This document shows positions 1 through 64,000 of a stretch of DNA of 64,000 nt, piece by piece. The stretch lies in assembly GCA_965178125.1 (NCBI GenBank), contig OZ237768.1:186001-250000 (forward strand). Direction: 5' to 3'. The notes under the pieces are model-generated. The model saw only the letters and a list, made by a program, of their open reading frames with translations. It was not told the origin of the DNA and did not search any database. The stretch comes from Bilabrum cf. latius. Its lineage: Eukaryota. Made by a program: the position numbers and the translations under genes. How positions within the stretch are numbered: the first letter of the stretch is position 1; every line of letters begins with the position of its first letter.

Positions 1-1
1 C

Positions 2-3000
2 GCATTGCGCGCCTCTGTGTTCCAGGGCGGGTCAGTTGGCGGTGGTGGTCTTGGACCACCGATGGGGAGAGAGGGTTCCATGCCGCTGCAGCTGTCTGGT
101 TCGAGGCAGTCGTCAGCCAGGGACGTGCTGGCCTCCCAGTCTATGGCGGGCACGTCAGGAAGCAGAGGGGTGGCTAGTGCAGATAGGTAGGACGTAGTGG
201 CAGTCGCAGCTTGCGTGAATGCATCCGTGAGTCGCCTTCTAGGGGGAGAAACGGGCTGGAGGGAGCTGGGTGGCAGCCCAGAGGAAGCAGCCGTGGGAGG
301 ATACGCGCGGCATGCCGCACTCGCACATGCGGTGTCTTTCGTTGCGAGCGTGGCTGCCAGCAAGTCTGTGACCGCTGATCGTGCGGCAAGAGCTGCCGCG
401 GTGGACGTGTGTGAGCATGCGGTGACTGTTTTGCTGGAGTCTCTCGGCAACGAGAAAGGCAAATCGAGCAGCGGAATGCAGCATGCAGCGCTTGGGGATC
501 AAGGCAGTGGCACGGCTCGACTCATGTTCCTGCTGATTGCTGCGGCTAGGCTGCCCGTGGATGTGGCGGCCTTGCATGGGCCTGTTGGAGGGGCCCGATG
601 CTACCTGGACAGGCAAGGCCGGTTGCCGGCGTGGGTGTTTGCAGCTCAGGATCGTTGCTTGGAGCGGGTTCTCGGGTACATGTCTCCCACCGGGCAACAG
701 GAGCTGCTGCATATGGCGGGGCCAGCGGGAGCTCGGCTACTCGCCACCACGCCGGGGATCGGGCCTGGCACCAAGCCCTCCATGCCGTCTCGCCTTGGGC
801 CAAGGTCGGTCAGTAGCGGCAGCGGCGGCATCAGCGGGTCTTAGGGGAACCTCAGCAAAGGTTCCTGGAGGCCATGTGGCGCTGCTGGCGCTGGTGGCCC
901 GGCTCGCTCTATGCTGCAAGAGCTGGTGGCGATGCTGGTGCAAGGCGAGGGAAGGTAGGCGCAGCTAGAGGCAGGCAGGCTCGACCCCATGGCAGATGAT
1001 GCTGCCGGCCTAAGCAATCAAAGTGGGATGCGCCTGCCCTGGGCGAGGCATAGGCTTGCTTCTCAGCACGCAGGCACCGGGAGTGCTCTATAGCCATAGC
1101 CTGGTGAGGCATCGCCGACCACTCGCTGGTCCACATCGCGCGCAGGAGGCGCCGTGGAGCAGGCCATGGTACAGCTGCGGGCGCTGGCGGCCCGGCACGA
1201 AGACCCCGACCGGTCTGAAGGTGGGAGTTCTCGCTCCGGGTCCTCACGTTCCCTGCTCCGTCGGCTTTTTGGAAGACATAGCACGCGGCAGGTCGGCGAG
1301 GACGAGCAGAAGAGGGCAGCTGGCACCGGTGGCGGCGTGGCTTCCCCCGTACAAGGACAGCGACCCCCTCGCGCTGCGGTTGGCGCGTCTGCGCGGGGCC
1401 ATGGCGCGCAGCTTCGTGCCCTGCAGCAGGCAGCTGTCATGCACGTGGTGGCAGTGGCACAGTGCGCTTGCGGTGTACTGCAGCTGGCATCCCGCCCTGA
1501 GTGCCCAAGAGACACCGCGCATTCCACCTGCATGCAGCTGCTGTCGGTGCTTGGCTCCGACCTGGCGGCATGGCCGGAGGTGCGCAGGGCGAGGGAACAA
1601 GCCAGGGCGTCTGCGCGGAGGGAGGGAGCGGTGCGTCCGCCCGAGAGCACGCGGATGTAGCGGCGGCATGCAGAGCTCCGCGCCGCATCCCATCTCGCCG
1701 TCATGGGCCACATGATGCGGGCAGCTTGTTCCCTGGCTGGCCGGTCCAGCCGGTCCACGATGGCGGTGAATCGTCTGCTGGAGTCAATGTACGTGTCTCC
1801 ACAAGAGGAGGCCAGGGACAGAGGCAGCCTTGGATCGGTGGGTCGGATGGATGGACCCGCGCCGATGGTACCCCGTGCGATCGGAGAACTGGCACAGGCC
1901 GTGGTGGCATCTGGGGAGCAGTCGAGGCACAGGCGCCTCGTTCTCCTCTAGACCCTGCTGGAGCGGACATGCGAGCTGACCACTCGGTTCGCAGGGGATG
2001 CTATCGCTGCCTACGGTCGACCCGCGGGGAGTATCATGCAGGATAGGGCGATGCAGGGGGCAGTGGCAAAGGCTCAGGGAGGCAGATACCTTGGATTGAA
2101 TGCCGCGACGTTAAGCATGCGCGACATAGCAGCTGCTGCGTCATCATCACCCCGGTCGCGCCCCGGTGCCCCAGAGAGCATCAGAAGCCGGGCATCTCTG
2201 GGGCGGGGGGAGCTCCCCGCGCTGGAGACGGTCGGTGAGGAGCAGAGCAGTGCGTTGCACCCAGGGAGCGGCAGTCCTCGAGAATCTGAGACAGGCAGCG
2301 ACGCCTGGGATTCTCCGGGGATTGGGGGGGATGGGCAGCTGTGGGGCGAGGGCGCTGGCGTGGACCTGATAGATGCAGACAGACCGGCCGGCGCACCATC
2401 AGCAACTGCGGTGCAGCACGCAGCAGTGGCAGCGGCAGCGCTGGCTGCTGCGTAGCTCGTGCCATCTGTGTGCCGCATGCTGGAGCTGGAGCAAGAGTTG
2501 CTGGATGGCCTTAGGCACGAGCACAGGAGCGGCCCGAAACCCGCTGCGTTCTCCGATTCCGTTGCATGCATGCAGATCTTCAGGCGGCTTTGGGTAGGAA
2601 TATCCGTGCTTCGCTTGGACGATGGCAGCATATGGGGGCACGAGCTGGCCGATGCTTGCCGCCGGCTTGCGTCGCTGACCCCTCCCCTAATCCTGATGCG
2701 GCAGCACGGCGATTTGGAACAGGCTCGGCGCGCTGGTGGGCGCGCAGGACGCGATGGAGGCCCCTCGCCCGATGCTCGAGGAAGAAGGAAGCGAGGGGGG
2801 GGAGTTGGGGGCGGGTCGGAGGCAGAGTCCAAGGGTGGGGATGGGATCGATGAATAGGAAGCCCGCCCATCGAGACACGGTGGTCCCGACTCGTCACACC
2901 GCCCAAGAGACCTGCAGCTGAACCTGGATCTGCTGATGTCGTCTTCCATGCTACCAGAGGGGCACGGGATCAGCCAGGGACTCGTACAGAGCCAGGTACA

Positions 3001-6000
3001 GAGGTTGTGCAGCGTGCTAGGCCCGCGAGATGCACCTCTCCTACAGCAGCTGCCCCCCTACGCGCTCGTGTTTGCGCTCTCCGTGTGCAACTTGGAGATG
3101 CACCGCGCCTCGCTGCCCTTGATCGCCAGCAGTGGTGCCACCAGAAGGAGCTGGCACTCGTCACCCACGTTTGTCGGCGTGTACCGCGTGCTGAGGCGCT
3201 GCTGGCCCGGTTCCATTGGACTGCTGCAGCCCATCTCCGGGGTTGACGACCACCCCGCTAGGTTCCTCCTGGCGGCGACCATGAGCAGGATTGCAGACCA
3301 CGTTTTTGCTGGGTTTGCGACCAACATGCACCGGTATCCGTGTGGCCACGAAGGAAGAACTCGGAGCCTAAAGCACCACGTGGCCTTTCTGATCGCCACC
3401 GCTGGTCATAGGTTCGTTACCGTGCGAAGAGCGGCTGCGAGGCATCTGGTGCTGCTTGTAGAGACGTTCCCAGAGCTGCTGTGCGACGAGGATATCATTC
3501 AGGTGCTGCTTGGCACCGTAGATGCGCTCGGGCTCAGGCTTCTAGCGAGCAGCAGGGAAGAGTGGGGAGGCTCCTGGCCACCCATGAGCAGGGTCCCTGG
3601 GGCGCTCTCTACCTCCCAATCGTTCGCCGGGCATCAGGCTACTGTGGACGGGCGCCGGACGGGCTCTCTTGGGGTCAAAGCGGTGCCGCACGGCGTATCT
3701 GTGGATGGCTCGCTGTACGAATCAGAGCGGAATTCAGGGCTCCAGAGCAGGGCCGGTGTCCCGTGGGGCAGCGTGCTGGTGGAGGGGTCGCCCTTCGCAG
3801 TGCAATGCCCCACGACCCGTGAAGCTCTGTCTCTGGTGTTTGCAGATGTGGCAGAGCTGGCCGCGCAGCATCTGTCCCGGGCCCACGCAGTTGCGCCGAG
3901 GAGGCTGGCACAGCTCGCTGCACGCAGGCTTGCTCGCAGGGCTAGCGGCATGCTCCCGCCCACACAGGCCTCCATGAGCATGGGCGATGCCGTGGGACAC
4001 TTTGTCGCGACCCAGGGAGGGCATGCAGGCTCATCTGCGGCCGCGGCGCGGGTGGGTGGCGCGGGCCAGGCGTCAAGCGGAGCACCCGACCCGTTGCTGC
4101 TGCGGGCCCCATCGGATGCGCTCCTCTCGCAACCCCTCGGTTTGGTGAAGCGGCTGGTAGGAGAGAGGGAGCGCGTTGCCAAGACGATCCTCGCGTCGCA
4201 AGGGGGGCGCGTGCTGCGGAGCAGCATGCCGTTCGGGTGGGCAGCAGCGGCACAAGGCGTACCCACACCCGTCTTCTGGAGGCAGTCCTCTCTGTTGGAG
4301 CAAGTCGCGGTGGAGAGGCGATTGCTTGCGGGGTATGGCATGGAGGGAGCTGGGGAGCAGGGAGCGGGGGCCAGGAGTACCAGTTTGGTCACCTTGGGCC
4401 TATCCAGCTCGGTGCTAGCCACCGTTTGGGGCTCGCAGGCCCCTGCAGAATCCATTCTGCCGTCGATCGTGGACAGAGCAATGGCTGTAGGCTAGTACAC
4501 AGGTGCAGCTGGCGAGGTGTCAGTTGGTCAGCACGGCGGAGCTGGCGGTCTGCTCCCACCCAGGTTCGTGGCTCTGGCCGCCATGCCTGCCATGGAGCGC
4601 GCTGCAGCGCACTGCACCTCTCTAGTGGCCAGCTACCCTTCAAATGGCGTGAGAGCAGCCGGAGCCGATGCCCTGGTCACTCGTCCGCTGCGCCGGACGG
4701 ATAGCCAGACCACAATGAGCGACTCTGTGCGAACAGGCACGGCACCGGGCACGGTCACTCGAGCACCCAGCGTGAAGGGGGGCCAGGGATCCGTCGTCGG
4801 CCCCGGGAGGAACCGCCGACAAGCCACTGCAACGGGAGCTGCCTCGGATGAGCAGCTTTTGAAGCGGCTGGTGCTCTCCAGTGCGCCGCCCACTGCAGTT
4901 GGTGTTGCGATGGATAGGACACCCGCGGTCGATAGCCAGCGAGCGCAGCTCCGTGCGAGGGAGGTAGGGATTGTGGAGGGTCTGTTCCGTGCATTTCGCA
5001 CCTCTGGGGTCGGCGCATAGCAGGTGGAACGAAACGCCCGGTCGAGTGCAATTGCTGCTGCCAGTGGGCCGGCAAGCAGTAGCATATACGCCTCGTTCAT
5101 CCGCCAGACGGTTCGCCGGGCCCGCGAGGAGGCCTTGGCCCTGCATGAGACTTTCCTGCGCCGCGCAGGTCTGTCCTTCAGCAGTGCTTCCGGCAATTCA
5201 GCACCGTACGATCAAAGTGAAACCAGTGCCAGCCCTGGGACGGAAAGAGCCCAGGAGTCAGCTATCTCTAGCCCTCGGAGGGGCAGGTCTAGACGGGGTT
5301 CTGTGGCAGCAGCCGGTATCGGCTCGAGCACGAGCTCGGGCATGGCCTCACCAGTAGCACCGGAAGGTCGCGCCGGGTATTCTGGTCTGTTCTCCAGAAT
5401 GGCATTGCTGTCGATCTGCATTCGGAGGGCGGCGCAGAGGAACCGATCGCGCATGCAGGAGCGCACTGCAAGCAAGGCCCTTGAGATCGTGGACCGTCTG
5501 GCTGCGCTGGTCGTTTTCTCGGGTGGGCGAGACGAGAGGGGCCAGGAGCTCTTTGGAGACCCGAAGGAGCACAGCGGGGTAGAATTACTTCGTGAGCAAG
5601 CGCTGGAGCTCCTAGGGTGGATGCCAATGCTGTTGCCCATTCCTGCTGTGTCCTACAGCTGCGCCGATGCGTGGTCTTATGTCGGGGCGAGTGGGGCGAC
5701 TGGCGACCGCCTTGCGATTCTGAAGCGCTCGTGCAGCGCTCTTGCAGCGAGTGCTCATCTCGCAGTCGGGGCGTTCGCAAGCACGACTGCCCGGAGGGCT
5801 GAGGCAGGCGTGGCGGGCATGCAGCAGTCAAGCGCTGGGTCTGCCTCTGCCCCGTCGTCACCGACCGACCTGATGCGCGCCCCTCTATCTGAGGCATCGT
5901 ACAGCAGAGACGTTGGACTCGATGCACTTGCAGCGTCTGCGCAGCCAGTTCGTAGCATGTGTCTGCCTTCTCATGACCTGGACGGGCCGGTGGCTGCTCG

Positions 6001-9000
6001 ACTCCAGTACGCGCCGCCTCACATGCGGGCGGAAGAGGGTCAGGACGTGATTGCGCGGCCGGAGATCCACCGCCCCTGGTTTACGTACATTGAGGAGGAG
6101 CTTAGGGTGGCAGCGCATGCCTGTCCCAAGTCGGTGAGGAGCATCGCATTGGCGCTATCGTCTTGTGCCTAGGAGGGGTGGCGCGTGGAGCAGTCATCGC
6201 AAGGATTTGACGTCGGGATGCGGCTTGTGTTCACTGGCTTGCTGGCCATGCACGCAGAGTACTACAGGCAGCAGGTGGATTTGGGAGGCAACGATCCGGC
6301 AGTCGAGCGCTAGGCCGGCTCTCCGACGGAGGCAGCCGAGCCAGGTTCCAGTGACCATGGCCCGCCCTCTCTCGTGTCATTCGCCGCTCTGGACCAGATC
6401 GGGGTGCTTCCAGTGGCTGGACCTGCCCATCATCGAGCTTCTTTGCCGGCAGATCTGCTGACGACAAGGACCTGCGATGAAGACCGCAGTGCCGCGAGTG
6501 GTGCTGGCATGGACCTGCTGTCGCTGGATGCCCCCAGGACCATCCCAATCTGCTTGAGATCCCAGGCACCCACGGCTCTGCACGCCTCACTCTCCGGTAA
6601 ATCATCATCCCACGGGGCGCTGGTCATGCAGCCGCCCGCCACGTCAAGGGCTGGCTCGGTGGGCGTAGGTCAGGCGGTCAGCTCACCCATCCCTGTCCGC
6701 AGGGTGTCCTCGATCGGGTCAACCACGCGGCTCAAGCACTGGACGTCGGGCTCGGATGAGATGGCAGACTTGCTGGGCCTGCGTCCGGTCCTGTCGCGGC
6801 AAGGGAGCAAAGACCGGAACCAGCTCGCCAGGCGGGGATCGGTCGAGCTCGTGGCCACCCTGCGAGCGCACACAGAGGCCGAGTCTGCGCCTACTGTCGG
6901 CGGGGACGGCGCTTCGATGGGAGAGGCATGGCAGAACCTGCAGCCAGACTGGACATCCGCAAGGACCCAAGGGCATGCAGGTGCTGGGCCGCCTCGCCGT
7001 GGTGGTTACATTTCCCCGACGGCGAACGGGCCCTCTAGATCGACTGCTAGGCGGACTGCGATTGGCGTGGGCCTAGCCGCTGATCTAGGCCGCATGCGAC
7101 ATGAGTTGCTTGACTGCGGACTGCGCCTTTTTGCCGGCCAGCCGGTCTGGCATGAGCCGATCATTGGCGGGAAACGGGTGCGGTAGCTGCATGCATACAT
7201 GGCTGCTGTGGTGCGGCTGCTGTCGCTCGATGCCTGGTTCTTGAGAGCCCAATCCGTGATGGAACGACCAGAGCCAGGTTCATCAAGACGCGGTAGCAAG
7301 TCGTCTTCTATCGGCACCAGAAGGTCAAGCGGACGTCGCTCGTCAGGGGCATGGACTCACTCAGTCATGCCGCCGTCAGCGCAAGTGCTTGCCTCCAATG
7401 TAATCGCAGCTGCCCGTCGCTTTGGCGCGTCTGGACCCCACGAAGACACCGTGCCGCTTGGTGGTGATCACCTGGTGCACCCAGAAGCGACGGGAGCAGT
7501 ACCACCAGCCGTGGATAGACTTGTGCTATCGCTCAATCAGCCTCCTGTACATCCTGGAATGGCGGACGGCTTGCTCGGGCAGCTGGGCAGGCCCTCAGGC
7601 CACTTCAAGGCAGCTCTGAACACCCAATGCAGGCACGCGGCAGAGAGCTCCGACCTTCTGTCCCTGCTGATTGCGCATGAGAGCGACCGCATCGTGGCAT
7701 GGCATAACCCCTGTGGGCACCAAGAGAGGGGCATCCCCGGTCAGGAGGAGGTGTCGCTCGAGGACGCCTGCAGGAGATGTGCAGCCGAGGCCAGATTGGG
7801 GGGAGCGGTGGACGCAGGAGATCTGCACGGTGATATCGGTGGTGAGGGAGCGGCGAGCGGTGCTGGTGCTTCGGGTGGAAGCGCATTCGCATCTCTCGGG
7901 CGTCTGTTGCGGGACGGAGAGTGGGCGGTTCTAGCCAGGTGTGCGGGCAGGCACTCGCAGTCTTTGCTCGCGGCCGTGTGCGGTCGATTCCCCGGCGTGA
8001 CACCGCTGCGAAGGCATGCCGTGGACCACTTGGTGGACGTGTCTCTGGGTTAGGGGAGCGGGAATCACGGTGACATGCCTGCCATGCGGGACCATCGTGC
8101 GGCCGCCATGCTGATGCTTCATCCTGCACTTGCGCTGCGGGCGCGTGGTCAGGACCTGTCAGCAAGGTACTACCGAGCTCTACAATTGCGCAAGTCAATG
8201 CTGTGGGGCGACGAAGCCGCTGGCAGCGGGGCTGGCGGTGTCGAGTCCAGAGGAGATGCTGGACCCGGCGGTGATTTGAAGTCGCATGGAAGCGCTGCCA
8301 GCCTTTCAGCAGGCCAGCAGGATTCGTTACCTGCTGCTGCCACGCATGCTCACCACAGGGAGCCCCGCACCGGTGTGGATCGCCTTGGCATGTCGGTGGC
8401 CCTGGGTCTAGTGGGCCCTGCAAGCGCTCAGTTCGCCGTCAAGAGCACGATCAAGTGTCTCGCGCGCCGTGTGACCGGGCGGCTGCTACGGGCGGTCGGT
8501 CGGGCCCCAGCCACATCCATGGCCACTGCCCTTGGCCTGCTGGCGCGTGTGTCCCACCGGTCAAGCTACCGGTCCTCGCAAACGGCAGCGCCAGGCGTGG
8601 CGGCGTGGACGGCTCGGTCCATTGCCAGCGCTGCGCCGTCGCTGGTCGCCCTGGTGGTGCCGCAGGTCGTGCAGGCGCTGCGGTCGGACACGCACGGGTA
8701 TTCCAGGAAACTTCTGGTGTCTGCCTCCAGCAAGACGGCCATCACGGCGCACCAGGTCCTGTGGGGACTCGCTGCCGAGTCAGAGATCACGGCGGCGACT
8801 GATCCAGATGCGGAAGGAGGCCACGGAGACGCGGCAAGCGCAGGCTCTGGGCATGCGGGGCGCGGTCGAAAAGGAGACGGCAGTGACGCGCACGGCTTTT
8901 AGAAGCAGCTACTTGGCCAGGATTCGCTACCCCGCGCCGCCAATCGCGTGGCTGCCGCAATCCTGGCGTCGCTGGGCAAAGAGGAGCGCGCCTCGTTTCA

Positions 9001-11803
9001 CATACAGTACGCATTCTTTGACAGGGTGACTGACATATCCCGGAGACTCAAGGAAGAGTGCTCATCCAAGCCGGAGCGCAACAAGCACATTGCCACCTGC
9101 CTCAAGCAGCTCTTCCGAAGGGTCAAGGAGACCCGCATTGACGCCGTGAACGCCGCGATTGATGCCATGAAGGAACAGCAGCCAGACCGCACCAAGCAGG
9201 CACTGGTGCTTCGGCACGGTCATCGCCTTCCTGTACCAGGAACTGCGGCCAAGCGAGGAGGAGCAGGGGCGCCAGGGCCCCACGGCAGGAGCAGCAGGTC
9301 GGGCAGCATGGTCCTTCCGTTCATGCAACCTGGTGGCAGCGGGATTGGGATAGGATCTGCCACAGGCGGACCTGCCAGCACCCAGTTTGCAGGGAGCTCT
9401 ACGGGAGGCTCGAACCCCCTCCGTCGTGCATGCTAGGGGCACGACCCTGTCTCCAGAAGGGAGGTCCTTGCGTTCGCTTGGGCTGCGGGGGGCCGGCGGC
9501 AGGCAGTCACCAAGGTGACTGAGGCAGCCGCGGCGGAAGCGGCACTGGCCCAGGGCCATGGCCAGATCGTGCCCGGAAGCGATGGGCACAGGCAGGCAGC
9601 CGGCAACTTGGCGGTGCTGCTGGAGGACCAGCTGCTGGCGCGGCACGGGGGTCTGCCGTCCACCTTCGAACCTCTGCTGTACATGCCCACGCAGCCTTAG
9701 CTTCGCGTGGTCTCGGTCGTGATGGACAGCGGGCGTGCGATGCAGAGTGCAGCCAAGTGCCCCTTCCTGCTGCAGTTCAAGGTTACCCCCTATGCCGGCC
9801 CTCTGATGGAAGAGGGTGGGACTGAGGCAGGAGCTGGTGCTGATCGAGAGACGCCAGCAGGGGGTGCAGTCGTTCGTGGGCCCGGCCCGGGGCCCGTGGT
9901 GGGACTGGCGGACTTGGCCTCGAGTGCCTCCAAGCGGTCCGTGTGGCAGTCGGTCAAATCCACGGGGTCGGTGCTGATGCTCAAGGTCAGAAACAGGATC
10001 AACGCGGCGTCGGCGCACATCAGCGTGGGAACGACGTCGGCTGGTCGCATGATGCGGTCGGCCATGGGGGCAGTGCGGTCGAGGATTTCACGAGTCGGGG
10101 GGCGGGATTCCCAGGCCGTGGAAGAGGCGACGAGGGCGAGGGCAGGCAGCAGTGTGGTTCGGGCATCTGTCGGCTAGGCGCGTGGTTCGGATAGAGACAG
10201 CGACTCTCACGCTGGTCAGGGCCCTAGCATCGACTCGCCCCGTTCTCAGTCCAGGTCCTCGGTCGGCCCTTCGCGCTCTGGCAGCGTGGCGCCTGTGGAG
10301 GGTCTGGTTGGTGACACTGGTACCGGTGCTGGCGCTGGTGCTGGGGCCGGAGAGATCGATGAAGAGGAAGAGGCGTGGCCCTACAGCGCGGAGGCCCGTG
10401 AGCTGCAGCCCGGAGCCAAGGACAGGCAGCGCAGTGGCAGGGCAGCCGGCCCTGCCGAAGGCTCTGTCGGGGTGGAGGTGGAGCAGGGCGGTGGTGGTGC
10501 GAGGGGCGACGTCGGTGCTAGACCACCGCTGGAACTGGACGATGTCGATCTTGCCATTGGCATCGAGGCAGATGGCAATGCGGCGGGCGCGGGAGGCGGG
10601 TTGGGGCAGGGTGGTGTCGCTAGCGGGACAGGGACGTGGTTCGGGGGCAGAAGCAGCGGCAAGCGCGTCGTCGATGAAGCGCAAGACGAGGAAGAAGACG
10701 ACGGCTTCGTTGACAATGCAGCCGTGGATATTGAGGCGCGCGAGAGCTTTGCCAGAGGAAACAAGCGCAGGCAGGATGCCGCGAGGCAGGCAGCGAGTCA
10801 GTACGGCGTGACGAGCGGAAGATCCACCGGGTATGGCCACCGGAGTGGGCGTCGCAGCCGCCGCCGAAGTATGTCAAGGTCAGGCTCCATGGCTGCTGCA
10901 GCTGCAGCCGCGTCTGCAGGTTCTGGCGCAGGAGCCGGGAGCGGCGGAGCCATGCACATGTCCATGTACCGCCCCCTGACGGCGAGCGCAACCGCCGCCT
11001 GCATCTTCAAGGTGTTTGACGACTGCAGGCAGGATGCACTCGCGATTTAGATCCTGCGGGCGCTGCAGGTGCCATTCTCCCAGGCCCGTTGCGGGCTCAG
11101 CCTGACTCCATACTCCGTCATTCCCTCTCGAGTAGGCAGCAAACGGGCTGAAGGGGGCATTATCCAGTGCGTGTCTAACGCCAAGTCCCTCGACGAGATC
11201 GGCAAGGACGGCAACGCCAACCTGTACCACTACTTCCGGCAGAAGTTCGGGAGGGTGGACGGCCCGGCCTTCGAGGAAGCCAGGCGGCAGTTCGCGGGGA
11301 GCATGGCAGGGTACGCAGTGGCGACGTATCTGCTGTGGGTGAAAGACAGGCACAACGGGAACATCATGGTGGACGGGACCGGCCGACTGATCCACATCGA
11401 TTTCGGATTCTTGCTGGGCATCAGCCCGGGGGGCAACCTCGGGTTCGAGCAGGCTCCCTTCAAGCTGACGTCAGACATGGTGCAGATCCTGGGTGGTGAC
11501 CCGGGGACGGACCTATACCAGGGCTTCCAGGAGCAGTGCGGGAGGGCGTTCCTCTCCGCGCGGGAGACAATGCCGGCCATCGAGGCGCTGGTAGGCGGCA
11601 TGGCAGACTCAGGCCTGCCGTGTTACCACTTCCCTGACACGATGGGGAAGCTGCACCAGAGATTCGCGCCGGATGCGGGGCCCAGGGAAGCAGCCAAGGT
11701 GTGGAGGGGCAAGGTGGAGGAGTCGCGCGTGTCTAGCACCACGGAACTGTACGACGGGTTCCAGAAACTGACCCAGGGCATCCACTCGAGTGCCTGGCAG
11801 TGA
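2..11803 (+). CDS. PI4KA: Phosphatidylinositol 4-kinase type III alpha (PI4KA/Stt4-like); 5' end outside the window; >3,900 aa with TAG read as Gln
   Basis: One frame (start mod 3 = 2) is open from base 2 to TGA 11801-11803 apart from 20 TAGs: 188, 842, 956, 1091, 1097, 1658, 1949, 2453, 2855, 4493, 5018, 6170, 6311, 7184, 8051, 8900, 9434, 9698, 10175, 11048. Motifs: VPQVVQALRSD, YMPTQP..SGRAMQSAAKCPFL, IFKVFDDCRQDALAI(TAG)IL, SMAGYAVATYLLWVKDRHNGNIMVD, IHIDFGFLLGISPGGNLGFEQAPFKLT. Confidence 0.93.
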
Positions 11804-11878
11804 TGGGTTACAGAGGTGACGTTCACGCGCAATTGGTCAGCACAGCTTGAAGAATCACATTCTCTCTTTCAACTACAA

Positions 11879-12128
11879 TCAGCCACACGGCCCATCCATG
11901 ATCAAACTCCCCATGTTGAAGATGCGCCCGATGCGATCCCGCATTGACATGGACCTGGACGCAACATCACACAGGTTGCTGGCCGCGTGGTTCATCAGCC
12001 ACGACTCGAGCGCAGTATTTCGCTTCGCGGTGCGGAATAGCCGCATCTTCGTCTTTCGTGTTGGCTGGCAGCCCGTGGATCGCGCGGCATGCCGCGGCGT
12101 AGTCCTCTTTCATCCCCAGGTGAGCGTG
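11879..12128 (-). pseudogene. Diverged, 5'-truncated and frameshifted copy of the 3' part of orphan gene 12695-13441
   Basis: Aligns by eye with 12695-12968 (e.g. gcccgtggatcgcgcggcatgccgcggcgtagtcctctttcatc). It has a 23-nt frameshifting deletion bounded by CGA microhomology and ends ...DGPCG-TGA at 11881-11879. Confidence 0.75.
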
Positions 12129-12132
12129 TCTA

Positions 12133-12638
12133 ACACACACCACACAGTGGTTTTAACCCAATATTGATCTGGATGCTGCTCGCCGGCTCCGTTGCACGGC
12201 ATGCGGCGCCGCAGCGTCTAGATCTAGACACTCGAGGCCTGCCTCGTTTCAGTGGATGAGTGTGTCACCCAGAAGTACGAAACTGAGATTTACATTCATT
12301 CGTCCGCAGCTCATGGATTGCCCCAGTACAATGCCACCACTGCCGCCGTCCCGGCCAAGACGAACGCTGTGAGCCCCGGCCGAAGCCAGGCCCGCGCCTC
12401 CTCCAAGCCGCAGCAGCACATGCGGCCCGTGGCCAGCAGCCTCTTCCTCTCATCTTCTCCCGCCTGCTCTGCATCTTTCTCTGTCTGCAGCTTCTGTTCC
12501 TGCAGAAGCTCGCCAGCGAGGCCCCACCGGAAGGTCGTGTTCTCCACTTGTGACTCACTCGGCGCCGCAGTGGCGAAGGAAGCGACCAGCAGGGCGCAGC
12601 TGGCGGCCAGGAAGTTGATCGCGGAGAAATGCATGTAG
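12133..12638. repeat. ~505-bp near-identical direct duplicate of 13476-13985 (3' end and downstream flank of the SLC5 gene)
   Basis: Direct comparison shows about 4 substitutions and one 4-nt indel. The ORF track gives near-identical peptides for 12252..12638 and 13599..13985. Confidence 0.95.
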
Positions 12639-12688
12639 TACATGCTGACTACTGCACTAGTTGATTTTGCTGCCAGCAGCCTGATCAT
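12311..12688 (-). pseudogene. Duplicated C-terminal fragment of the SLC5 symporter, as a chimeric 125-aa ORF
   Basis: YMHFSAINFL...VALYWGNP-TGA matches the SLC5 C-terminus apart from one residue, and is preceded by about 17 unrelated codons. Confidence 0.7.
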
Positions 12689-12694
12689 CGTGCA

Positions 12695-13441
12695 TTAACC
12701 ACAGTCGGCCGGTTGTCCCAGACACCTTCCCAGGAGCATGAATCCGATGCGAAGTTGCAGTGGCATCGACCTGGAGGCACGCCCGCACAAGCTGCTTGCC
12801 GCGTGGTTCATCAGCCATGACTCGAGCGCAGCATTTCGCTTCGTAGCTTCCTCCTCAGGAATGTCGCGGTGCGGAATGGCCGCATCTTTATCCCCAGTGT
12901 CGGCTGGCAGCCCGTGGATCGCGCGGCATGCCGCGGCGTAGTCCTCTTTCATCTCCAGGTGAGCGTGCCACACCTTGTCCGTGAGCTCCCTGGGTGAGAA
13001 TCCTGGGTCACCTTCAGTCATCAGATCCGGTGCCACAGCGCCGTCAGCCATTGCAGCAGCCCAGGAACACAGGTACAACTGGTATGACAGAAAACCACCG
13101 AGCTACACCTGGGGCGACAGTGAGCTGCATTTCTCTCGCACAGCCTTTGAGAGCGGACTCCAGTCGTGATCATTCAGTCTGTCTACAGGAGCCCTGTCAT
13201 GCGAGACGTAGATCTAGTCAATCAGGTCATAGGCTGCACTTGATATGCTACACTTCAAGGATTTGCATCGATGAGCTCCTCACTTGAACCAATCAGGACA
13301 TTTGTCAAGTTCACATCTATCTTCATTTTTATTCAAGAGGTCTAGAAGGGTCGGGAACGGTGACGGATCCGGTTCGGAAGCTTTCTCTGCTGCCCCAGTG
13401 GCGGCCCCTGCCCCCTTGTCGGCACCCCCAGCTGAAGCCAT
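12695..13441 (-). CDS. Orphan hypothetical protein, ~218 aa; probable exons 13441-13284 and 13193-12695; the only TAA-terminated model
   Basis: ATG at 13441 (MASAGGADKG...). The in-frame TGA at 13282 overlaps a GTGAGG donor. A 90-nt intron ending GACAG keeps the frame and leaves one TAG (13105). The stop is TAA at 12697-12695. The acceptor choice is inferred. Confidence 0.55.
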
Positions 13442-13475
13442 TTTCGACAGTCTTGCACTTGTCTCGTGGAGTCTT

Positions 13476-13985
13476 ACACACACCACACAGTGGTTTTAAC
13501 CCAATATTGATCTGGATGCTTGCTGCTCGCCGGTTCCGTTGCAAGGCATGCGGCGCCGCAGCGTCTAGATCTAGACACTCGAGGCCTGCCTCGTTTCAGT
13601 GGATGAGTGTGTCACCCAGAAGTACGAAACTGAGATTTACATTCATTCGTCCGCAGCTCATGGATTGCCCCAGTACAATGCCACCACTGCCGCCGTCCCG
13701 GCCAAGACGGACGCTGTGAGCCCCGGCCGAAGCCAGGCCCGCGCCTCCTCCAAGCCGCAGCAGCACATGCGGCCCGTGGCCAGCAGCCTCTTCCTCTCAT
13801 CTTCTCCCGCCTGCTCTGCATCTTTCTCTGTCTGCAGCTTCTGTTCCTGCAGAAGCTCGCCAGCGAGGCCCCACCGGAAGGTCGTGTTCTCCACTTGTGA
13901 CTCACTCGGCGCCGCAGTGGCGAAGGAAGCGACCAGCAGGGCGCAGCTGGCGGCCAGGAAGTTGATCGCTGAGAAATGCATGTAG
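13476..13985. repeat. Source copy of the ~505-bp duplication
   Basis: Near-identical to 12133-12638. Confidence 0.95.
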
Positions 13986-16873
13986 TGCACGCTGAAGAAT
14001 CCTGCGATCCCCCCAGTGATGCCCCCGACGTGATGATCGTCCGCCCCCTGCTCCCGGGTGGCAGCAATCACAATGTCGCCGATGAACCGCGTCAGTCCCA
14101 GGGTCCATCCGACCGCCAGCCCAGCGATCGCGCCCCAGTTGTTGACGCGCCTGGAGCACGCACCCCACACGAACACCGCAGACACCGGCCCCGCGAAATA
14201 TGCCGGCGGTTTCTGCACGTACGCAAACAGCTGGTCTCCCATGAGTGGAATGACAGGCAGCCATAGGATACTCAGGACGCCCATGCCCAGGATGGCGAGG
14301 CGGCCGATCCACACCGTCACGGCCTCAGGGGGTGTGGCGGGCAAGCCGAATAGGGCAGCCGCCGCCGCCTCCTCAGCTGCTTCCAGAACGCCCCCCCCCT
14401 GCTGCTGTGGGGCGAATGCCACCGGAGCTGCAGTAGCTGCGCATGCAGATGCTGCCCCGGTGCCAGCATCCCGCCCATCGCTCCCCTTCTTATCAGCAAT
14501 AGTGGCGCATGCCTTCCCTACCCGTGCCTGCACCATCGAGTCACCTGCCGCAGCCACTTCTACTGACCCTCGCAGCTCCTGTGACATGTCCCGCGCGGGG
14601 AGGCCGGCGCTTCCCGGGTGCTCTTCGCGATCATCATCGCTGCACGATCTATTTAATGCAGCAGCAGTCAATCCACAACCACCCTTGCCCGAGCTGGGAC
14701 CAGTGCCGCGACCCAGCTCCTCATCTACCGCGCTGCCTCTGTCTCCTCCAGGCGCTGCCCTTCCGGGGCTCGTCTGGGCCTGCACCAGCATGGCGGTCTC
14801 GTTGGCCGACCCTGACGACGCCTGTCTGCCCCTGTGAAACGATGCAGAGGTGGATGAAGCGGCCCCTGCCCCGTACAAACCACTGGCATTCAGCTCTAGC
14901 TCTCGCTCATATGCACTACCATCGCCATTGGCCTGGTCACTATCATCACCAGGCACCAAGGTCCCCAGGTCAGCTTGCAGGCTGCCGCCATCTTCTCCCA
15001 TCGAACTGCTCTCCATCGCGCCGCGATCCACCTTGCTTGCATCAACATGCGTTGCGCCCTCCCCCGAGCCTCCCGGCGGCAAAGCACGTCCGTCTCTAGC
15101 CCTGTACCCCGCGCCTGTTGCTCCCCCCTTGCCCCCTCCCTAGCCTAAAGCGCCCCCGCACCCGCCCTGGCAGCTCCCGCAGCATGCCCCCCCGCACCTG
15201 TCCACAGCGTCGTGGCACTCCAAGCACCTGTTCTCGCAAGCCGCCCTGCAGCAGAGACACCTCGAATACACGTCCAGGGCAAATACCGTCCCCGCGCTGT
15301 TGAACACAGAGGCCAGCGAGCTCATGAGGCTGGCGAGCACCGCAGCCAGCACGAGGCCCCTCGCGTGCAGCGGCAGCACGCGGCCGATGAGCCACGGGTA
15401 GGCCCCATCGAACACGATGGGAGGGATGGATTTGGTGGGCAGGAACGAGGGCAGGATACCGTCCTAGGCCATTAGGGAGCGGGCGGCGAGGCCGGGGATG
15501 ACGAGCAAAAAGGGTGGCAGCAGCTTTAGGATGGCAGCGCACAGCGTGCCCACCTCGCCGTGGGCTATGTTGGCTGCTGCCAGTGCCCTCTGCGTGATGA
15601 CCTGGTCGCAGGCCCAGTACCAGATGGCCATGGTTGGCAGCCCAAAGACCATGGCCGTCCATGGGTAGGTCCCGTCATCCACGGGCCTCCAAAGGCTCAT
15701 CCTGTCGTAGCCCTCGTAGGGGGCGGCCACGTCTTGCCACCCAGGCCAGGCGGCACCCATGGTACTTCTCGACGTGCCCGAGGGCGTCGCGGACGAGTTC
15801 CCTCCTGCTCCTGCACCGCCTTCTCCTGCACCTGCGTCCCCATTGCCAGGCCCATCCCCGCAGTACGCGTGGTAGAGCCCTTCAAGGGAATCGTCGTCCA
15901 GGACAGAGACAGCCCCCCCGTCAGGGTCCGTGAAGATGAGCGTCCCGTTCGACAGCTGCCGCGTGGAGTCACACAGCTCCTGCACCCAGTTCGGCGTGTT
16001 GGACCCGCCGCCCGGCCCCGAGCCCCCCTGTCCCCCACCGCCCGTCTGGCCCGCAGAGGTGCCACCAGCAGCGGCGGGTACAGCGTCGGCGTGGTCGCAG
16101 AATCCCGAGAGGTCGTCTCCTGCCCACTCCTGCCAAGTGGGCGCCGGCATGGGGTAGGCCTCTTGGGAGGGGGACATCCTGCCGCTGATCTCGGATATGC
16201 CGCCGCTCTCAATGACGGCGAAGATAAGAATGAGCAATCCACCGGTAAACAGGACGGCCGTCTGCAAAGTCTCGGTCCATACCACTGCTTTGAGGCCGCC
16301 CACCGCGGTGTATCCCAGAGTGAGCAGGATAAGCATCACCACGCTGACCAGTGGGCTCACGGCAGAGCCAGAGACGACCGCAAGAACCAATCCACCCGCG
16401 TACAAGGTGGCCGATATTTTGGTCAGCACGTACAGGACGAGCGATAACGCTACAACACTCTATCGAACACACTCCCCGTATCGAAGCTTGAGATACCCCA
16501 GTGTTGTAGACACGTTGCTTTTCATGTAGACTGGCAGCATCACAAAGGCAAGAAACACTATAGGACCCGTCGCGAACCACTCGAATAAGCTGACTGCCAC
16601 ACCAGAAGAGGCGGCGGTTCCAGTCAATCCAATGAAGTGCTCAGCCCCTATATTGGACATCAGCAGCGAGCACGCCACCATCCACCATACGACACCCTTT
16701 TCAGCCAAGAAGAAACTCGTTTGTTCACCGCTAGACCCTTGCGATCGACCCGCAGACCAAGCCACTCCAATTAAGACGACGAAGTAGACACCAAGCGACA
16801 TCCAGTCAACGAACGAGAAGCGCAGGCTATCAGCGTCGCAAGCACCGTTGGATGATTCAGAATTGCTGCTCAT
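13658..16873 (-). CDS. Sodium:solute symporter (SSF/SLC5, SGLT/SMIT-like), ~1,071 aa
   Basis: Single frame with 3 TAGs (16462, 15466, 15142), ending in TGA. Motifs: FFLA..VVWW..SLLMSNIGAEHFIGLTGTAA, YTAVGGLKAVVWTETLQ, WYWACDQVITQRALAA, LASLMSSLASVFNSAGTVFALDVY, FVWG..SRRVNNWGA. Confidence 0.92.
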
Positions 16874-17075
16874 ATTTAATATTAACAGAGGTGAGGCACT
16901 GCTAGCGCTTGCCTACGGGCGGAAATCAAACGGGCTACGCGCAACCTCGCCGAGGCTGTGTGATGACAGGATCGCGACGGTTGGCACGATGACACGATGA
17001 TGCTGGCAGCCACCAGATGCGTGCCACGCAACGATGGGACTGAATCACCTCATATCAATCGCAATTACAGCAGCG

Positions 17076-18757
17076 TCACTTGCCCTCATCCGCGCTGGCA
17101 CTGGCCCCCTTGCTGCCCCCCTCAGCGGGCGCCGCCTGCTCCTCCTCCAGCTTCCTCGTCTCGGCCACAGTCTGGTCCGCGGTCCCCTTCAGGTACGACC
17201 CGGCCGCCCCAAACATGCTGCCAAGCCCGCCCACAACAGACCTTACGGTGTCGTTCTTCATGGCGGCCTTGCCAACGGAATGGGCAGCGCCCACGGCTGC
17301 CTGCCCCGCCGCCTTGGCTTTCCCGCTCACATCGTACTGCGCGTCAATGCCAGCGATCCCCCCGGCCGCGGACTTGTACAGCCCCTGCCCCATCTCCGTG
17401 AGCCCAAACCTCGCATCGATCGACCTCACACCCCCCTGGATCTTCTGGCTCAGGTCATCGATGGCCTGGCTGACCCCGTACCTCCGGTTAAAGGACTGCA
17501 CGTACACGGTCGCGCCCTCGAGCCCCTTCTTAGTCGTCACATACCCCTGGGCGAGCATCTTTGCGATGGCCTGCTGCGCCTCGCTGTACTTGGTCGCGGG
17601 GGTGGAGGCTGCGGCTGCAGCAGCGCCAGCGCCCGCAGCACCAGCGGCTCCAGCGCCCGAACCGCCGCCAGCCGACGAGGACCCGCCCGCGTCACCGCCG
17701 GCATCCGCGCCCGCGTCCTTCTTGTCAGGATCTTCCGCACCTCCATGAGAAAGAGCTGATGCCAAGAAAACGTGCACGGGTGCTCCGTTGATCTCCTGCT
17801 AGTCCAGCGAGACGGCAGTGGCTGCGGCCGCGAGATCGTGGAAGACTACGATTGCCAATCGCTTCTCCTTGTGCCGCACGTCTGCGATATAAATAGTACA
17901 AAAGAGGGAAACGCATCAACATGGGGGGATCCATCGTCTGGAAGGCTCGAAGAACACAGCACACGTAGCTCTTCGATCCGCTGCGCAACCGTTCTTGCTG
18001 CCTCACCGCTCTGTGTGATGATGCGGGATACCGATCCGCACCGGCCAAATACATCGAGTAGAATCTCTTGAAGCTGTTGCGGCGAATCGCCGGCCGGGAC
18101 GCCGGTGGCCACTACAGCTCTTGGAATTTCTTCTGCCGAGACGAAGCCAGTGTTTCCAGCGGCAGCGCCGCTCCCTCCTGCGGACCCTCCTGAAGCACTC
18201 GCCGCAGCACCAGCTGCTGTGGCATCCGCATCAGAAGGAGCATCTCCAGCACCACTGCCCGATGCAGCAGACGATGAGCCGGCGTCTCCAGCGCCAGTGC
18301 CTCCACCGGAATCGCCGCCGTCGCCCTCCGCGCCAGCAGCCGGCTTCTACGGCGATACTGGACCGAAACCAGGTGTCACCTTGACAGCCTCAGGTTCTCG
18401 CACGGGTTTTCTATGGGATGAGGCGCCAGAGATTGATCCAGTAGACGACGCAGGGGTTCCAGGTGCCGCCGCGGACGCGGGAACCGGGGTAGCAGCGCTT
18501 GGAGTTGTAGGACCGCCAAACCCAGGCACAGATGCAGGTGCAACAGCATGCACGGTAGATCCTTCTTCTATTCCAGCGCCAGCGAGCGACTGGCTTTCGT
18601 TGATCAGGATACCAGCAAACACCAGCGTTGCACTGCTCCACCCCAGCTTAGCTAGAATAACTGCGAGCAGATCCTTGCCATTACTATCACCATCAACCTC
18701 AATGTCAAATTGCGGGGGGCTCTCAAGGCCTTTTGTTGGGACTACGGTAAGTTTCAT
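17076..18757 (-). CDS. Ubiquitin-like domain + RRM + BPA1/Vip1-like C-terminal helical region, ~532 aa; exons 18757-17965 and 17881-17076
   Basis: The N-terminus is UBL-like (MKLTVVP...LVFAGILINESQSLAGAGIEEGSTVHAV). An 83-nt GT-AG intron rebuilds an RRM (LLDVFGRCGSV...LAIVVFHDLAAAATAVSLD(TAG)QEINGAPVHV). This is followed by AIAKMLAQGYV...IDARFGLTE...KAAMKN, resembling plant BPA1/fungal Vip1. It has 2 TAGs (18349, 17801) and ends in TGA. Confidence 0.75.
17882..17964 (-). other. Spliceosomal intron, 83 nt
   Basis: GTGTGC...ATATCGCAG, pyrimidine-rich and low in GC; removal joins the two RRM halves in frame. Confidence 0.8.
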
Positions 18758-18942
18758 TCCTTTCTTTAGACTCCAAGTGTGATGCGGGTTTGTGCTGTTT
18801 CGCGCGTCTTTCCAGGAACAATTCTTTGCTTCATCACCAGAGTTTTGGTTGCGACCGGTAATTGCGACCAAGCCGAACCGACATGATGTCGGGTACTCTT
18901 TTAATATTTTGGAGGGCGGTTAGGCCAAGGGCAACGTTGTTC

Positions 18943-21900
18943 ATGTTTTCATTTTCTGATTCTTCGCAAGGAGCGCGGGCACTGCAGAGTTCGCATGAAT
19001 CATTGAGGGGCTACGAGTAGCGTGCCAGCCTGAAGCAGTTGGAAGCCGATGCCAAGCAGTCAGCACCAGAGAAATCCGCCCAAAGCGCTGACTACGTTCT
19101 GATCTCGCTGGCCAGAATTCACCCGCGCGTGTCGGCAACAGCCTGTTTCTCTCTTGCGGAGTCGTCGTCCCTGCAGGGATTCCAAAGTGCGTGGGACGGT
19201 CGCAGCGACTGGCGCTGCGCACTGCCAGGGACCACCTGGTGTGAAGTGCCAGCTATGATTAGGTTGTTTGCCATACGGCTAGCTAGGGATGCTTTGATGC
19301 AGCGGCATGTACTCAGCCTGCTTTCTGGATATGAGCATCAAGTTGGAGCAGCAGCTGCTGAAGATGCTGGAACGATTATTGTGGATGCCTCTGTGCCAAT
19401 GTGCCCGCTATCCCTAGCAATTATTTCTGCTGCGAGGTGCTGTGGCTATTCCGTTGTGACACCGGGTCTTTCTTCTGCCTCGAGCACGGAGTCGGCACAA
19501 CTTCCGACGGTGGAGGCCTTGGATCTGCGTGGCAGGCAGGTGATTGCAGTCCTCACAAAGGGAAAGGGCCGAACTTCTTCGTGGATCAAGTATTTTCTTA
19601 CGTCATGGAGTGCTAGGCCTGCTCGGGATACATCAAAGTCGAGCACAGAGCGAGCGAGCACGCATCCTGCCAGCATCCCGACCATTTACGAGGTGCCCGA
19701 GGGCTCTCTAGAGGTCGCGCTGAGCAAGGTAGATTTGCCAGAGCACGCGCACCTTGGTATCCCCACGCGCAGCAGCGGGGCTAGGCATGACGGACCTCGG
19801 TCCAATTGCGGAGCAGGTCTGTTTGCTGATGCCTTGCTAGACGTTGCAGCCGGTAACGAAGTCAGCTTTGCAGTCCGCGGCAAGGGCATGGAACATGGTG
19901 CTCGTGAAAGCGCAGAAGCTGAAAGCCTTCCGTTATTATTCGGTGGATCCCACGAAACAAGTGACGCAAGCTCCCCCACTGCTGGCACCATCCGAGTCGA
20001 GGCGGTGCTGCTGCAGGAAGCAGGAATGCCTGCGGTAGGAGCCGCTGACGTTGGACGCGGCACGCCAACCAAGAGGGCAGGCCCCGGCCGCACCACAACC
20101 CGAGGACCTAAGCGCGTGCGAATGGGCAGAGGAGGCGCCTCACCTCCAGGAGGCGCCCTGTAGGCGTCCCACCGGCTGGGGAGGTCGAGGGGCGCTGGCA
20201 GGATGGTCGGTTAGTCTACAAGGCGAGGAGGAGCCGCTGGGGTACTTGACGGTGTGGCGAGTACGGGCAGGTCGGGAGTTGTTCTCGGCAGTAGCGTGGC
20301 CTCGTTTGCTCGCATGGGCGGGCAGCGTCACGAGGAGGTCGAGGAGTCAAAGCACGAGCACGAGCACGAGCACGACCGCAAGGGGGAACCGCTGCTCCAG
20401 CGCGGTGATTTCGGCAGGCACAGGCTAGTGTGCAGGCTGGACCTGCTTGACGACTCCATGGCACCACAGGGGGCAGATCGAGCTGAACCCAAACCCAGTG
20501 CCAGTCCTGAAGTGTGGGTGCAATCAGTTGTGTCTTTGGCTGTGCGCGGCGAACCAACGGACACGAAGGACCTGCGTGCGGTGCAGGCACTTTTGGCGCG
20601 TGACATGCAGGCTGCTGCTCAGCTAGAGGGGAGTGGAGGCATCCGTAGGGGAAGGAAACTCGGTGAAGCGGGCGGGCCCAGCCGTCTAGGACCCGGCAGT
20701 AGGCGCACTAGTGACCACAAAGGAGAAGGTGGGCTGGTGAGCTGGCTGGAGAAGCTGAGCGGGCTTGAGATCGACCGTGATGACGACAGGGGCAAGGCAG
20801 CTTCGGCTGGGCTCTGCCTGCAGTACAGTGCAATCGAGGCTGTGCAGTAGAGGAGCGGGAGAATAGCACAATAGGCCTGGGGCAGGGTGCAGGAGCACCT
20901 GATCGCCAAGACGCAAGGGCAGGATATGCAAAATGTGCCGGCCGGCAGGCTGCAGGCGTTGTTGCATCAGGCCATCCAGCGCGGCTTGGAAGACACTTGG
21001 ACCGGCAGGATCGGCATTCAGCGAGCCTGGGCTGCGGATGCTTCTGCGCATCTCACTTTGCTTGCCATGGCTGCAATGGGTCGCGCGGATGCCGCCGACA
21101 CTCGTACGCTCGAGGTGCCGATGGAGAGCTCGGCAGAAGATGGTGGGTAGCATCCGAAGCAAGCGGGCCTTGAAGCTGATTTCGCGGGGTCAGTTACACG
21201 AAACGACGCTCTACTTGCTCATGGATCGCACAAGGATGCATTATATCATGCGGCCGGCGTGATTGGAGCAGTCGCTGCTGTAAAGGCGTGGCTTGCCGAA
21301 TAGCAGCGGCTGCAGCAGTCGCCGAGCCCGAGGCAGCCGAGAGGCGGAGCATCTGGTCCTGTGAGGCGTCGCATGGAAGTTGACCTATAGGCTGTGCACG
21401 CGATCGAAGTGTTTCTGCAGGTGCCCTCAGGTTTCATGCGACTGGGTCCTGGTGAGCTGGCGGTGTTGACTGGCCTTTGGGCGCTGGGGGTTAGGATTGA
21501 GGTAAGCGGTGGCGATGACAGCGGCCCCCGGGGGGCTACATCAGGCAGGCCGCAGCTCCCTGCGGACGAAGTGCATGGGGTAGATGTGGATGAATGGGGG
21601 CTTGTAGCTGGTGGTGAGGCTGGGCCATTGGCCGCTGGTGGGCGATCACCGACGGGTCCAGAACTCGATGCACCCACCCAGCATCGCCCTTCCCTTATCG
21701 TTCGCATGGGAGGAGACAAGGTGATTCAGGACATCGAGAGTGCCGCTTAGAAGACAGCCTCTGTGTCGTTTACGACGGGTTCAGCGCTGCTGTTCGGTGC
21801 AGCGGCATCGAGACGTGGCGGCGGCGGCGTGTTGGGGTCTATCGTTGGCACGCGGTCGGTTCGATCTGAGCTCCAGCGCGAGGAGACGGTGCACAGCTCG

Positions 21901-24567
21901 ACCACTGGGGAACAGATTGGGAGAGGGCAGGACCAGGACCAGGAGTCGGTTGCAAGTGCATCGCATGACGGTGCCCTGCAGCTGCATGATTTGGATGCAC
22001 TATCAGAAGCGCAAAGCACCAATGGAAATGCTCACGAGGACGACATAGCAGCCCAGGCCGAAGATGGTGAAGGAAGTAAGAGCAGGTCGAGCCGTGCTGC
22101 AGAGCTCGGGTCAAGATCAAGGGGCAGAGGGCCGACAGGTGGACGAGGACAAGGAGGACTGCAGAAGCACGCGCCCGCTGCTGCGACTAGTGCTGCTGCT
22201 GCTGGTGCGGGGGAGCGCCAACAGGGCACCAGCGGTAGGGTGAATGAATCGGACCCCTGGGTCGGTGCAGGAGATGAGGACCTGTTCAGGCAGCTCCCGC
22301 CTAAGCTTCCCGCTCCATCTGCGCAGGAAAAAGTACTTTTATCGAAGAGGCGCGGGGCAGCCGATCCAACAGCGTCGTGGCTGCAGCGTGACGGCAGTCC
22401 TGGTCGGCACGATAGGCAGCAGGATTGCGAGGCAGCAACTGGCGACAGACAGCCGCAGCCATCAAAACACGGCGCACCTCGGCCCACCAGCCCCAGTGCT
22501 TTGCTGAAACGAGCGCGCGAATCGCTCCAGGACAATTCCGCTGCCGAGCCCGATGGGGCCCGCGGCGCACCAAGCGACCACCGCAGCCACAGCCACAGCC
22601 AGCAGCAGCCTCGATGGAGAGACTCTGCCGCAGTAGCCCGTGAGTTGACGAACCCAGCTGCCCACGCCAATCTGAAGGCGAGCGCTTCCCGAAGAGCCAG
22701 CAAGGGTGCCCGCCGGGGCCCGCAGAGGCCGAAGCGCAAGCCAAAGCCCAAGCCTGGCTGGAACGGCTTCTTCATGCGTGGAGATAGCAAGGACGACGCC
22801 GAAGACGCGAGGGCAAAGGCCGCACAGCGGTCCGTGTTCCGTACCGACACGGCCACTCGAGAGCAGTGGAAGGAAAGCTAGAGCCCGCTGAGAGAGAAAC
22901 AGCTTCAGTACCTTCGGAGGAGCAAGCGCGCCCAGGACAGACCTGCCGGGCGGGTCATTCGCAAGCCGCAGCTGCCGCAAGAGGCAAAGAAGAGCTTCCA
23001 CAAGCAGCGGTCCCACAATCAGGGGGGCCGCCACCGAGGAGGTTCCCGCGGGTGTGACGCCGACCTCGATGGCATCGGGGTGCCAGTCGAGGTGGTGCAC
23101 GTGCCTGACGACTCCCAGCAGCGTGTCAGCAGGACAAGCATCCTTAGCTCCTCTGCCCCGCGAGCCATGATAAGAGCCAGGATGCAAAGTACTCCGGGAC
23201 AAGACTCTGTGGCAGTGGCCGCTAATTTCGACTCAATGCATGATGGCGCGCTGGCAGCAAGGGAAAAGACCGATTCAGCAGACGAAACAGTTCGCAACCC
23301 GCGGCAAGTCACTGCATGGCCAACTACATCACTGGACCATGACGTGTCGGGCAAGGACGACCGCACCGTGGGACATGGCGAGGCATCCGCCGGTGCTCCC
23401 GCCCCAGTCGGCTCAGCCCCGCCACTGACCCCACGCCTGACCAAAGGCGACATGCCTCAGGTGTCCCCCTCTTATACACCGTCCAGCTCCCGTGCCGATA
23501 GCCGTGGCGCGCATTTGGGCGATAGCGCCACCTCGAAACACAGCCTCTTTCCGAGCGTGAGGCATACCCAGAGCGTAGAGGACAGCGACGGCAAAGGTGA
23601 GGAGGAGGCGCTGACTCGCGATGGTCAGCCAGAGTCAGGCCGCGAAACGCCTCAGTCCCCTGGTGCAGGTCAGGCGGGCTCGTAGCCGTCCAATGTGGGA
23701 GGATCCTCCGTCGGTGGCACGTCTGCTCGTCCAAGCGGCGTCCCTTCAACGACCGGAATCGATACATAGGCTGCTGCATCGGCCAGCAGTATCTCCCAGC
23801 CTACTGGCCGGTGGCCCTCAGCAGCGCCTGCCCGGCCGTCCATGTACACGGCGCAGCCAGCCACAACGAATGCATCTCCTAGGTATGCGAGCGACCATGG
23901 AGCCCACATCAACGAGATGGGCCTTCTTTCGGAGAGGAAGGTGTCCTTTGCCGCCGCTGTGGACCTGCGCACCTTTGACGGCAGGGCGCCGACTCACGCC
24001 AGCAAGCCGTCGGGTATACAACAACGAGGTAGCGAGCCGTCGGGGGGCGATATGCCAGCTGCGGAGGATGGCAGAGGGCCAGCTCGACCCCAAGCCCCGC
24101 TTGCCAGCAGTGACCGACCGGGGCCAAGGGCCCCTGCCATCATTGGGCAGTTCAAGGGGAGGGCAAGAGGGGCAGAGCCAACCCGCGATCCACGGTCGCA
24201 TGGAGGGAGGGACCAGGGGTCGGAAACCCAGGCAGGGTTCCCATCTGCACCTGCACCCGAGCAGATCATGAATAGCAGCACAGTTCCAACTCCGTCCACA
24301 GAGCAGCACACCGGGCAGCAGCGCAGTGAGCTGCGCGACCTGCAGGCCATGTCTCGCGCTGGCCTGCCCGCATCGCCGCCTCGAGGCTCCAGCCGAGGGC
24401 CGAAGCCAATGCCAGCGGCGACGAAGGATATGGGAATTCGGCTGATTGTAGACGAGCAAGATGTCAAACCGCTGCGGTGGGACCTGCCCAGGACGCCCTC
24501 AGGCGGTTCCGTGTCGAGACTTCTGCGTGCCTATGCGAGCCGAGAGGGAAAGAGCGGGACTGGCTGA
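18943..24567 (+). CDS. Large hypothetical protein, ~1,874 aa, low-complexity C-terminal half
   Basis: One frame runs from ATG 18943 to TGA 24565-24567 with 12 TAGs (19018, 20161, 20212, 20848, 20872, 21148, 21301, 21388, 21748, 22879, 23683, 23767) and no TAA or TGA. No family recognised. Confidence 0.75.
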
Positions 24568-24661
24568 GACTTGATGGGTTTGTGGTACGTGGCTGACTAT
24601 CCTTACGGTTTTTTAGGGTCGCTCAATCACCGGGTATGCTCAACCTTCATCCATCGATCAA

Positions 24662-27049
24662 TCAATATGTCCCATGCGCCGACGCCGCGTCCCAGGGCCT
24701 GTCCACGGGGATGTACGGCTCTCTGTACCCGCAGTCGTCCCTGTCCCCCGGCCCTCCCGACCCGTCGGAATTGCCAAACCCCAGGAAGCAGTCGCAATTT
24801 CCGGTGTTGTGGTTGCACCTGCCCCTCCCGCTGCACTCGTCATTTTCCGTTGTGCCTTTCTCCGCCTCTGCAGCCGCCAGCCCGCCGGAGAATGCCAGGT
24901 CCTGCCCCTGCACAAAGTCCGCGCCGTCTCCCTCCACAGTCAATGGGGGCAAGTCGCCGTTCTCCGACTTGAACGAGAACGTGATCACGTTTCCCGGAGC
25001 CCCCACGCAAGCCTGGTTGTTCCCCGGCGCGTACCTCACCTCTATGACTCCGATCGTCTCGAGGGACTCGAGGGCCTATCTGACCTGGGCGGTCGTGGCA
25101 GTGCTCGCGATGGGCTCCGTGACGGCCTCCCTAAACTTGAGGCGGAACGCGGGGCTGCTAATGCTGCCCGAGCCCAAGTACGTGCACGCCAGGGTCTGCA
25201 CCTCGTCAGCCTGGCCAGTGGTGGTGACGTCGTCTCCGGTCTGGCACGTCCGCAGGCTGCAATCGGGCCCTTCAAACCCCGGGTCACAGAGGCACCCGAA
25301 CGAGGAGCGAGCGTCCCACGTGTCACCATTGTTCTGGTTCAGCCCATACGTGAACGGAGTGAGGACTCCGTTGGTCGTGGCCAGCTGCGCGAGGGCCCGC
25401 ATGCTGAGGCACCGGCCGTGCCCCGAGCACACCCCGTCCGGCTCGACCTTCCCCGGGCACGAGTTGCGCTCGCACGCCTGCCCCTCATACCCCAGGCGAC
25501 ACTCGCACGTGCCAGTCAATCGGTTGCACGTGCCGGCGTTGGAGCACTCTGCCAGTGCGTGCGCCTGGTCGTCAGCCGAGGGCTCGTCGAACCAGGATGG
25601 GCCCTGCTTGCAGGTCATGAGCGAGCAGTCGCCCCCTGTCCAGCCCGCCTCGCACGAGCACTGGTACGTGGGATGCCCGCTGCACCGCCCGTGACCGGAG
25701 CACTCAACGGCTATACCCGGACATGACGTGATGGGCTCCTCGTCGTACCCGCAATCGCCTCTGTCACCGGGGGCCCCCCGCCCATTGGAAGAGAGAAAGC
25801 CCGTGTAGCACCTGCAGGTGCCCGTCCTCTCATCGCACGTGCCCCTGCCAGAGCACGGAAGGGATTCAGTGGTGCCTGGCTGGGACGAAAACTGGACGCC
25901 ATCTCCTCTCTGTAGCTGGTTTCCATCGGTGGCCAAAGAAATGTCCGAGGCATCCGCAGCATCCAGATTCGTGCCGTCTGCTGCTTTTAGCACCAGGCTA
26001 GGAACGCTGCAGGTCAAAAGAAGGAAAGGTGTAGTAATAGAGGTTGGTGGCATTGGTGGATTGATTCCGAGCGCAGTGGAAGACTTCTCACTCCCCGTGC
26101 GGCATGCTGAAAGTGACCGATACCACATTGTTGGACACTGGCGCAGACCCATCGCATATGGTTGATATGGTACTGCCTGGACTACTAAATGCCACCTGCA
26201 CGCTTTCAATCGTTGGGAGGGACATCAGCGCATTCTGCAGCTCCGTTGCAGTCATGCTCGCCGTCAGCACCGGGGTCATGGCGTGCTGGAACATGAGAGT
26301 AAAGCGGAATCCTGAGGCGGCATCCTTATCACAACGCAGCAGTTGGACTTCACTGGCTTGGCCGGTAGTCATGGGATCATCTCCAAGCGGGCACAGCTCG
26401 TGGTTGCAGTCGAATCCGCCATAGCCGCGGTCGCACTTGCACCCGTACAGCTTGTCTGCATCCCAGTTCGCCTCGTATGAATAGGTAGGCAAGCCTTCGT
26501 CCATAAATCGCGATAAAAACATCATACTTAAGCATTCGCCGTGGCCGTTACAGTCATTTGGGCATATGCCTGCGCTATGAACGTGCTGAGAGTTGCAGGG
26601 TGTTGGATGCGACGAGCACGGATGGGCACAGCTCGGTTCTACTCTCAGGCTTACTTCTTTGGCACGCTGCTCCCTCGTACCCATGAAAACACGCACATGT
26701 ACCCGTTGAAGAGTCGCACAATCCTTTGTTTGAGCAAGGCGCATATCTGTGCGCTTGGTCAATCCCAACGGTGACATCGCTCCATGCTCGACCAGTTGGG
26801 CATTTTCGGGAAGAGCAATCTCCTCCCTCCCACTTTGCAAAACATGAGCACTTAGCAGGTCCCTGCGATGCCATAATATTGCCCCGGCCAGTGAGAAAAT
26901 GGGGTTCAGGTATGCGAGTTGAAGTTGCGTCGCATGCACGCCAAACATTGTCATACCTAGCATCGTCCATGTCCACTGCAGTGGTTTGGGCAACGGCCCA
27001 AGCTGGAATAAATTGACATCAAAATTATACCCGCCGCCTATATTCGCAT
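24662..27049 (-). CDS. Secreted multi-EGF tubular mastigoneme-like protein (Sig1/Ocm1/Mas family), ~707 aa; exons 27049-26957, 26862-26655, 26569-26092, 26006-24662
   Basis: Signal-peptide-like start, then CPNHCSGHGRC, CSSRKCPTGRAWSD, AHRYAPCSNKGLCD, GYEGAACQRSICPNDCNGHGEC, WDADKLYGCKCD, CPLGDDP. The module is internally duplicated. It has three phase-consistent GT-AG introns, 3 TAGs (27040, 26959, 25078) and ends in TGA. Confidence 0.85.
26007..26091 (-). other. Spliceosomal intron, 85 nt
   Basis: GTGAGA...TTTTGACCTGCAG; splicing gives HGDVPSLV, matching NGDLPPLT in the second repeat. Confidence 0.85.
26570..26654 (-). other. Spliceosomal intron, 85 nt
   Basis: GTAAGC...GCGCAG; splicing gives CQRSICPNDC. 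Confidence 0.85.
26863..26956 (-). other. Spliceosomal intron, 94 nt
   Basis: GTATGA...ATCGCAG; splicing completes the first EGF unit CSGHGRC(TAG)GPAKCSC. Confidence 0.85.
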
Positions 27050-27321
27050 GATAATCTTGAGTTAGGTTTCAATTTAGCGAACGCTCGCTTCGTGCACAGG
27101 TAAATCAGACTGGAGCAAGCAGTGTGTAGCGTGCCATAATTCAACCAGAACCGTCGCTAATTGCAGAGCTGTGCTATTCGTCTTGCCATGGTTGACCGAT
27201 CGAGTGAGTCAGTTTGTGGGGAAGCCTATCTACAAGGTATCCTTTGCTGGATCGATAGTTCAGATGAATCCGGGAAATACGTGTTTTGTTCTGCTGTCTC
27301 TGCCAACCTTGTTTCGCAGCG

Positions 27322-29520
27322 ATGGATGACTACGGCGGCGATTGGGAGGCGGAGCTTGGGAATGGAATGGATGCGGGGTTTGATGACTACATGAGCGCAC
27401 CAGCCCCGGCTCCAGCCCCGGCTCCTGCTTCGGCGCCCGCACCTCGTCCGGCACAGCGCGGTGGCAGGCAAGCTGGCGCAGGCAAGGCCGAGCAGCGCCC
27501 AACTTCGAAGTTCGGCTCGGGCGGTGGGCTTGTTTCGCGGATTGGAGCAGGAAAAGCCGCCGTTGGCGCAACTAGTCTCATCCGCAAGCTCGGCAAGTCA
27601 TCGGGCAGTGCGCAGCAAGCGAAGCCATCATCGAGTGGTGGCGGCAGCTCGTCCGCCTCCCAGGGCCCTGCCAGCCTCAGCATGCACAGCACCAAGAGCG
27701 GCACGCTGCAGCTGAACCCTGCCACCGGATCGTTCGAGCAGGCAGGGGGCAAGCAGAGGCAGGCGCCCAGGCAGTCCGCCGGGATCGCAGCGGCCAGCTG
27801 GCGCAGCGCCGGTGCCGCACCCTCGCCCGCCCCGGCGCCTGCAGCGCACCGCACGCCCGCGGGCGCACCCGCTGCGTCCTCCTCCGCCCCCTAGTCGAAG
27901 CCCACGAACCCCTGGCAGCAGCGCAAGGCTGCTCAGCTGGCCGAGGCACGCAACCCCGGATAGCCCGCGAGCCGGGCCCGGCAGTTCACGGCGGAGGAGA
28001 AGGCGGAGCGCAGGCGGCAGCGGAGGGAGGAGAGCAGGCTGCGGGGGTGCCGCAGCGCGGGCACTCTCTGGGTCCGTCTCCCGAACGGCAAGATCGTGTC
28101 GGACGGACAGCTGGCGGCGGACAGGGCCAAGGCTGCGAGAGAGAGGGAAGAGAAGGAGAAGGAGCAGAAGCAGGGGGCCGAGGAGCAAGGGGAAGAGGGT
28201 CATCGTGGGGGTGCCGGGGTGGCGCACCCGTCTCCAAAGCACGGTGCTGCATCCCATCACGGCTCTGGGTCGCCGCGGTCCCATCACTCCCATCACTCCC
28301 ATCACTCCGAGCACTCGCCTGCCGCCGGCTCTCAGCCAGTCGGCGGTAGCAGCGCCTTTGGGGAGCACTCGTCATCCGCGGACGACCAGGATCCCAGGGA
28401 ACAAGGCCTCGGGGACGTTGCCACGCAGAGTCCTTTCGACGCCAGCCCTGCTGCCGACTCTGGCACCGGTGGGATGCAGCTGGGGGCCCTCGGGGCGGTC
28501 CCCACACTCCCCGGGGGTTCTCCCCACGTTGGGGACACACAGGGGGTATCGCTCCTCTCCGGTGGTGCCGGGGCCGGGGTGGGAGGCGCGCAATCGTCCT
28601 CTTCGGGTGTCTTTGGCGGCGGGGCGTCGCCTCAGATGACCCCCGATGCGGCTCCCTTCCGGCCACCCCTCCATGGGGGCAGCTTGGGCCCATCTGCGGT
28701 GAGCGCAGGGGCTTCGGCAGGCGTGACTGCGGCTCAGGGTGTGACGAGTGCGGCCCAGTCTCTCGGTGCGGTGGGCGGCGGGGCCCAGTGGGGCGTGGTT
28801 GGCAGCCCCGGGACTGCTGCCGTGGGCTGGGGCGCCGCCCCCACCACGCTGCCCCCTCAGCACGCGGGTTGGGGCGCGGCGGGTTACGCGATGCAAGCCC
28901 AGCCGATGGGCGGCGTGGGTCTGCCCATGCAGCAGCAGGCGGGTTTCACGCATGGCATGGCGCTTGGCGGGGTGGACGGTTCGGCTGGGGGAACGTTCGC
29001 CCAGGGTTCGGTCGGGATGGGCGCCGGAGTGGGAATGAGCGTTGGCATGGGAATGGGCATGGGGATGGCCCCAGGCATGGGGATGGGAGGCAGCCTGCCG
29101 ATGATGGCTCAGCCGCAGCCTCATCAGCATCATCATCAGCATCAGCACCAGCAGCACCAGCAGCAGCACCAGCACCCACAGTCTGCGTACGCTCACGGCC
29201 TGCCTTCCTAGTCCGGCGGCATCCAGCATGTGACCCCCGCGGGTGGCGCGCCTGCCTTCCTGCCGTTGCAACACGGGGTGCATGCACAGGGGAGCGCCGC
29301 GCGTGCCGGCACCGGATTGGACCACTTCAAGCAGGGTGCGGGCGGGGGGGCAGGTCAGGGCTCCACGGGTGGGGGCTCGGACGGGTCATCCTGGCAGGCG
29401 TACCAGCAGAGCCAGCAGGCTGGCAGTGGAGGCAGGCGACCAGTCGTGTCGAGTGCGGCGGCAGGTGACCCCAGAAGCATGCCACGGGTGTCTGCAGAGC
29501 CCTCCGGGGAGGGGCAGTGA
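27322..29520 (+). CDS. Low-complexity G/A/Q/H-rich protein, ~732 aa, with a PAM2-like motif
   Basis: ATG 27322 to TGA 29518-29520 with 3 TAGs (27892, 27961, 29209). SPQMTPDAAPFRP resembles the PAM2 (PABP-binding) motif. It contains GM, HQ and SHH repeats. Confidence 0.7.
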
Positions 29521-29855
29521 GCTGGGGCGGCTTGGCTTTTGCTCGAGGTGTGAGCGGTCTGCGAAGGGTTTGCGGCTTGTTTGATGCAGGGTTGGTCGTG
29601 TTTGAAAAGAAATTTGTCGCGGGTGGAACGATTCAATCCATGTTCTCGCTGCATCAGACTTGACACATCGGCGCTCCGATCGAATTGGCACGATGTATTC
29701 GATCCTTGTGGTCGCTAAAATCTCCACATAGGAGGTGCTACTTGGTTCTAAAGTACAACTCTGCGAAGACGCAAGGGAATCATTCTTTCTATACATTTGC
29801 CCAGCCGGAAGTCAATCTTGAGTGATAGATAGAAGGGCTCATAGAGCAAATCCCA

Positions 29856-32800
29856 ATGAGCCATCGGAGCACCAAGTCTGATGGCCACCGCATCCCATCC
29901 TGGCCTGGTCAGTCTACTGCGCTGCAAAGAAGCTTGAGGTTGGTAGACAGATCAGCAACAGTGCCTGGCGATGCGCGTGCCGATTTTCGGGACCTTGAGA
30001 GCAAGCACAAGCATTTTGGAGAAGCGGCGTGGCGAGGTGCAGAGGCAGCATCCAGCGGAGGAAGACCCGACGCTCTCGCTGCTGCTGCTCTCGGTCGCAG
30101 CTATTTCACATCGCCATTTGACAGGTTGACGTAGGGGCCGTCCACCCCGAATTCCAATTCGTGGTCTGATCCGTTGCCGGCAGCGAACGACGAGGAGATT
30201 CGGCCGCCTCCTAGCGCCGCTTCCAGCGCGTCTCTAGCCGCGCTGCTCGGAGCAGACGGTGTTGCTCGATAGAGTGCGCGCAGCAGACACACGTCAGGTC
30301 TATCGGCGGCCGATGAGGCGGATCACCGGGGGACCGGAACCATGTGGCTGCCGCCGTCCGCAGTGCCCGGCGGCGCCACAGACCACCCAGTCGCACTCCC
30401 GGCCCTGCCTCTCCCTGCGCGCTCTGTCTTGGAGGCGCCCGGCGCAGAGGCCTCCCGCATATCTTAGGTGCTATCTGCCAGCGGGCACGGGACGGAGGGC
30501 CCGGGATTCTGCGCCCCCCTGGTGCCAAGGTACGCGCCCTTGGCTGCCGTGGCACCACCGCCCCGGCCTCAGCAGCAGCAGCAGCAGCAGCTGCAGCAGC
30601 AGCAGCAGCAGGCAGCGGGGGCAGGGGCTAGCGCGGAGGCGGCGGCAGCGGGCGCGGCAAGCGCTACCAGGGATGCCGATGCCGGATCGCCCAGCCCAGC
30701 CGATGGCCATGCCCACCCCAGCGGCATGTCTGACGGCCAGTCCTAGTCCTAGCCCCAGCAGCAGCACCAGGCGCTGCACCGCAGTCCAGTGCAGGTCCCT
30801 AGTTGTCCCGCCATCGGAGTTGTCGTGTGCCTGAACGCAGGCACTGACCCCCCCGATTCCAACAAGCCCGCAGGTGCGTCCAGGGCGGAGGCATGCATGG
30901 ACCCGGCCCCGTTCACACCGCCCGTGCAAGCCGGCAGCCAGCAGCTCCTGGCCGATTCAGTGGCTGCCGCGGTTAGCGTCAACTACGATTGTGCCCTGCC
31001 CTTGGAGAGTAAGGCCCGGTTCAGAAAAGGGGGGGGCGGCGGTGGGGGGGGATACTACCAGGGGGAGGGGGGGGGCTCCCAGCCCGCGACCTTGTCCAGT
31101 TCCTCCTACGGGGCCGGCTCCTACGACGGCCTTGGCCTTGGGGGTGGCGGAGGAGGAGGAGGGGGCAGCGGTGTGGGGGACGGGCATGAATCATGGGCCG
31201 GGCCGGCGGACCCCAGGGGGTTGCGACGAAGGTTCGCTCAGAGGTTCTCTGCCACGGCAGCCGACCCCACCCCCGACCACGTCAAGGCGCTCTGCACGCA
31301 GCTGCGAGACGCTGCGGGCCCCTCCGAGCGGGCGCTGCTGCACGTGTGCGGGCGCGGCACGCCCCGGCCCACCACGAGGGGCGAGCTCTGGGCCTTCGAC
31401 GCGTCTTTCTCGCAGTACCTGCCCGTGCCGGTGACCGACATGTGGAGATGGGCCTCGGGCTGCGACACGCTCATGCCGTCGGGCCCGCCCGGGCACCAGA
31501 GATAGGGGTCTGCAGGTCGCGCGGATGCTGCCGCAGCAGCCGCGGACGATGCCGCGGCCCAGGCCTAGGGCGAGTCCACTGTGCCTGGCCTGTCCTTTGC
31601 CCCCCTCACGATCGTGCTTGACTCGGACTGCGCCGCCAGGGTCATACCAGCCTTGGCAAACGCGGTGCGACGCTCCGAGGAGAACGAGCGACAGGCCCTG
31701 CGGCTGTGGTAGCAAAACAGGGCCCGCGCGGCGGTGCGTGGCAGGGATGACGTCATAGCGGAGCTGGAGTCGGGCGCTGACGCAGTGCAGCGATCGGTCC
31801 AGACAACCCCCGCCATGGGGGGCAGCCCTTCCATGACCCCTCGCACAACCCCCATGTCTCCTTCCCAGCGCCCGCTGCAGCCGCAGAAGCTCAGGAGACC
31901 CGGGAGTCGCCGTGCCATGCCGCTGACTGCCGTCGCGAGGGAGAGGGCTAGGAGACCCGGGGCTCAGCGCGGGGGCGAGGACGTCCGGAGGGTAGCTCCT
32001 CCCAGCCCCACGGGGGCTGGGCCTGCCGTGGGATACGGGTCTGGCAGCGGGGGAGGCGCCGCGGGGGGCGGGCGGTACTTTGCGGCCAAGCCAGCAGGAG
32101 CTCCGCAGGGCGGTTTCTCCCAGGAGCGGGCGCAGCGCGCCCTCGGACTGCTCGAAAGGATGAAGAGAGCAGGGGGCGGCTGGTCCGGGGCACCCTCCCC
32201 TTTATTCGCCGGCGGCAGCGGTGGCTTGCAAGCGTCCATTCCGCCGGTGCCGGGTCCTCCCGCACTGGCGAGCGCCGCGGCAAGGCCGCCCCGCCTCTTT
32301 GTGCTGGCGGCGAGCGGCGCCGAGCAGAGCCTCCCGCAGTCTCCTGCCCTGCCCGCCGATTTGTTCACCACGTGCTTGACCTGCCCGCTGCGTGCGCTGC
32401 TCATGGCTGCGGTGGTGCAGAGGGGTCACTCCCTGCCCGCCCTGCTGCTGGCTGCGGCTGGAGGTGGTGTGGACTCGGGCAGCACCGGCCTGGGTGGCGC
32501 CAGCGGCCGCGGCGATAGCGGTGGGTACGGCACGCATCAGCACGGAGCCGGCGGCGGTGCAGGCAGTGGCCACACGAGCAAATTCGCTGCAGCTCTCGGG
32601 CCCTCAGTGCTGCTCCTGGCGCGGATCATGAGTGCTCTCGCGCCTTCCGCCATCGACATGCAGGCAAGAGCGGCGCAGGACGTCGCCCTTCGGCTGGAGA
32701 AGATGCAGAGGCTGGAGCACGCCACCCCAGAGGCTGTCGGGGAGGCGGCCGGGCTCGCCGCTGCCGAGGAGTCTCGTGTCCTGGTGGGTCAGCGGATGGC

Positions 32801-35800
32801 CACGGATGACGGGAGGTTCTTTGCGCCCGTGAGGAGGCTGGGCACGCTGCTTGCCAACGTGGTGGAGGCGATCGCGTTCGAGTGCTGCCCTCCCACACTC
32901 TTCCTGACACTCTTCCGGGGGGATCCCACGGTGGCGCGACTCAGCGCCAGCTTCATCGTCGCCCAGCGCGTGTTTGCCCAGCTGCAGCAATCCACTGGGT
33001 TTCAGGCGCCCGGCTCGCAGCCCGCAGAGCCGCGGTGCTGGCCGGAGATCCCGAGCGAGTGCGGCAGGCACCGTCTCTGGTCGCGAGTGGACGGTGCTGT
33101 GGACGAGTTCATTGCCAGCCTGCCTCTGCTCGCCAGAGAGATCGGGATCGGGGATCCGGTGAGCACGGGGGCGGGCTCCACGATGGCATGGACCCCTATG
33201 GAGCCGGGGTCGCAGGGCGGCGACGGGACACGGGCGGGTGTGCTGGGTTCGACCAACGGCAGAGGCAGGGACGGCGGAAGCGGCGGGCCTGCTGGGTAGA
33301 GGCGCGGAGCAGATGGCAGCCAGGACGCGGGGCAGCGAGCGCTAGCAGAGTACGCGTGGGACCGCGTGGTGGCCCGGCCGTCGTCCATAAGCAGCCGGGG
33401 TAGGAGGGCAGCACCCATGGACCGCAGCGCCGAGATTCTAGACACGGCTGTCGAGTCCCCTAGCCCGCACGCGTCCACCGGTGCACTCGGGGGACTGGTC
33501 TCGGACGCCATTGCACAGCTGCAGCAGCAGGTGGCACAAACCAGGCGACTGACCGATGCAGACACGAGCCCGGCCGCGGGTGGAGCTGCCGAGTCACTTA
33601 TGGCACCGCCCGCTGCTTCGGTCGCCGCCGGTAACGGATCGATGCCCACATGGGCCTACACTCGTCACGGTGGGCACGTGCCCCTCTGGCAGATGCCGCG
33701 AGCGGCCGCGCTGGTGAGGGCGGTGTCCTCCTCTAGGTCAGCAGACGCCCTCTGGGACGAGCTGACCGGGCTGGGCGGGGACGGTCTCATCGGCGCAGTG
33801 GCCCCCGTGATCGCCGGGTTCACCGGTGCCATGCGAAGGTTCGCCTCCGTGCAAAGCGCTCCGCTGCAGAGGCCGGTGTCGGCCGGTCCGGTCATGGCCC
33901 GTCTGCTGCAGCGGGCGCTGGAGGGCCGGGCCATGAGACTTGCCGCCAGTGGGGGCGACGGCATGCCCTCCGCGTCTCTGGCGCTGGCCGCACCGCGGAT
34001 GCTGATGAGGCTGGCGGCCGCTCTGTACCCCACGCCTCAGTTCTTCGTACCGGACTCTGGGACTGCCGATTCCTCGCCGAGCGGTGCCAGCCCTGCCGGC
34101 TCTCGCGGAACGGCTGGTGGACTGGGCTAGCTCATAGAGCAGCAGAGAGGACAGGCAGGGGCCGTGGTGCGCGCTCTGACGGGCACCTCTGGCAACCAGT
34201 ACAGCCAGATGTCGGGGGTGGGTGAGTAGACCAGTGGGGAGGCAGCCATGAGGGGTGTAGAGGCAGCGGTGGGCACACCGAGCTCGGGGGCCGGGCAACC
34301 GGATGCTGCTGCCAGCGGTGGGCAGAGCGCTCGATCTGGCGGCAGGCAGCTGGGACTCAAGGGGACTCGGCATATGCCGCAGGAGGACCCCATTCGCATG
34401 TTGGGCGACAGGTTGACGCTGGGGCAAGTGGCCACCGCGGGTCAGAGCATTTCGCCACCCGAGGCGACCACTCAGGCGGCAGGCGGCACTCTGCCCGTGC
34501 CTCCCGCCGCTTTTGAGCCATTTGCACCCATTGCGGCGTCCACCAACCCGCACACGCAGCACCCCAGCAACCTGGCACTGGCATACAGCGGCTCGGGGTG
34601 GTCTGCGGCAGCCGCGTCTCCCGGGAGTGGTGGCGGCGGGATGCACGGCTCCACAGGAGGGCTGGCCGCGAGCGGTGCCTCGGCGTGGGACGGCTGGAGA
34701 GCCGCCCTGGCATCGAACCGGCTGCACCCCTGGGTTATGGCAGCAGCTGGCGCGTGGTGGCTCGGTGCCTCGGATGCGCCTAGCCGCCACGAGGCGCATC
34801 CCCACGGGTCCCTAAGGGTGCACGCGAGCATGGGACTGGCTGCTTAGCGAGTTGCTGAAGAGGAAGCCGCTTCCCACATGGCTGCTTGGCCTCTACCCAT
34901 CGCCGCGCAGCTGTCGCTGTCTATGCCCGGGGATCGCCTCGACGTCTTGGACACGCTACCAGCGGAAGCGGGCGTCTCCAAGCGGGCATCCACCCTGGCC
35001 TCTGCGGGCGCTGCAGGTGCGCTACCGCTACCTGCCGGGTCGACCCGCCCCCCCTCCACTGGCATGCGCCTGTCCTCGCTGTCGCTCATCGTGAAGGCTC
35101 TCAGCGCGCAGCTGCGGCTGCTGCTGGGTAGGACAGCTCGCGGTGATCCCGCCAGCAACGCGTTCTGGCAGGGGATGGCAGCCGTGGACTCGGCGGAGGC
35201 GGCGGCGCTGGGATGGCAGAGAATCGGCATGCTGCTCGTGCACTTGGCCGGTTGGTGCGACCTCGGGCCGTGGGCAGTGGAGGAGGCGGTGCAGGCAGGA
35301 CTTGTTCCCCCGCTGCGCAAGCTGGTCTGGCTGGCTGCCTTGGCTGGACCCAGCGGCAGGGGTCGACCATCACAGGGTGGTGACCCGCACGATGACGTCA
35401 GCATGCTTGGAGAGCCCATGCTGCTCCCGCCTGCGATCCGGCCCGCCCTCGCCCTGCTTGCGACCAAGTTGATCACGCTGTCGGAGGGACTCGCCTGCGA
35501 GCTGCTGCTGCAGGGGTCAGCCAGCGACGTACTCCTGGAGGACAGGCCCCAGGAGTACGGTGTGCACGATGAGGACGAGGCGGGGACCGCAGGATCGACT
35601 CCTGCCGTCGCCTTTTTGGTCGACCTGATGAAAGAGGCGTCTGCCAGGCGCACGGGGGCGGCTGGGGGCGGTACCGGGGCAGGGTTTGTGGAGGGAAAGA
35701 CCGAGGGTGATGCCGACGAGGAGCCGAGGTACGAGGCAGGGGGCACACCCACCCCGCTCCCGCTCACCCTTCGAGACGCGGGGTGGCTCGCAGCCGCATC

Positions 35801-38800
35801 GCTGTGCTCCATCGCGCAGAGCTGCTCCAGGGCCCCCACTTCCGGTCTTGCCCAGGACCCCGAGCGGTCGATGCGCATGCAGCGGGGCGCCACTGCCGTG
35901 TTCGAGAGCGACGGTGAGGTGCACCGGCTGGACAGGGGCAGGGGCGCCTACGGGATCAGCTAGAGCTACGGCATGAGCCAGAGCAGGCAGAGCAGGGGCG
36001 GCTTCAGCATGAGCTAGCAGACGGGGCTCTCATCGCGTGATCTCTCTGCAGACGGGCGGGTAGCGTCCGGTTCGGACGACCCAAGTGCGCAGTCCGGTGC
36101 AGAGGTGCACATGGTGCAACTGCGTGTGTTCCCCACCGTGTCCCTCCCAGTGCCCGAGGCAGCGAGCCAGAGGGCACAAAGATACCTGTTCGGCCTCGTG
36201 GGCTCGTCCCTCCCCGCTTACTGCCTTTCGGACGAGACGGGGTCTCTCGCGGCAGAGGTAGGCTTCCAGCACGGGCGGGTTCTTGAGGCCAGGCACGCGA
36301 GACAGGTGAGGGCCCGTCGGCTGGCAGCCGTCCGTGACCGCCGCAGGATGCAGGCAGCAGGGCAAGTTGCACCGATGGTCGCGCGCAGCGAGGCGGATGC
36401 CTCAGCCAGCGCTGCGAGTGGGAGCAACACGGGAGATGAATCCACCGAGCGAATGCGTCGCGTGGACGGGAAGAAAAGCTAGGAAGACGGCATGCTTGCA
36501 TTCCCTCCCACGCCCGCCTACCTGGAAACTGGACCTGGGACGGGCTCGGCAGGACCCCAGTCCTGGTGGGAGTCTACCAGCCAGCTGCATAGCGCGGGCT
36601 ACACGCTCGCTTTGGCACGGGGCCTGCAGAGCAGTGACCCGCGCCTGAGGCTGTGGAGCTGCAGGGGCGCGTCTGCCATGGCCAGCGCCTTAGGGAGGGC
36701 CGTGGAGGCGCAGCGATTCGCGGCCGGGCGGGCGGTCAGGGAGCTAGAGAGGGCGGGCGCGGCCAGACAGGAGGCGAGCGACGCAGAGGCTGGGCTGCAG
36801 CAGAAATGCGTGAGGCTGTATGAGGCCGCCAAGCGAGTGCGCTTGCTTCGCGATCAGGCCGCCCACGATAGAGACGCGCTGGCCACGTCCATCGATCAGT
36901 CGCAGGAGCACCAGCCCGCGCGCATGCTGGCAGAGGCAGCCGGGCGCGCTGATCGAGCGAGGAAGAAGTACTCCCGTGCCAAGCAGCGCTACACAGAGTC
37001 GTTGGAAGCGGTGAAGCAGGCCAAGGCGGTCAAAGAGAGGCTGGGCATGCAGCTGGTCACCGCCAGGGCCCATTGGGAGTCAGCCCGTGACGCACTAGTG
37101 CGAGCAGCTGGGTGGGCCAGGAGCTTGGTGGGCCAGTGCGGGCCCCTGCTTCCCTCCCTAGCGCAGGCAGACCCCTCCGTAGAGGTGCGCGAGGCGGCTA
37201 TGCTGGCATTGGCGGCAGCGGCATCTCTTGGCTCAAGGCTGGGCTCCTCTGGGCTCGACAGGTAGGACGAAGGGTCGCTTACCGCGCCCGTGCCATCGGG
37301 GTCCTCGCATGGCGGTGCAACACCCCGAAACAACAACACCGGTGCGCAGGGCACGACCGACCGAGGCGGCACGTCGTCGTCGTCTGGAAGGTCTCGCCCT
37401 GCGGTGCTGCACCGGAGCTACAGTCGGGGCTACATCGGAGGCGCGCTGGAGTCGTACCACCGCATGCTCACGGCAAGGGGTAGCGTGGATGTAGCGTCTC
37501 CTCCCATGGGACCCGCCGCGACTGGGCAGATGCACAAGCAGCAGGTGCCGAGGGGAGGGGAGCAGCAGCCGATGTCCGCCGCAGCGAGGGAGCGTCTCAT
37601 CGTCATGTCGCTGCCGGCGTCGATCCACGCAACGGCCAGGCTTATCGATATGCTCGGCCCGCTGGATACGCTCCTGTGGTGGGAGGAAAGCTCGGGCGAG
37701 TCGCCGGGGGGCGAGTCTGCCACTGTGGCAGCCTCTGCTGCGGCGCACCACCGTGCAGTGCAAGAAGGCTACGTCGGCAGCCAGCGGCACTCGCGGCAAA
37801 GTAGTATTCACCGGGCCCCGAGCCCGCGCGACAGCCCAGCTGAAGACGACGACGATGCCACGGGCATAGACGAGGGCGCGGGACACCTCGCGGATGGCAG
37901 CGGGGACGTGACGCTGGCCGATGCCTGCTGGCCCATTGCGTGCGGTGCAACCACGCACGCCAGCTTGCCCTTCCCCGACCTCTGCCAGCACTGGTTTGGG
38001 ACTGCACTGCCCTCTGGGGCATGGACGCTTGCCATGCGGATCGCGCGGGACGGATTCCCGGAGCAGACGTTTGTCTCCTCCAAGTCTCTGTTCACCGACG
38101 CGCTCGGGGGGAACGAGACTGCAAGCGGCAGCGGAAGTGCAAGGGCAGCAGATCGTGTCCGGTCCTCTGCTGCCGTGTGGCTCCCGGGCGACTCTGAGGA
38201 AGAGGCCTCTAGACCTGAGGGGCTGCGCACCTCGTGGCAGCTGCCCGGTTTCGTCGCAACGGCCGCTGCGGACCGTCGCTTGCGACGGAAAGAATTGCTA
38301 AGACGCAAGCATCACGGCGTCACTACTGACGCGATGGAGGACACCCCGCGGTGCTTTCCTTCGAATTGGACGATGCTGGACCAGGCTTCCTCTTTGGTGG
38401 CATCGTCTTTGTGTGGTCTCGCAGACGCAGCTCCCCCGGTCAGGAGGGCGGCGGCTCGTTGCGTCCTCACCGTTGCACAGTCAGGAGGTGACTCCAGCTA
38501 CGACCGCGAGGAGCTCTGGTCCGCCATGCTCGGCGATGAGATGGGCGGGGAGGGGGCCAAGAGGCCCACCATGCGCGGGGCAGGACCTCCCCCCTTCGCA
38601 GTAGCCCTTGCGGTTGCACTGGCGCTGTCTCAGTGCCAGCCCATCGCGCTGGTGCAGGCGTATGGGGCGGCGGATCGAGCGGGAGATCGGGCAGCAAGGG
38701 GCCAGTTCAGCCAGTTCAATGGCACGCAGGTGGACGCATCTGGAGTGGCTGCTAGTGCCGCTTGGCATGCAGGAAGGGACGCCATTGCTGAGCTGCTGGC

Positions 38801-41800
38801 CCGGCTCCCGGACCACGTGCATGCGCTATTGCGCCACGCGCCCGACGCCTGGAAAGCGCGCGCGGCACTTCGGTTGGGCGTGTCCAAGACTCGGGCTGCC
38901 ATCAGGCGAATGCACAGGGAGTCGCAGCGAGTCGGGATGGGCAAAGGAATCAGAAGCGGGTCGTACGACGCTGGTGGTGGCGCGGACACGCCGACCGCGG
39001 GTCGAACTCCGGTAGGTGGTGGTGGTGTGCCGCACGGGTCATTGAGCGCGCCGAGGGCAGGCCTGCCTCGGTCCCACTCGCACGTCCAGGTACAGTCGGC
39101 CGGAGGCCGCAATAATAGCGTGGCGTCTTTTTCTTCGGCCCGGGGCGGGCCCGGCACGCCAAGGCATCGGCTCGGCAGCGACTCGTCCAGGGGCACGGGG
39201 GCAGCGGACCGGAGGCAGCGGGCTGGGTCCTCCAGCTCTGCAGCTTACGCCACTGGCGGTCTGTCGGCGCTGCCACAGGCCCCTGCCCGGCTGGCGGCGC
39301 TGCGGCTACGTCGGAAAGGCGTCTCCAAGCACAACTCTCCGTTCTCCATGGCAGTGCGCTCTCCCATGGATGGAGCTCTGGCACCGCTGGCGCAGGCAGG
39401 CATCAGCATCTCCTCGCGGTCGGAGCTGGCACGGTACCAGCACCGTGATTTTGTGCTGGAGATGGCGACGGCGCTGCTAGGAGCAGCCGGCGGAGTGGCG
39501 CTTGCAGCGGTGCGAGCTCTGTCCTCCGCTGGTGCCGTGCACATCGGACCCCAGTCGCAGGGCAGGCGTAGCTCCTCGGCCAGCAGCAAGAACCCGCCGC
39601 TGCTGCCGCCGGACAGCGACGCAGCCACCGCAGCAACGTCCCGCAAGGTGCTAGCTCTCGCGCAGCGAATCCTGTCAGATGCGGAGGCAGACGTGGCTAC
39701 GCACCACGGCCCGACCGCGTCAGCCACAGGCACGTCAGACTTCTTCGGGTCTCGGGACCACTCGTCCTCCCTCCGCTCGGACAGCTTCAAGCACTCGCAG
39801 CTGGAGGCCCTCAGGCCCGCGCTGCCCTCCCGGGTGCTCGCCTCCCTCTGGCTCTCGCGACAGGCATGCACGTCTATAATGTCAACCATGGACAGGGCAT
39901 GCATCGCTTGCAGCGTACGGTGGAGGGGGCACCCGGGCCACCTCGTGCACAGCGACGGCGTGTCGGTTAGTGGCCTCCCTGCAATTCGGACGGATCCGCA
40001 GTACTGGGGCACGCCCCTCGCTATCATGCAAAGATCTGCACGCAGCAGCATCGACTCGACGGCGTCGCTCCTCGCTGATTTGTCGGCCAGCGCGCACCTT
40101 GAGCAGGTCAGGGGGGAGATGTTCGGGCTGGGCGGGCAGCTCGTCGGCCGGGCGCTCCCGCTGGGCCCCGTCTCCAAGGCATCGGTGACGTTCCGCTCGG
40201 CCAGGGCGCAGGCATCTGGAGAGGTGTCTGGCATGAGGACCCACGAGGCTGCGCTGGCACTGAACCAGGCAGGGGGGCAGGAAGTACTCGGAGCGGGGTG
40301 GCAGGGCGGCGAGGAGGCTGGGGGGGACTCGATGAGGTAGACCGGTGTTGCCCTGCTGTCGGGACGCTTCGGTGCGCAAGGGGGCGATAGAGATGTTGGG
40401 GCCGCGGGTGGAGGGGAAGTAGGCGCAGGCCTGGATGTGCCCGGTCTGCAAGACACGACCGCGAGGCACCCGAGTTGGTCCACTGGGATGTAGCAGCCGC
40501 CTCTTAGGCTGTGGCCGCCGGGGCCGGTGGGCAGCTCGGCTCAGGCCGGGGCCGTGTAGCGAGCCCTCCTACTGGCAGAGACGCGGCTGGCGCTAGCCCG
40601 CGCATCGCCGGCTTCGTTGCCTCTGCTGCAGGAAGCAGCCGCCCATCTGCTGCACCACGCCGAGGCTGTGGGGCTGGCAGAGGAGCGGCGCGCTGCGCTG
40701 ACCCACACCCGCCAGGCCGTGCGATCCATGCGGCGAGCCGAGCAGGCAAGGGCAATCGCAAGCCGGAACATGCAGAGCGTTCGATCGCCGACGCTGGCCA
40801 GCGATGGCTTCACAGGTGTGACGAGCGCATCCGAGGGCGAGCTTGGGTCTGCCTTCCGCACGCCTCGTAGCGTGGACGGGTTCGGCTCTGGCAAGAGGCG
40901 TGACCTAGTCATCGATTTCTCGTCGGTGGGGGGGCCTGGCCTGGAGCTCAGTACCCGGTCAGCTCGGCTGTCCGGCTTGATGATTGGGCAGACAGCTTCA
41001 AACGGGTCCCACGGGAGCGGCACGGGTGTTCATGATGCAGTTGCTCGTGCTTCAGCCAATGCCAAGGGCTGGTACGGGGCGCCCTCCTCGCCTGAGTCTG
41101 GAGGGGGCGCGCGGGGATACGGCACATCGGACGATGGTGGCAGTGCAGCCAGTGGTGGCAAGGGTGCGCGGAAACAGTCCGCCTACAGCGAGGCAGGGGT
41201 GTCCAGGACCGGGTCGGCCACCTACCCGGATTCGATCCCGGGAGGCGCGACCGGACTGCCGGGACCCGGCATCGCGGTGCCGGGCGAGCTGCCAGGGGTG
41301 CCCACTCGCTGGCACGGGCTGGCCGACGCCCAGGACCTGGGTGTCTCGCTGGGCTCTCCGGGCATCACGGGTCGCGCTCACTTGACGGGTTCTCACGTCC
41401 AAAGCATGGACTTGAGGGAGAACGCAGGGGCAGCGGTCGGCACGACTGGATCTCTTCAGTCTGCTGGCAACACGTTCGGATCGGGTGCTGAAAGGCTGGC
41501 TCTAGAAATGGGTCATGATGCATCGCATGGTGGTGGTGCCCAGGAGTACCCTGGACTGGCAAGTGCAGCCGACACCACGGGTGTGTCCGCGGGGCAGGAG
41601 AGCAGGCTGCAGAGCGGGCATGAGGCAGTAGAGTCGGGCGAAGCGGGCGGCGGGGCCTCTTTCTTGGCTTCGTTCATGGCACCTCCAGATGCTGCCGGTC
41701 AGGATAGCCAGGCTATGTACGGGAACGCTATGCATGAGGATGCTTCAGGATTCGCCGAGCCATGGAATGAGTCGCACGAAGCGCCGACTGCTGTTGGGCT

Positions 41801-44800
41801 CCAGGACGAGTCCTCGCTGCTTGCCCTGGACGTGGTTGGCAACATGAACCAGAACGGGGGCGATGTTCCCAACTCAGCGGTAGGGAGCAGTGCTGATGAC
41901 GAACACGACCCGACGCTAGGGGTATCGGTGCAAAGCCAAGCTCTGTTCTCCGCCCTACTGCCTCCCGGGATGGAGGGGTTATCAGCCGGCGACGGCGGGC
42001 CGTCCGACGGCACAGGGGGTGAAAACGACAGTCAGCAGTATTCGAACAATGGCGGGGAAACTCCGCTTCAGCAGCTACATAGTACCGGTGATGACCCGAG
42101 GCTACTGCCCCGCGCTGGTCCGACCGCAGCTCAATTGGCTCTCGAGATGCTGACCAGCACCGACATGGGGGAACGGGTCCGCAGGCACCGCACGATCCAG
42201 CGTATGTATGCCAGGTTGGAGACAGAGGCGTACCCATTTAAGCGGCAGGCCGCACCTCGCTGGGCCCCGGCTGCGAGGTCCTTCTTCGCACCTGCCTCCA
42301 TCCTGGTACTGCTGATCCGTCCGCAGCTGGCGCTCCACCCACAGCCGCCTCCAGTGCCGCGCATCGCGCCGAGACTGCACGGCGATTGGGGCTCCGGTGT
42401 GTTCAGCCTGTCCACGTTGCTGCCAACTCTTGCCTCTAGCGCGCGCCCGCGGGCCTGTGACACGCTCCGTGGAGTGGTGACCAGCGCAATGGCGGGTGCA
42501 GCCTCGTCCATCGTCACGAGGAGGGGTCACCTCGCGCCCGCACTGCTGGCCTTGGGGCCCTCCACGGAGGATGCCGAGGATGCCGCCCGAGTCTCCATCA
42601 CGAAAGCCCTGCAAGCCAGTCTGGTCGAAGATTAGGGGCAAGGGGCGGCCGCGACGGCTGCACGGCTCCGCGCCACACAGGGTCGCGCGGGCCGGCCCCG
42701 AGCAGGCACGCGAGAGGCCGGTCACAAGGCGCACTCGAAGGGCAGTGGGCATCCTCAGAGGGTGACGGGTCGAGGCAAACACGGGGTCGATGGTGGGCGA
42801 GCGGGAGCAGATGCGATTGCCAGCTTCTCCGTGACTTCGTCGGCACGCGGCGTTGCGGTCGTGGCTCACAGCGCCGCGGATGCGATTGGCAGCGGACAGA
42901 GCGGGTCAATTTTCGCGGCTGGGGACAGGCTCGCTGCTAGCTTGGCTCTCACGTGCAGCCGCACCGCTCTTGGCCTGACATCTCGGGGTTCTCTGCACTC
43001 GTACAGGGCCCCTAGGCTCTTGCCTGCGTGGCTGGGCACCTCTATCGCTGTACTGGCCAAGCCCACGGCCATCCTGGGATCGAGACAGGCCGCTCTCGTG
43101 AGCACGAAAGGGCTTGCCTCCATTCGTGTGTCACTCCGAAGCCACGACCGTGGCTCGACGGCTGCCTGGCGCTGGTGGCCCAGCCCAATAGTGGGTGCGG
43201 GAGGCGTGGCCGGGGCTCCTTCGCACCTGGGAGCCGGGGTGCTTGGCCTGCACGGCAACAAGGCGGGGCGCATCTCGCTGGGGATGTTGGAGGTCCAGTG
43301 GCTGCTGCGGGACACGGCCGAAGCGCTTGTCGGATCCACCCTCCCCAAAGGCATTGTAAGGTATCGAGCAGGGGAGACAGGGCGTTTGGTCGAGGTCGAA
43401 AGATCCGTTCGGTTGCTTGGTCGAGTCGGCGGTGGCGGTGGCGCTGCCAGCAACATGACTAGGATCCCAGTCGTGCAGGGTGGGGCCAGACAGATAGGTC
43501 TCTCCCAAGTGGAGGGGCCGCAGGCAGAGGGCTTGGGCGGAGGCTTGGCGTTCGTGCTGCGCGACAGTCCGGCTGGGGCGAGTCGGGATGCATTCGGGAT
43601 GACGGCGACCTCAGCGGCTCTTCTTCAGTCCGGCAAAGCACGTCAGGGCGCAGGAGGGGGAGGGGGCATGGGGCGGATGGCAAGGTCGAGCGCTCGCTCC
43701 GGGCGAATAGTGCGCGGGGGCAGCGCAAAGCAGCAGGGGAGATCCGTGGACGACGGTGCCGGGGCCGAAGAAAACTCCGTCACCGCGCGGCCAGCCGCAG
43801 CCGTGTCCATCACATTCGCGCGGATGACCGAAGTGGTGGCCTGCTTGCCCACCATTCCCGGGCCAGAGGTCCTGCACGCCGGCTTGGTGCGAGCGGGAGA
43901 AGAGGATGGTGCCGCCCGATGGATGGTGCGCAGGCTCTCGCTTCCACCGGGCTCCAGCATGGACGTCCTCATGCTGCCCAGCGCACGCATCCCGAGCGCG
44001 CTTGCAGCCGAAGCAGCACACCAGGCGGCTTCCGCAGCAGCAGGTGCCATGTCAGCCCTGGTTGCGTCTCACCGGGGCCAGGGGCAGCAGTCTGCTCAGA
44101 GCGACCACCTCTTGGGCGTGAGTTCCGGTGGAAGGGCGACTGGGCCCGAGGGGTCGTCCGATCGGAGCGGGCAGCACGCCATGCCCACAAGCAGCCGAAT
44201 GGGGCTAGGTGCGTCGGGCGCGTCCCCTGCGACCATCGCGCATGCGGAGGCTGGGATCATGCCTATGGTGCCACTTGGCACAGACCCGGTGGGAGACATG
44301 GGATCTGCTCTATCGCAGGCGTCGTTCACGGCAGGCGGGCCTGGAAGCGCAACCGGAATTGCCTCTGGGGCTGCGGGCGTCCCGCAGTGGATGCAATGGG
44401 ATGGCCGTGGCGGAGGCAGTGCGAGCTCTGTTTCGACCCCCCTCGGCTCTTCAATTGCCCCTGGGGGGTCTGCCGAGCACCAGGAACGTGCTTTGCTCGC
44501 CACCCTTGGTGCCGCACACGGTGAGCTGCTCGCAGATGCGACGGTGCTGACGAGCGAAGACGGCTTCATCGCCAGCCAGCAGTCGTGGCTGCGGTCCATG
44601 CTTGAGAACAGGTCAGAATATGACCAGGCCCTGGCATACATTGGGTCTAACGAGAGCGGCGGGGGGGCTGCTCGCACACTTGGAATGCTGGCTTCGGATC
44701 CGTCCAGCCGGCAGTCCGTAGCTGCAGTGCAGCGACAGCTGAAGACTGCGGTGGACGCAGCAACAGCAGCTACCAGGGATCGGCAGAGCATTCGAAGGCT

Positions 44801-47800
44801 GGTTGACCTGCATGTACTGGACCAGTGCTACCACAGCGGCCTATTGACGACAGCGGTGCGCGAGGGTCCCATGCACCTGCCCCCCATGCAGTCCAGCGGC
44901 AGGGGCGATACCATCGGCGAGTCGCACGCAGCTGCGCTGGAGGGCGAGGCGGCGTGGTATGCCATCCAGGTGGCGGCAGCCGTGCGCGCTGCAGCGGAAA
45001 AAGCAGCCCACGCGAAGCGAATCTCCGACGTGGATGGGTTCCTGCTGCAGCTGCGGGGTGCTCTGGGCGGCCAGGCTGCTGCAGCCGGCCCGCAGGTGGT
45101 GAAACGACACCGGCCGAGACGTCGTGGGGGTGCAGCGGGTCCTGCAGCCGCAGGCAGGGCTGCAACCTCCGGCGCTGGGCACGCACTCAGCTCGGGTGCT
45201 ACTGCTGCTGCCGGTAGTTTGCAGTCGCGCGCAGCCTCCGGCCAAGCTGCTTCTAACACTCCCCTTTCGGCCATGGGCGGCAGTGGCGGTGGGCCTTCAC
45301 CAGCACCGGGCACTCCCCTCGAAGGGGAGTCCTCTGCAGAACCGACGGATCAGCACCGCACGAACGACGGTCCGTTAGCAAGGGAGGCGCGGCAGCCCAC
45401 GTGGGTGTCCAGGGCCGGCGGTGACCTTTTGCTATACAGCGGGCGAGCCAGGCGCGCAGCCAGTTTGGCGCTAGCGGCTGGCATGGCGCTCGTGGGCCGC
45501 CGTGCGGCCGGTCCAGTTGGTTTTGGGGCGCTGGGTGCAGGCGACAGCGGCTCCGGCGGAGATGTTGGCCAACCATCCACTCGATTCATGATCTCGAACA
45601 TACGTAAGGCGGGCAAGGAGCTGAGGCGGCTGGGCGCCGGTGGCAGACATCGCGGTGGAGGGGCAGGACAGCTCTCGCTGGCCGTTCATGGGACGGAATC
45701 GGCTCTCTCCAGCAGTGCCCTTGACCTCATGCGCGAGCAGATCGGCGGGGTGCTGCTTGGCGCGGGTGCTGCGTTGACGCTGGCCCCCGTGGACTACAGC
45801 TGGAGCTAGCACATGCAGTTTTCTGCTGCCATGCACCAGTACGTCGCAGATAGCCGCGCGCTAGCCGATGAATGGATGGCGGGCAAGCTGCCCTCTTACC
45901 TGCAGGGAACAGGCCCCGGTTCTGGGCCTCCAGGCTCCCAGACCCCCTTCCGTGCTGCGCAGAGGCGCACCTCACGAGGGAGGCTGCTGCAGGAGAGGGC
46001 GCCGCACCTGGTGCTGCAGGAGGCAGAGCAGGCCTACCTGAAGCTCACGCAGCTGGCGGCCACCGTGTCGTCCAGCGTGGCCAATCGACTCGGTCAGAGG
46101 CACGCGCACTTGTTCTGGCTGACGTCCACGGGGGGTGATCCAGCCTTACCTGGCTTCCAATACGGTGGTGAGGTTGCTGCGTTTGTGCCCACAGCGCCCG
46201 GTGGCCGCAGGCGACGGATGAATGCGCCAAGAGCTGGGGATAACCCGCTGAGGCTCATCTCCGGTGGCCCAATGACTTGCGTTGCGCGACCCATCAAAAT
46301 CGAGCACCAGAAGATCGCAGCGTTCGCGCCGCCCTCGAGCGCGGTGTCGTCGCGTCGGCTGGGGTCGTTAGCTGCCAGTGCTCCGCCTGCCGTCATCGCA
46401 GCCCAGCGCTTGGCAGATGCTGCCAGGCGCGTCAACTCTATCCAGCGGTTCCCGATCGTGCAGATGCTGGTCGACCTCGATGCCGAAGCCAAGAGGCAGA
46501 GATCGCGGGGAAGGGGGTACTCTGACACGGGCGGCCGTAGGAGGCGACGGAAGCGCCAGCGGCCGGCGAAAGATACCGTGCTGGCGACCTCTCGGGAGGA
46601 GCAGAAGGACGCGAGCGACAGAGAGTATCACTCCGTCTCGAGCGATTCCACGGTGTCGCTCGTCGCCTCTGACCCGGACTTCGGCAATCCACTGGAGCTA
46701 GCGGGTGGGAAAGCCCTGGCGAGTGCACTCGCCCGCGCGGGCATCGATATGCTAAAACTGAAGCAGCGAAAGCGGAGGAAGGCCCCACGGCCTTCCAGCA
46801 GCAAGCCGCTTCCAGTCAGCATCCGGCTGGACAACCTGGTCGAAGCCAGCTTCCGGGACCTGCTCCTAGTGGACGATGGCGGAACCAGGAACAGGAGTGG
46901 CAGTGCGAGCGGGAGCAGTCGATCTGGGAGCATTTCCGGCCACGCAGGGGCGGATAGCAAGGGCGCAGCAGCTTCGACTGCGGCGCAGGCAGGCGCCGAG
47001 GCTGTGCAAGCCGACCTGGGTGTGGCACTGAACATGGCGATAGACGCGCGGCACGTCGCTGAGCTGGACGCAGATGAGATGCAGAAGAGCAGAAGGCAGG
47101 CCATGGAGGCAGAGGGGAGGGCTCGCGAGAGGATGCACGAAGTTGCTGGGTCTCTGGGGTCCTCTGGGCCGATGGGAGGACCCATCGGCCCGCGCAGTGA
47201 CGACCGCACGCTTTGCGTGGCAGAGAGGACGCCCCAGGAGCTCGCTGCCCTCCAGCTCTCAGCGGCACCCTACGTGTTCGATTCGCCGGTCGACATGGAC
47301 CAGGTCGGCAAGATCATTGCAAGAGAGGGAGGACCCGTCGTACCCAGCTCTCCGATCATCAGCCCCATTCTGGCTGGGAACAGGCTGGGCTCTAGCTTGG
47401 CGCGGCAATTCGACTTCAGCAGGTCCTCCACGAGGAGCGAGCCCAAGCCCAGGCCACCCAGCCAGGCCACGGTGGGTCACCACCTGCAATTCGCGCCTGC
47501 TGGGAACCTCATCGCTGCTTCGGACGGCAAGGACCTGGTCACGATTCTTGATGTGCAGACGCTGAGGCCCAGGATCTCCTTCCCCAACTCTGGCAGGGGC
47601 AAGGGGGCGCGGGCTAGCGCGGGCGAACGGGGGTGGTATGGCAGTGGCGGGCGACACGAGAAGGAGGAGAAGTAGGAGGAGGAAGATGGTCTCTTTGAGT
47701 CGGGTCCGCCTGGATCTACGAATGCGGAACAGCTGTCGCATTGGGCCTCCACTGTGGGGCAGGTCGGCAGCTCTGCGTACAACGCTTGGAACGCCGTGAG

Positions 47801-50800
47801 CTATTAGGCCAGCAGCAGCGTCCGTCTGGCAGAGACCCGCAGGCTGCGTTCCTTGTGGCGAACAGAAGAGCGCGCCGAGTGCGACTGGCTGACTGCCAGT
47901 CAGGGCAGGCCCATGGCTCCAAGGCACACGACAGGCGCTGTGGAAGCCGCAGTCCGTCTCCAGGGGGGCACGCAGATGTACCTGGGGCTGTCAGACAGCG
48001 ACCAGGGGGGCAGCGTGGCAGGGGGTAGCGAGAGCGATTCGGATGATGTGACGAGGGGAGCGGAGGGCGGGCTAGATGATGCCGAGGAGGACGAGGACGA
48101 GGACGCTGGCGGGAGTGGGTCGGGCAGTGAGGTGGAGAGGGAGGCGGCCTTCCAGCTGGCGATGGGCTTCGCCTCTGGAGAGGGCAGCAGGACGTCGCCA
48201 AGACGTAGGGAGAGGAGGATGAGACAGAGGAGCACCCACTGGGGGGACCACCACTCTCGGTCGAGGGCCAGATCGTCCAGGCAGCCGGTGACTCAGCAGG
48301 ACAAGGCCGAGGCAGCGCTGGAGAGGGGGGTGGGGCTCATGGAGAAATTTGGGTTTAGGAGGAGGAGGCCTGGGATGCGGGCGGACCGGCAGCGGCGGGC
48401 GCAGCACCTTCAGTCTTGGAGCGACCCGAAGATCACCGATTTGACATGGGTGGATCACAATGTGCACGGGCCGCCGCTTCTGGCCGTTGCAACCGCCAAC
48501 GGCACGGTGAAGATGTACGAAGGTTGCGCGGGAGATGGGCCCATGGGGCTCTCTGTCGGCCACGACGGAACCATCGGCGACGATGGGGACGGCAGTGCAG
48601 TGCACCCTGCGTCGGGGCGGCTGGTGCGGCCGTCGAGCAGCAGCACCACCGACTGGCGCAAGCTGGGCGCGACGGGTCTGGAGAGGCCGGGCGCGGCCGT
48701 GGGCTCACACGAGGAGGATATCCACTGGGGCCCGGAGAGCAGCAATATGCACGTTGGGGCGGGTACTCCCGTCTCTGGGTCCGACGGGACCAGCAAGCGA
48801 CCTGGCGTGCGCACGACGTTCTCAGCTCTGCCCGAGGCCGCCATGTCGGTGCTTGGCAAGGAGAGGGGCAGCGGGTGCGTGCTGCACTGGGACAACTGGG
48901 CGGGCGAGATGTTCGCCGGCGGCAACAGCGATGTGATTCGGGCTTGGGATGCCAACAGCCAGCGCTGCTCCTCGTGTTTTACCACCAAGGAGAACAGCTG
49001 CGTGACTCGCATGAGGTGCCACGCGCCGGGAGGGGGTGTCCTGGTGGTGGGACACGGGAACGGGGCCATCCGGGTGGTGGACAGGCGCGCGGCCAGGCGG
49101 GCGTCGGCTGCACCCTCTAGCGTCGGGCTGGCTGGGCTGCATTCCCACGTTGCATTGGGCGCGGGCATGTGGCTGGGCGGGCACGGGGGGTGGCGCAGAC
49201 AGGGGACGGCGCAGGGTCGACTCCCTGGCCATTACTCCTGGATAGTGGGTCTGGAGTGCCCCGGCGGAGGCAGCGGGTACGAAGTGTGGAGTGCCGAGCT
49301 CAAGGGGAAGATCTGCGTGTGGGACATCAGGATGGGGCACAGGCCGGCCGTGAGTGCGGTGGTGACCCGCCGCGGGGCTGGGTCCTCGGCGTATGGCGTT
49401 GGACCCGGCGGTGGTGGAGTGGTCGTGCTGGAGGGAGGGCACGTGATCGGAGGCGGGCCCAACGGTGAGATCACGCAGCCGGCGCCGCCCGCGGATGCGA
49501 TCGACGTGATCACTGCCTTTTCGTGTCATTCCCACGCGCCCATCTGTGCGGTGGGAACGGGCGACCGGGGCGTGGTGCTCCTGGACTCGGCGCTTACAGC
49601 GGTGGGGTCGCTCAAGTACCACGAGGGATTCACCGGGAACCGAATCGCTCCCACCATATCGCTTGCATGGTCGCCTGCATCTATGCGTCTGGCGCAGACG
49701 GACAACGAAGGCAAGATGCACCTGTACGCACCCCCAGGTGCTGGCGCCGCTGGGCCTGCCGAAGTGCCCAGCGAGCTAGGAGGCTTCGGCGGCAACGAAT
49801 CCTATACGTTCAGCATCGCCAACGACGCGGCAAAGCAGCAGATGCGGACCAGATCGAGTACCGCCGGGTCAGGGCAAGAGGACGGCACTGCTGCCGGCGG
49901 TGGAGCCAGCAGTGGCGGGGACGCGGGCGGTCGATTTAGCCTGTTCGGCATGATGGGCGGCAGGGCCTCAAGGGCCTCTTCTGACGGCGACCACGCCCTG
50001 CCCGGGATCAGGGGCTCTGCCCATCGACGGAGGCTGGACGCGATTCTGGTGCAGGACGAGGAGGAGGGCGAGACCACGCAGGGCTTCCTCGCCCGCGCGG
50101 TGGCGGCCAGCGCGCCAAGAAAGCCCCGGGGAGCAGACGACCGCCCTGGCCCTCTTGACATGGACGCGTCTGCCCGACGGGTACGCACGGCTGCCATGCG
50201 GCAAGGGGTCCGGGCTCTCCCCGCGGAGCATCAGATCGCCGCTGCGGCGAGGCAAGCCGAGGGCCGAGCGAGGGCATCTGCATCGCACCGGCTACGGCAG
50301 TCTCGTGCAGCGAGGCAGGTTAGGCTGGCGAGCCGGCGGCTGGAAGCAAAGGCGAGAGGCATTGCCTCGAAGCAGTACGTGTACGACGACAGCAGCGGGA
50401 CAACTGATTCAGACGAAAGTGACGGGTTGCAGGCAGCATCCATGCCCGCCCACGGTGTCGATTCCGCCCGGTCCTAGCTGCAAGGTGCGGCCCGCCGGGC
50501 TCTTCGTTTCGCTCGATCTAAGGCGCGAAACTCCGCCATCGCCCGGGAGCTGGCCTCGCCGGACCGCGGTGCCAGCGGTTTGCGCAGCGGTCTGCTCGTG
50601 GCCACCCATGGTGGGGTGGACGGGCGCACGAAGAAGCCCGAGAGGATGCGCGTGCTGGGGATGGGCGCCATCGACGCGCGGTCCGCCCGCGAGGACAGGA
50701 GGAGGAGGTAGCGCCAAGAGCGCAGGCAGAGGATCGAAGCAGCCGCAAGTGCTTCTGACTCGGCGTCGGGCAGCGACCCTGCGGGCGAGTTTCCGGGAGC

Positions 50801-51833
50801 CGGCGGTGCAAGAGGCTCGTATCTTGCTAGCGAGTCGGCTCAGCACGCCCGGTCGCTGCCCGGTTCCTCGCTGAAGGGCAGGAGGCAGCATTCCAACTCT
50901 GCCATCGATGTTCGCCGCGGTACCGGCGTGGATGGGTCTGGGGTCCCGCCCAGAGCCGTCCGTTTCGAAGGGGGCTTCAGCCCGGGGCGAGGCCGTTCTG
51001 AGAGGCCGGGCGGGTTAACTCCGAGGGGTCGAATGAGGGGCGTCTCGGAGGATGTGCCGTATGCGAAGGGAGACCCGTCTGCCGGCCTTGCCGGGGTGAT
51101 TGGCGCGCTTGAGGAGAGCATGGGCTTTGGAAATGACGAGGGTGATGATGACTATGACGAGCTGCGGGACGAGAGTGGTGGCGGCGGCGCGGGCGGGCGT
51201 GCCGGCATGCGACTATCTACCGTGCATGATGAGGAGGAGGAGGACGAGGAGGAGGACGAGGACGAGGCTGAGTCAACAGCGCGGGACCGCGGAAGTGCAC
51301 ACGCAGCCGAGAGCCGAGCGGCCGTCGGAGCACCCGGCAGGGATGCATTACACGGTGGTTCTGTATCGCATGGTATCATGAGACAAGGTGGTCAAGCGCC
51401 AGGCCGCGAACGGCAGCACCTTTCGCAGGATGGGCACAGTGCCGGTGCAACAACTCGGGGTGGCGATGCTCGCCGTCCTGATGGGACAGGCCCCCCTGGT
51501 GCCAGTAGCAGGGCTGATTCCTCCCTTCTGACTCAAGCCATTCAGAAGCAGGAGCAGCGGCGGCAGCAGCAGCTACAGCCGTCGCACCAGGCGCATGGAT
51601 CAGGGTCGGGCCATGACTACACTGCGGATGGTGACCCGGCAGTCCCACAGTCGCTCCGTGAGGGCCATGCGGCCTTTGGGGGGACATCTTGGGGGGGCGG
51701 CAGCGAGTTGCTGGGGGGCGGTGGTGGGGACGGTGAGGACGCGGTAGGCTCGCTGCTAGGCGGGAACGTGGGGGATGGGGACGTGCTTGGCGGTACAAGG
51801 TCGGGGAGGGGAGAGTGGAGCGACTCGGACTGA
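29856..51833 (+). CDS. RPTOR: Raptor/Kog1 (TORC1 subunit), hugely expanded, ~7,325 aa if unspliced
   Basis: One frame (mod 3 = 0) runs from ATG 29856 to TGA 51831-51833 with 25 TAGs and no TAA or TGA. RNC motifs: VVCLNAGTDPPD, DPTPDHVKALC...GTPRPTTRGELWAFDASFSQYLPV, LPADLFTTCLTCP, LFLTLFRGD. It has HEAT-like central helices and Raptor-type WD40 motifs (GSGCVLHWD, VIRAWD..SCVT, VGHGNGAIRVVDRR, LKYHEGFTGNRIAP). Confidence 0.9.
30570..30611 (+). repeat. CAG microsatellite encoding poly-Gln (Q7-L-Q6) in Raptor
   Basis: (cag)7 ctg (cag)6 in frame. Confidence 0.9.
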
Positions 51834-51993
51834 GTGCGTTGTAGATCTATTGAGGTGGATGATGTCGCACGAATGAAAATACAACGATACTTGTATATGG
51901 AGTAGCTATCGCGGTGATATGCCTGCGAATACCAGCCAGCCCCTCACCAAATTTCCTCATCGTGTGGACATAACCAGTCTCGGCCTATCCAGA

Positions 51994-52779
51994 TCACAGC
52001 ACGAGCCCGCAGTATTCCGACGACCTGTACTTCTTCTTGAGCCCCTTCCACTGCACCAGCACGCGATCAGCGACCGTGTAGTACAGTATCTTCCCTGTCA
52101 TGCTCAGGTCGGCCACCCGAGCCGCGCTCTCTACAAACACAATGCCTGTGTTGCTCACACCCACCAGTCGAGCGAGCCAAGCAGCAAAGGCCAGGGGCAC
52201 GCATGTGCCTGGCCCATTCAACAGAAGCAACGCCGGTCTGTGGTAAAATACAATTCCAATGGAGTAAATCGTGGCATACGCGGTCATTGCTGCCGATGTG
52301 ATCCAGCTCTGGCCCACTTCCCTGCTACGAGGCACCACGGCCCAGCTTGCTGCCGGCTCCTTCTCAGCGCTCTTTGTGGACGATTTACCCTTCGTTCGCC
52401 TGCTGCTTCCTTTTCTTCGAGACTTTGATGGCACAGGATCAGACAGCACAGCTTTCCCAATTGGTCCGGAAGGTTCGAGCCTAGCCGCAGCAAGCACCTG
52501 TCCATGTGATGTAGAGTCGGTATCAGCATGGACCAGCACAATGCGCGCAAAATCATTCACGAGTCGATCACTCGATAAGATGGATATCATCTCTGCTGTA
52601 TGCCCGCCCGAACCGAGCACGCTCATCAGTGTGCCGGGTGATTTGGTGCCTACCGTAATTGGAGGCTTCCTTCCAAAACCTACCAGCCTACGGGGTAAAG
52701 AGAAGACAAACCGAAGTGCAACTCCAACACCAACAAGAAATGCTAGCATTCCCATGAAAACGCTGAGAAGAGGGTCCAT
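51994..52779 (-). CDS. ALG14: UDP-GlcNAc transferase subunit ALG14, ~261 aa (alternative start 52845)
   Basis: VLGSGGHTAEM, VPRSREVGQSW, RPALLLLNGPGTCVP, IVFVESAARVADLSMTGKILY..ADRVLVQW. No TAG; ends in TGA. Confidence 0.93.
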   Translation of the reverse strand: MDPLLSVFMGMLAFLVGVGVALRFVFSLPRRLVGFGRKPPITVGTKSPGTLMSVLGSGGHTAEMISILSSDRLVNDFARIVLVHADTDSTSHGQVLAAARLEPSGPIGKAVLSDPVPSKSRRKGSSRRTKGKSSTKSAEKEPAASWAVVPRSREVGQSWITSAAMTAYATIYSIGIVFYHRPALLLLNGPGTCVPLAFAAWLARLVGVSNTGIVFVESAARVADLSMTGKILYYTVADRVLVQWKGLKKKYRSSEYCGLVL

Positions 52780-52892
52780 ATCTTTTTCAAAACGCGCCCA
52801 AGTAGCGATGGACTGGAGTTGCTCTTGCGGGGGCAGCGCGCTCATCACATGCCAACCAACAAGAAAAATGTTGCTTTGGGCCATATAGCACC

Positions 52893-53855
52893 ATGTCCAG
52901 CAAGCCGAAGATGGCAAAGTCGAAAGGGAAAGTTCGTGTGGGAATGCCTAAGGCAGACTTGTCGCGGATTAGGAATAAAGTCAAACGAAGCTAGGTTCTG
53001 GCTCAGCGCCAGGGTGCTGTCAAAAAGGAACGAACAGAGTTGAGAAGGAAGCGCAAAAGAGAGGAGTCAGAGGCAGTAGCTAGGGGGGAGCATGTTGTCA
53101 AACGAAGAACCTTGACGATTGATGACATGAGGGTTGCTGACGATACCTTCGTAGCTGCAGACGACGAGGAGGTGAATGCCGACGAAGCAACAGACGAGTT
53201 TGCGAGGTATTTCTCCGGAGAGAAGAAACCCAACATAATATTGACGACCAAGATGCGGCCAAGTCGCCACCTATTTCCGTTTGTGAGCGAGTTGCTGCAG
53301 CTACTGCCTGGTTCTAGGTTCTTCAATAGGCACAGGCACCCGCTGAAGAAGATATGCGAATGGGGAGGCAAGCGGGATTTCACGCACGTAGTCGTAGTTG
53401 GGGAGCATAACAAGAAGCCAAGCTCTTTGCTGGTGGTTCACTTGCCCGAGGGACCCACTGCCTTCTTTCGGCTCACGAGCGAGCAGTTGGGCCGAGAGAT
53501 CCACGGGCATGGAGTGGGTACCGACCACAAGCCGGAGCTGATCCTGCAGAGGTTCAACACTCGATTGGGACACAGGTTCGGCCGTTTGCTGGGCTCGCTG
53601 TTTCCCCATGACCCGGACTTCATCGGCCGCCAGGTAGTGACATTGCACAACCAGAGGGACTTCATCTTCGTCCGCAGGCACAGGTACATTTTCACAGAGG
53701 ACGGGAAGAAGGCCAGGCTGCAGGAACTGGGGCCTAGGTTTACCATCAAGCCGCAGTGGCTGCTGGCGGGCTCCTTTGACCTGAGGTTTGGCGAGTTCGA
53801 GTGGTTTTTCAAGAGGCACGACATGGAGACGTCGAGGAGGAAGTTCTTCTTGTGA
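52893..53855 (+). CDS. RPF1: Ribosome production factor 1 (Brix domain), ~320 aa
   Basis: Starts at ATG 52893. IRNKVKRS(TAG 52992)VL links the only upstream ATGs to the Brix domain: DEFARYF, HLPEGPTAFF, PELIL..FNTRLGHR, GRQVVTLHNQRDFIFVRRHRY, LQELGPRFT, SRRKFFL-TGA. Confidence 0.93.
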
Positions 53856-53951
53856 GGATGATTGTGTAAACAGATTGGCCTAGATCTACCTGCCACAAAG
53901 TTCCAGTCATTGAAGTTATGCATTTGCGAAGGATGGAACTGGTCCAATCAT

Positions 53952-54983
53952 TCACTCGACCCTGTTGCCCGCGCTCCCAGCCTCGCCCTACCCGCCTCTG
54001 TGACCCTCCTGGTCCTGCTCGTCCTCGAAGGTGAACGTGGACCTGCCGTCCACTCTCATCGTGGCAGCACCCCCTTCCCCGTCCATACCCCCCGTTAGGG
54101 GACCACCACTCTCTGGTACCTCTGACCCCGTTCCTGCCGACCCGATCGACCGCGTGGTTGTCACGGCAGGCACCCGGCCTCCCTCTGCCCCCGAATCCTC
54201 GCCCGCGCCTCGACCTCCGCCTCCCCTCGGGGTCTGAGTGTCGATCCCACCGGGCAGCTGTCCTGCTGATGAATGGCCGCCGCTAAGCGGTAAGGACGCT
54301 TGCACAGTGCTTGGCACCTCGCCCGCCGTGGCCTTTGCTCCAGCTGCGATGGTGCTGCCAGCAGATGCCTTCGGGCTCGGCAGGCTGGCTTCTGCTCGGC
54401 TCCTCGCGAGGACCCACTTGCAGCCGCAAAACGTACCGTCTACTGCTTGATCCAACACGTTACTTGCAAATTCAGAAGCTCGTTTCTTACGCGAGCTGCC
54501 TTCTAGTGTCGCAAGGCGTGCCGACAAAGCCCGCATTGCTGCCCTCGCGCTTGGTTCACCAGAGGATCCACGAGACTGAAACACAAGAGATGCCCTGACA
54601 CCTTCGTGCTTGCCCACTACGACATGCTCGCAGGGATGCGCCACAAAAGCAGCTGTTCCGGACGCTTCGGCTTGTGCAGTGCTGGATTCGGTTTCGCTCA
54701 CTGTTGGGAGGGAAATGCGGCCCTCAGCAACAGGTAATTTCGGAGGCACAGAGCCAGTATCGACGGGGACAGAGTCCCCAACAATGGCGCTCTCAAAGGA
54801 ACCTGCAGACAAGGTCTCAGCAAGCTGCAGCATTGCCTCTGAGACTCTCGTGACCATTTCAGCGGAATGGGAGGCCGGTGGATCTTCGTCCCTCCATGAC
54901 CAATCAAGAATGGGAACAGTCTAGTCAACCGATGTCACTGCTGAATCATCAATGACAAGTCGGAGGGGTGCAACCATATCCAT
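53952..54983 (-). CDS. Hypothetical protein, ~343 aa
   Basis: ATG 54983 to TGA 53954-53952 with 2 TAGs (54923, 53990). No family recognised; start uncertain. Confidence 0.6.
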
Positions 54984-55109
54984 GGCACACGGTCCGGCGC
55001 CTGGTTTGCCCAGCAGTAATCCCCTTCATAAACCACACTCAACAATGCTCCATAATTCAGTTTATTTCGCAAAAGGATTTCGTGTCACTGTGGTACGACT
55101 TGGGTCGCC

Positions 55110-58100
55110 ATGGATGGTGATGGTTTATATGATGATATTGACTAGATTCTAGGCCATGCCGCGGAGGGCCAGGACATATCTTCCAACGATCTTGAGCTGA
55201 CTGGAGCAGATCCCACTTACGACGCTGGTTCAGCGACGCAGTCAAGGCGATCCAAGGTATGAATGGCAGACTATACCACGCCCACACATATTATCATACT
55301 TTGTTCAGTTCGGATTGTGTTCTTCCTGATACTTGCAATGCCCGCAGCAACGACGCCAAGAGGCTGCAGAGCAAGCTGCGGGTTTCCTGCTACAAGAGGG
55401 TATGCTACTTTCTGCTCTCGAGCTGCACTAGGAGATCCGAGAGCAAGCTGGTCCAGATGCGCTAGAGATTATTCCGGCACTGAGCGACGTGTTTGACAAT
55501 GACGACCAGCTCGTGCAGCTCAGCCAGCAGGCTGATGCTGCAGAGGCTGCGGCGGAGCGGCAACTGCTCGAATCCGTTGCAAGCGGTGGACAGCATCCCG
55601 ACCTCCTTGCCGTCGCTAAAGTCAAATCGCCGTTCTCGAGCGGTGGACTGGAATCCTCTCTTGAATCTCGCCAGCAGCGGATCGCTCTGCTCGAGTACAA
55701 GCTTAGGGCAGCCGAGCGAGACAAGAAGCGCCTGCAGAAACGATTGCAAGCGTGAGACTATTTTTCTGTATCGAGCTTGTAAAGTGGGAGGCGCTGTGTA
55801 CCATGCGCCATTCGTTGCTCGGCCCAACAGAACCTCACCTCCACCCTACCCGCCTCACCCGCAGATCGGAGCGAGCAGCATCCCAATCCCGAGCAAGTGC
55901 CCCGCAGCACGCTCAATCAGCTGCAGCGCAGGGCATGTCCAAAGGAGCTCCTTCAAACGAGCCGTCTTCTGCGGCGTCCACTTCTTCGTCGCAACCAGCC
56001 CCCGAGGCAGCGCCCCCCCCCACTGGTCCCCCCTCTGGGGACGAGCAGAGGGCCCTGGACCAGCTGGTGCACTCGTATCTAGTAGGTAGCGGCAGGGAGC
56101 TTGCCGCGGCATCCTTTGTGGATGAGGCGGGGGTCCGTCCGTTGCCTGCAGGCGGGGTGGGGGCAGAGGAGGGTGGGGGATCCTCGGGAGGCCGGGCGGG
56201 TGACTTGTCGCCTGCCGCTGCCGCCATGCAGCAGGCGTGCAGGGCCGGACTGGTCGCGGTTTTTAGAGGGGCCGTGAAGCCGTCGGAGGAAGCCGCGCGC
56301 GCTGCAGCCGAGGCTGGGTCGATGAAGCAGGAGCTGGAGCAGCTCAGGAGGCGAGTGCAGAGGGCAGAGCAGCTGGCGGAGGCCGCGGCAGAGGAGAGGA
56401 GGACGTGGACCGACAGGCAGCACCGCGCCGTGGAGGACGCGGCGGCCAGGGCAACCGCGGAGACGCGCAAGAAGACCCAGCGCTCCATCCTGGAGAAGAT
56501 CAGGAGCGAGGGACTCAAGTCCGTCGGCCTGAGTGCAGCTGACGTGCCAGACGCAGAGCCCGCTGAGGACCTGGGCGGGGCGGGCGGTGGGTCTGGGACT
56601 GGGACCAGGCTGCAAGATCTAGCACTGGTGGAATCGTTCGAGGCAGATGGGCTGCTCGTGGGCACAGACGCCATCGTGCGCGCAGCCGACGGCGGGGCCT
56701 CGCGGCGCAGGCAGCGCTTGCGGCGGCGAAGGTCGTCAGGAGGAGACGAAGACGAGTTTGAGCTTCAGGGCTAGGGAACAGGGGTACACGGGAGCACGGT
56801 GTCCGCTGCCATGCGCATCGTGCGACTCCTTGCATCCACGGTCCCCGAGCTGTCCAAGCACGTTGTCACCAGGCACAGAGCGCTGCTCTTCCCACTGTAT
56901 GCCGCCACTGCCGCCGCGCACCCATCCGCCTCTGATCGGCGCGCGCTCGTAAGCGGGCTGCTGACCTCGGTGAAGAGACCCAGGCCGCACGAGCGCGCGG
57001 GCATTCTGAGGCAGCTGTCCTCGCTGGCGCGCGCAAGCACCAAGGCCAGGACGCCCGCGTCTGCCTCGGCTGCGGCGAGCGCTGCTGGCCCAGGCGCATC
57101 TTCAGGATCGGGTGGCTCGTCTGTCCGCTCTTCACAAACTTCGACTCACGGTCGGGATCAGATCGATCTCCAGTCCGACATATTGCCGCAAGTGCTCGCC
57201 AGCACGTCTATGGGGACGAGGGAGCGACGTGCCGTGGCGGCGCAGGGGTGCGGGGTGCTCGCCGTGCACGTGGGGGCGCGGAGCTGCGACCCTCTGCTGG
57301 CCACTTTGGCCATGCTGGCGGATGACAAGTCGGGAGTGGTGCGGCGGGCGGTTGTGCGCGGAGCCGCGTGCATGGCCAGGTGTTTGCTAGAGAAGGACGA
57401 GAAGGTGCAGGACGCGCTCAGGGCCATCGAGGCGAAGGAAGGCGGGGTCAAAATCAATTCTGACGAAGCCAAGGAAGAGGAAGAGGAACCTGAGAAGACA
57501 GACGGGGAGAAGGATGCGGAAGGAAGCACGGGCAAGACAGAAGCAGACGGTCCAACCACAGGAGAAGACTCAGATGCTGGTGCAGGTGCAGATACAGGAG
57601 GTGCAGGTGCAGATACAGGAGGTGCAGATGCAGAGGAGAGCAAAGAGGCCGAAGAGGAAGAAGAAGAGTACGGGGGCATGTCGGCGGCAGAGGCCCGCGC
57701 AGAGCAGCAGGCCATCGCGCGGCAGTTCCAGGAGCTCGGCGATCTGCTGTGGAAGTTTCTCTCTGGGGAGGCGGACGGCAGCGCGAATCCGGCGATGCTG
57801 GCGGATGGGTAGGGCATTGGGCTGCCTGGGGTGGGGAGCAGCGGCGCGGACGGGGCTGAAGAGGGTGAGGACGAGCCTGACGATGACCTCAGGGAGGAGC
57901 AGGCCATCGACGCGGCTGTCAAAGGTGCCAGCGCGGCGGTGGGTTGGGCCACCGCGCAAGCAGTGCATGCGGGCGAGGAGGCGGCAAGGCTGGTGGCGAA
58001 TGGGCCGGTGGTGGCTGGGCTGCAAGGGAGCAAAGGCGCGGGCATGGTAGGAAGCAGGGCCGGCCGCAGCCCCGCCGCCTCCTCCCAGGAGCTCCAGTCG

Positions 58101-61100
58101 AGCATGCGGCCTTCTGTGCTTGCGGCGGAGCAGTTGCTCCCAGCCATGCTTGCCTGGGCGCACAGGAGAGGTGCCATGTGGCACTCGCAGGGTGTTCTCG
58201 CCACGCTCGTCTCCCACATCGAGGACGCTGCACGAGTGGCCTGCGCCGACGGGGGCGGCTCGTTGGGTGCTGGCGCCGTGGGCCGGGACGGCAGTGCCGG
58301 TCGATCCAGAGCCTCCACTGCCGCGTCTGAGATGGACGGCGAGACGGCCGAGCAGGCCAGCGGGCACGCTCAGCTGCTGCTCGGGGCACTCTCCACTGCA
58401 TTCGGGCCCGTCAGGCGGTACGTGCTCCTCGGTGGGTTCCGTGCGGCAGCAGTGGTGCGAGATGTGGGTGATGTCGGGGATGAGTCCGGAGCGGGCACGC
58501 CTGGAGTCACGGACGATGCCGGCAAGTTCGAGTACTTTCTGTCGAAGGAGCGTCCCCCAGACGACGTGGCTCTGGCGCTGCTGCCGACCGCGGGAGACCT
58601 GGGTCCGCAGGAGCGCCTCAAGTACATCAAGGCGCGAGCGGGTGCCATGGCGGACAGCCTTGCGTGCCTGCTGCGAGGCACGGCGGTGCTGTGGAGACGC
58701 GAGAGGGGCGCCGATGGCGCGCTCTGGAGACCGGCTAGGTCCAGCGGTGAGCTTCGGCGATGGGGCGTAACGGTTCAGTGGCCCAGCTTGCGGTGGATGG
58801 TAAGGAGGGTGGTGTGTCCGCTGCTGCGGGTGGCATCTGTGGTGCCCAACGCGACCACGTCGCACCGTGCACTGCGAGAGGCGATGGCGGGCACATTCCG
58901 GTGTCTCGCTGACTCGTTCGGCACCTCTTTCACAGCGAGGGCCGTCCTGCCCGTAGTGGCTGCCTCGCTTGGTCTCCCTGTGGAGAGGGTCGGTGCCAGT
59001 GCAGCGAGTGGGAGCGGGCGCCGCGCGGCCAGCGGAAGCGGCGTGGCCCCGACCGAGGCCGCGGACGTGTCGTGGGCTCTCATGCACCACGTGCTGCTAG
59101 CTGGGAGCGAGGAGGCCGGCGGCGGCGGCAGCGGCGGTGCTGGTGTTGGTGCTAGTGGAGAGGGGCAGGGCAGGAGCAGTGCGCCGGATTTGGCGCTGGA
59201 CGAGACGCCTAGCGGAGCGCTGGGCAAGGCGCATTTCGGCGGGGGTCACGGGGTCTTTGGCCTGGGGCAGGTAGACGCAGTAGGTGTCCAGTCAGCCGAC
59301 CGCGTGGCGGGCTCGGATGGCCCTGGGTGGCCGTCTGCCCTCCCCGAGTGCGCGTGGATGCGCAAGGCAGGGGCTAGGCCCAAGCGGTCCGGCAGACCCT
59401 CGACCTCAGCGGCCGGTGGTGCTGCGGCTGATTCCTCCGTGCCTCCTCTCGGCGAGGAGTCCATGGGCGGGGCATGGCACGCCGACGCGCTGCTTCCCGT
59501 GCTGGGAGGTGGCATCCTCGCCGCGCCCTGCCTGCCCAAATCGATGCAGCAACAGGTGGTGCGCGAGCTGCTGGTGCGCCTCGCGATGGAGAAGGAGGGC
59601 TGGACGAGGTCGCAGCTGCCAAGGGTGGAGGACTGCATCGCGAGGATCTGCGCCCCGGTGGCCGTGCTGTGGGACCAGCTGCAGGACGGCGACAGAGAGG
59701 ACAAGCAGGGGGACTAGAGCGCGGATGGGAAGACTGGCAGCGGCAAATAGAAAGGAAGCGGCGGGACAGCTTCCGCCGGGGACGACGAGCCGCAGCGGAT
59801 GGCACTGGCCGCAGCTGCGTCTGCCCAAATCGCCGGCATCGGTGTGCGAGTAGGCGGCGGGCTTGGCCTGAAGCGGTTCGGCGCTACTCCTCAGCTGATG
59901 GCACAGCCAGCCGCCAGAAAGGCCGCGCTGAGCGCGTGCAAGCGAGTGGCCACTCAGGTGCTGCAGCTGCTCCAGCGAGTGAGCACAAACAGGGACCCCA
60001 GCACTCGAAAGGTGGTCGCCTCGCTGCTCCACGGGCTCATCGCGGTCCTGCCCGCAGAGCTTCTGGTCAGCCACTATCTGCCCACGCTGGAAGGCCTGTG
60101 TGGGGAGACAGAGAAAGACGAGAGCGTGCGGCTGGCCGCCCTGCGAGCGCTGGGTGGAGCCTACAGCGCGGCTGCACCTGCAGTGGTGCTGGACCGCGTG
60201 GGCGCGTGCATGAGGGACCTGCTTGCCAGCGGGCCGGTGCGCGTGGTGGTGGAGGCTCTCCGCCTCATCATGCGGTCCGTGCCCGACGCAAGGCGGGACC
60301 TGCGCGACGGTTTCTTGCTCGACAGGCTTCTTGAGGTCTCGAGGGGCGTGGCGGAGGCAAGCAGGGCAGGCCGGGAGGCCATGGAGCAGATATGCGGTGC
60401 CATCGGCGATGACGATGGCAGGCAGGACGACGTGAGTCGGGCGGCGGAGGATGCCGCTGTCCAGGCCCGCGACGCAGCGGTGATGGCGGCGGAGCCGTGG
60501 AGCGGAGCCAAGTGGGAGGAGCTGGAGGAGGCAGCCATGGCTTGTCTCGAGGCCCTGCGCATGTACCAGACTGCAGTCGTGCGGGGTGACATGCCGGCTG
60601 AGTGCGTGGATCTGTGGAGACAGGCGGTCAAGTCGCTGCTGGACGAACCCGGCCTGCTGGACGCTGCCTATGGACAGGGGTACAGGGCACAGGTGCACGA
60701 GGCGCTGACTGGTGCAGGCGGCGGAGCAGCTGCAGGGCTTGATCAGGCGCCTGCCCTCAACGGCTCCAGTGGCAGTGCGGGTGCGAGTGCAAAGGCGCGC
60801 GGCCAGGGCATGGACGGCATGGCCGTGGGCATGAGTGGGTATGGCTCGACCGTGGGCACGCCGGCGACGGCTCCCAGGTCCACCGGTGGAGCAGCGCCAT
60901 CCACGGGCGGGCGGTCAGCGGGCGGGACACCCATTGTGGGCAGCGGTAGTAGTGGGGGCGATGGTGTGTCAGACTCTGGGCAGAAGCCGCCCGTGGCCCG
61001 GTCGCTGGCTGCATTCCTTGGAAAGCAGCCGCCTGCCGTCCAGGGCGGGGGGGTGAGTGGGGCTTCTGGCCTTCCCGCTGAGGACGGCGAGATGGGGGCT

Positions 61101-61211
61101 TCAGGTGGTGCCGAGGGGGCGCCAGGAGGCAAGAAGGGTTTCTTCTCTCGGCTCGGCAGCCGGATGTTTGGGAGGGGCGGCGATGGGGACTAGGCGAAGC
61201 CTGGCACATGA
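55110..61211 (+). CDS. RELCH: RELCH/KIAA1468-like Rab11-binding LisH + coiled-coil + HEAT protein, ~1,965 aa; exons 55110-55256, 55348-55751, 55865-61211
   Basis: FLLQEGMLLSALELH(TAG)EI, RIALLEYKLR, LisH EQRALDQLVHSYLV...ASFVDE, HP..SDRRALV...VKRPRPHERAGIL, DDKSGVVRRAV. Two GT-AG introns, 7 TAGs (55143, 55429, 56772, 57810, 59715, 59748, 61191); ends in TGA. Confidence 0.85.
55257..55347 (+). other. Spliceosomal intron, 91 nt
   Basis: AAG|GTATGA...CCCGCAG; frame-consistent. Confidence 0.8.
55752..55864 (+). other. Spliceosomal intron, 113 nt
   Basis: GTGAGA...CCCGCAG; removes an in-frame TGA and joins to the LisH frame. Confidence 0.8.
57579..57628 (+). repeat. 21-bp coding tandem repeat (GAGADTG x2 plus partial)
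   Basis: ggtgcaggtgcagatacagga occurs twice, followed by ggtgcaga. Confidence 0.8.
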
Positions 61212-61520
61212 CTGTGACCGTCTAGTCGTTCGTGAACCTGGTATGCGGTTATTTAGAATTCATGTCGTGCATATGAAAGTTGTGCCTCAAATACCGCTCT
61301 AGACAGGCAGTACGACAATCCATCAGTGTACCAGGTATATTCCGGGGCCCGTGGGCAAGTGCTCGGAAGGGGTAACTATTGCTTGACAAAGTGACACAAA
61401 CACCAAGTCTGTAGCTACGTAGACTACGGTCAATGAGTAATCGCCCATAAACAATCTCCTTTTTGATATTCTCAATCCAAATATCTACGCAGCAGCAAGA
61501 GCCTTCATGCTCTTGCAAAT

Positions 61521-63811
61521 TCAAGTATCCTCCACGATCTGTTCAGTGTCCGCCGCGCACGCCACGAGCCGGATGAATGCCACATGGTGGACTCCAAGCA
61601 TGTTTCGGATCATGCGCACGAAACGGGCCTGCCGCATCAGCCCGTCCCACCCACGCCCCTGCATTGCCAGCAGGAACAGTGGAGTCAGCGTCATTACAGA
61701 TGGCGTGTGTTTGTTGTCTCCACCAGTCGCTGCAGTTGCCTACCAGGCAAGTTTGCCAGCCTGCTGGTGACCATGGATTATACTGCTTGTGGCACCACTT
61801 GCAGAAGCTGTCGCAGGCCCCGAGACGGTCGATCTCAACCTTGCCCCGATGTCCGGCAGGAATACCTCGGCTGGTTGCAGCGATGACTCGGAGTGTATCT
61901 CAGGTCTGCCAGTTCCAGTGCTGGCAGCTGCTGCAGTCAGCAAGTACTCGCCTTTGGTGCATCTTGCGGCCGTATCACCCGACGTTGCACTATGCTTGTC
62001 GTGCGCACCTCCACTGGCAGGTGCAACAGCGGCAACTGATCCAGACCTGGAGTGCCCTGCCTGCTGGGCATAGCGCTGTGGCTTCACCGCTGTGGCTGCA
62101 GTCCACTTCGTCGATGGCCTCCGAGTCATCAATGTGGCCTCCTCGCCGCCTAGAGCACCTACCCTTTGCTGTGGGGCAATATCGTCACTCGATTTTTCCT
62201 AGGGACCTGCGATGGTCAGCGGTGCAGCGCCGTTTGCTGGCCTGACAGCTGGGCATGATCTCGAGTGCCGCGATGCCTCCGGCCCCATGCGCAATGCACC
62301 TTGGTGCACGGCCGAGCCCTCCAACTCGGCGAACCCTGACAGCTTGCTCTCACTGCGGCTGCCCTTCGCGTGCAGATCGGCCTACTGGTTCGAGTAGCTG
62401 CTGCCAGCAGTTGCGGTTGCAACGAGGCCACAGCCCGCCAGGCCAGGGTCATCCCTGCGGTTCGCACTGCACGCATACCTGCAGCGCCGTCCATTGCTGA
62501 CCAATTTCTTGAAGTGGAACATATCACTAAACATTGCACTGGGCAGTCGCACGGCCGGGACAGGTCCCATCGACGCCAATGAAAAACGACTTGAATTCTT
62601 CGATACAGCGGACCTTGGCATGCTCGGACTGTGCGGAGGTGGGCCACCCTCGCTGCCAGCTTGTTCGATATTAGAAGCACTCATCCGTGCAGACACGGCG
62701 CCCACACTATTTGCATCGCCTGAAATTGACCCATGATGCTCGTCTGTCTCTGCTGCTGCCGGTGCAAGCGGAGGCTTGCCGATATGGCCTTTGAGAGGTT
62801 GTGAAGTCGATCGCTTGGGGGCAGTCAAATCCTTCCTGTACCAGCTGAGCCTAGCCATGGCTCTCTCGTTGATTTCCTTTCCCTGGTCTACGCTCCATGA
62901 CTTCTTCAGGCATGACTTGAGCACTGGATGCTCGCCGCTTGTGATTCGCAGGGGTGATGCTCGGCTGATGTTTGCGAGACCGGCCGCCGGCGAGGCAGCT
63001 GGACTAACCGAACCGCTGTCCAAGGCAACAGAGCGCAGTGAAATGCGGTCCGAGCTATCGCTGTGTTCATTATCAGCATCAAAACCACCGACCACGCGCC
63101 TTTCTATAATGTATGACTCGGTAGGCAGCTTGATGCAGCGCATAAGTCGGGCCTCAGCCTCTCGGTCGATCGATGCTGGGGACGGCACGCCTGTGCTCTA
63201 CGTCCAGAGGCGCAGCTTCCGAGGGACCACCATCCCAGGCACATCTGCACGAGCAGCCATGCACCGTATTCCATCGGCGGGACCCAACATGTCCTTGGCG
63301 CACGGTGCTCCTTCTGCAAATATCGTACGGAGCGCGCGAAACCATGCCTGCACAGCGCAGGCCTCATCGCGACCGGTCGCAAAGAACGGATTCTATCGGT
63401 CGCTCTTATACGCAGCTATCATCCAGACGGTTACAGCGCACTCCGTTTCAGCCACGTGGACATTTCCGGAGGCCCGGCGTCTCTCCTTGACGCCATCAGC
63501 TGAACGCGAACAAGCAGCAGTTGATGATGCTTTCAGCGCAGCACCTGCCGCCTGATCATTCGCTGAAGCACTTAAAGGCTACGAGAATGTACTATTATTG
63601 TTTGGAGGCGCTTCCGGAGGCCTCCCATCGCTATATCTTTCGTGGATCTGCACAAGTCGGTGGGAACAGTCGGGCAGATTGGCCAATTCCACATCTAATC
63701 GTTGTGTTGCTACCACTAAACCACACTTAATTTGATATGCGGGTATTTATCTTTGTTTACTTGCGCCGGAAAACTCACTGAGGCTGTTGAACTAGAAACT
63801 CCGCACCCCAT
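61521..63811 (-). CDS. Hypothetical protein, ~719 aa, with N-terminal MGCGVS myristoylation/palmitoylation motif; exons 63811-63779 and 63647-61521
   Basis: 33-nt first exon MGCGVSSSTAS, then a GTGAGT donor and TTGTGCAG acceptor. The 131-nt intron contains the only in-frame TAA. It has 6 TAGs (63581, 63395, 63200, 62384, 62201, 61742) and ends in TGA. Confidence 0.7.
63648..63778 (-). other. Spliceosomal intron, 131 nt
   Basis: GTGAGT...GACTTGTGCAG, AT-rich, phase 0. Confidence 0.7.
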
Positions 63812-64000
63812 TGCTGTGGCGCGAGCAGATTAGATTTGGCAGACAGATCGTGTCGGGATCTGTGTCACAGTGGGTTCACGCCACCCAATGCCACTACAAT
63901 TGGCTGGCCAATAGCTTCAAGAATCCTGATGAGATTGGCTCGTGCCCAAGACCTGTCCCTGCAGGCGCTGTGCCTTTCGAATGGGTACGCGGAGTCTCCG

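What the first reader, a model, noticed from the sequence alone, without database searches (positions are those of the whole stretch)
1..64000. Non-standard nuclear genetic code: UAG is a sense codon, decoupled from UAA
Seen: in 13 gene models on both strands (~20,000 codons) I count about 85 in-frame TAG and no exonic in-frame TAA or TGA. Seventeen consecutive track ORFs over 11.8 kb share one frame, as do all Raptor pieces over 22 kb, and every break is TAG. Normally essential genes (PI4KA, Raptor, RPF1) are affected, and RPF1 has no ATG near the start of its Brix domain without read-through. CAA is in regular use, so a ciliate-type UAR=Gln code should have produced TAA codons. Established: in eukaryotes UAA and UAG nearly always change meaning together. 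UAG-only reassignment is rare (e.g. the fornicate Iotanema, a rhizarian, some phyllopharyngean ciliates). Inference: this is a table-15-like code, and I am not aware of a nuclear example in stramenopiles.
Basis: partly seen in the sequence, partly recalled or inferred. Interest (0 to 1): 0.97.

Follow-up and report, generated by a model that had tools for sequence, protein, structure and literature searches.

The report
Nuclear genome reading TAG as glutamine
This GC-rich protist chromosome piece reads the stop codon TAG as the amino acid glutamine and ends every gene seen with TGA, a rare variant of the genetic code in a lineage with no named close relative.

Summary
In 14 ORFs of 12 genes (20,116 codons) I count 83 in-frame TAG, 0 TAA, and TGA only at the 14 ORF ends. 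Making TAG sense raises the longest frame from 1,058 to 7,336 codons; making TAA or TGA sense does nothing comparable.

TAG means glutamine. The TAG in the PI4KA kinase domain aligns with Q in 145 of 147 homologues. A diverged relative from a metagenome (L001) has TAG at the invariant Q of the RPF1 HNQRDF motif.

Contigs from two other studies carry two GT..AG splice joints, so they are RNA. They keep all 15 in-frame TAGs of the expressed genes unchanged, which argues against sequencing error, editing and splicing-out.

TAA is not a glutamine codon here: 0 seen against about 14-18 expected, P at most 3e-6. But no gene ends in TAA either: 12 of 12 here and 2 of 2 in L001 end in TGA. "UAA is still a stop" is therefore inferred, not shown.

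Stramenopile placement is compatible with the data but unproven. The tRNA and eRF1 could not be examined.

Verdict: a new member of a known rare kind of code (UAG=Gln only).

The parts
2..11803 (+). PI4KA gene, 5' end outside the window; 3,933 codons plus a TGA stop; 20 in-frame TAG
   Evidence: kinase domain matches human PI4KA at 3.9e-54
11048..11050 (+). TAG at the conserved Gln of the kinase motif DDCRQDxLAxQ
   Evidence: Q in 145 of 147 well-aligned homologues; Q in human PI4KA
8900..8902 (+). TAG at PI4KA residue 2967 (HGFxKQL)
   Evidence: Q in 4 of 6 well-aligned homologues, including the three closest
13658..16873 (-). SGLT-like sodium:solute symporter gene; 3 in-frame TAG; TGA stop
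   Evidence: the TAG columns are not informative
17076..18919 (-). ubiquitin-like/RRM gene read as two overlapping ORFs in different frames (probable intron); 3 TAG; TGA stop
18862..24567 (+). ORF of 1,901 codons without a Pfam match; 12 TAG; TGA stop
24662..27068 (-). EGF-repeat gene as two ORFs (24662-26224 and 26088-27068); 1 TAG; TGA stop
27268..29520 (+). low-complexity ORF of 750 codons; 3 TAG; TGA stop
29826..51833 (+). Raptor gene frame of 7,335 codons plus TGA; 26 TAG (the first few may lie upstream of the true start)
   Evidence: Raptor_N; four collinear blocks shared with solved Raptor/Kog1 structures on both sides of three TAGs; contigs of run X5 (the run with the splice joints) are identical over 44001-48053 and 48134-51221
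51994..52779 (-). Alg14 gene; no TAG in the CDS; TGA stop
   Evidence: the L001 orthologue has TAG where the window has CGA
52893..53855 (+). RPF1 (Brix) gene, 320 codons; TAG at 52992-52994; TGA stop
   Evidence: contigs of runs X5 and X7 identical over it
53952..55025 (-). ORF without a Pfam match; 2 TAG; TGA stop
   Evidence: contigs of runs X5 and X6 cover both TAGs
55110..61211 (+). gene with two GT..AG introns (about 55255-55345 and 55752-55864); the spliced ORF has 1,965 codons from the first ATG, 7 TAG and a TGA stop
   Evidence: joints in runs X5 and X6, absent in DNA run X4; spliced frame
61521..63746 (-). ORF of 741 codons without a Pfam match; 6 TAG; TGA stop; almost no RNA cover

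Best explanation
The window is nuclear DNA of a GC-rich, compact, intron-poor eukaryote. Its translation system reads UAG as glutamine, and UGA terminates every gene seen. UAA is not used as a sense codon. Whether UAA still terminates or is simply avoided is not shown.

Shown: TAG lies in frame in essential conserved genes, at positions where homologues have Gln. It is present in DNA and in spliced RNA, and a diverged relative shares the trait.

Inferred from what is established for such codes (PMC5304391): a tRNA-Gln with anticodon CUA, which pairs with UAG but not UAA, decodes the codon, and eRF1 has lost UAG recognition.
For: (1) ORF lengths rise from 1,058 to 7,336 codons only when TAG is sense.

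(2) Counts are 83 TAG, 0 TAA and 14 terminal TGA in 20,116 codons.

(3) Amino acid: the PI4KA kinase TAG aligns with Q in 145 of 147 homologues, and PI4KA residue 2967 with Q in 4 of 6. Human PI4KA has Q at the kinase site.

(4) Relative L001 (RPF1 87% amino-acid and 74% nucleotide identity, Alg14-RPF1 gene order kept) has 5 in-frame TAG in RPF1. Two stand where the window has CAG, one of them the invariant Q254 of HNQRDF, which is Q in all 25 rows of alignment A1.

(5) Control: 76 of 80 RPF1 loci from metagenomes have no in-frame stop; only L001 carries TAGs inside aligned sequence.

(6) RNA: runs X5 and X6 carry GT..AG joints that DNA run X4 lacks. Their contigs cover 15 of 15 in-frame TAGs of the genes covered between 44001 and 61263 with no differing letter. 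After removal of the two introns the frame stays open for 1,965 codons with 7 TAG.

(7) Conserved Raptor blocks lie in one frame on both sides of TAGs. Conserved RPF1 residues lie upstream of its TAG.

(8) TAA is not Gln: A-ending fractions of CAR, GAR, AAR and TTR are 0.145-0.238, giving P(0 of 83) of at most 3e-6. Reading TAA through merges no two long ORFs.
Against: No gene in the window (0 of 12) or in L001 (0 of 2) ends in TAA. The UAA-stop half of the reading therefore lacks positive evidence, and TGA as the only stop is what a UAR=Gln code predicts.

Other TAG columns are less clean. The window's RPF1 TAG column has E in 12 and Q in 7 of 24 homologues. L001 TAGs also stand opposite window K, K, R and R. 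PI4KA residue 3233 is variable. The SSF sites are uninformative.

No tRNA gene lies in the window and no genome is held, so the tRNA and eRF1 are untested.

The tool labels X5 'RNA? (probably DNA)'. I call it RNA because of the splice joints, the contig ends at gene borders and the near-absence of cover over 61343-64000.

DNA runs X1-X4 may be the data from which the window was assembled, so they are not independent.
Confidence: 0.85

Rival explanations
1. Ordinary UAR=Gln code (NCBI table 6 type, as in many ciliates, Hexamita and Amoeboaphelidium). Both UAA and UAG mean Gln and UGA is the only stop; TAA is missing here only because of GC bias.
For: All 12 genes in the window and both genes in L001 end in TGA, as this code predicts. 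TAA is rare in the window overall (101 and 128 on the two strands).
Against: 0 TAA against 83 TAG, while CAA is 17% of CAR and the lowest comparable A-ending fraction is 14.5%. That predicts about 14-18 TAA, P at most 3e-6.

Off-frame TAA occurs 74 times in the same genes, which would give 37 in frame at that rate.

L001 is only 51% GC and has 6 TAG and 0 TAA in its two genes; this is weak, P about 0.05-0.18 by my arithmetic.
Confidence: 0.1
2. UAG encodes another residue (Glu, Lys or Arg), or is read ambiguously.
For: The window's RPF1 TAG column has E in 12 of 24 homologues. L001 TAGs stand opposite window K (twice) and R (twice), and the window TAG opposite L001 GAA.
Against: Two near-invariant Gln sites carry TAG: the PI4KA kinase motif (145 of 147 Q) and HNQRDF in L001 (25 of 25 Q). 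Q/E, Q/K and Q/R are ordinary conservative exchanges at variable columns.
Confidence: 0.04
3. The TAGs are not translated as such. They could be base-calling or assembly errors, pseudogenes, RNA editing back to CAG, or unrecognised introns that remove them.
For: None found. The DNA runs with a full share of the sampled words may be the source of the assembly itself.
Against: Contigs from two other studies (X5/X6 and X7) match with no differing letter at any TAG. Only two variant sites were listed in 20 kb, neither at a TAG.

Spliced RNA keeps the TAGs.

Every break is TAG and never TGA or TAA, and a relative at 74% nucleotide identity has its own TAGs at other sites. Decay or random error does not give that pattern.
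Confidence: 0.01

Closest known systems
Iotanema spirale (Fornicata): UAG=Gln with UAA kept as a stop (PMC5304391; PMC9161772; passages read)
   Same: UAG read as Gln; UAA not used as Gln; a nuclear code of a non-ciliate protist.
   Different: There UAA is the dominant stop; here no TAA terminator is seen (0 of 12) and TGA ends every gene. The eRF1 GTS-motif change reported there could not be checked here. The window is 64% GC, and I saw nothing that ties it to Fornicata.
Phyllopharyngean ciliates and Protocruzia tuzeti: UAG=Gln but not UAA (PMC11687900, passages read)
   Same: The same reassignment, evolved independently several times.
   Different: Those are ciliates. That this window's gene arrangement is unlike a ciliate macronuclear genome is my recollection, not tested.
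UAR=Gln codes (ciliates, Hexamita, Streblomastix, ulvophytes, Amoeboaphelidium protococcarum; PMC11687900 and PMC6299283, passages read)
   Same: Stop-to-Gln reassignment; TGA is the only terminator observed.
   Different: No in-frame TAA in 20,116 codons. The window is not Amoeboaphelidium: those genomes are about 40% GC (PMC10608142, Table 1), their proteins carry NCBI accession numbers (same paper), and no such hit appeared.
UAG-only reassignments to other residues: rhizarian exLh (Leu) and Scotinosphaera (Ser) (PMC11687900)
   Same: UAG and UAA have separate meanings.
   Different: The residue here is Gln.
NCBI translation table 15 (TAG=Gln; TAA and TGA stops). The table's content is recalled, not checked by a call.
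   Same: It reproduces the open frames of this window.
   Different: The table implies that TAA terminates, which is not observed here.

Membership tests
UAG=Gln-only nuclear code (Iotanema / table 15 type) | In-frame UAG in conserved genes at positions where homologues have Gln | tested here: met
   PI4KA: 145 of 147 Q. L001 has TAG at the invariant Q of HNQRDF.
UAG=Gln-only nuclear code (Iotanema / table 15 type) | UAA absent from coding frames although CAA is used | tested here: met
   0 TAA, 83 TAG, 144 CAA and 702 CAG in 20,116 codons.
UAG=Gln-only nuclear code (Iotanema / table 15 type) | UAA used as a terminator | tested here: inconclusive
   0 of 12 genes here and 0 of 2 in L001 end in TAA; all end in TGA. 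The sample is too small to exclude rare use.
UAG=Gln-only nuclear code (Iotanema / table 15 type) | UGA used as a terminator, directly after conserved C-termini | tested here: met
   RPF1 ends in TGA at the conserved C-terminal ...RRKFFL. The PI4KA match to human PI4KA runs to within 12 residues of its TGA. The Alg14 Pfam match reaches position 170 of 171, 2 residues before its TGA. All 14 in-frame TGA are terminal.
UAG=Gln-only nuclear code (Iotanema / table 15 type) | tRNA-Gln with anticodon CUA, and none with UUA | not testable with these tools
   No tRNA in the window, no Rfam match, no genome held.
UAG=Gln-only nuclear code (Iotanema / table 15 type) | eRF1 altered in stop-codon recognition motifs | not testable with these tools
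   eRF1 is not in the window and the genome is not held.
UAR=Gln nuclear code (table 6 type) | In-frame UAA as well as UAG | tested here: not met
   0 TAA in frame. Reading TAA through merges no long ORFs.
UAR=Gln nuclear code (table 6 type) | UGA is the sole terminator | tested here: met
   12 of 12 genes here and 2 of 2 in L001.
   Single-gene RPF1 trees. With unnamed rows, the window groups with unnamed proteins outside the named stramenopile clade. In the tree of named rows plus the window and L001, it falls on the stramenopile side against Amorphea and one glaucophyte (SH-aLRT 96). Other supergroups were not sampled, and an opisthokont grouping is not rejected (p-AU 0.279).

The most novel reading that the evidence does not exclude
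UGA is the only terminator in this lineage, and UAA is neither sense nor stop in practice: a vacant, avoided codon. The code would then have 62 sense codons, one stop and one unassigned codon. It could be a caught intermediate between the standard code and UAR=Gln, in which UAG was captured first. It sits in a deep-branching lineage of at least two diverged members with no named close relative.
Probability: 0.2. Interest if true: 0.85.

Novelty: new member of a known kind. Interest (0 to 1): 0.72.

Why it matters
Nuclear codes in which UAG and UAA differ in meaning are rare. The passages I read name an uncultured rhizarian, Iotanema, Scotinosphaera, Protocruzia, some phyllopharyngean ciliates and one uncultured ciliate with UAA=Lys and UAG=Glu (PMC11687900). 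Each case bears on how release factor eRF1 and tRNAs can tell the two codons apart.

This case adds a GC-rich, non-ciliate lineage with genome and RNA data in public runs and a diverged relative in a metagenome. The origin of the change could therefore be bracketed.

There is also a practical point. Standard-code gene callers cut this organism's genes at each TAG. Public protein collections already hold such stumps (P0002 of 242 aa for the 320-aa RPF1; P0207 ends exactly at a PI4KA TAG). Annotation and phylogenomic use of this genome will be wrong unless TAG is read as Gln.

The absence of TAA terminators, if it holds genome-wide, would set this code apart from the described UAG-only codes.

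Tried and rejected

Sequencing runs: no holder is on record as RNA. I infer RNA for X5 and X6 from their splice joints.

Names for the closest proteins: three cluster look-ups gave none for the nearest relatives. The named ones were Symbiodinium sp. KB8, Anaeramoeba, Blastocystis and fungi, at 37-47% identity.

Homologue search with the first 1,000 residues of Raptor found nothing, probably because low-complexity words filled the candidate list.

SSF homologues: the three TAG columns are variable or lie in inserts.

Residues next to TAG: no useful enrichment of Q or any other residue.

Small ORFs 12168-12698 (+) and 12695-13279 (-) end in TAA but have no family match and lie in a local duplication. 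They are not evidence for TAA termination.

Amoeboaphelidium as source: rejected (40% GC, PMC10608142 Table 1).

Literature: seven searches found no paper describing a GC-rich non-ciliate lineage with UAG=Gln and TGA stops, and none on a stramenopile nuclear code change. I did not ask for supplementary files, and most subscription-journal papers are not in the library.
Full report
**What is in the window.** The 64-kb window is 56-70% GC in 4-kb bins. It carries 12 genes on both strands, closely packed. They are:
- PI4KA (2-11803, 5' end missing; PI3_PI4_kinase 8.5e-34);
- an SGLT-like symporter (SSF 1.8e-57);
- a ubiquitin-like/RRM gene;
- an EGF-repeat gene;
- Raptor (Raptor_N 9.1e-17, with weak WD40-type matches near the C-terminus);
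- Alg14 (1.5e-49);
- RPF1 (Brix 9.8e-24);
- five ORFs without a Pfam match.

ARAGORN finds no tRNA and Rfam finds nothing. These are eukaryotic nuclear genes.

**The observation.** Under the standard code the longest stop-to-stop frame has 1,058 codons. With TAG read as sense the longest frames have 7,336, 3,934, 1,902, 1,849 and 1,129 codons. With TAA or TGA read as sense instead, the maximum stays 1,058.

In 14 ORFs of the 12 genes (20,116 codons) I count 83 TAG, 0 TAA and 14 TGA, and each TGA is the last codon of its ORF. In the other two sense-strand frames of the same genes there are 74 TAA, 273 TAG and 603 TGA in 40,204 triplets. Frames thousands of codons long without TAA or TGA are therefore far beyond chance.

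One detail does not. RPF1 has an ATG at codon 79, between the TAG (codon 34) and the Brix match, and a public standard-code gene call (P0002, 242 aa) begins there. The real argument for read-through in RPF1 is different. The conserved N-terminal motif, with invariant K29 and R32, lies upstream of the TAG and in frame with the rest.

**The TAGs are in DNA and in RNA.** Four runs of one study hold the searched stretch (50001-60000) with a word share of 1.00. Three runs of two other studies hold 0.89, 0.46 and 0.24 of its sampled words.

I laid four runs on 44001-64000. DNA run X4 matches with no differing letter. Runs X5 and X6 carry two GT..AG joints (skipping 91 and 113 bases at about 55255-55345 and 55752-55864) that X4 lacks. 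Contig ends in X5 coincide with gene borders, and cover nearly vanishes over the last gene. I therefore read X5 and X6 as RNA, although the tool marks X5 'probably DNA'.

Contigs of X5 and X6 cover 15 of 15 in-frame TAGs of the genes they cover: 5 in Raptor, 1 in RPF1, 2 in the 53952-55025 gene and 7 in the spliced 55110-61211 gene. A contig of X7 also covers the RPF1 TAG. Only two variant sites were listed in the 20 kb, neither at a TAG. The 6 TAGs of the last gene have almost no RNA cover.

Removing the two introns gives a frame that is open for 1,965 codons from the first ATG, with 7 TAG and no TAA or TGA.

Base-calling error, editing to CAG and splicing-out are thus excluded for this part of the window.

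**Which amino acid.** The TAG at 11048 lies in the kinase motif DDCRQDALAIxILRAL. Of 147 well-aligned homologues out of the 150 best representatives, 145 have Q there. Human PI4KA has Q.

The TAG at PI4KA residue 2967 aligns with Q in 4 of 6 well-aligned homologues, including the three closest. Residue 3233 is a variable column.

The RPF1 TAG column has E in 12, Q in 7 and other residues in 5 of 24 homologues.

The strongest independent evidence comes from a relative. Metagenome contig L001 (2,303 bases, 51% GC) carries Alg14 and RPF1 head to head, as in the window, with spacers of 116 and 113 bases. Its RPF1 is 87% identical in protein and 74% in DNA.

L001's RPF1 frame has 5 TAG and ends in TGA. 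Two of the TAGs stand where the window has CAG. One of these is Q254 of the motif HNQRDF, which is Q in all 25 rows of alignment A1. The other three stand opposite window AAA, AAA and AGG. The window's own TAG stands opposite GAA in L001. An Alg14 TAG in L001 stands opposite window CGA. These are the conservative exchanges expected for Gln at variable columns.

As a control, 76 of 80 RPF1 loci fetched from metagenomes show no in-frame stop. In three others the stops lie at alignment gaps, apart from one TAG in L074. Only L001 has several TAGs within aligned sequence.

**UAA.** If TAA were a second Gln codon it should appear. CAA is 17% of CAR, and the A-ending fractions of GAR, AAR and TTR are 0.238, 0.231 and 0.145. 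That predicts about 14-18 TAA beside 83 TAG, and P(0) is at most 3e-6.

The count is not circular. Reading TAA through merges no two long ORFs. It only lengthens four ORFs at their 5' ends, by 86, 43, 7 and 4 codons.

So UAG and UAA do differ in use. But the window gives no positive evidence that UAA terminates. All 12 genes end in TGA, and so do both genes of L001.

In the two first-described UAG-only taxa UAA is the dominant stop (PMC5304391, passage read). If TAA ended a quarter of genes, 0 of 14 would have P of about 0.02 (my arithmetic). Either TAA is a rare stop in this lineage, or it is hardly used at all. This point needs the whole genome.

**Mechanism.** Nothing about the mechanism could be tested, because eRF1 and tRNA genes are not in the window and no genome is held. 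The reasoning in PMC5304391 is that only anticodon CUA reads UAG while ignoring UAA. On that basis I infer a tRNA-Gln(CUA) and an eRF1 that no longer recognises UAG.

**Who is it?** This is not settled.
- The best named RPF1 hits are stramenopiles (Tribonema, oomycetes, brown algae, Blastocystis) at 46-54% identity. Chytrids, nucleariids and animals score alike.
- In an RPF1 tree with unnamed sequences, the window and L001 join unnamed proteins P0003 and P0004 outside the named stramenopile clade.
- In the tree of named rows plus the window and L001, they fall on the stramenopile side of the split from Amorphea and one glaucophyte (SH-aLRT 96). No alveolate, rhizarian, haptophyte or excavate was in the sample, and a grouping with opisthokonts is not rejected (p-AU 0.279).
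- The named proteins among 20 looked-up PI4KA hits are Symbiodinium sp. KB8, Anaeramoeba, Blastocystis and fungi. The nearest hits of all are unnamed.
- The window is not Amoeboaphelidium, which is reported to read both TAG and TAA as Gln (PMC6299283). Those genomes are about 40% GC and their proteins carry NCBI accession numbers (PMC10608142).
- P0003 and P0004 were called as full-length proteins, presumably under the standard code. If so, the change may be confined to the window-L001 clade (inference).

**Comparison and novelty.** The kind of code is known: UAG=Gln without UAA in Iotanema, Protocruzia and phyllopharyngean ciliates (PMC11687900; PMC5304391; PMC9161772). Seven literature searches found no description of such a code in a GC-rich non-ciliate lineage or in any stramenopile. 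I did not ask for supplementary files.

I file this as a new member of a known kind. One possibly distinctive trait is that TGA is the only terminator seen.

**Other observations.**
- Proteins are greatly lengthened by Ala/Gly/Ser/Arg-rich inserts. The Raptor frame has 7,335 codons; solved Raptor/Kog1 chains have 1,287-1,608 residues.
- The 3' end of the symporter gene is duplicated nearby.
- Public protein sets already contain TAG-truncated pieces of these genes.

Noticed in passing
window 29826-51833 and 2-11803: Conserved proteins are enormously lengthened by Ala/Gly/Ser/Arg-rich low-complexity inserts, in uninterrupted frames. The Raptor frame has 7,335 codons, with its conserved blocks spread from about residue 330 to beyond residue 6,400. 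PI4KA has more than 3,933 codons. The best PI4KA relatives in public data are also very long (3,019 to 5,788 aa).
   Followed up: partly
window 11928-13820: Local duplication beside the symporter gene. 12174-12473 repeats 13521-13820 at 99%, so a second copy of the gene's last roughly 110 codons lies at 12314-12694 (-). 11928-12128 repeats 12744-12967 at 82-91%.
   Followed up: partly
window 55255-55345 and 55752-55864: Two short GT..AG introns (91 and 113 bases), seen as joints in RNA-type contigs of runs X5 and X6. No other convincing splice joint was listed in the 20 kb laid; the other joints shown are long skips between repeated sequence. The genome looks intron-poor.
   Followed up: yes
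window 52779-52893; L001 around 932-1048: Alg14 and RPF1 are transcribed divergently from a 113-base spacer. The arrangement and spacer length (116 bases) are kept in relative L001 despite only 74% nucleotide identity in RPF1.
   Followed up: partly
L001 1048-2010: The relative (51% GC) uses TAG far more often: 5 TAG beside 6 CAG and 0 CAA in RPF1, against 1 TAG and 9 CAG in the window's gene.
   Followed up: partly
window about 48080-48180 and 59115-59140: Read depth rises three- to four-fold in all four runs, and many contigs join or break here. This is a short GC-rich coding repeat shared by many places in the genome.
   Followed up: no
proteins P0002, P0125, P0207 (public collections): Gene calls made with the standard code hold truncated pieces of this organism's genes. 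RPF1 appears as 242 or 271 aa instead of 320. A PI4KA piece of 236 aa ends exactly at the TAG of residue 2967.
   Followed up: yes
window 24662-27068 and 17076-18919: In both genes two long ORFs overlap in different frames. This suggests an unconfirmed intron, or a frameshift, in each. No RNA was laid on this part.
   Followed up: no

Follow-up and report, generated by a model that had tools for sequence, protein, structure and literature searches.

The window, by which we mean the whole 64-kb stretch of DNA analysed here, opens inside a PI4KA-like ORF (2..11803, forward strand) of 3,933 codons, which is open at the left window edge, ends at TGA 11801-11803 and carries 20 TAG codons; at this gene the fragment P0133 reaches upstream of the window. 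The encoded kinase matches the Pfam family PI3_PI4_kinase (E 5.4e-35, 121.9 bits, cut-off 27.1) and, among PDB chains, PI4KA (E 3.2e-54), PI4KB (5.8e-50) and Vps34 (3.7e-28). These sequence matches place it nearer to PI4KA than to either PI4KB or the PI3Ks. With PI4KA/Stt4 it shares the catalytic domain and the DDCRQD, DRH and DFG motifs, its best solved relatives being PI4KA chains, and the DDCRQD form is common to most of the metagenome loci described below. It differs from PI4KA/Stt4 in its size (more than 3,933 residues, whereas the full-length PDB chain 9b9g_A has 2,102), in its long low-complexity inserts and in its PIK and N-terminal domains, which stay under the Pfam cut-offs (PI3Ka 19.8 bits, cut-off 31; PI4K_N 17 bits, cut-off 22.4).

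The PI4KA-like frame contains 20 TAG (188...11048) and neither TAA nor TGA ahead of the TGA at 11801, and the same pattern extends over the window. The 11 long ORFs together hold 82 TAG, 0 TAA and 0 TGA in 19,201 in-frame codons, while their two other frames show 263-298 TGA and 31-37 TAA per ~19,200 codons. If TAA followed the CAA/CAG bias, about 17 TAA would be expected in frame, against none observed. All 11 ORFs terminate with TGA and none of these genes with TAA. When the ORFs were re-called with TAA as sense (table 6), every 3' end remained unchanged and three ORFs became slightly longer at the 5' side. The C-termini of the RPF1 and PI4KA proteins align with the ends of their homologues, consistent with TGA termination, and a relative, L001, has 9 TAG, 0 TAA and 0 TGA in 1,536 codons and a TGA end. 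TAA is not a sense codon in this code.

One in-frame TAG, at 11048..11050 (forward strand), coincides with the unvarying Gln of DDxRQDxLxxQ, as placed by the PI4KA alignment and the metagenome loci. The first-pass annotation had singled out this site, and the 39 bases that it quoted (DDCRQDALAI-TAG-IL) were confirmed on the forward strand at 11018..11056, the translation continuing as ILR. Of the motif limits it gave, 11021-11056, the end was right; the true start is 11018, three bases earlier, 11021 being the second GAC. In a phmmer search against PDB chains, 'ddcrqdalaiXil' aligned without gaps to 'DDCRQDMLALQII' of PI4KA (6bq1_A, E 3.2e-54), with the X that stands for the TAG opposite Q; human PI4KA has Gln here. 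By local tblastn against 80 metagenome loci, the motif was spanned in 71, with no match across it in the other nine, and the column was Q in 71/71; these loci comprise 26 distinct 20-residue strings, DDLRQE-type kinases among them. Gln is likewise found in L001 (codon CAG), in the 99%-identical fragment P0003 and in the distant homologue P0135 (3019 aa). The TAG thus occupies the conserved Gln of DDCRQDxLAxQ, as had been claimed, when measured against the 71 loci, human PI4KA and two relatives. The ungapped spacing was also borne out, and it is the ungapped alignment, not a genome without introns, that argues against removal of this TAG by an intron; the genome has at least one likely spliceosomal intron, at 55752-55864. 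The catalytic DRHNGN (11345-11362) and IDFGF (11396-11410) were found 3' of the TAG (11345..11410, forward strand), so that termination at 11048 would indeed delete both. With 20 TAG and no TAA or TGA in this frame, the position of TAG 11048 at the PI4KA motif Gln exceeds chance. It is the sole TAG of the 64 kb within an invariant column and relatives carry a Gln codon there, which makes its description as the best single-site evidence for Gln a fair one.

Close relatives provided further comparisons. The sequencing runs listed as containing this DNA included no RNA run. Contigs from four runs aligned to 1-12500, and one run, X8, represents a relative with ~10% base differences (1,164). Among the Logan fragments with 89-99% protein identity to the window (hereafter R90), P0003 matches the window at 98.9% of 283 residues, has Q at 11048 and otherwise differs from the window kinase domain at only two residues. 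The TAG at 4493..4495 (forward strand) lies opposite Gln of the 94%-identical R90 fragment P0002, and the TAG at 8900..8902 (forward strand), in HGF-X-KQL, corresponds to Gln in both L001 (CAG) and P0135. Fragment P0005 ends at this same TAG, which points to a stop-type codon shared with the window, and the window TAG positions 2453, 5018 and 8900 coincide with the ends of relatives' fragments. The exchange is also seen in the opposite direction: the window CAG at 8150..8152 (forward strand) faces the end, inside a 3975-nt contig, of the relative's ORF P0128, a stop-type codon against CAG, and the window CAG at 11066..11068 (forward strand), in the kinase domain, faces a TAG of L001, with a second such pair at 11483-11485. 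TAG and CAG therefore replace each other between close relatives. At other window TAGs the relatives have other residues: position 9698 is Gly in L001, Arg in R90 and Lys in P0135, position 8051 is Ser in R90, and L001 has Glu at both 7184 and 9434; one L001 TAG lies opposite a window His. Two fragments, P0129 and P0132, terminate where the window has GAG (9824 and 3560), either because a stop-type codon there faces Glu or because the contig ends. Homologue searches for the relatives' fragments returned 5 and 4 matches, the candidate lists being crowded by low-complexity words, and a scan of the genome contigs for homologues gave a single match, unrelated and of 36% identity.

The RPF1 TAG (52992..52994, forward strand; KVKRS-X-V), which the first-pass annotation had named as a further site to check, does not support Gln: in the alignments with homologues and PDB chains its column is variable and mostly Glu, with E 69, Q 24 and A 8 in 120 homologues; three PDB chains have L, E and Q there. 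On the reverse strand, a TAG in an SSF transporter (16460..16462) stands opposite Val of SGLT1 in the PDB alignment and a second SSF transporter TAG (15464-15466) opposite Asp or Glu of SGLT1, both in variable columns. A further TAG named in that annotation, in ALELH-X-EI, is located in exon 1 of a RELCH-like gene (55429..55431, forward strand), an exon for which no match was found in Pfam or PDB, and the conserved blocks of a Raptor-like protein that aligned to PDB chains contain no TAG. Conserved-column TAGs are few in one window: 11048 with Gln in 71/71, 8900 with Gln in L001 and P0135, and the RPF1 site with mostly Glu.

These sites bear on the assignment of TAG to glutamate, with a Gln-to-Glu replacement at the PI4K site, which we regard as improbable although it fares best among the alternatives. 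Nuclear codes in which UAR is Glu exist in peritrich ciliates, and the RPF1 column, the two L001 Glu residues, the Glu or Asp of SGLT1 at 15464 and the two fragment ends opposite GAG all speak for it. Glu would then, however, occupy a column with Gln in every one of the 71 loci, in a kinase domain that is otherwise all but identical to P0003. Pairings of window codons with relatives' residues, taken from the same alignments as the TAG sites, served as an empirical control. Window Gln codons were opposite Q in 61/65 cases; within R90, window Glu codons were opposite E in 63/64 and never opposite Q, whereas TAG was opposite Q, Q, S and R and never opposite E. The summed ln-likelihood from this control was -22.8 for Q, -43.3 for E, -43.5 for S and -43.9 for L, leaving Glu some 20 units below Gln; for L001 alone Q (-10.6) and E (-11.9) nearly tie. 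With BLOSUM-based likelihoods Q was again best, E falling behind by 11.2 ln units on the combined evidence; the smallest gap, 4.0, came from a calculation without the PI4K site.

An assignment to Leu, Ser, Tyr, Trp, Lys or Arg is a good deal less probable still. TAG encodes Leu in an uncultured rhizarian and Ser in Scotinosphaera, and the Ser at 8051 and the Arg and Lys at 9698 are residues of this kind, but none of the candidates occurs in the invariant 11048 column of the 71 loci. In the empirical control they lie about 20 units or more below Gln. In the BLOSUM-based tallies (pairwise including 11048, combined, and without the PI4K column) residues other than Glu are at least 13 ln units under Gln when two unverified fragment ends are counted as Q, but in a strict tally without site 11048 Arg is only 6.6 and His 7.3 behind. 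That TAG is still a stop, the genes being pseudogenes or rescued case by case through readthrough, RNA editing or a codon-removing intron, is scarcely credible, since despite the at least one intron in this genome it has to contend with 82 TAG against 0 TAA and 0 TGA in the 19,201 codons of 11 genes, the same TAG-only pattern in L001, the ungapped alignment across TAG 11048 and the conserved catalytic motifs downstream of it, and TAG positions common to relatives at the fragment ends 2453, 5018 and 8900.

We consider it very probable that this organism routinely translates TAG as Gln in its nuclear genes, with TGA as terminator and TAA not used as sense, the pattern of NCBI table 15. Translation would then place the unvarying N-lobe motif Gln of PI4KA at TAG 11048 and continue to the full length of the kinase. 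Such decoding would call for a tRNA-Gln with anticodon CUA, which is one base from CUG, and presumably for a release factor eRF1 that does not recognise UAG. Neither a tRNA nor any other Rfam family was found by scans of the window and of L001 and L002. The eRF1 gene does not lie within the 64-kb window.

A code in which TAG alone has become Gln is of a known kind, found in Iotanema and some ciliates. The available text of PMC11687900 lists UAG-only reassignment to Gln in the fornicate Iotanema spirale, the ciliate Protocruzia tuzeti and two phyllopharyngean ciliate groups. The window resembles these codes in that TAG is sense with Gln as the best fit, TAA is not sense and TGA terminates. It differs from the Iotanema and ciliate cases in its ~65% G+C, its scarcity of introns and its giant low-complexity proteins, in having adjacent genes on both strands and TAA as terminator in 0/11 genes, and in that its best named RPF1 matches are stramenopiles, not ciliates or fornicates. 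UAR as Gln (table 6) occurs, according to that portion of PMC11687900, in many ciliates, ulvophycean green algae, Hexamita, Streblomastix and Amoeboaphelidium. A stop codon read as Gln, and the probable route through an anticodon change in tRNA-Gln, are common to these codes and the window, but TAA is sense there and is absent from the 19,201 codons here. The same metagenome scan did yield six PI4K loci with TAA and TAG both in frame within ~260 codons. For Glu, the accessible part of PMC12153298 describes UAR in Blastocrithidia and that of PMC11687900 UAG in an uncultured ciliate. Those codes likewise have TAG as sense, and some window TAGs are opposite Glu, whereas the window has an invariant Gln column, TAG/CAG exchange and TGA as stop, not Trp.

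As to the lineage, the best named RPF1 matches are stramenopiles (46-54% identity), and on this sequence evidence the organism may be stramenopile-related. To our knowledge, no nuclear stop-codon reassignment is known from stramenopiles, and a search of one library of article texts found no nuclear UAG reassignment in stramenopiles or labyrinthulomycetes. We tentatively suggest, as a possibility somewhat short of even, that this GC-rich, intron-poor and possibly stramenopile lineage, with its giant low-complexity proteins, is new as a code deviant and has UAG-only Gln in common with at least two related metagenome lineages. If this placement is true, it would be among the very few non-ciliate cases in which UAG is reassigned and UAA is not. 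In the available text of PMC11687900, nuclear codes in which UAG and UAA part number only a handful; such splits are rare and inform how stop codons get captured. A GC-rich genome with TAG as sense, TAA almost unused and TGA the only observed terminator lends itself naturally to testing the view that code changes are driven by base composition and by the disappearance of codons. In practice, annotating this organism or related ones with the standard code would truncate genes at each TAG, and the database proteins recovered from the relatives are such TAG-cut fragments.

The PI4KA-like gene, whose frame is open at the left edge of the window, extends from 2 to 11803 on the forward strand when TAG is read as a residue. 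It contains a TAG at 11048-11050 within the string GAC GAC TGC AGG CAG GAT GCA CTC GCG ATT TAG ATC CTG. The first-pass annotation had quoted these bases correctly but had placed their start at 11021, which is the second GAC; the string occupies 11018-11056. From the left edge to 11800 this frame holds 20 TAG codons, no TAA and no TGA, followed by a TGA stop at 11801, and it is not an ordinary broken frame. In its C-terminal part the encoded protein (at least 3,933 residues) matches the Pfam PI3_PI4_kinase profile (E 5.4e-35, 121.9 bits, cut-off 27.1), and a PDB search returned PI4KA chains as nearest solved structures (6bq1_A, E 3.2e-54), with PI4KB (5.8e-50) and Vps34 (3.7e-28) lower; the PIK and PI4K_N domains score under the Pfam cut-offs. 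The alignment to 6bq1_A is ungapped across the TAG, with 'ddcrqdalaiXil' on 'DDCRQDMLALQII' and X on Q, and the catalytic motifs lie 3' of it (DRHNGN at 11345-11362, IDFGF at 11396-11410), both as claimed from the sequence alone. The gene (>3,933 codons) is a giant intronless ORF with Ala/Gly/Ser/Gln-rich inserts between conserved blocks.

Eleven ORFs of the window, 19,201 codons in total, contain 82 in-frame TAG codons, no TAA and no TGA, and all eleven end in TGA, none in TAA. The two other frames of these ORFs hold 131 and 130 TAG, 37 and 31 TAA, and 263 and 298 TGA. Reading TAA as a residue too (table 6) leaves every 3' end unchanged and slightly lengthens the 5' side of three ORFs, and a TAA used as Gln codon with the CAA/CAG bias would be expected about 17 times in frame, against zero found. 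These frame counts, the table 6 comparison and the expected number together show that TAG is a sense codon, that TAA is not, and that TGA terminates. Besides the PI4KA-like gene, the ORFs comprise a sodium:solute symporter (13658-17044, minus strand), an RPF1/Brix protein (52767-53855, plus strand) and a Raptor-like ORF of 7,335 codons (29826-51833, plus strand), which is also giant and intronless with Ala/Gly/Ser/Gln-rich inserts, solved Raptor chains having some 1,300-1,600 residues. ORFs without assigned identity lie at 18862-24567 (1,901 codons) and 27268-29520 on the plus strand and at 53952-55025 and 61521-63746 on the minus strand. On the minus strand, an ORF with EGF-like domains according to Pfam (24662-26224) overlaps by about 137 bases, in a different frame, an ORF at 26088-27068 that by eye resembles its C-terminal part and has no Pfam match; the pair could be a single gene interrupted by an intron or a change of frame, or else two paralogues in tandem. 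A further minus-strand ORF (17540-18919) has two TAG codons, no Pfam match and an N-terminal stretch that, judged by eye, looks ubiquitin-like.

The plus-strand ORF at 55665-61211 carries the label RELCH-like from the first-pass annotation, which Pfam does not confirm. The TAG at 55429 (ALELH-TAG-EI) is situated in a short ORF, 55330-55752, in a frame other than that of the long ORF starting at 55665. Excising the 113 bases that begin with GTGAGA at 55752 and close with CCCGCAG at 55864 joins both frames exactly, so that a short exon 1 in the frame of 55330-55751 runs in frame into the long ORF 55865-61211. The segment 55752-55864 is likely a spliceosomal intron of 113 nt, in which case the genome would be intron-poor and not intron-free. 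The exon 1 peptide gave no Pfam or PDB match.

As to the residue inserted, TAG very probably encodes Gln, judging from comparison with homologues. A kinase-domain scan of metagenome contigs yielded 80 loci, of which 71 match across the motif by local tblastn and 9 do not, and the residue opposite TAG 11048 is Gln in 71 of 71, which bears out the highly conserved Gln put forward earlier; these 71 loci represent 26 distinct 20-residue strings, DDLRQE-type kinases among them. The same loci provide 0 to 3 aligned sequences for each of the other 19 TAG sites, and 11048 is the only TAG of the gene well covered by distant homologues. Owing to its invariant Gln column it ranks as the window's strongest single site, as had been proposed from the start.

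Closer relatives add further sites. Two metagenome loci, L001 and L002 (57.5% and 53.3% G+C), carry the same gene with 79% identity to the window in the kinase domain and some 58% across 1,247 aligned residues. L001 contains 9 TAG, no TAA and no TGA in 1,536 codons, then a TGA, and uses the window's code. Opposite window TAGs it has Gln (CAG) at 8900 and 11048, Glu at 7184 and 9434 (GAA at the latter), Gly at 9698 and, in poorly aligned stretches, Ala at 8051 and Asn at 10175. In the other direction, the window CAG codons at 11066 and 11483 are matched by TAG in L001 (local identity 0.65 and 0.85); the remaining TAGs of L001 fall in gaps or opposite A, P and A at 25-33% local identity, and full-length realignment places one further L001 TAG opposite a window His. 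In sequencing run X8 the gene is covered by contigs that differ from the window at about 10% of bases. Database protein fragments from assemblies of this kind, at about 89-99% identity (R90), were predicted with the standard code and therefore stop at TAG: P0002 (94%), with Gln at 4493, ends at window TAG 5018, P0005 (90%) at TAG 8900 and P0130 (91%) at TAG 2453. P0003, 98.9% identical over 283 residues, has Gln at 11048 and only two other differences from the window. P0128 (91%) has Ser at 8051; its end faces CAG 8150 of the window and lies within its 3975-nt contig. Either a stop codon or a contig end accounts for the ends of P0129 (94%, Arg at 9698; one residue beyond the alignment, opposite GAG 9824), P0133 (89% over 44 residues; opposite CAG 137) and the fragment P0132 (78%; one residue beyond the alignment, opposite GAG 3560). 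A distant PI4KA homologue of 3,019 residues, P0135 (38% identity over 843 residues), has Gln at 8900 and 11048 and Lys at 9698.

The serious rival is that TAG encodes Glu. The RPF1 site at 52992, suggested as a second test for Gln, does not discriminate and leans towards Glu if anything, its column among 120 homologues containing E 69, Q 24, A 8, S 4 and K 4 times; three solved chains have L, E and Q. The two Glu residues of L001 point the same way, and of the two alignable symporter TAGs one is opposite V and the other opposite D or E in SGLT1. Against Glu stand the invariant Gln column at 11048, the Gln retained there by the nearly identical P0003, and the exchange of TAG and CAG with relatives in both directions. 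Gln and Glu are separated most clearly by an internal control, in which residues paired with window codon classes were tallied on the same alignments. Window Gln codons are paired with Gln in 61/65 cases in R90 fragments and 22/38 in L001, window Glu codons with Glu in 63/64 (never with Gln) and 31/43, and window TAGs with Q, Q, S, R and with E, E, Q, Q, G, respectively. Under these empirical spectra the summed ln-likelihoods, whose values depend on the pseudocount, are -22.8 for Q, -43.3 for E, -43.5 for S, -43.9 for L and -44.8 for R, with a near tie for L001 alone (Q -10.6 vs E -11.9). A BLOSUM-based ranking agrees: Glu falls 9.6 below Gln with pairwise data only, 11.2 with two column profiles added, 5.8 with the PI4K site left out, 5.3 with strictly verifiable items without 11048, and 4.0 in the worst case, in which both ambiguous fragment ends count as Glu and 11048 is omitted. 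Leu, Tyr and Trp lie far below Gln in every likelihood version. In the R90 fragments TAG sites look less conserved than ordinary Gln codons, Gln being kept at 2/4 versus 61/65; the numbers are small, but they fit TAG being mainly tolerated at less constrained sites.

By analogy with other lineages in which UAG or UAR encodes Gln, TAG would be decoded by a tRNA-Gln whose anticodon CUA differs from CUG by one base, and eRF1 would no longer recognise UAG; neither gene lies within the 64-kb window. PMC11687900 lists several reassignments. UAG alone has become Gln in Iotanema spirale, Protocruzia tuzeti and two phyllopharyngean ciliate groups; it is read as Leu in an uncultured rhizarian, as Ser in Scotinosphaera and, with UAA as Lys, as Glu in one ciliate. 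UAR encodes Gln in many ciliates, ulvophytes, Hexamita, Streblomastix and Amoeboaphelidium. On these precedents, a code with only TAG as Gln is already known. In the part of the literature covered, no report of nuclear UAG reassignment in stramenopiles or labyrinthulomycetes was found. Unlike the window, six PI4K loci of the same scan have in-frame TAA as well as TAG over a span of about 260 codons and probably come from UAR=Gln organisms. These loci (L065, L069-L072 and L077) are on AT-richer contigs (40-47% G+C), and in L065 and L069 a TAG occupies the Gln position of the RQ[DE] motif. A code with TAG alone as Gln is well supported, not proven, from 64 kb, and would represent a new lineage for a known kind of code, provided that the lineage has not been described before.

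G+C is about 65% in the window, where compactly spaced genes occupy both strands and the proteins are enlarged by inserts rich in Ala, Gly and Ser. Among the named RPF1 matches, stramenopiles score best (Tribonema, Saprolegnia, Aphanomyces, Pylaiella and Phaeothamnion; 46-54% identity), with animals, fungi and others further down the list. In a single-gene RPF1 tree of 41 rows, picked from 120 matches (26 named by organism, 14 of the 16 highest-ranking unnamed ones, and the query), the query and all stramenopiles lie on one side of a split (SH-aLRT 96), the query beside unnamed metagenome proteins; the named rows include no alveolates, rhizarians, haptophytes or green plants. A stramenopile affinity is a weak lead suggested by this gene. 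The sequence of window 1-12500 itself occurs in runs of three differently coded organisms and studies (runs compared: X1, X5, X6 and X8), and in X1 its contig depth is 6.5 versus 18.5 for another long contig; the organism could thus be one that accompanies the sequenced host and not the host itself. A relative with about 10% base differences is present in a run labelled 'algae metagenome'. L081, a PI4K-like gene with 36% identity, lies on a contig of 3.4 kb in a genome bin labelled uncultured actinobacterium; the contig is likely eukaryotic and binned by mistake.

Follow-up and report, generated by a model that had tools for sequence, protein, structure and literature searches.

Organization of the locus

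The window, the 64,000-nucleotide stretch of DNA that was analyzed (∼65% GC), carries on its minus strand a small orphan gene just downstream of a gene for an SLC5 transporter, followed by a partial duplicate of both (Table 1). The orphan ORF ends ...SMPLQLRIG-FMLLGRCLGQPADCG and then TAA at 12697-12695, exactly 15 codons past RIG. The second copy of the orphan sequence (copy 2) ends ...SMSMRDRIG-RIFNMGSLIMDGPCG with TGA at 11881-11879, also exactly 15 codons past RIG. Both ends (...PADCG-TAA and ...DGPCG-TGA) were found at the coordinates given by the original prediction. The reading frame past the orphan TAA is open for 127 codons (ORF 12311-12694); it crosses the copied SLC5 C-terminus, the in-frame SLC5 fragment noted earlier, and closes with TGA at 12313-12311.

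The locus contains a tandem duplication whose second unit, positions 11879-12697, comprises on the minus strand, in order, a spacer, the SLC5 C-terminus and 3′ flank in a ∼99% identical copy, and an older orphan fragment. Direct repeat families D1-D4 recur in the same order in the two units, and the orphan copy in the second unit is decayed. The locus was compared with contigs of four DNA-like runs from 3 studies, the best-matching of which may be the source sample itself. The junction between the orphan gene and the SLC5 copy was bridged by contigs in 4/4 runs, and the contigs of all four held no alternative letter at the TAA (12695-12697).

Table 1. Features of the orphan gene, its degenerate copy and the neighboring SLC5 gene
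Feature	Positions	Strand	Basis
Copy 2 tail (RIFNMGSLIMDGPCG) with TGA 11881-11879	11879..11926	−	19/48 nt matched to copy 1 tail
Copy 2 body, degenerate orphan fragment	11927..12128	−	23-nt deletion between 12027 and 12026
Copy of SLC5 3′ flank, TGTAA 19 nt past TGA	12129..12310	−	Repeats D1 and D4, 98-99% identical
Copy of last ∼115 SLC5 codons, in frame with orphan ORF, TGA 12313-12311	12311..12663	−	99% identical to 13658-14010
Spacer, TAA to SLC5 fragment; counterpart in neither copy	12664..12694	−	Alignments
TAA terminating orphan gene	12695..12697	−	In frame with ...PADCG; P0001 ends at same residue; unchanged in 4/4 runs
Exon 2 of two-exon model	12698..13193	−	Last 118 codons = MADGAV...PADCG; tail after RIG = 12698-12742
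In-frame TAG within exon 2 of two-exon model	13103..13105	−	Spliced-model translation; ORF boundary at 13102
Intron, 90 nt, GT..AG (donor CAA|GTGAGG, acceptor GACAG|G)	13194..13283	−	Skipped in one run X5 contig
Exon 1 (MASAGG...DWFK) of two-exon model	13284..13441	−	Codon score +4.1 vs −4.1 and −30.9 out of frame
SLC5 (sodium:solute symporter) parent gene of 1071 codons with three in-frame TAG, TGA end	13658..16873	−	Pfam SSF; SGLT1 E 3.8e-81

Gene model of the orphan

The orphan gene probably consists of two exons. Joined, these form one frame of 218 codons plus TAA and contain a single in-frame TAG. Within exon 2 the codon score was +16.8 in frame for 12698-13051 (−40 and −41 in the other frames) and +1.4 for 13052-13192 (−17 and −14.5). 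Scores for the intron were negative in all three frames, and its 5′ end carries a TGA in frame. Exactly these 90 nt, GT..AG on the minus strand, are absent from one contig of run X5, and their removal preserves the frame. Depth in run X5 was even and DNA-like, and the intron is thus based on a strain difference rather than on a transcript. Elsewhere in the window, a second inferred intron (18006-17882) has the donor GTGAGG, identical to that of the orphan intron.

Translation may start at the ATG of exon 1 or at an internal ATG at 13051, both of which are candidates. The homologue described below, P0001, begins at the internal Met, and homology gives the upstream exon no confirmation. A Pfam search with the orphan protein gave no family. 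An AlphaFold2 model calculated from a 3-row alignment had a mean pLDDT of 50.3 and a pTM of 0.26, too poor for a fold search.

Comparison with the homologue P0001

P0001 was the only real homologue of the orphan protein, a single match among 5.77 billion proteins. A search of 1.84 billion representatives returned 4 matches, of which P0001 was the 1 real relative. P0005 and P0006 are bacterial-type repeat proteins (1,801 and 1,740 residues) whose similarity is limited to a ∼30-residue motif, NAALE.WL.N.AAS.LCG, repeated 9-10 times, and P0007 is a low-complexity repeat protein; all three were rejected as matches of motif or composition rather than relatives.

P0001 shares 66% identity with the orphan protein and equals it in length, and its end (...DCG) falls in the same alignment column. 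The tails past RIG, of 15 residues each, are identical at 11/15 positions. From the shared end and the conserved tail it follows that the tail is coding and that the protein end is older than the split of the two species. At the protein level, in one gene and against one homologue, the end of the orphan ORF thus coincides with that of P0001. If the stop of P0001 is also TAA, this match would speak for a conserved ORF end but not for an exchange of TAA and TGA. The coding DNA of P0001, which lies on a contig of 1,024 nt, was sought in metagenome contigs, where 153 pattern matches were obtained and 0 confirmed.

Comparison of the two copies

Copy 2 has no equivalent of 12967-13470, the 5′ 504 nt that include both candidate start codons, and in both run X1 and run X5 this gap is seen as the joint 12966>13471. 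The 23-nt deletion in its body shifts the frame. Judged from its sequence, copy 2 is not a gene but a 5′-truncated, frameshifted pseudogene. Over the 67 codons compared, the copies differ at 28 nucleotides, distributed as 9, 7 and 12 over the first, second and third codon positions; 10 changed codons are synonymous and 12 non-synonymous. Copy 2 and P0001 share two residues that are absent from copy 1, the N in S/E-N-LC and the V in C-x-V-AS.

Identity between the copies along the sequence toward the 3′ end was 98%, 78%, 89%, 69% and then 40%, and clear homology stops at RIG. Aligned without gaps, the 48-nt tails match at 19/48 positions, a value reached by 156/5000 shuffles; the gapped score was reached by 92/5000. 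The excess similarity is confined to the last 9 nt (TGTGGYTRA), which match at 7/9 positions (TGTGGTTAA / TGTGGCTGA). With these 9 nt removed the match is 12/39, reached by 1438/5000 shuffles. Past the two stops, 14/60 nt match. MAFFT, run on the orphan parts separately from the whole duplicated units, placed gaps in the tail and left the orphan TAA unpaired with the TGA of copy 2. The original prediction had placed the two stops at the same aligned position; this was not borne out, given that homology ends at RIG, that the tails match at 19/48 and that the stops are not paired by MAFFT. As a sign of a shared stop, the equal tail length and the 7/9 match are suggestive but marginal. Because copy 2 is truncated and frameshifted and its tail is barely alignable, nothing keeps its TGA as a terminator, and this TGA would at best be a relic of an ancestral stop, under no selection.

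Meaning of TAG, TGA and TAA in the window

TAG is a sense codon in this DNA. In-frame TAG codons lie within conserved coding sequence, where alignments to SGLT1, to PI4KA and to RPF1 homologues cross them; in the SLC5 gene the SGLT1 alignments (E 3.8e-81) run across two of the three TAG codons. In human PI4KA the residue opposite one TAG is the conserved Q of the motif DDCRQD.LA.Q, another TAG falls in an RPF1 column with Q in 8/14 homologues, and others occur within Q-like repeats such as QSxSxPQQQ. At three further TAG sites, solved relatives have V, D/E or E. The two informative columns and the repeat context suggest that TAG is probably read as glutamine, in a code of the NCBI table 15 type. 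With table 15, in which TAG = Q while TAA and TGA stop, all long ORFs of the window were read through correctly; this table is a formal one that stands for no organism. No tRNA genes were found in the 64-kb window.

Twelve of 13 gene ends in the window are TGA, in agreement with the count of the original prediction, and 1/13, a low share, is TAA. The RPF1 gene ends, with TGA, in the column where 14/14 homologues end, which identifies TGA as a bona fide stop. No gene in the window was seen to end in TAG; in this count only the RPF1 end was compared with homologues. In the gene at 55665-61211, the TGA follows a TAG by 5 codons, and the true end may lie at either. The RPF1 protein is labeled "RPF1, Eukaryota" in the protein atlas, and its named matches, ∼50% identical, are mostly from stramenopiles, with Symbiodinium, chytrids and animals in addition.

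In-frame stop codons were counted in five giant ORFs of 1,129 to 7,336 codons (16,150 codons in total). These were defined with TGA as the sole stop, so that their selection is unbiased against TAA. They contain 68 TAG, 0 TAA and 5 TGA in frame, every TGA being terminal. The two other frames hold 26 and 18 TAA and 207 and 246 TGA. If TAA were synonymous with TAG, ∼13 TAA would be expected from the A/(A+G) share of CAR codons (0.161) or ∼9 from that of CTR codons (0.122), and the chance of finding 0 would be ∼2e-6 to 8e-5; position-specific base composition predicts 57. Zero in-frame TAA is equally expected were TAA simply unused. In a table 6 type code, with UAA and UAG both glutamine, UAA would appear in frame as sense, and none was found against 68 TAG. 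Context-dependent codes use one codon both as stop and as sense; in the five ORFs neither TAA nor TGA ever stands in frame as sense. The other coding-looking TGA-only ORFs of the window had no internal TAA save at their 5′ edges. One of these, at 63747-63749, lies where the codon score is negative.

Among the TAA-ended ORFs of at least 100 codons in the 64-kb window, the orphan ORF is the sole one with a clearly positive codon score (1/36). In that sense it is, as had been proposed, the only positive local evidence for the role of UAA. The base directly 3′ of its TAA is T. A T after the stop is not the strongest context for eukaryotic termination.

Interpretation of the TAA

The TAA at 12697-12695 is probably the true terminator of a small, lineage-restricted gene, in a code where TAG is sense (probably glutamine) and TGA and TAA are stops. 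It is taken as a terminator because P0001 ends there and because in-frame TAA is absent while TAG is present. The same two observations uphold the conclusion of the original prediction that UAA still behaves as a stop; its argument from the paralogue is weak, copy 2 being a frameshifted pseudogene with a barely alignable tail. The organism is a GC-rich, gene-dense eukaryote with a strong preference for TGA over TAA as stop. Its eRF1 would still recognize UAA and UGA but not UAG, and UAG would be read by a tRNA with anticodon CUA, probably a tRNA-Gln. The 3′ end of the orphan mRNA may be supplied by the duplicated SLC5 3′ flank. Some read-through of the TAA into the SLC5 frame may occur, along the 127 open codons.

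The original prediction regarded the two stops as interchangeable terminators; on this reading they occupy one ancestral codon position and are a single TGA<->TAA transition apart. Both tails are 15 codons long, both copies end Cys-Gly-stop as does P0001, the last 9 nt match at 7/9, and the tail similarity exceeds that of most shuffles, ungapped or gapped; copy 2 also shares two residues with P0001 and so may retain ancestral states. Against this, identity declines from 98% to 40% toward the end, the tails match at only 12/39 positions outside the last 9 nt, the stops are unpaired in the MAFFT alignment, and in a frameshifted, 5′-truncated copy a TGA could be a chance stop. We regard this history of the two stops as possible but somewhat doubtful. 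That the orphan ORF is not a gene at all, both copies being non-coding duplicated DNA with meaningless stops, is very unlikely. The absence of a Pfam match, the mean pLDDT of 50 and the single homologue would fit such DNA, but P0001 is 66% identical with the same length and the same end, and its codons score +16.8 in frame but about −40 in the two others. Third codon positions, furthermore, hold the most differences between the copies, the changed codons being synonymous in 10 cases and non-synonymous in 12, and one strain lacks the 90-nt GT..AG segment with the frame kept.

Two further readings give the TAA itself another role. Under GC pressure TAA may nearly have vanished, being neither stop nor sense and poorly decoded, with stalling or partial read-through. 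This would agree with its absence in frame, with its presence at 1/13 gene ends, with the T that follows it, and with the 127 open codons beyond it, which share the frame of a genuine protein segment. It is nonetheless unlikely: P0001 ends at the same residue, off-frame TAA is not rare in the same ORFs (26 and 18), and the SLC5 fragment is very recent (∼99% identity), so that any extension would be new and unselected. Were TAA instead sense like TAG (both glutamine) and rare from GC bias, the orphan protein would extend to the TGA at 12311. The frame is indeed open beyond the TAA, and UAA shares the meaning of UAG in most UAG-reassigned lineages (PMC5304391). This reading is hardly credible, however, with 0 TAA seen against ∼9-13 expected from 68 TAG, with P0001 ending at this residue, and with an extension that would consist of a spacer and a recently duplicated transporter fragment.

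Significance

UAG and UAA carry one meaning in nearly all translation systems. The cases in which they are split are few, comprising two lineages described in 2017 (PMC5304391) and some phyllopharyngean ciliates described in 2024 (PMC11687900). These cases show the eukaryotic release factor to be able to distinguish the two codons. A code in which UAG is sense and UAA is stop needs positive evidence of UAA termination, and this locus is the sole source of it in the 64 kb. To our knowledge, the published UAG-only cases all favor UAA as terminator. In a full-text search of a limited literature collection, no GC-rich eukaryote was reported to pair UAG = Gln with a UAA stop, and PMC6733595 concerns plastid codes only.

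We tentatively suggest that the window could represent an undescribed, independent UAG/UAA split in a GC-rich eukaryote that belongs to neither ciliates, fornicates nor rhizarians, the first with UGA as the working terminator and UAA nearly gone. If so, UAG capture would be possible without an AT-rich background, where UAG is rare and UAA prevails, and a GC-rich, UGA-preferring case would broaden the conditions for UAG-only reassignment. There is also a consequence for annotation. Gene callers set to the standard code cut the genes of this organism at each TAG, as exemplified by the database copy of RPF1 (P0011), which begins only past the TAG; table 6 would run through TAA.

Comparison with known systems

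On the sequence evidence, the kind of code would be one already known, UAG-only reassignment, while the dominance of TGA (12/13) would set it apart from the published cases.

Condylostoma and Blastocrithidia use the same codon for coding and for termination according to context (PMC5304391, PMC12153298). The window resembles them in using a standard stop codon as sense, but here TAA never codes (0/16,150) and TAG was not seen ending a gene. In the phyllopharyngean ciliates, UAG is Gln in Hartmannula sinica and in Trochilia petrani and Leu in a TARA clade (McGowan et al., 2024, PMC11687900). As in these ciliates, UAG alone appears reassigned and UAA kept as a stop; TGA dominates here, however, and the best named relatives of RPF1 are stramenopiles, at ∼50%.

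The rhizarian exLh reads UAG as Leu, and 71 gene ends divide into 56 UAA and 15 UGA (PMC5304391). There, too, UAG and UAA have come to differ in meaning. exLh was first noticed in data labeled as another organism, and the present sequence occurs under three organism labels. It differs from exLh in that TAG aligns with Gln, not Leu, at two informative columns and that TGA is preferred.

A close parallel in code is the nuclear code of Iotanema spirale, in which UAG is Gln, UAA and UGA are stops, and UAA stands at 104/119 ends (Panek et al., 2017, PMC5304391). In both, UAG is sense (here probably glutamine) and UAA and UGA are absent in frame, and in both analyses bona fide ends were recognized through comparison with orthologues. 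UAA is the main stop of I. spirale, whereas the window, one 64-kb stretch of ∼65% GC rather than a transcriptome, has TGA at 12/13 ends and TAA at 1/13.

Gene content and reading of TAG

The window has a GC content of ~65% and carries, besides the genes in the table, Alg14, RPF1/Brix and an EGF-repeat protein, all eukaryotic. Genes are densely packed. Convergent stops are separated by 75 to 160 nt, a spacing so short that the 3' ends of those gene pairs must be overlapping or almost in contact. Conserved proteins, namely the Raptor homologue, the PI 4-kinase and the SLC5 transporter, are hugely enlarged by low-complexity inserts in which G, A, S, Q and R abound, and introns are absent.

Standard stops break up the long genes, and the interrupting codon was TAG in every case. 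With TGA as the sole stop, ORFs of 3,934, 1,129, 1,988, 7,336 and 1,849 codons (the five giant ORFs) were obtained. TAG is a sense codon throughout the window (68 in the five giant ORFs), because alignments with solved SGLT1, PI4KA and RPF1 homologues continue uninterrupted over it. Glutamine is its probable meaning, since TAG is aligned with the conserved Q of the PI4KA motif DDCRQD.LA.Q, among 14 RPF1 homologues the column holding TAG has Q 8 times, E and A twice each and M and V once each, and TAG occurs in Q-like repeats (QSxSxPQQQ, LxPxP, MSxS/MSQS); three other TAG positions pair with V, D/E or E, all at poorly conserved sites. Named RPF1 relatives were about 50% identical and mostly from stramenopiles. 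NCBI table 15 gives the correct reading of the window. In the gene at 55665-61211 (plus) a TAG at 61191-61193 (codon 1843) lies 5 codons ahead of the terminal TGA, in the context ...GDGD-TAG-AKPGT-TGA.

Coordinates of features in the window
Feature	Position	Strand	Remark
PI 4-kinase	2-11803	plus	incomplete at window edge; >3,933 codons
SLC5/SGLT-type transporter	13658-16873	minus	1,071 codons
Raptor homologue	29826-51833	plus	7,335 codons
SLC5 C-terminus	~14010-13658	minus	
SLC5 3' flank	13657-13471	minus	
Unique stretch	13470-12968	minus	includes 5' part of orphan gene
Orphan body	12967-12743	minus	
Orphan tail + TAA	12742-12695	minus	
Spacer	12694-12664	minus	
Second SLC5 C-terminus	12663-12311	minus	
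Second SLC5 3' flank	12310-12129	minus	
Orphan fragment (copy 2)	12128-11927	minus	
Copy 2 tail + TGA	11926-11879	minus	
Example in-frame TAG	16460-16462, 15464-15466, 15140-15142	minus	
Example in-frame TAG	11048-11050	plus	
TGTAA after stop	13635-13639, 17063-17067	minus	
TGTAA after stop	53865-53869	plus	
Convergent gene-pair stops	11803/11879, 24567/24662, 51833/51994, 53855/53952		75-160 nt gaps

Structure of the orphan locus

The orphan ORF ends ...LQLRIG FMLLGRCLGQPADCG TAA at 12697-12695 (minus), and a degenerate second copy ends ...MRDRIG RIFNMGSLIMDGPCG TGA at 11881-11879 (minus), both exactly as originally described in coordinates and sequence. Fifteen codons follow RIG in each. Past the orphan TAA, 127 codons remain open through the SLC5 C-terminus copy, up to a TGA at 12313-12311. 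The locus sits in a tandem duplication, whose segments are given 5' to 3' in the table. Identity between the units (11927-12663 and 12743-14010) is uneven along their length and reaches ~99% in the SLC5 piece, its flank and the opening 22 codons of the orphan fragment. Such unevenness suggests either two events that differ in age or a gene-conversion tract of recent origin. An assembly artefact is an unlikely origin of the duplication or the TAA. In 4/4 sequencing runs from three studies, contigs read across the junction with the second SLC5 piece and showed no differing letter at the TAA; this support is not fully independent, as the best-matching run may be the source sample. Contigs of 2/4 runs had the joint that matches the 504-nt gap of copy 2.

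Exactly 90 nt (13194-13283, minus), shared by the window and run X1, are missing from one contig of run X5. The segment has GT..AG ends and the donor CAA|GTGAGG. Its excision puts an upstream ORF (ATG 13441) in frame with the orphan ORF, giving a frame of 218 codons that is closed by the TAA and includes a single TAG (13105-13103); unspliced, the upstream frame ends at a TGA in the donor. X5 could represent transcript (cDNA), but intron loss in a sister strain is more likely because the depth of X5 is even and DNA-like. Codon scores weakly favoured both pieces added by the two-exon model. P0001, a library homologue of the orphan protein, starts at an internal Met of the orphan, leaving the upstream exon without homology support. 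On balance we lean towards the two-exon model. A frame change within 17076-18757, a gene whose N-terminus is ubiquitin-like and which also has an RRM-like stretch, points to a second intron of 125 nt (17882-18006, minus), with the same GTGAGG donor and a CGCAG acceptor.

The orphan protein had no family match in Pfam, and its structure model was unusable (pLDDT 50). A ~30-residue stretch, KRNAALESWLMNHAASSLCG (12770-12860, minus), resembles a motif present 9-10 times in P0005 and P0006, which are very long bacterial-type repeat proteins. The E value of about 2e-17 is summed over repeats, and the match was judged to be one of motif and not homology.

Probable termination at TAA

P0001 (121 residues, 66% identical) was the one real homologue of the orphan protein in two large protein libraries. 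The two proteins share their final alignment column, and the P0001 tail FMLSGRYLGLPTDCG matches the orphan tail at 11/15 residues, which indicates protein-level constraint on the orphan tail. The shared end also makes the protein end older than the SLC5 fragment behind it, which, judged by its ~99% identity, is a very recent arrival. This comparison concerns the protein end; a search of metagenome contigs for DNA encoding P0001 gave 153 pattern matches, none of them confirmed. Gene calling in the library appears to be based on standard stops: P0011, the library copy of this organism's RPF1 (99% identical), starts only past a TAG.

Codon counts were made in the five giant ORFs, whose delimitation by TGA alone leaves their selection unbiased against TAA. 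Their 16,150 codons contained 68 in-frame TAG and 0 TAA, with 26 and 18 TAA in the other two frames. The ORF at 18604-24567 was shortened by its first 86 codons, which hold three TAA and were judged noncoding because they overlap the start of a divergent opposite-strand gene. The third-position A share was 0.161 for CAA/CAG and 0.122 for CTA/CTG, so that TAA synonymous with TAG would be expected about 13 or 9 times, respectively, and the probability of observing zero is roughly 2e-6 to 8e-5. Position-specific base frequencies predict 57. In the TGA-only ORF at 61521-63875, TAA lies 5' of the first Met within a stretch of negative codon score.

The orphan ORF has the look of a gene: its codon score was +16.8 in frame versus about -40 in the other frames, and it was the one clearly positive ORF among 36 TAA-ending ORFs of at least 100 codons. 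Differences between the two copies fall at codon positions as 9, 7 and 12, tilted to the third, with 10 synonymous and 12 non-synonymous codon changes. The other 12 genes do end in TGA (12/13 TGA, 1/13 TAA by our gene count); the RPF1 and orphan ends were those compared with homologues. TGA is a bona fide stop, since in the alignment the RPF1 end coincides with that of 14/14 homologues.

UAA had been proposed to remain a stop on the grounds that paralogous copies end at the same aligned position with TAA in one and TGA in the other. That alignment is weakly justified. Two points count for a shared stop position, the equal length of the tails and their final 9 nt (TGTGGTTAA and TGTGGCTGA), but the tails after RIG are identical at 19/48 nt, equalled by 156/5000 shuffles, and without the last 9 nt at 12/39, equalled by 1438/5000. 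Sequence 3' of the stops is identical at 14/60, and MAFFT placed gaps in the tail and left the two stops unpaired. Identity declines along the fragment from 65/66 nt through 78%, 89% and 69% to ~40% in the tail. Copy 2 lacks the 504 nt carrying both candidate start codons, and has a further 23-nt gap between 12027 and 12026, a deletion in copy 2 because P0001 retains those residues, which places the flanking parts in different frames. As a frameshifted pseudogene it has no force maintaining its stop codon. Its TGA is possibly, though doubtfully, a relic of the ancestral stop, and may instead be a chance stop; either way it says nothing on ribosomal handling of TAA. The paralogue argument is thus weak, and the conclusion stands on other grounds: the homologue end and the codon counts make it likely that UAA still terminates here.

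Proposed mechanism and comparison with known codes

By analogy with described UAG-only codes, eRF1 would have lost UAG recognition and kept UAA and UGA, and UAG would be decoded by a CUA-anticodon tRNA, probably tRNA-Gln. The window contained no tRNA genes. TGTAA, a poly(A) signal in green algae, is by analogy a candidate signal here: it occurs within 20 nt (9-19 nt) 3' of the stop in 3/13 genes, against about 0.04 expected by chance, and 17 times in the window on both strands. A further TGTAA near 12290, in the second SLC5 flank, lies 403 nt 3' of the orphan TAA, and the orphan mRNA may end at that flank.

The orphan TAA end is secondary to a larger finding, the reassignment of TAG, which it supports. 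A limited full-text literature search found no published account of a GC-rich eukaryote with UAG as Gln and UAA as a stop. UAG is sense and UAA is retained as a stop in Iotanema spirale, where UAG is Gln, and in the rhizarian exLh, where it is Leu (PMC5304391); phyllopharyngean ciliates also have UAG-sense codes with UAA stop (PMC11687900). The window differs in being GC-rich and preferring TGA. The kind of system is already known; the case may be new.
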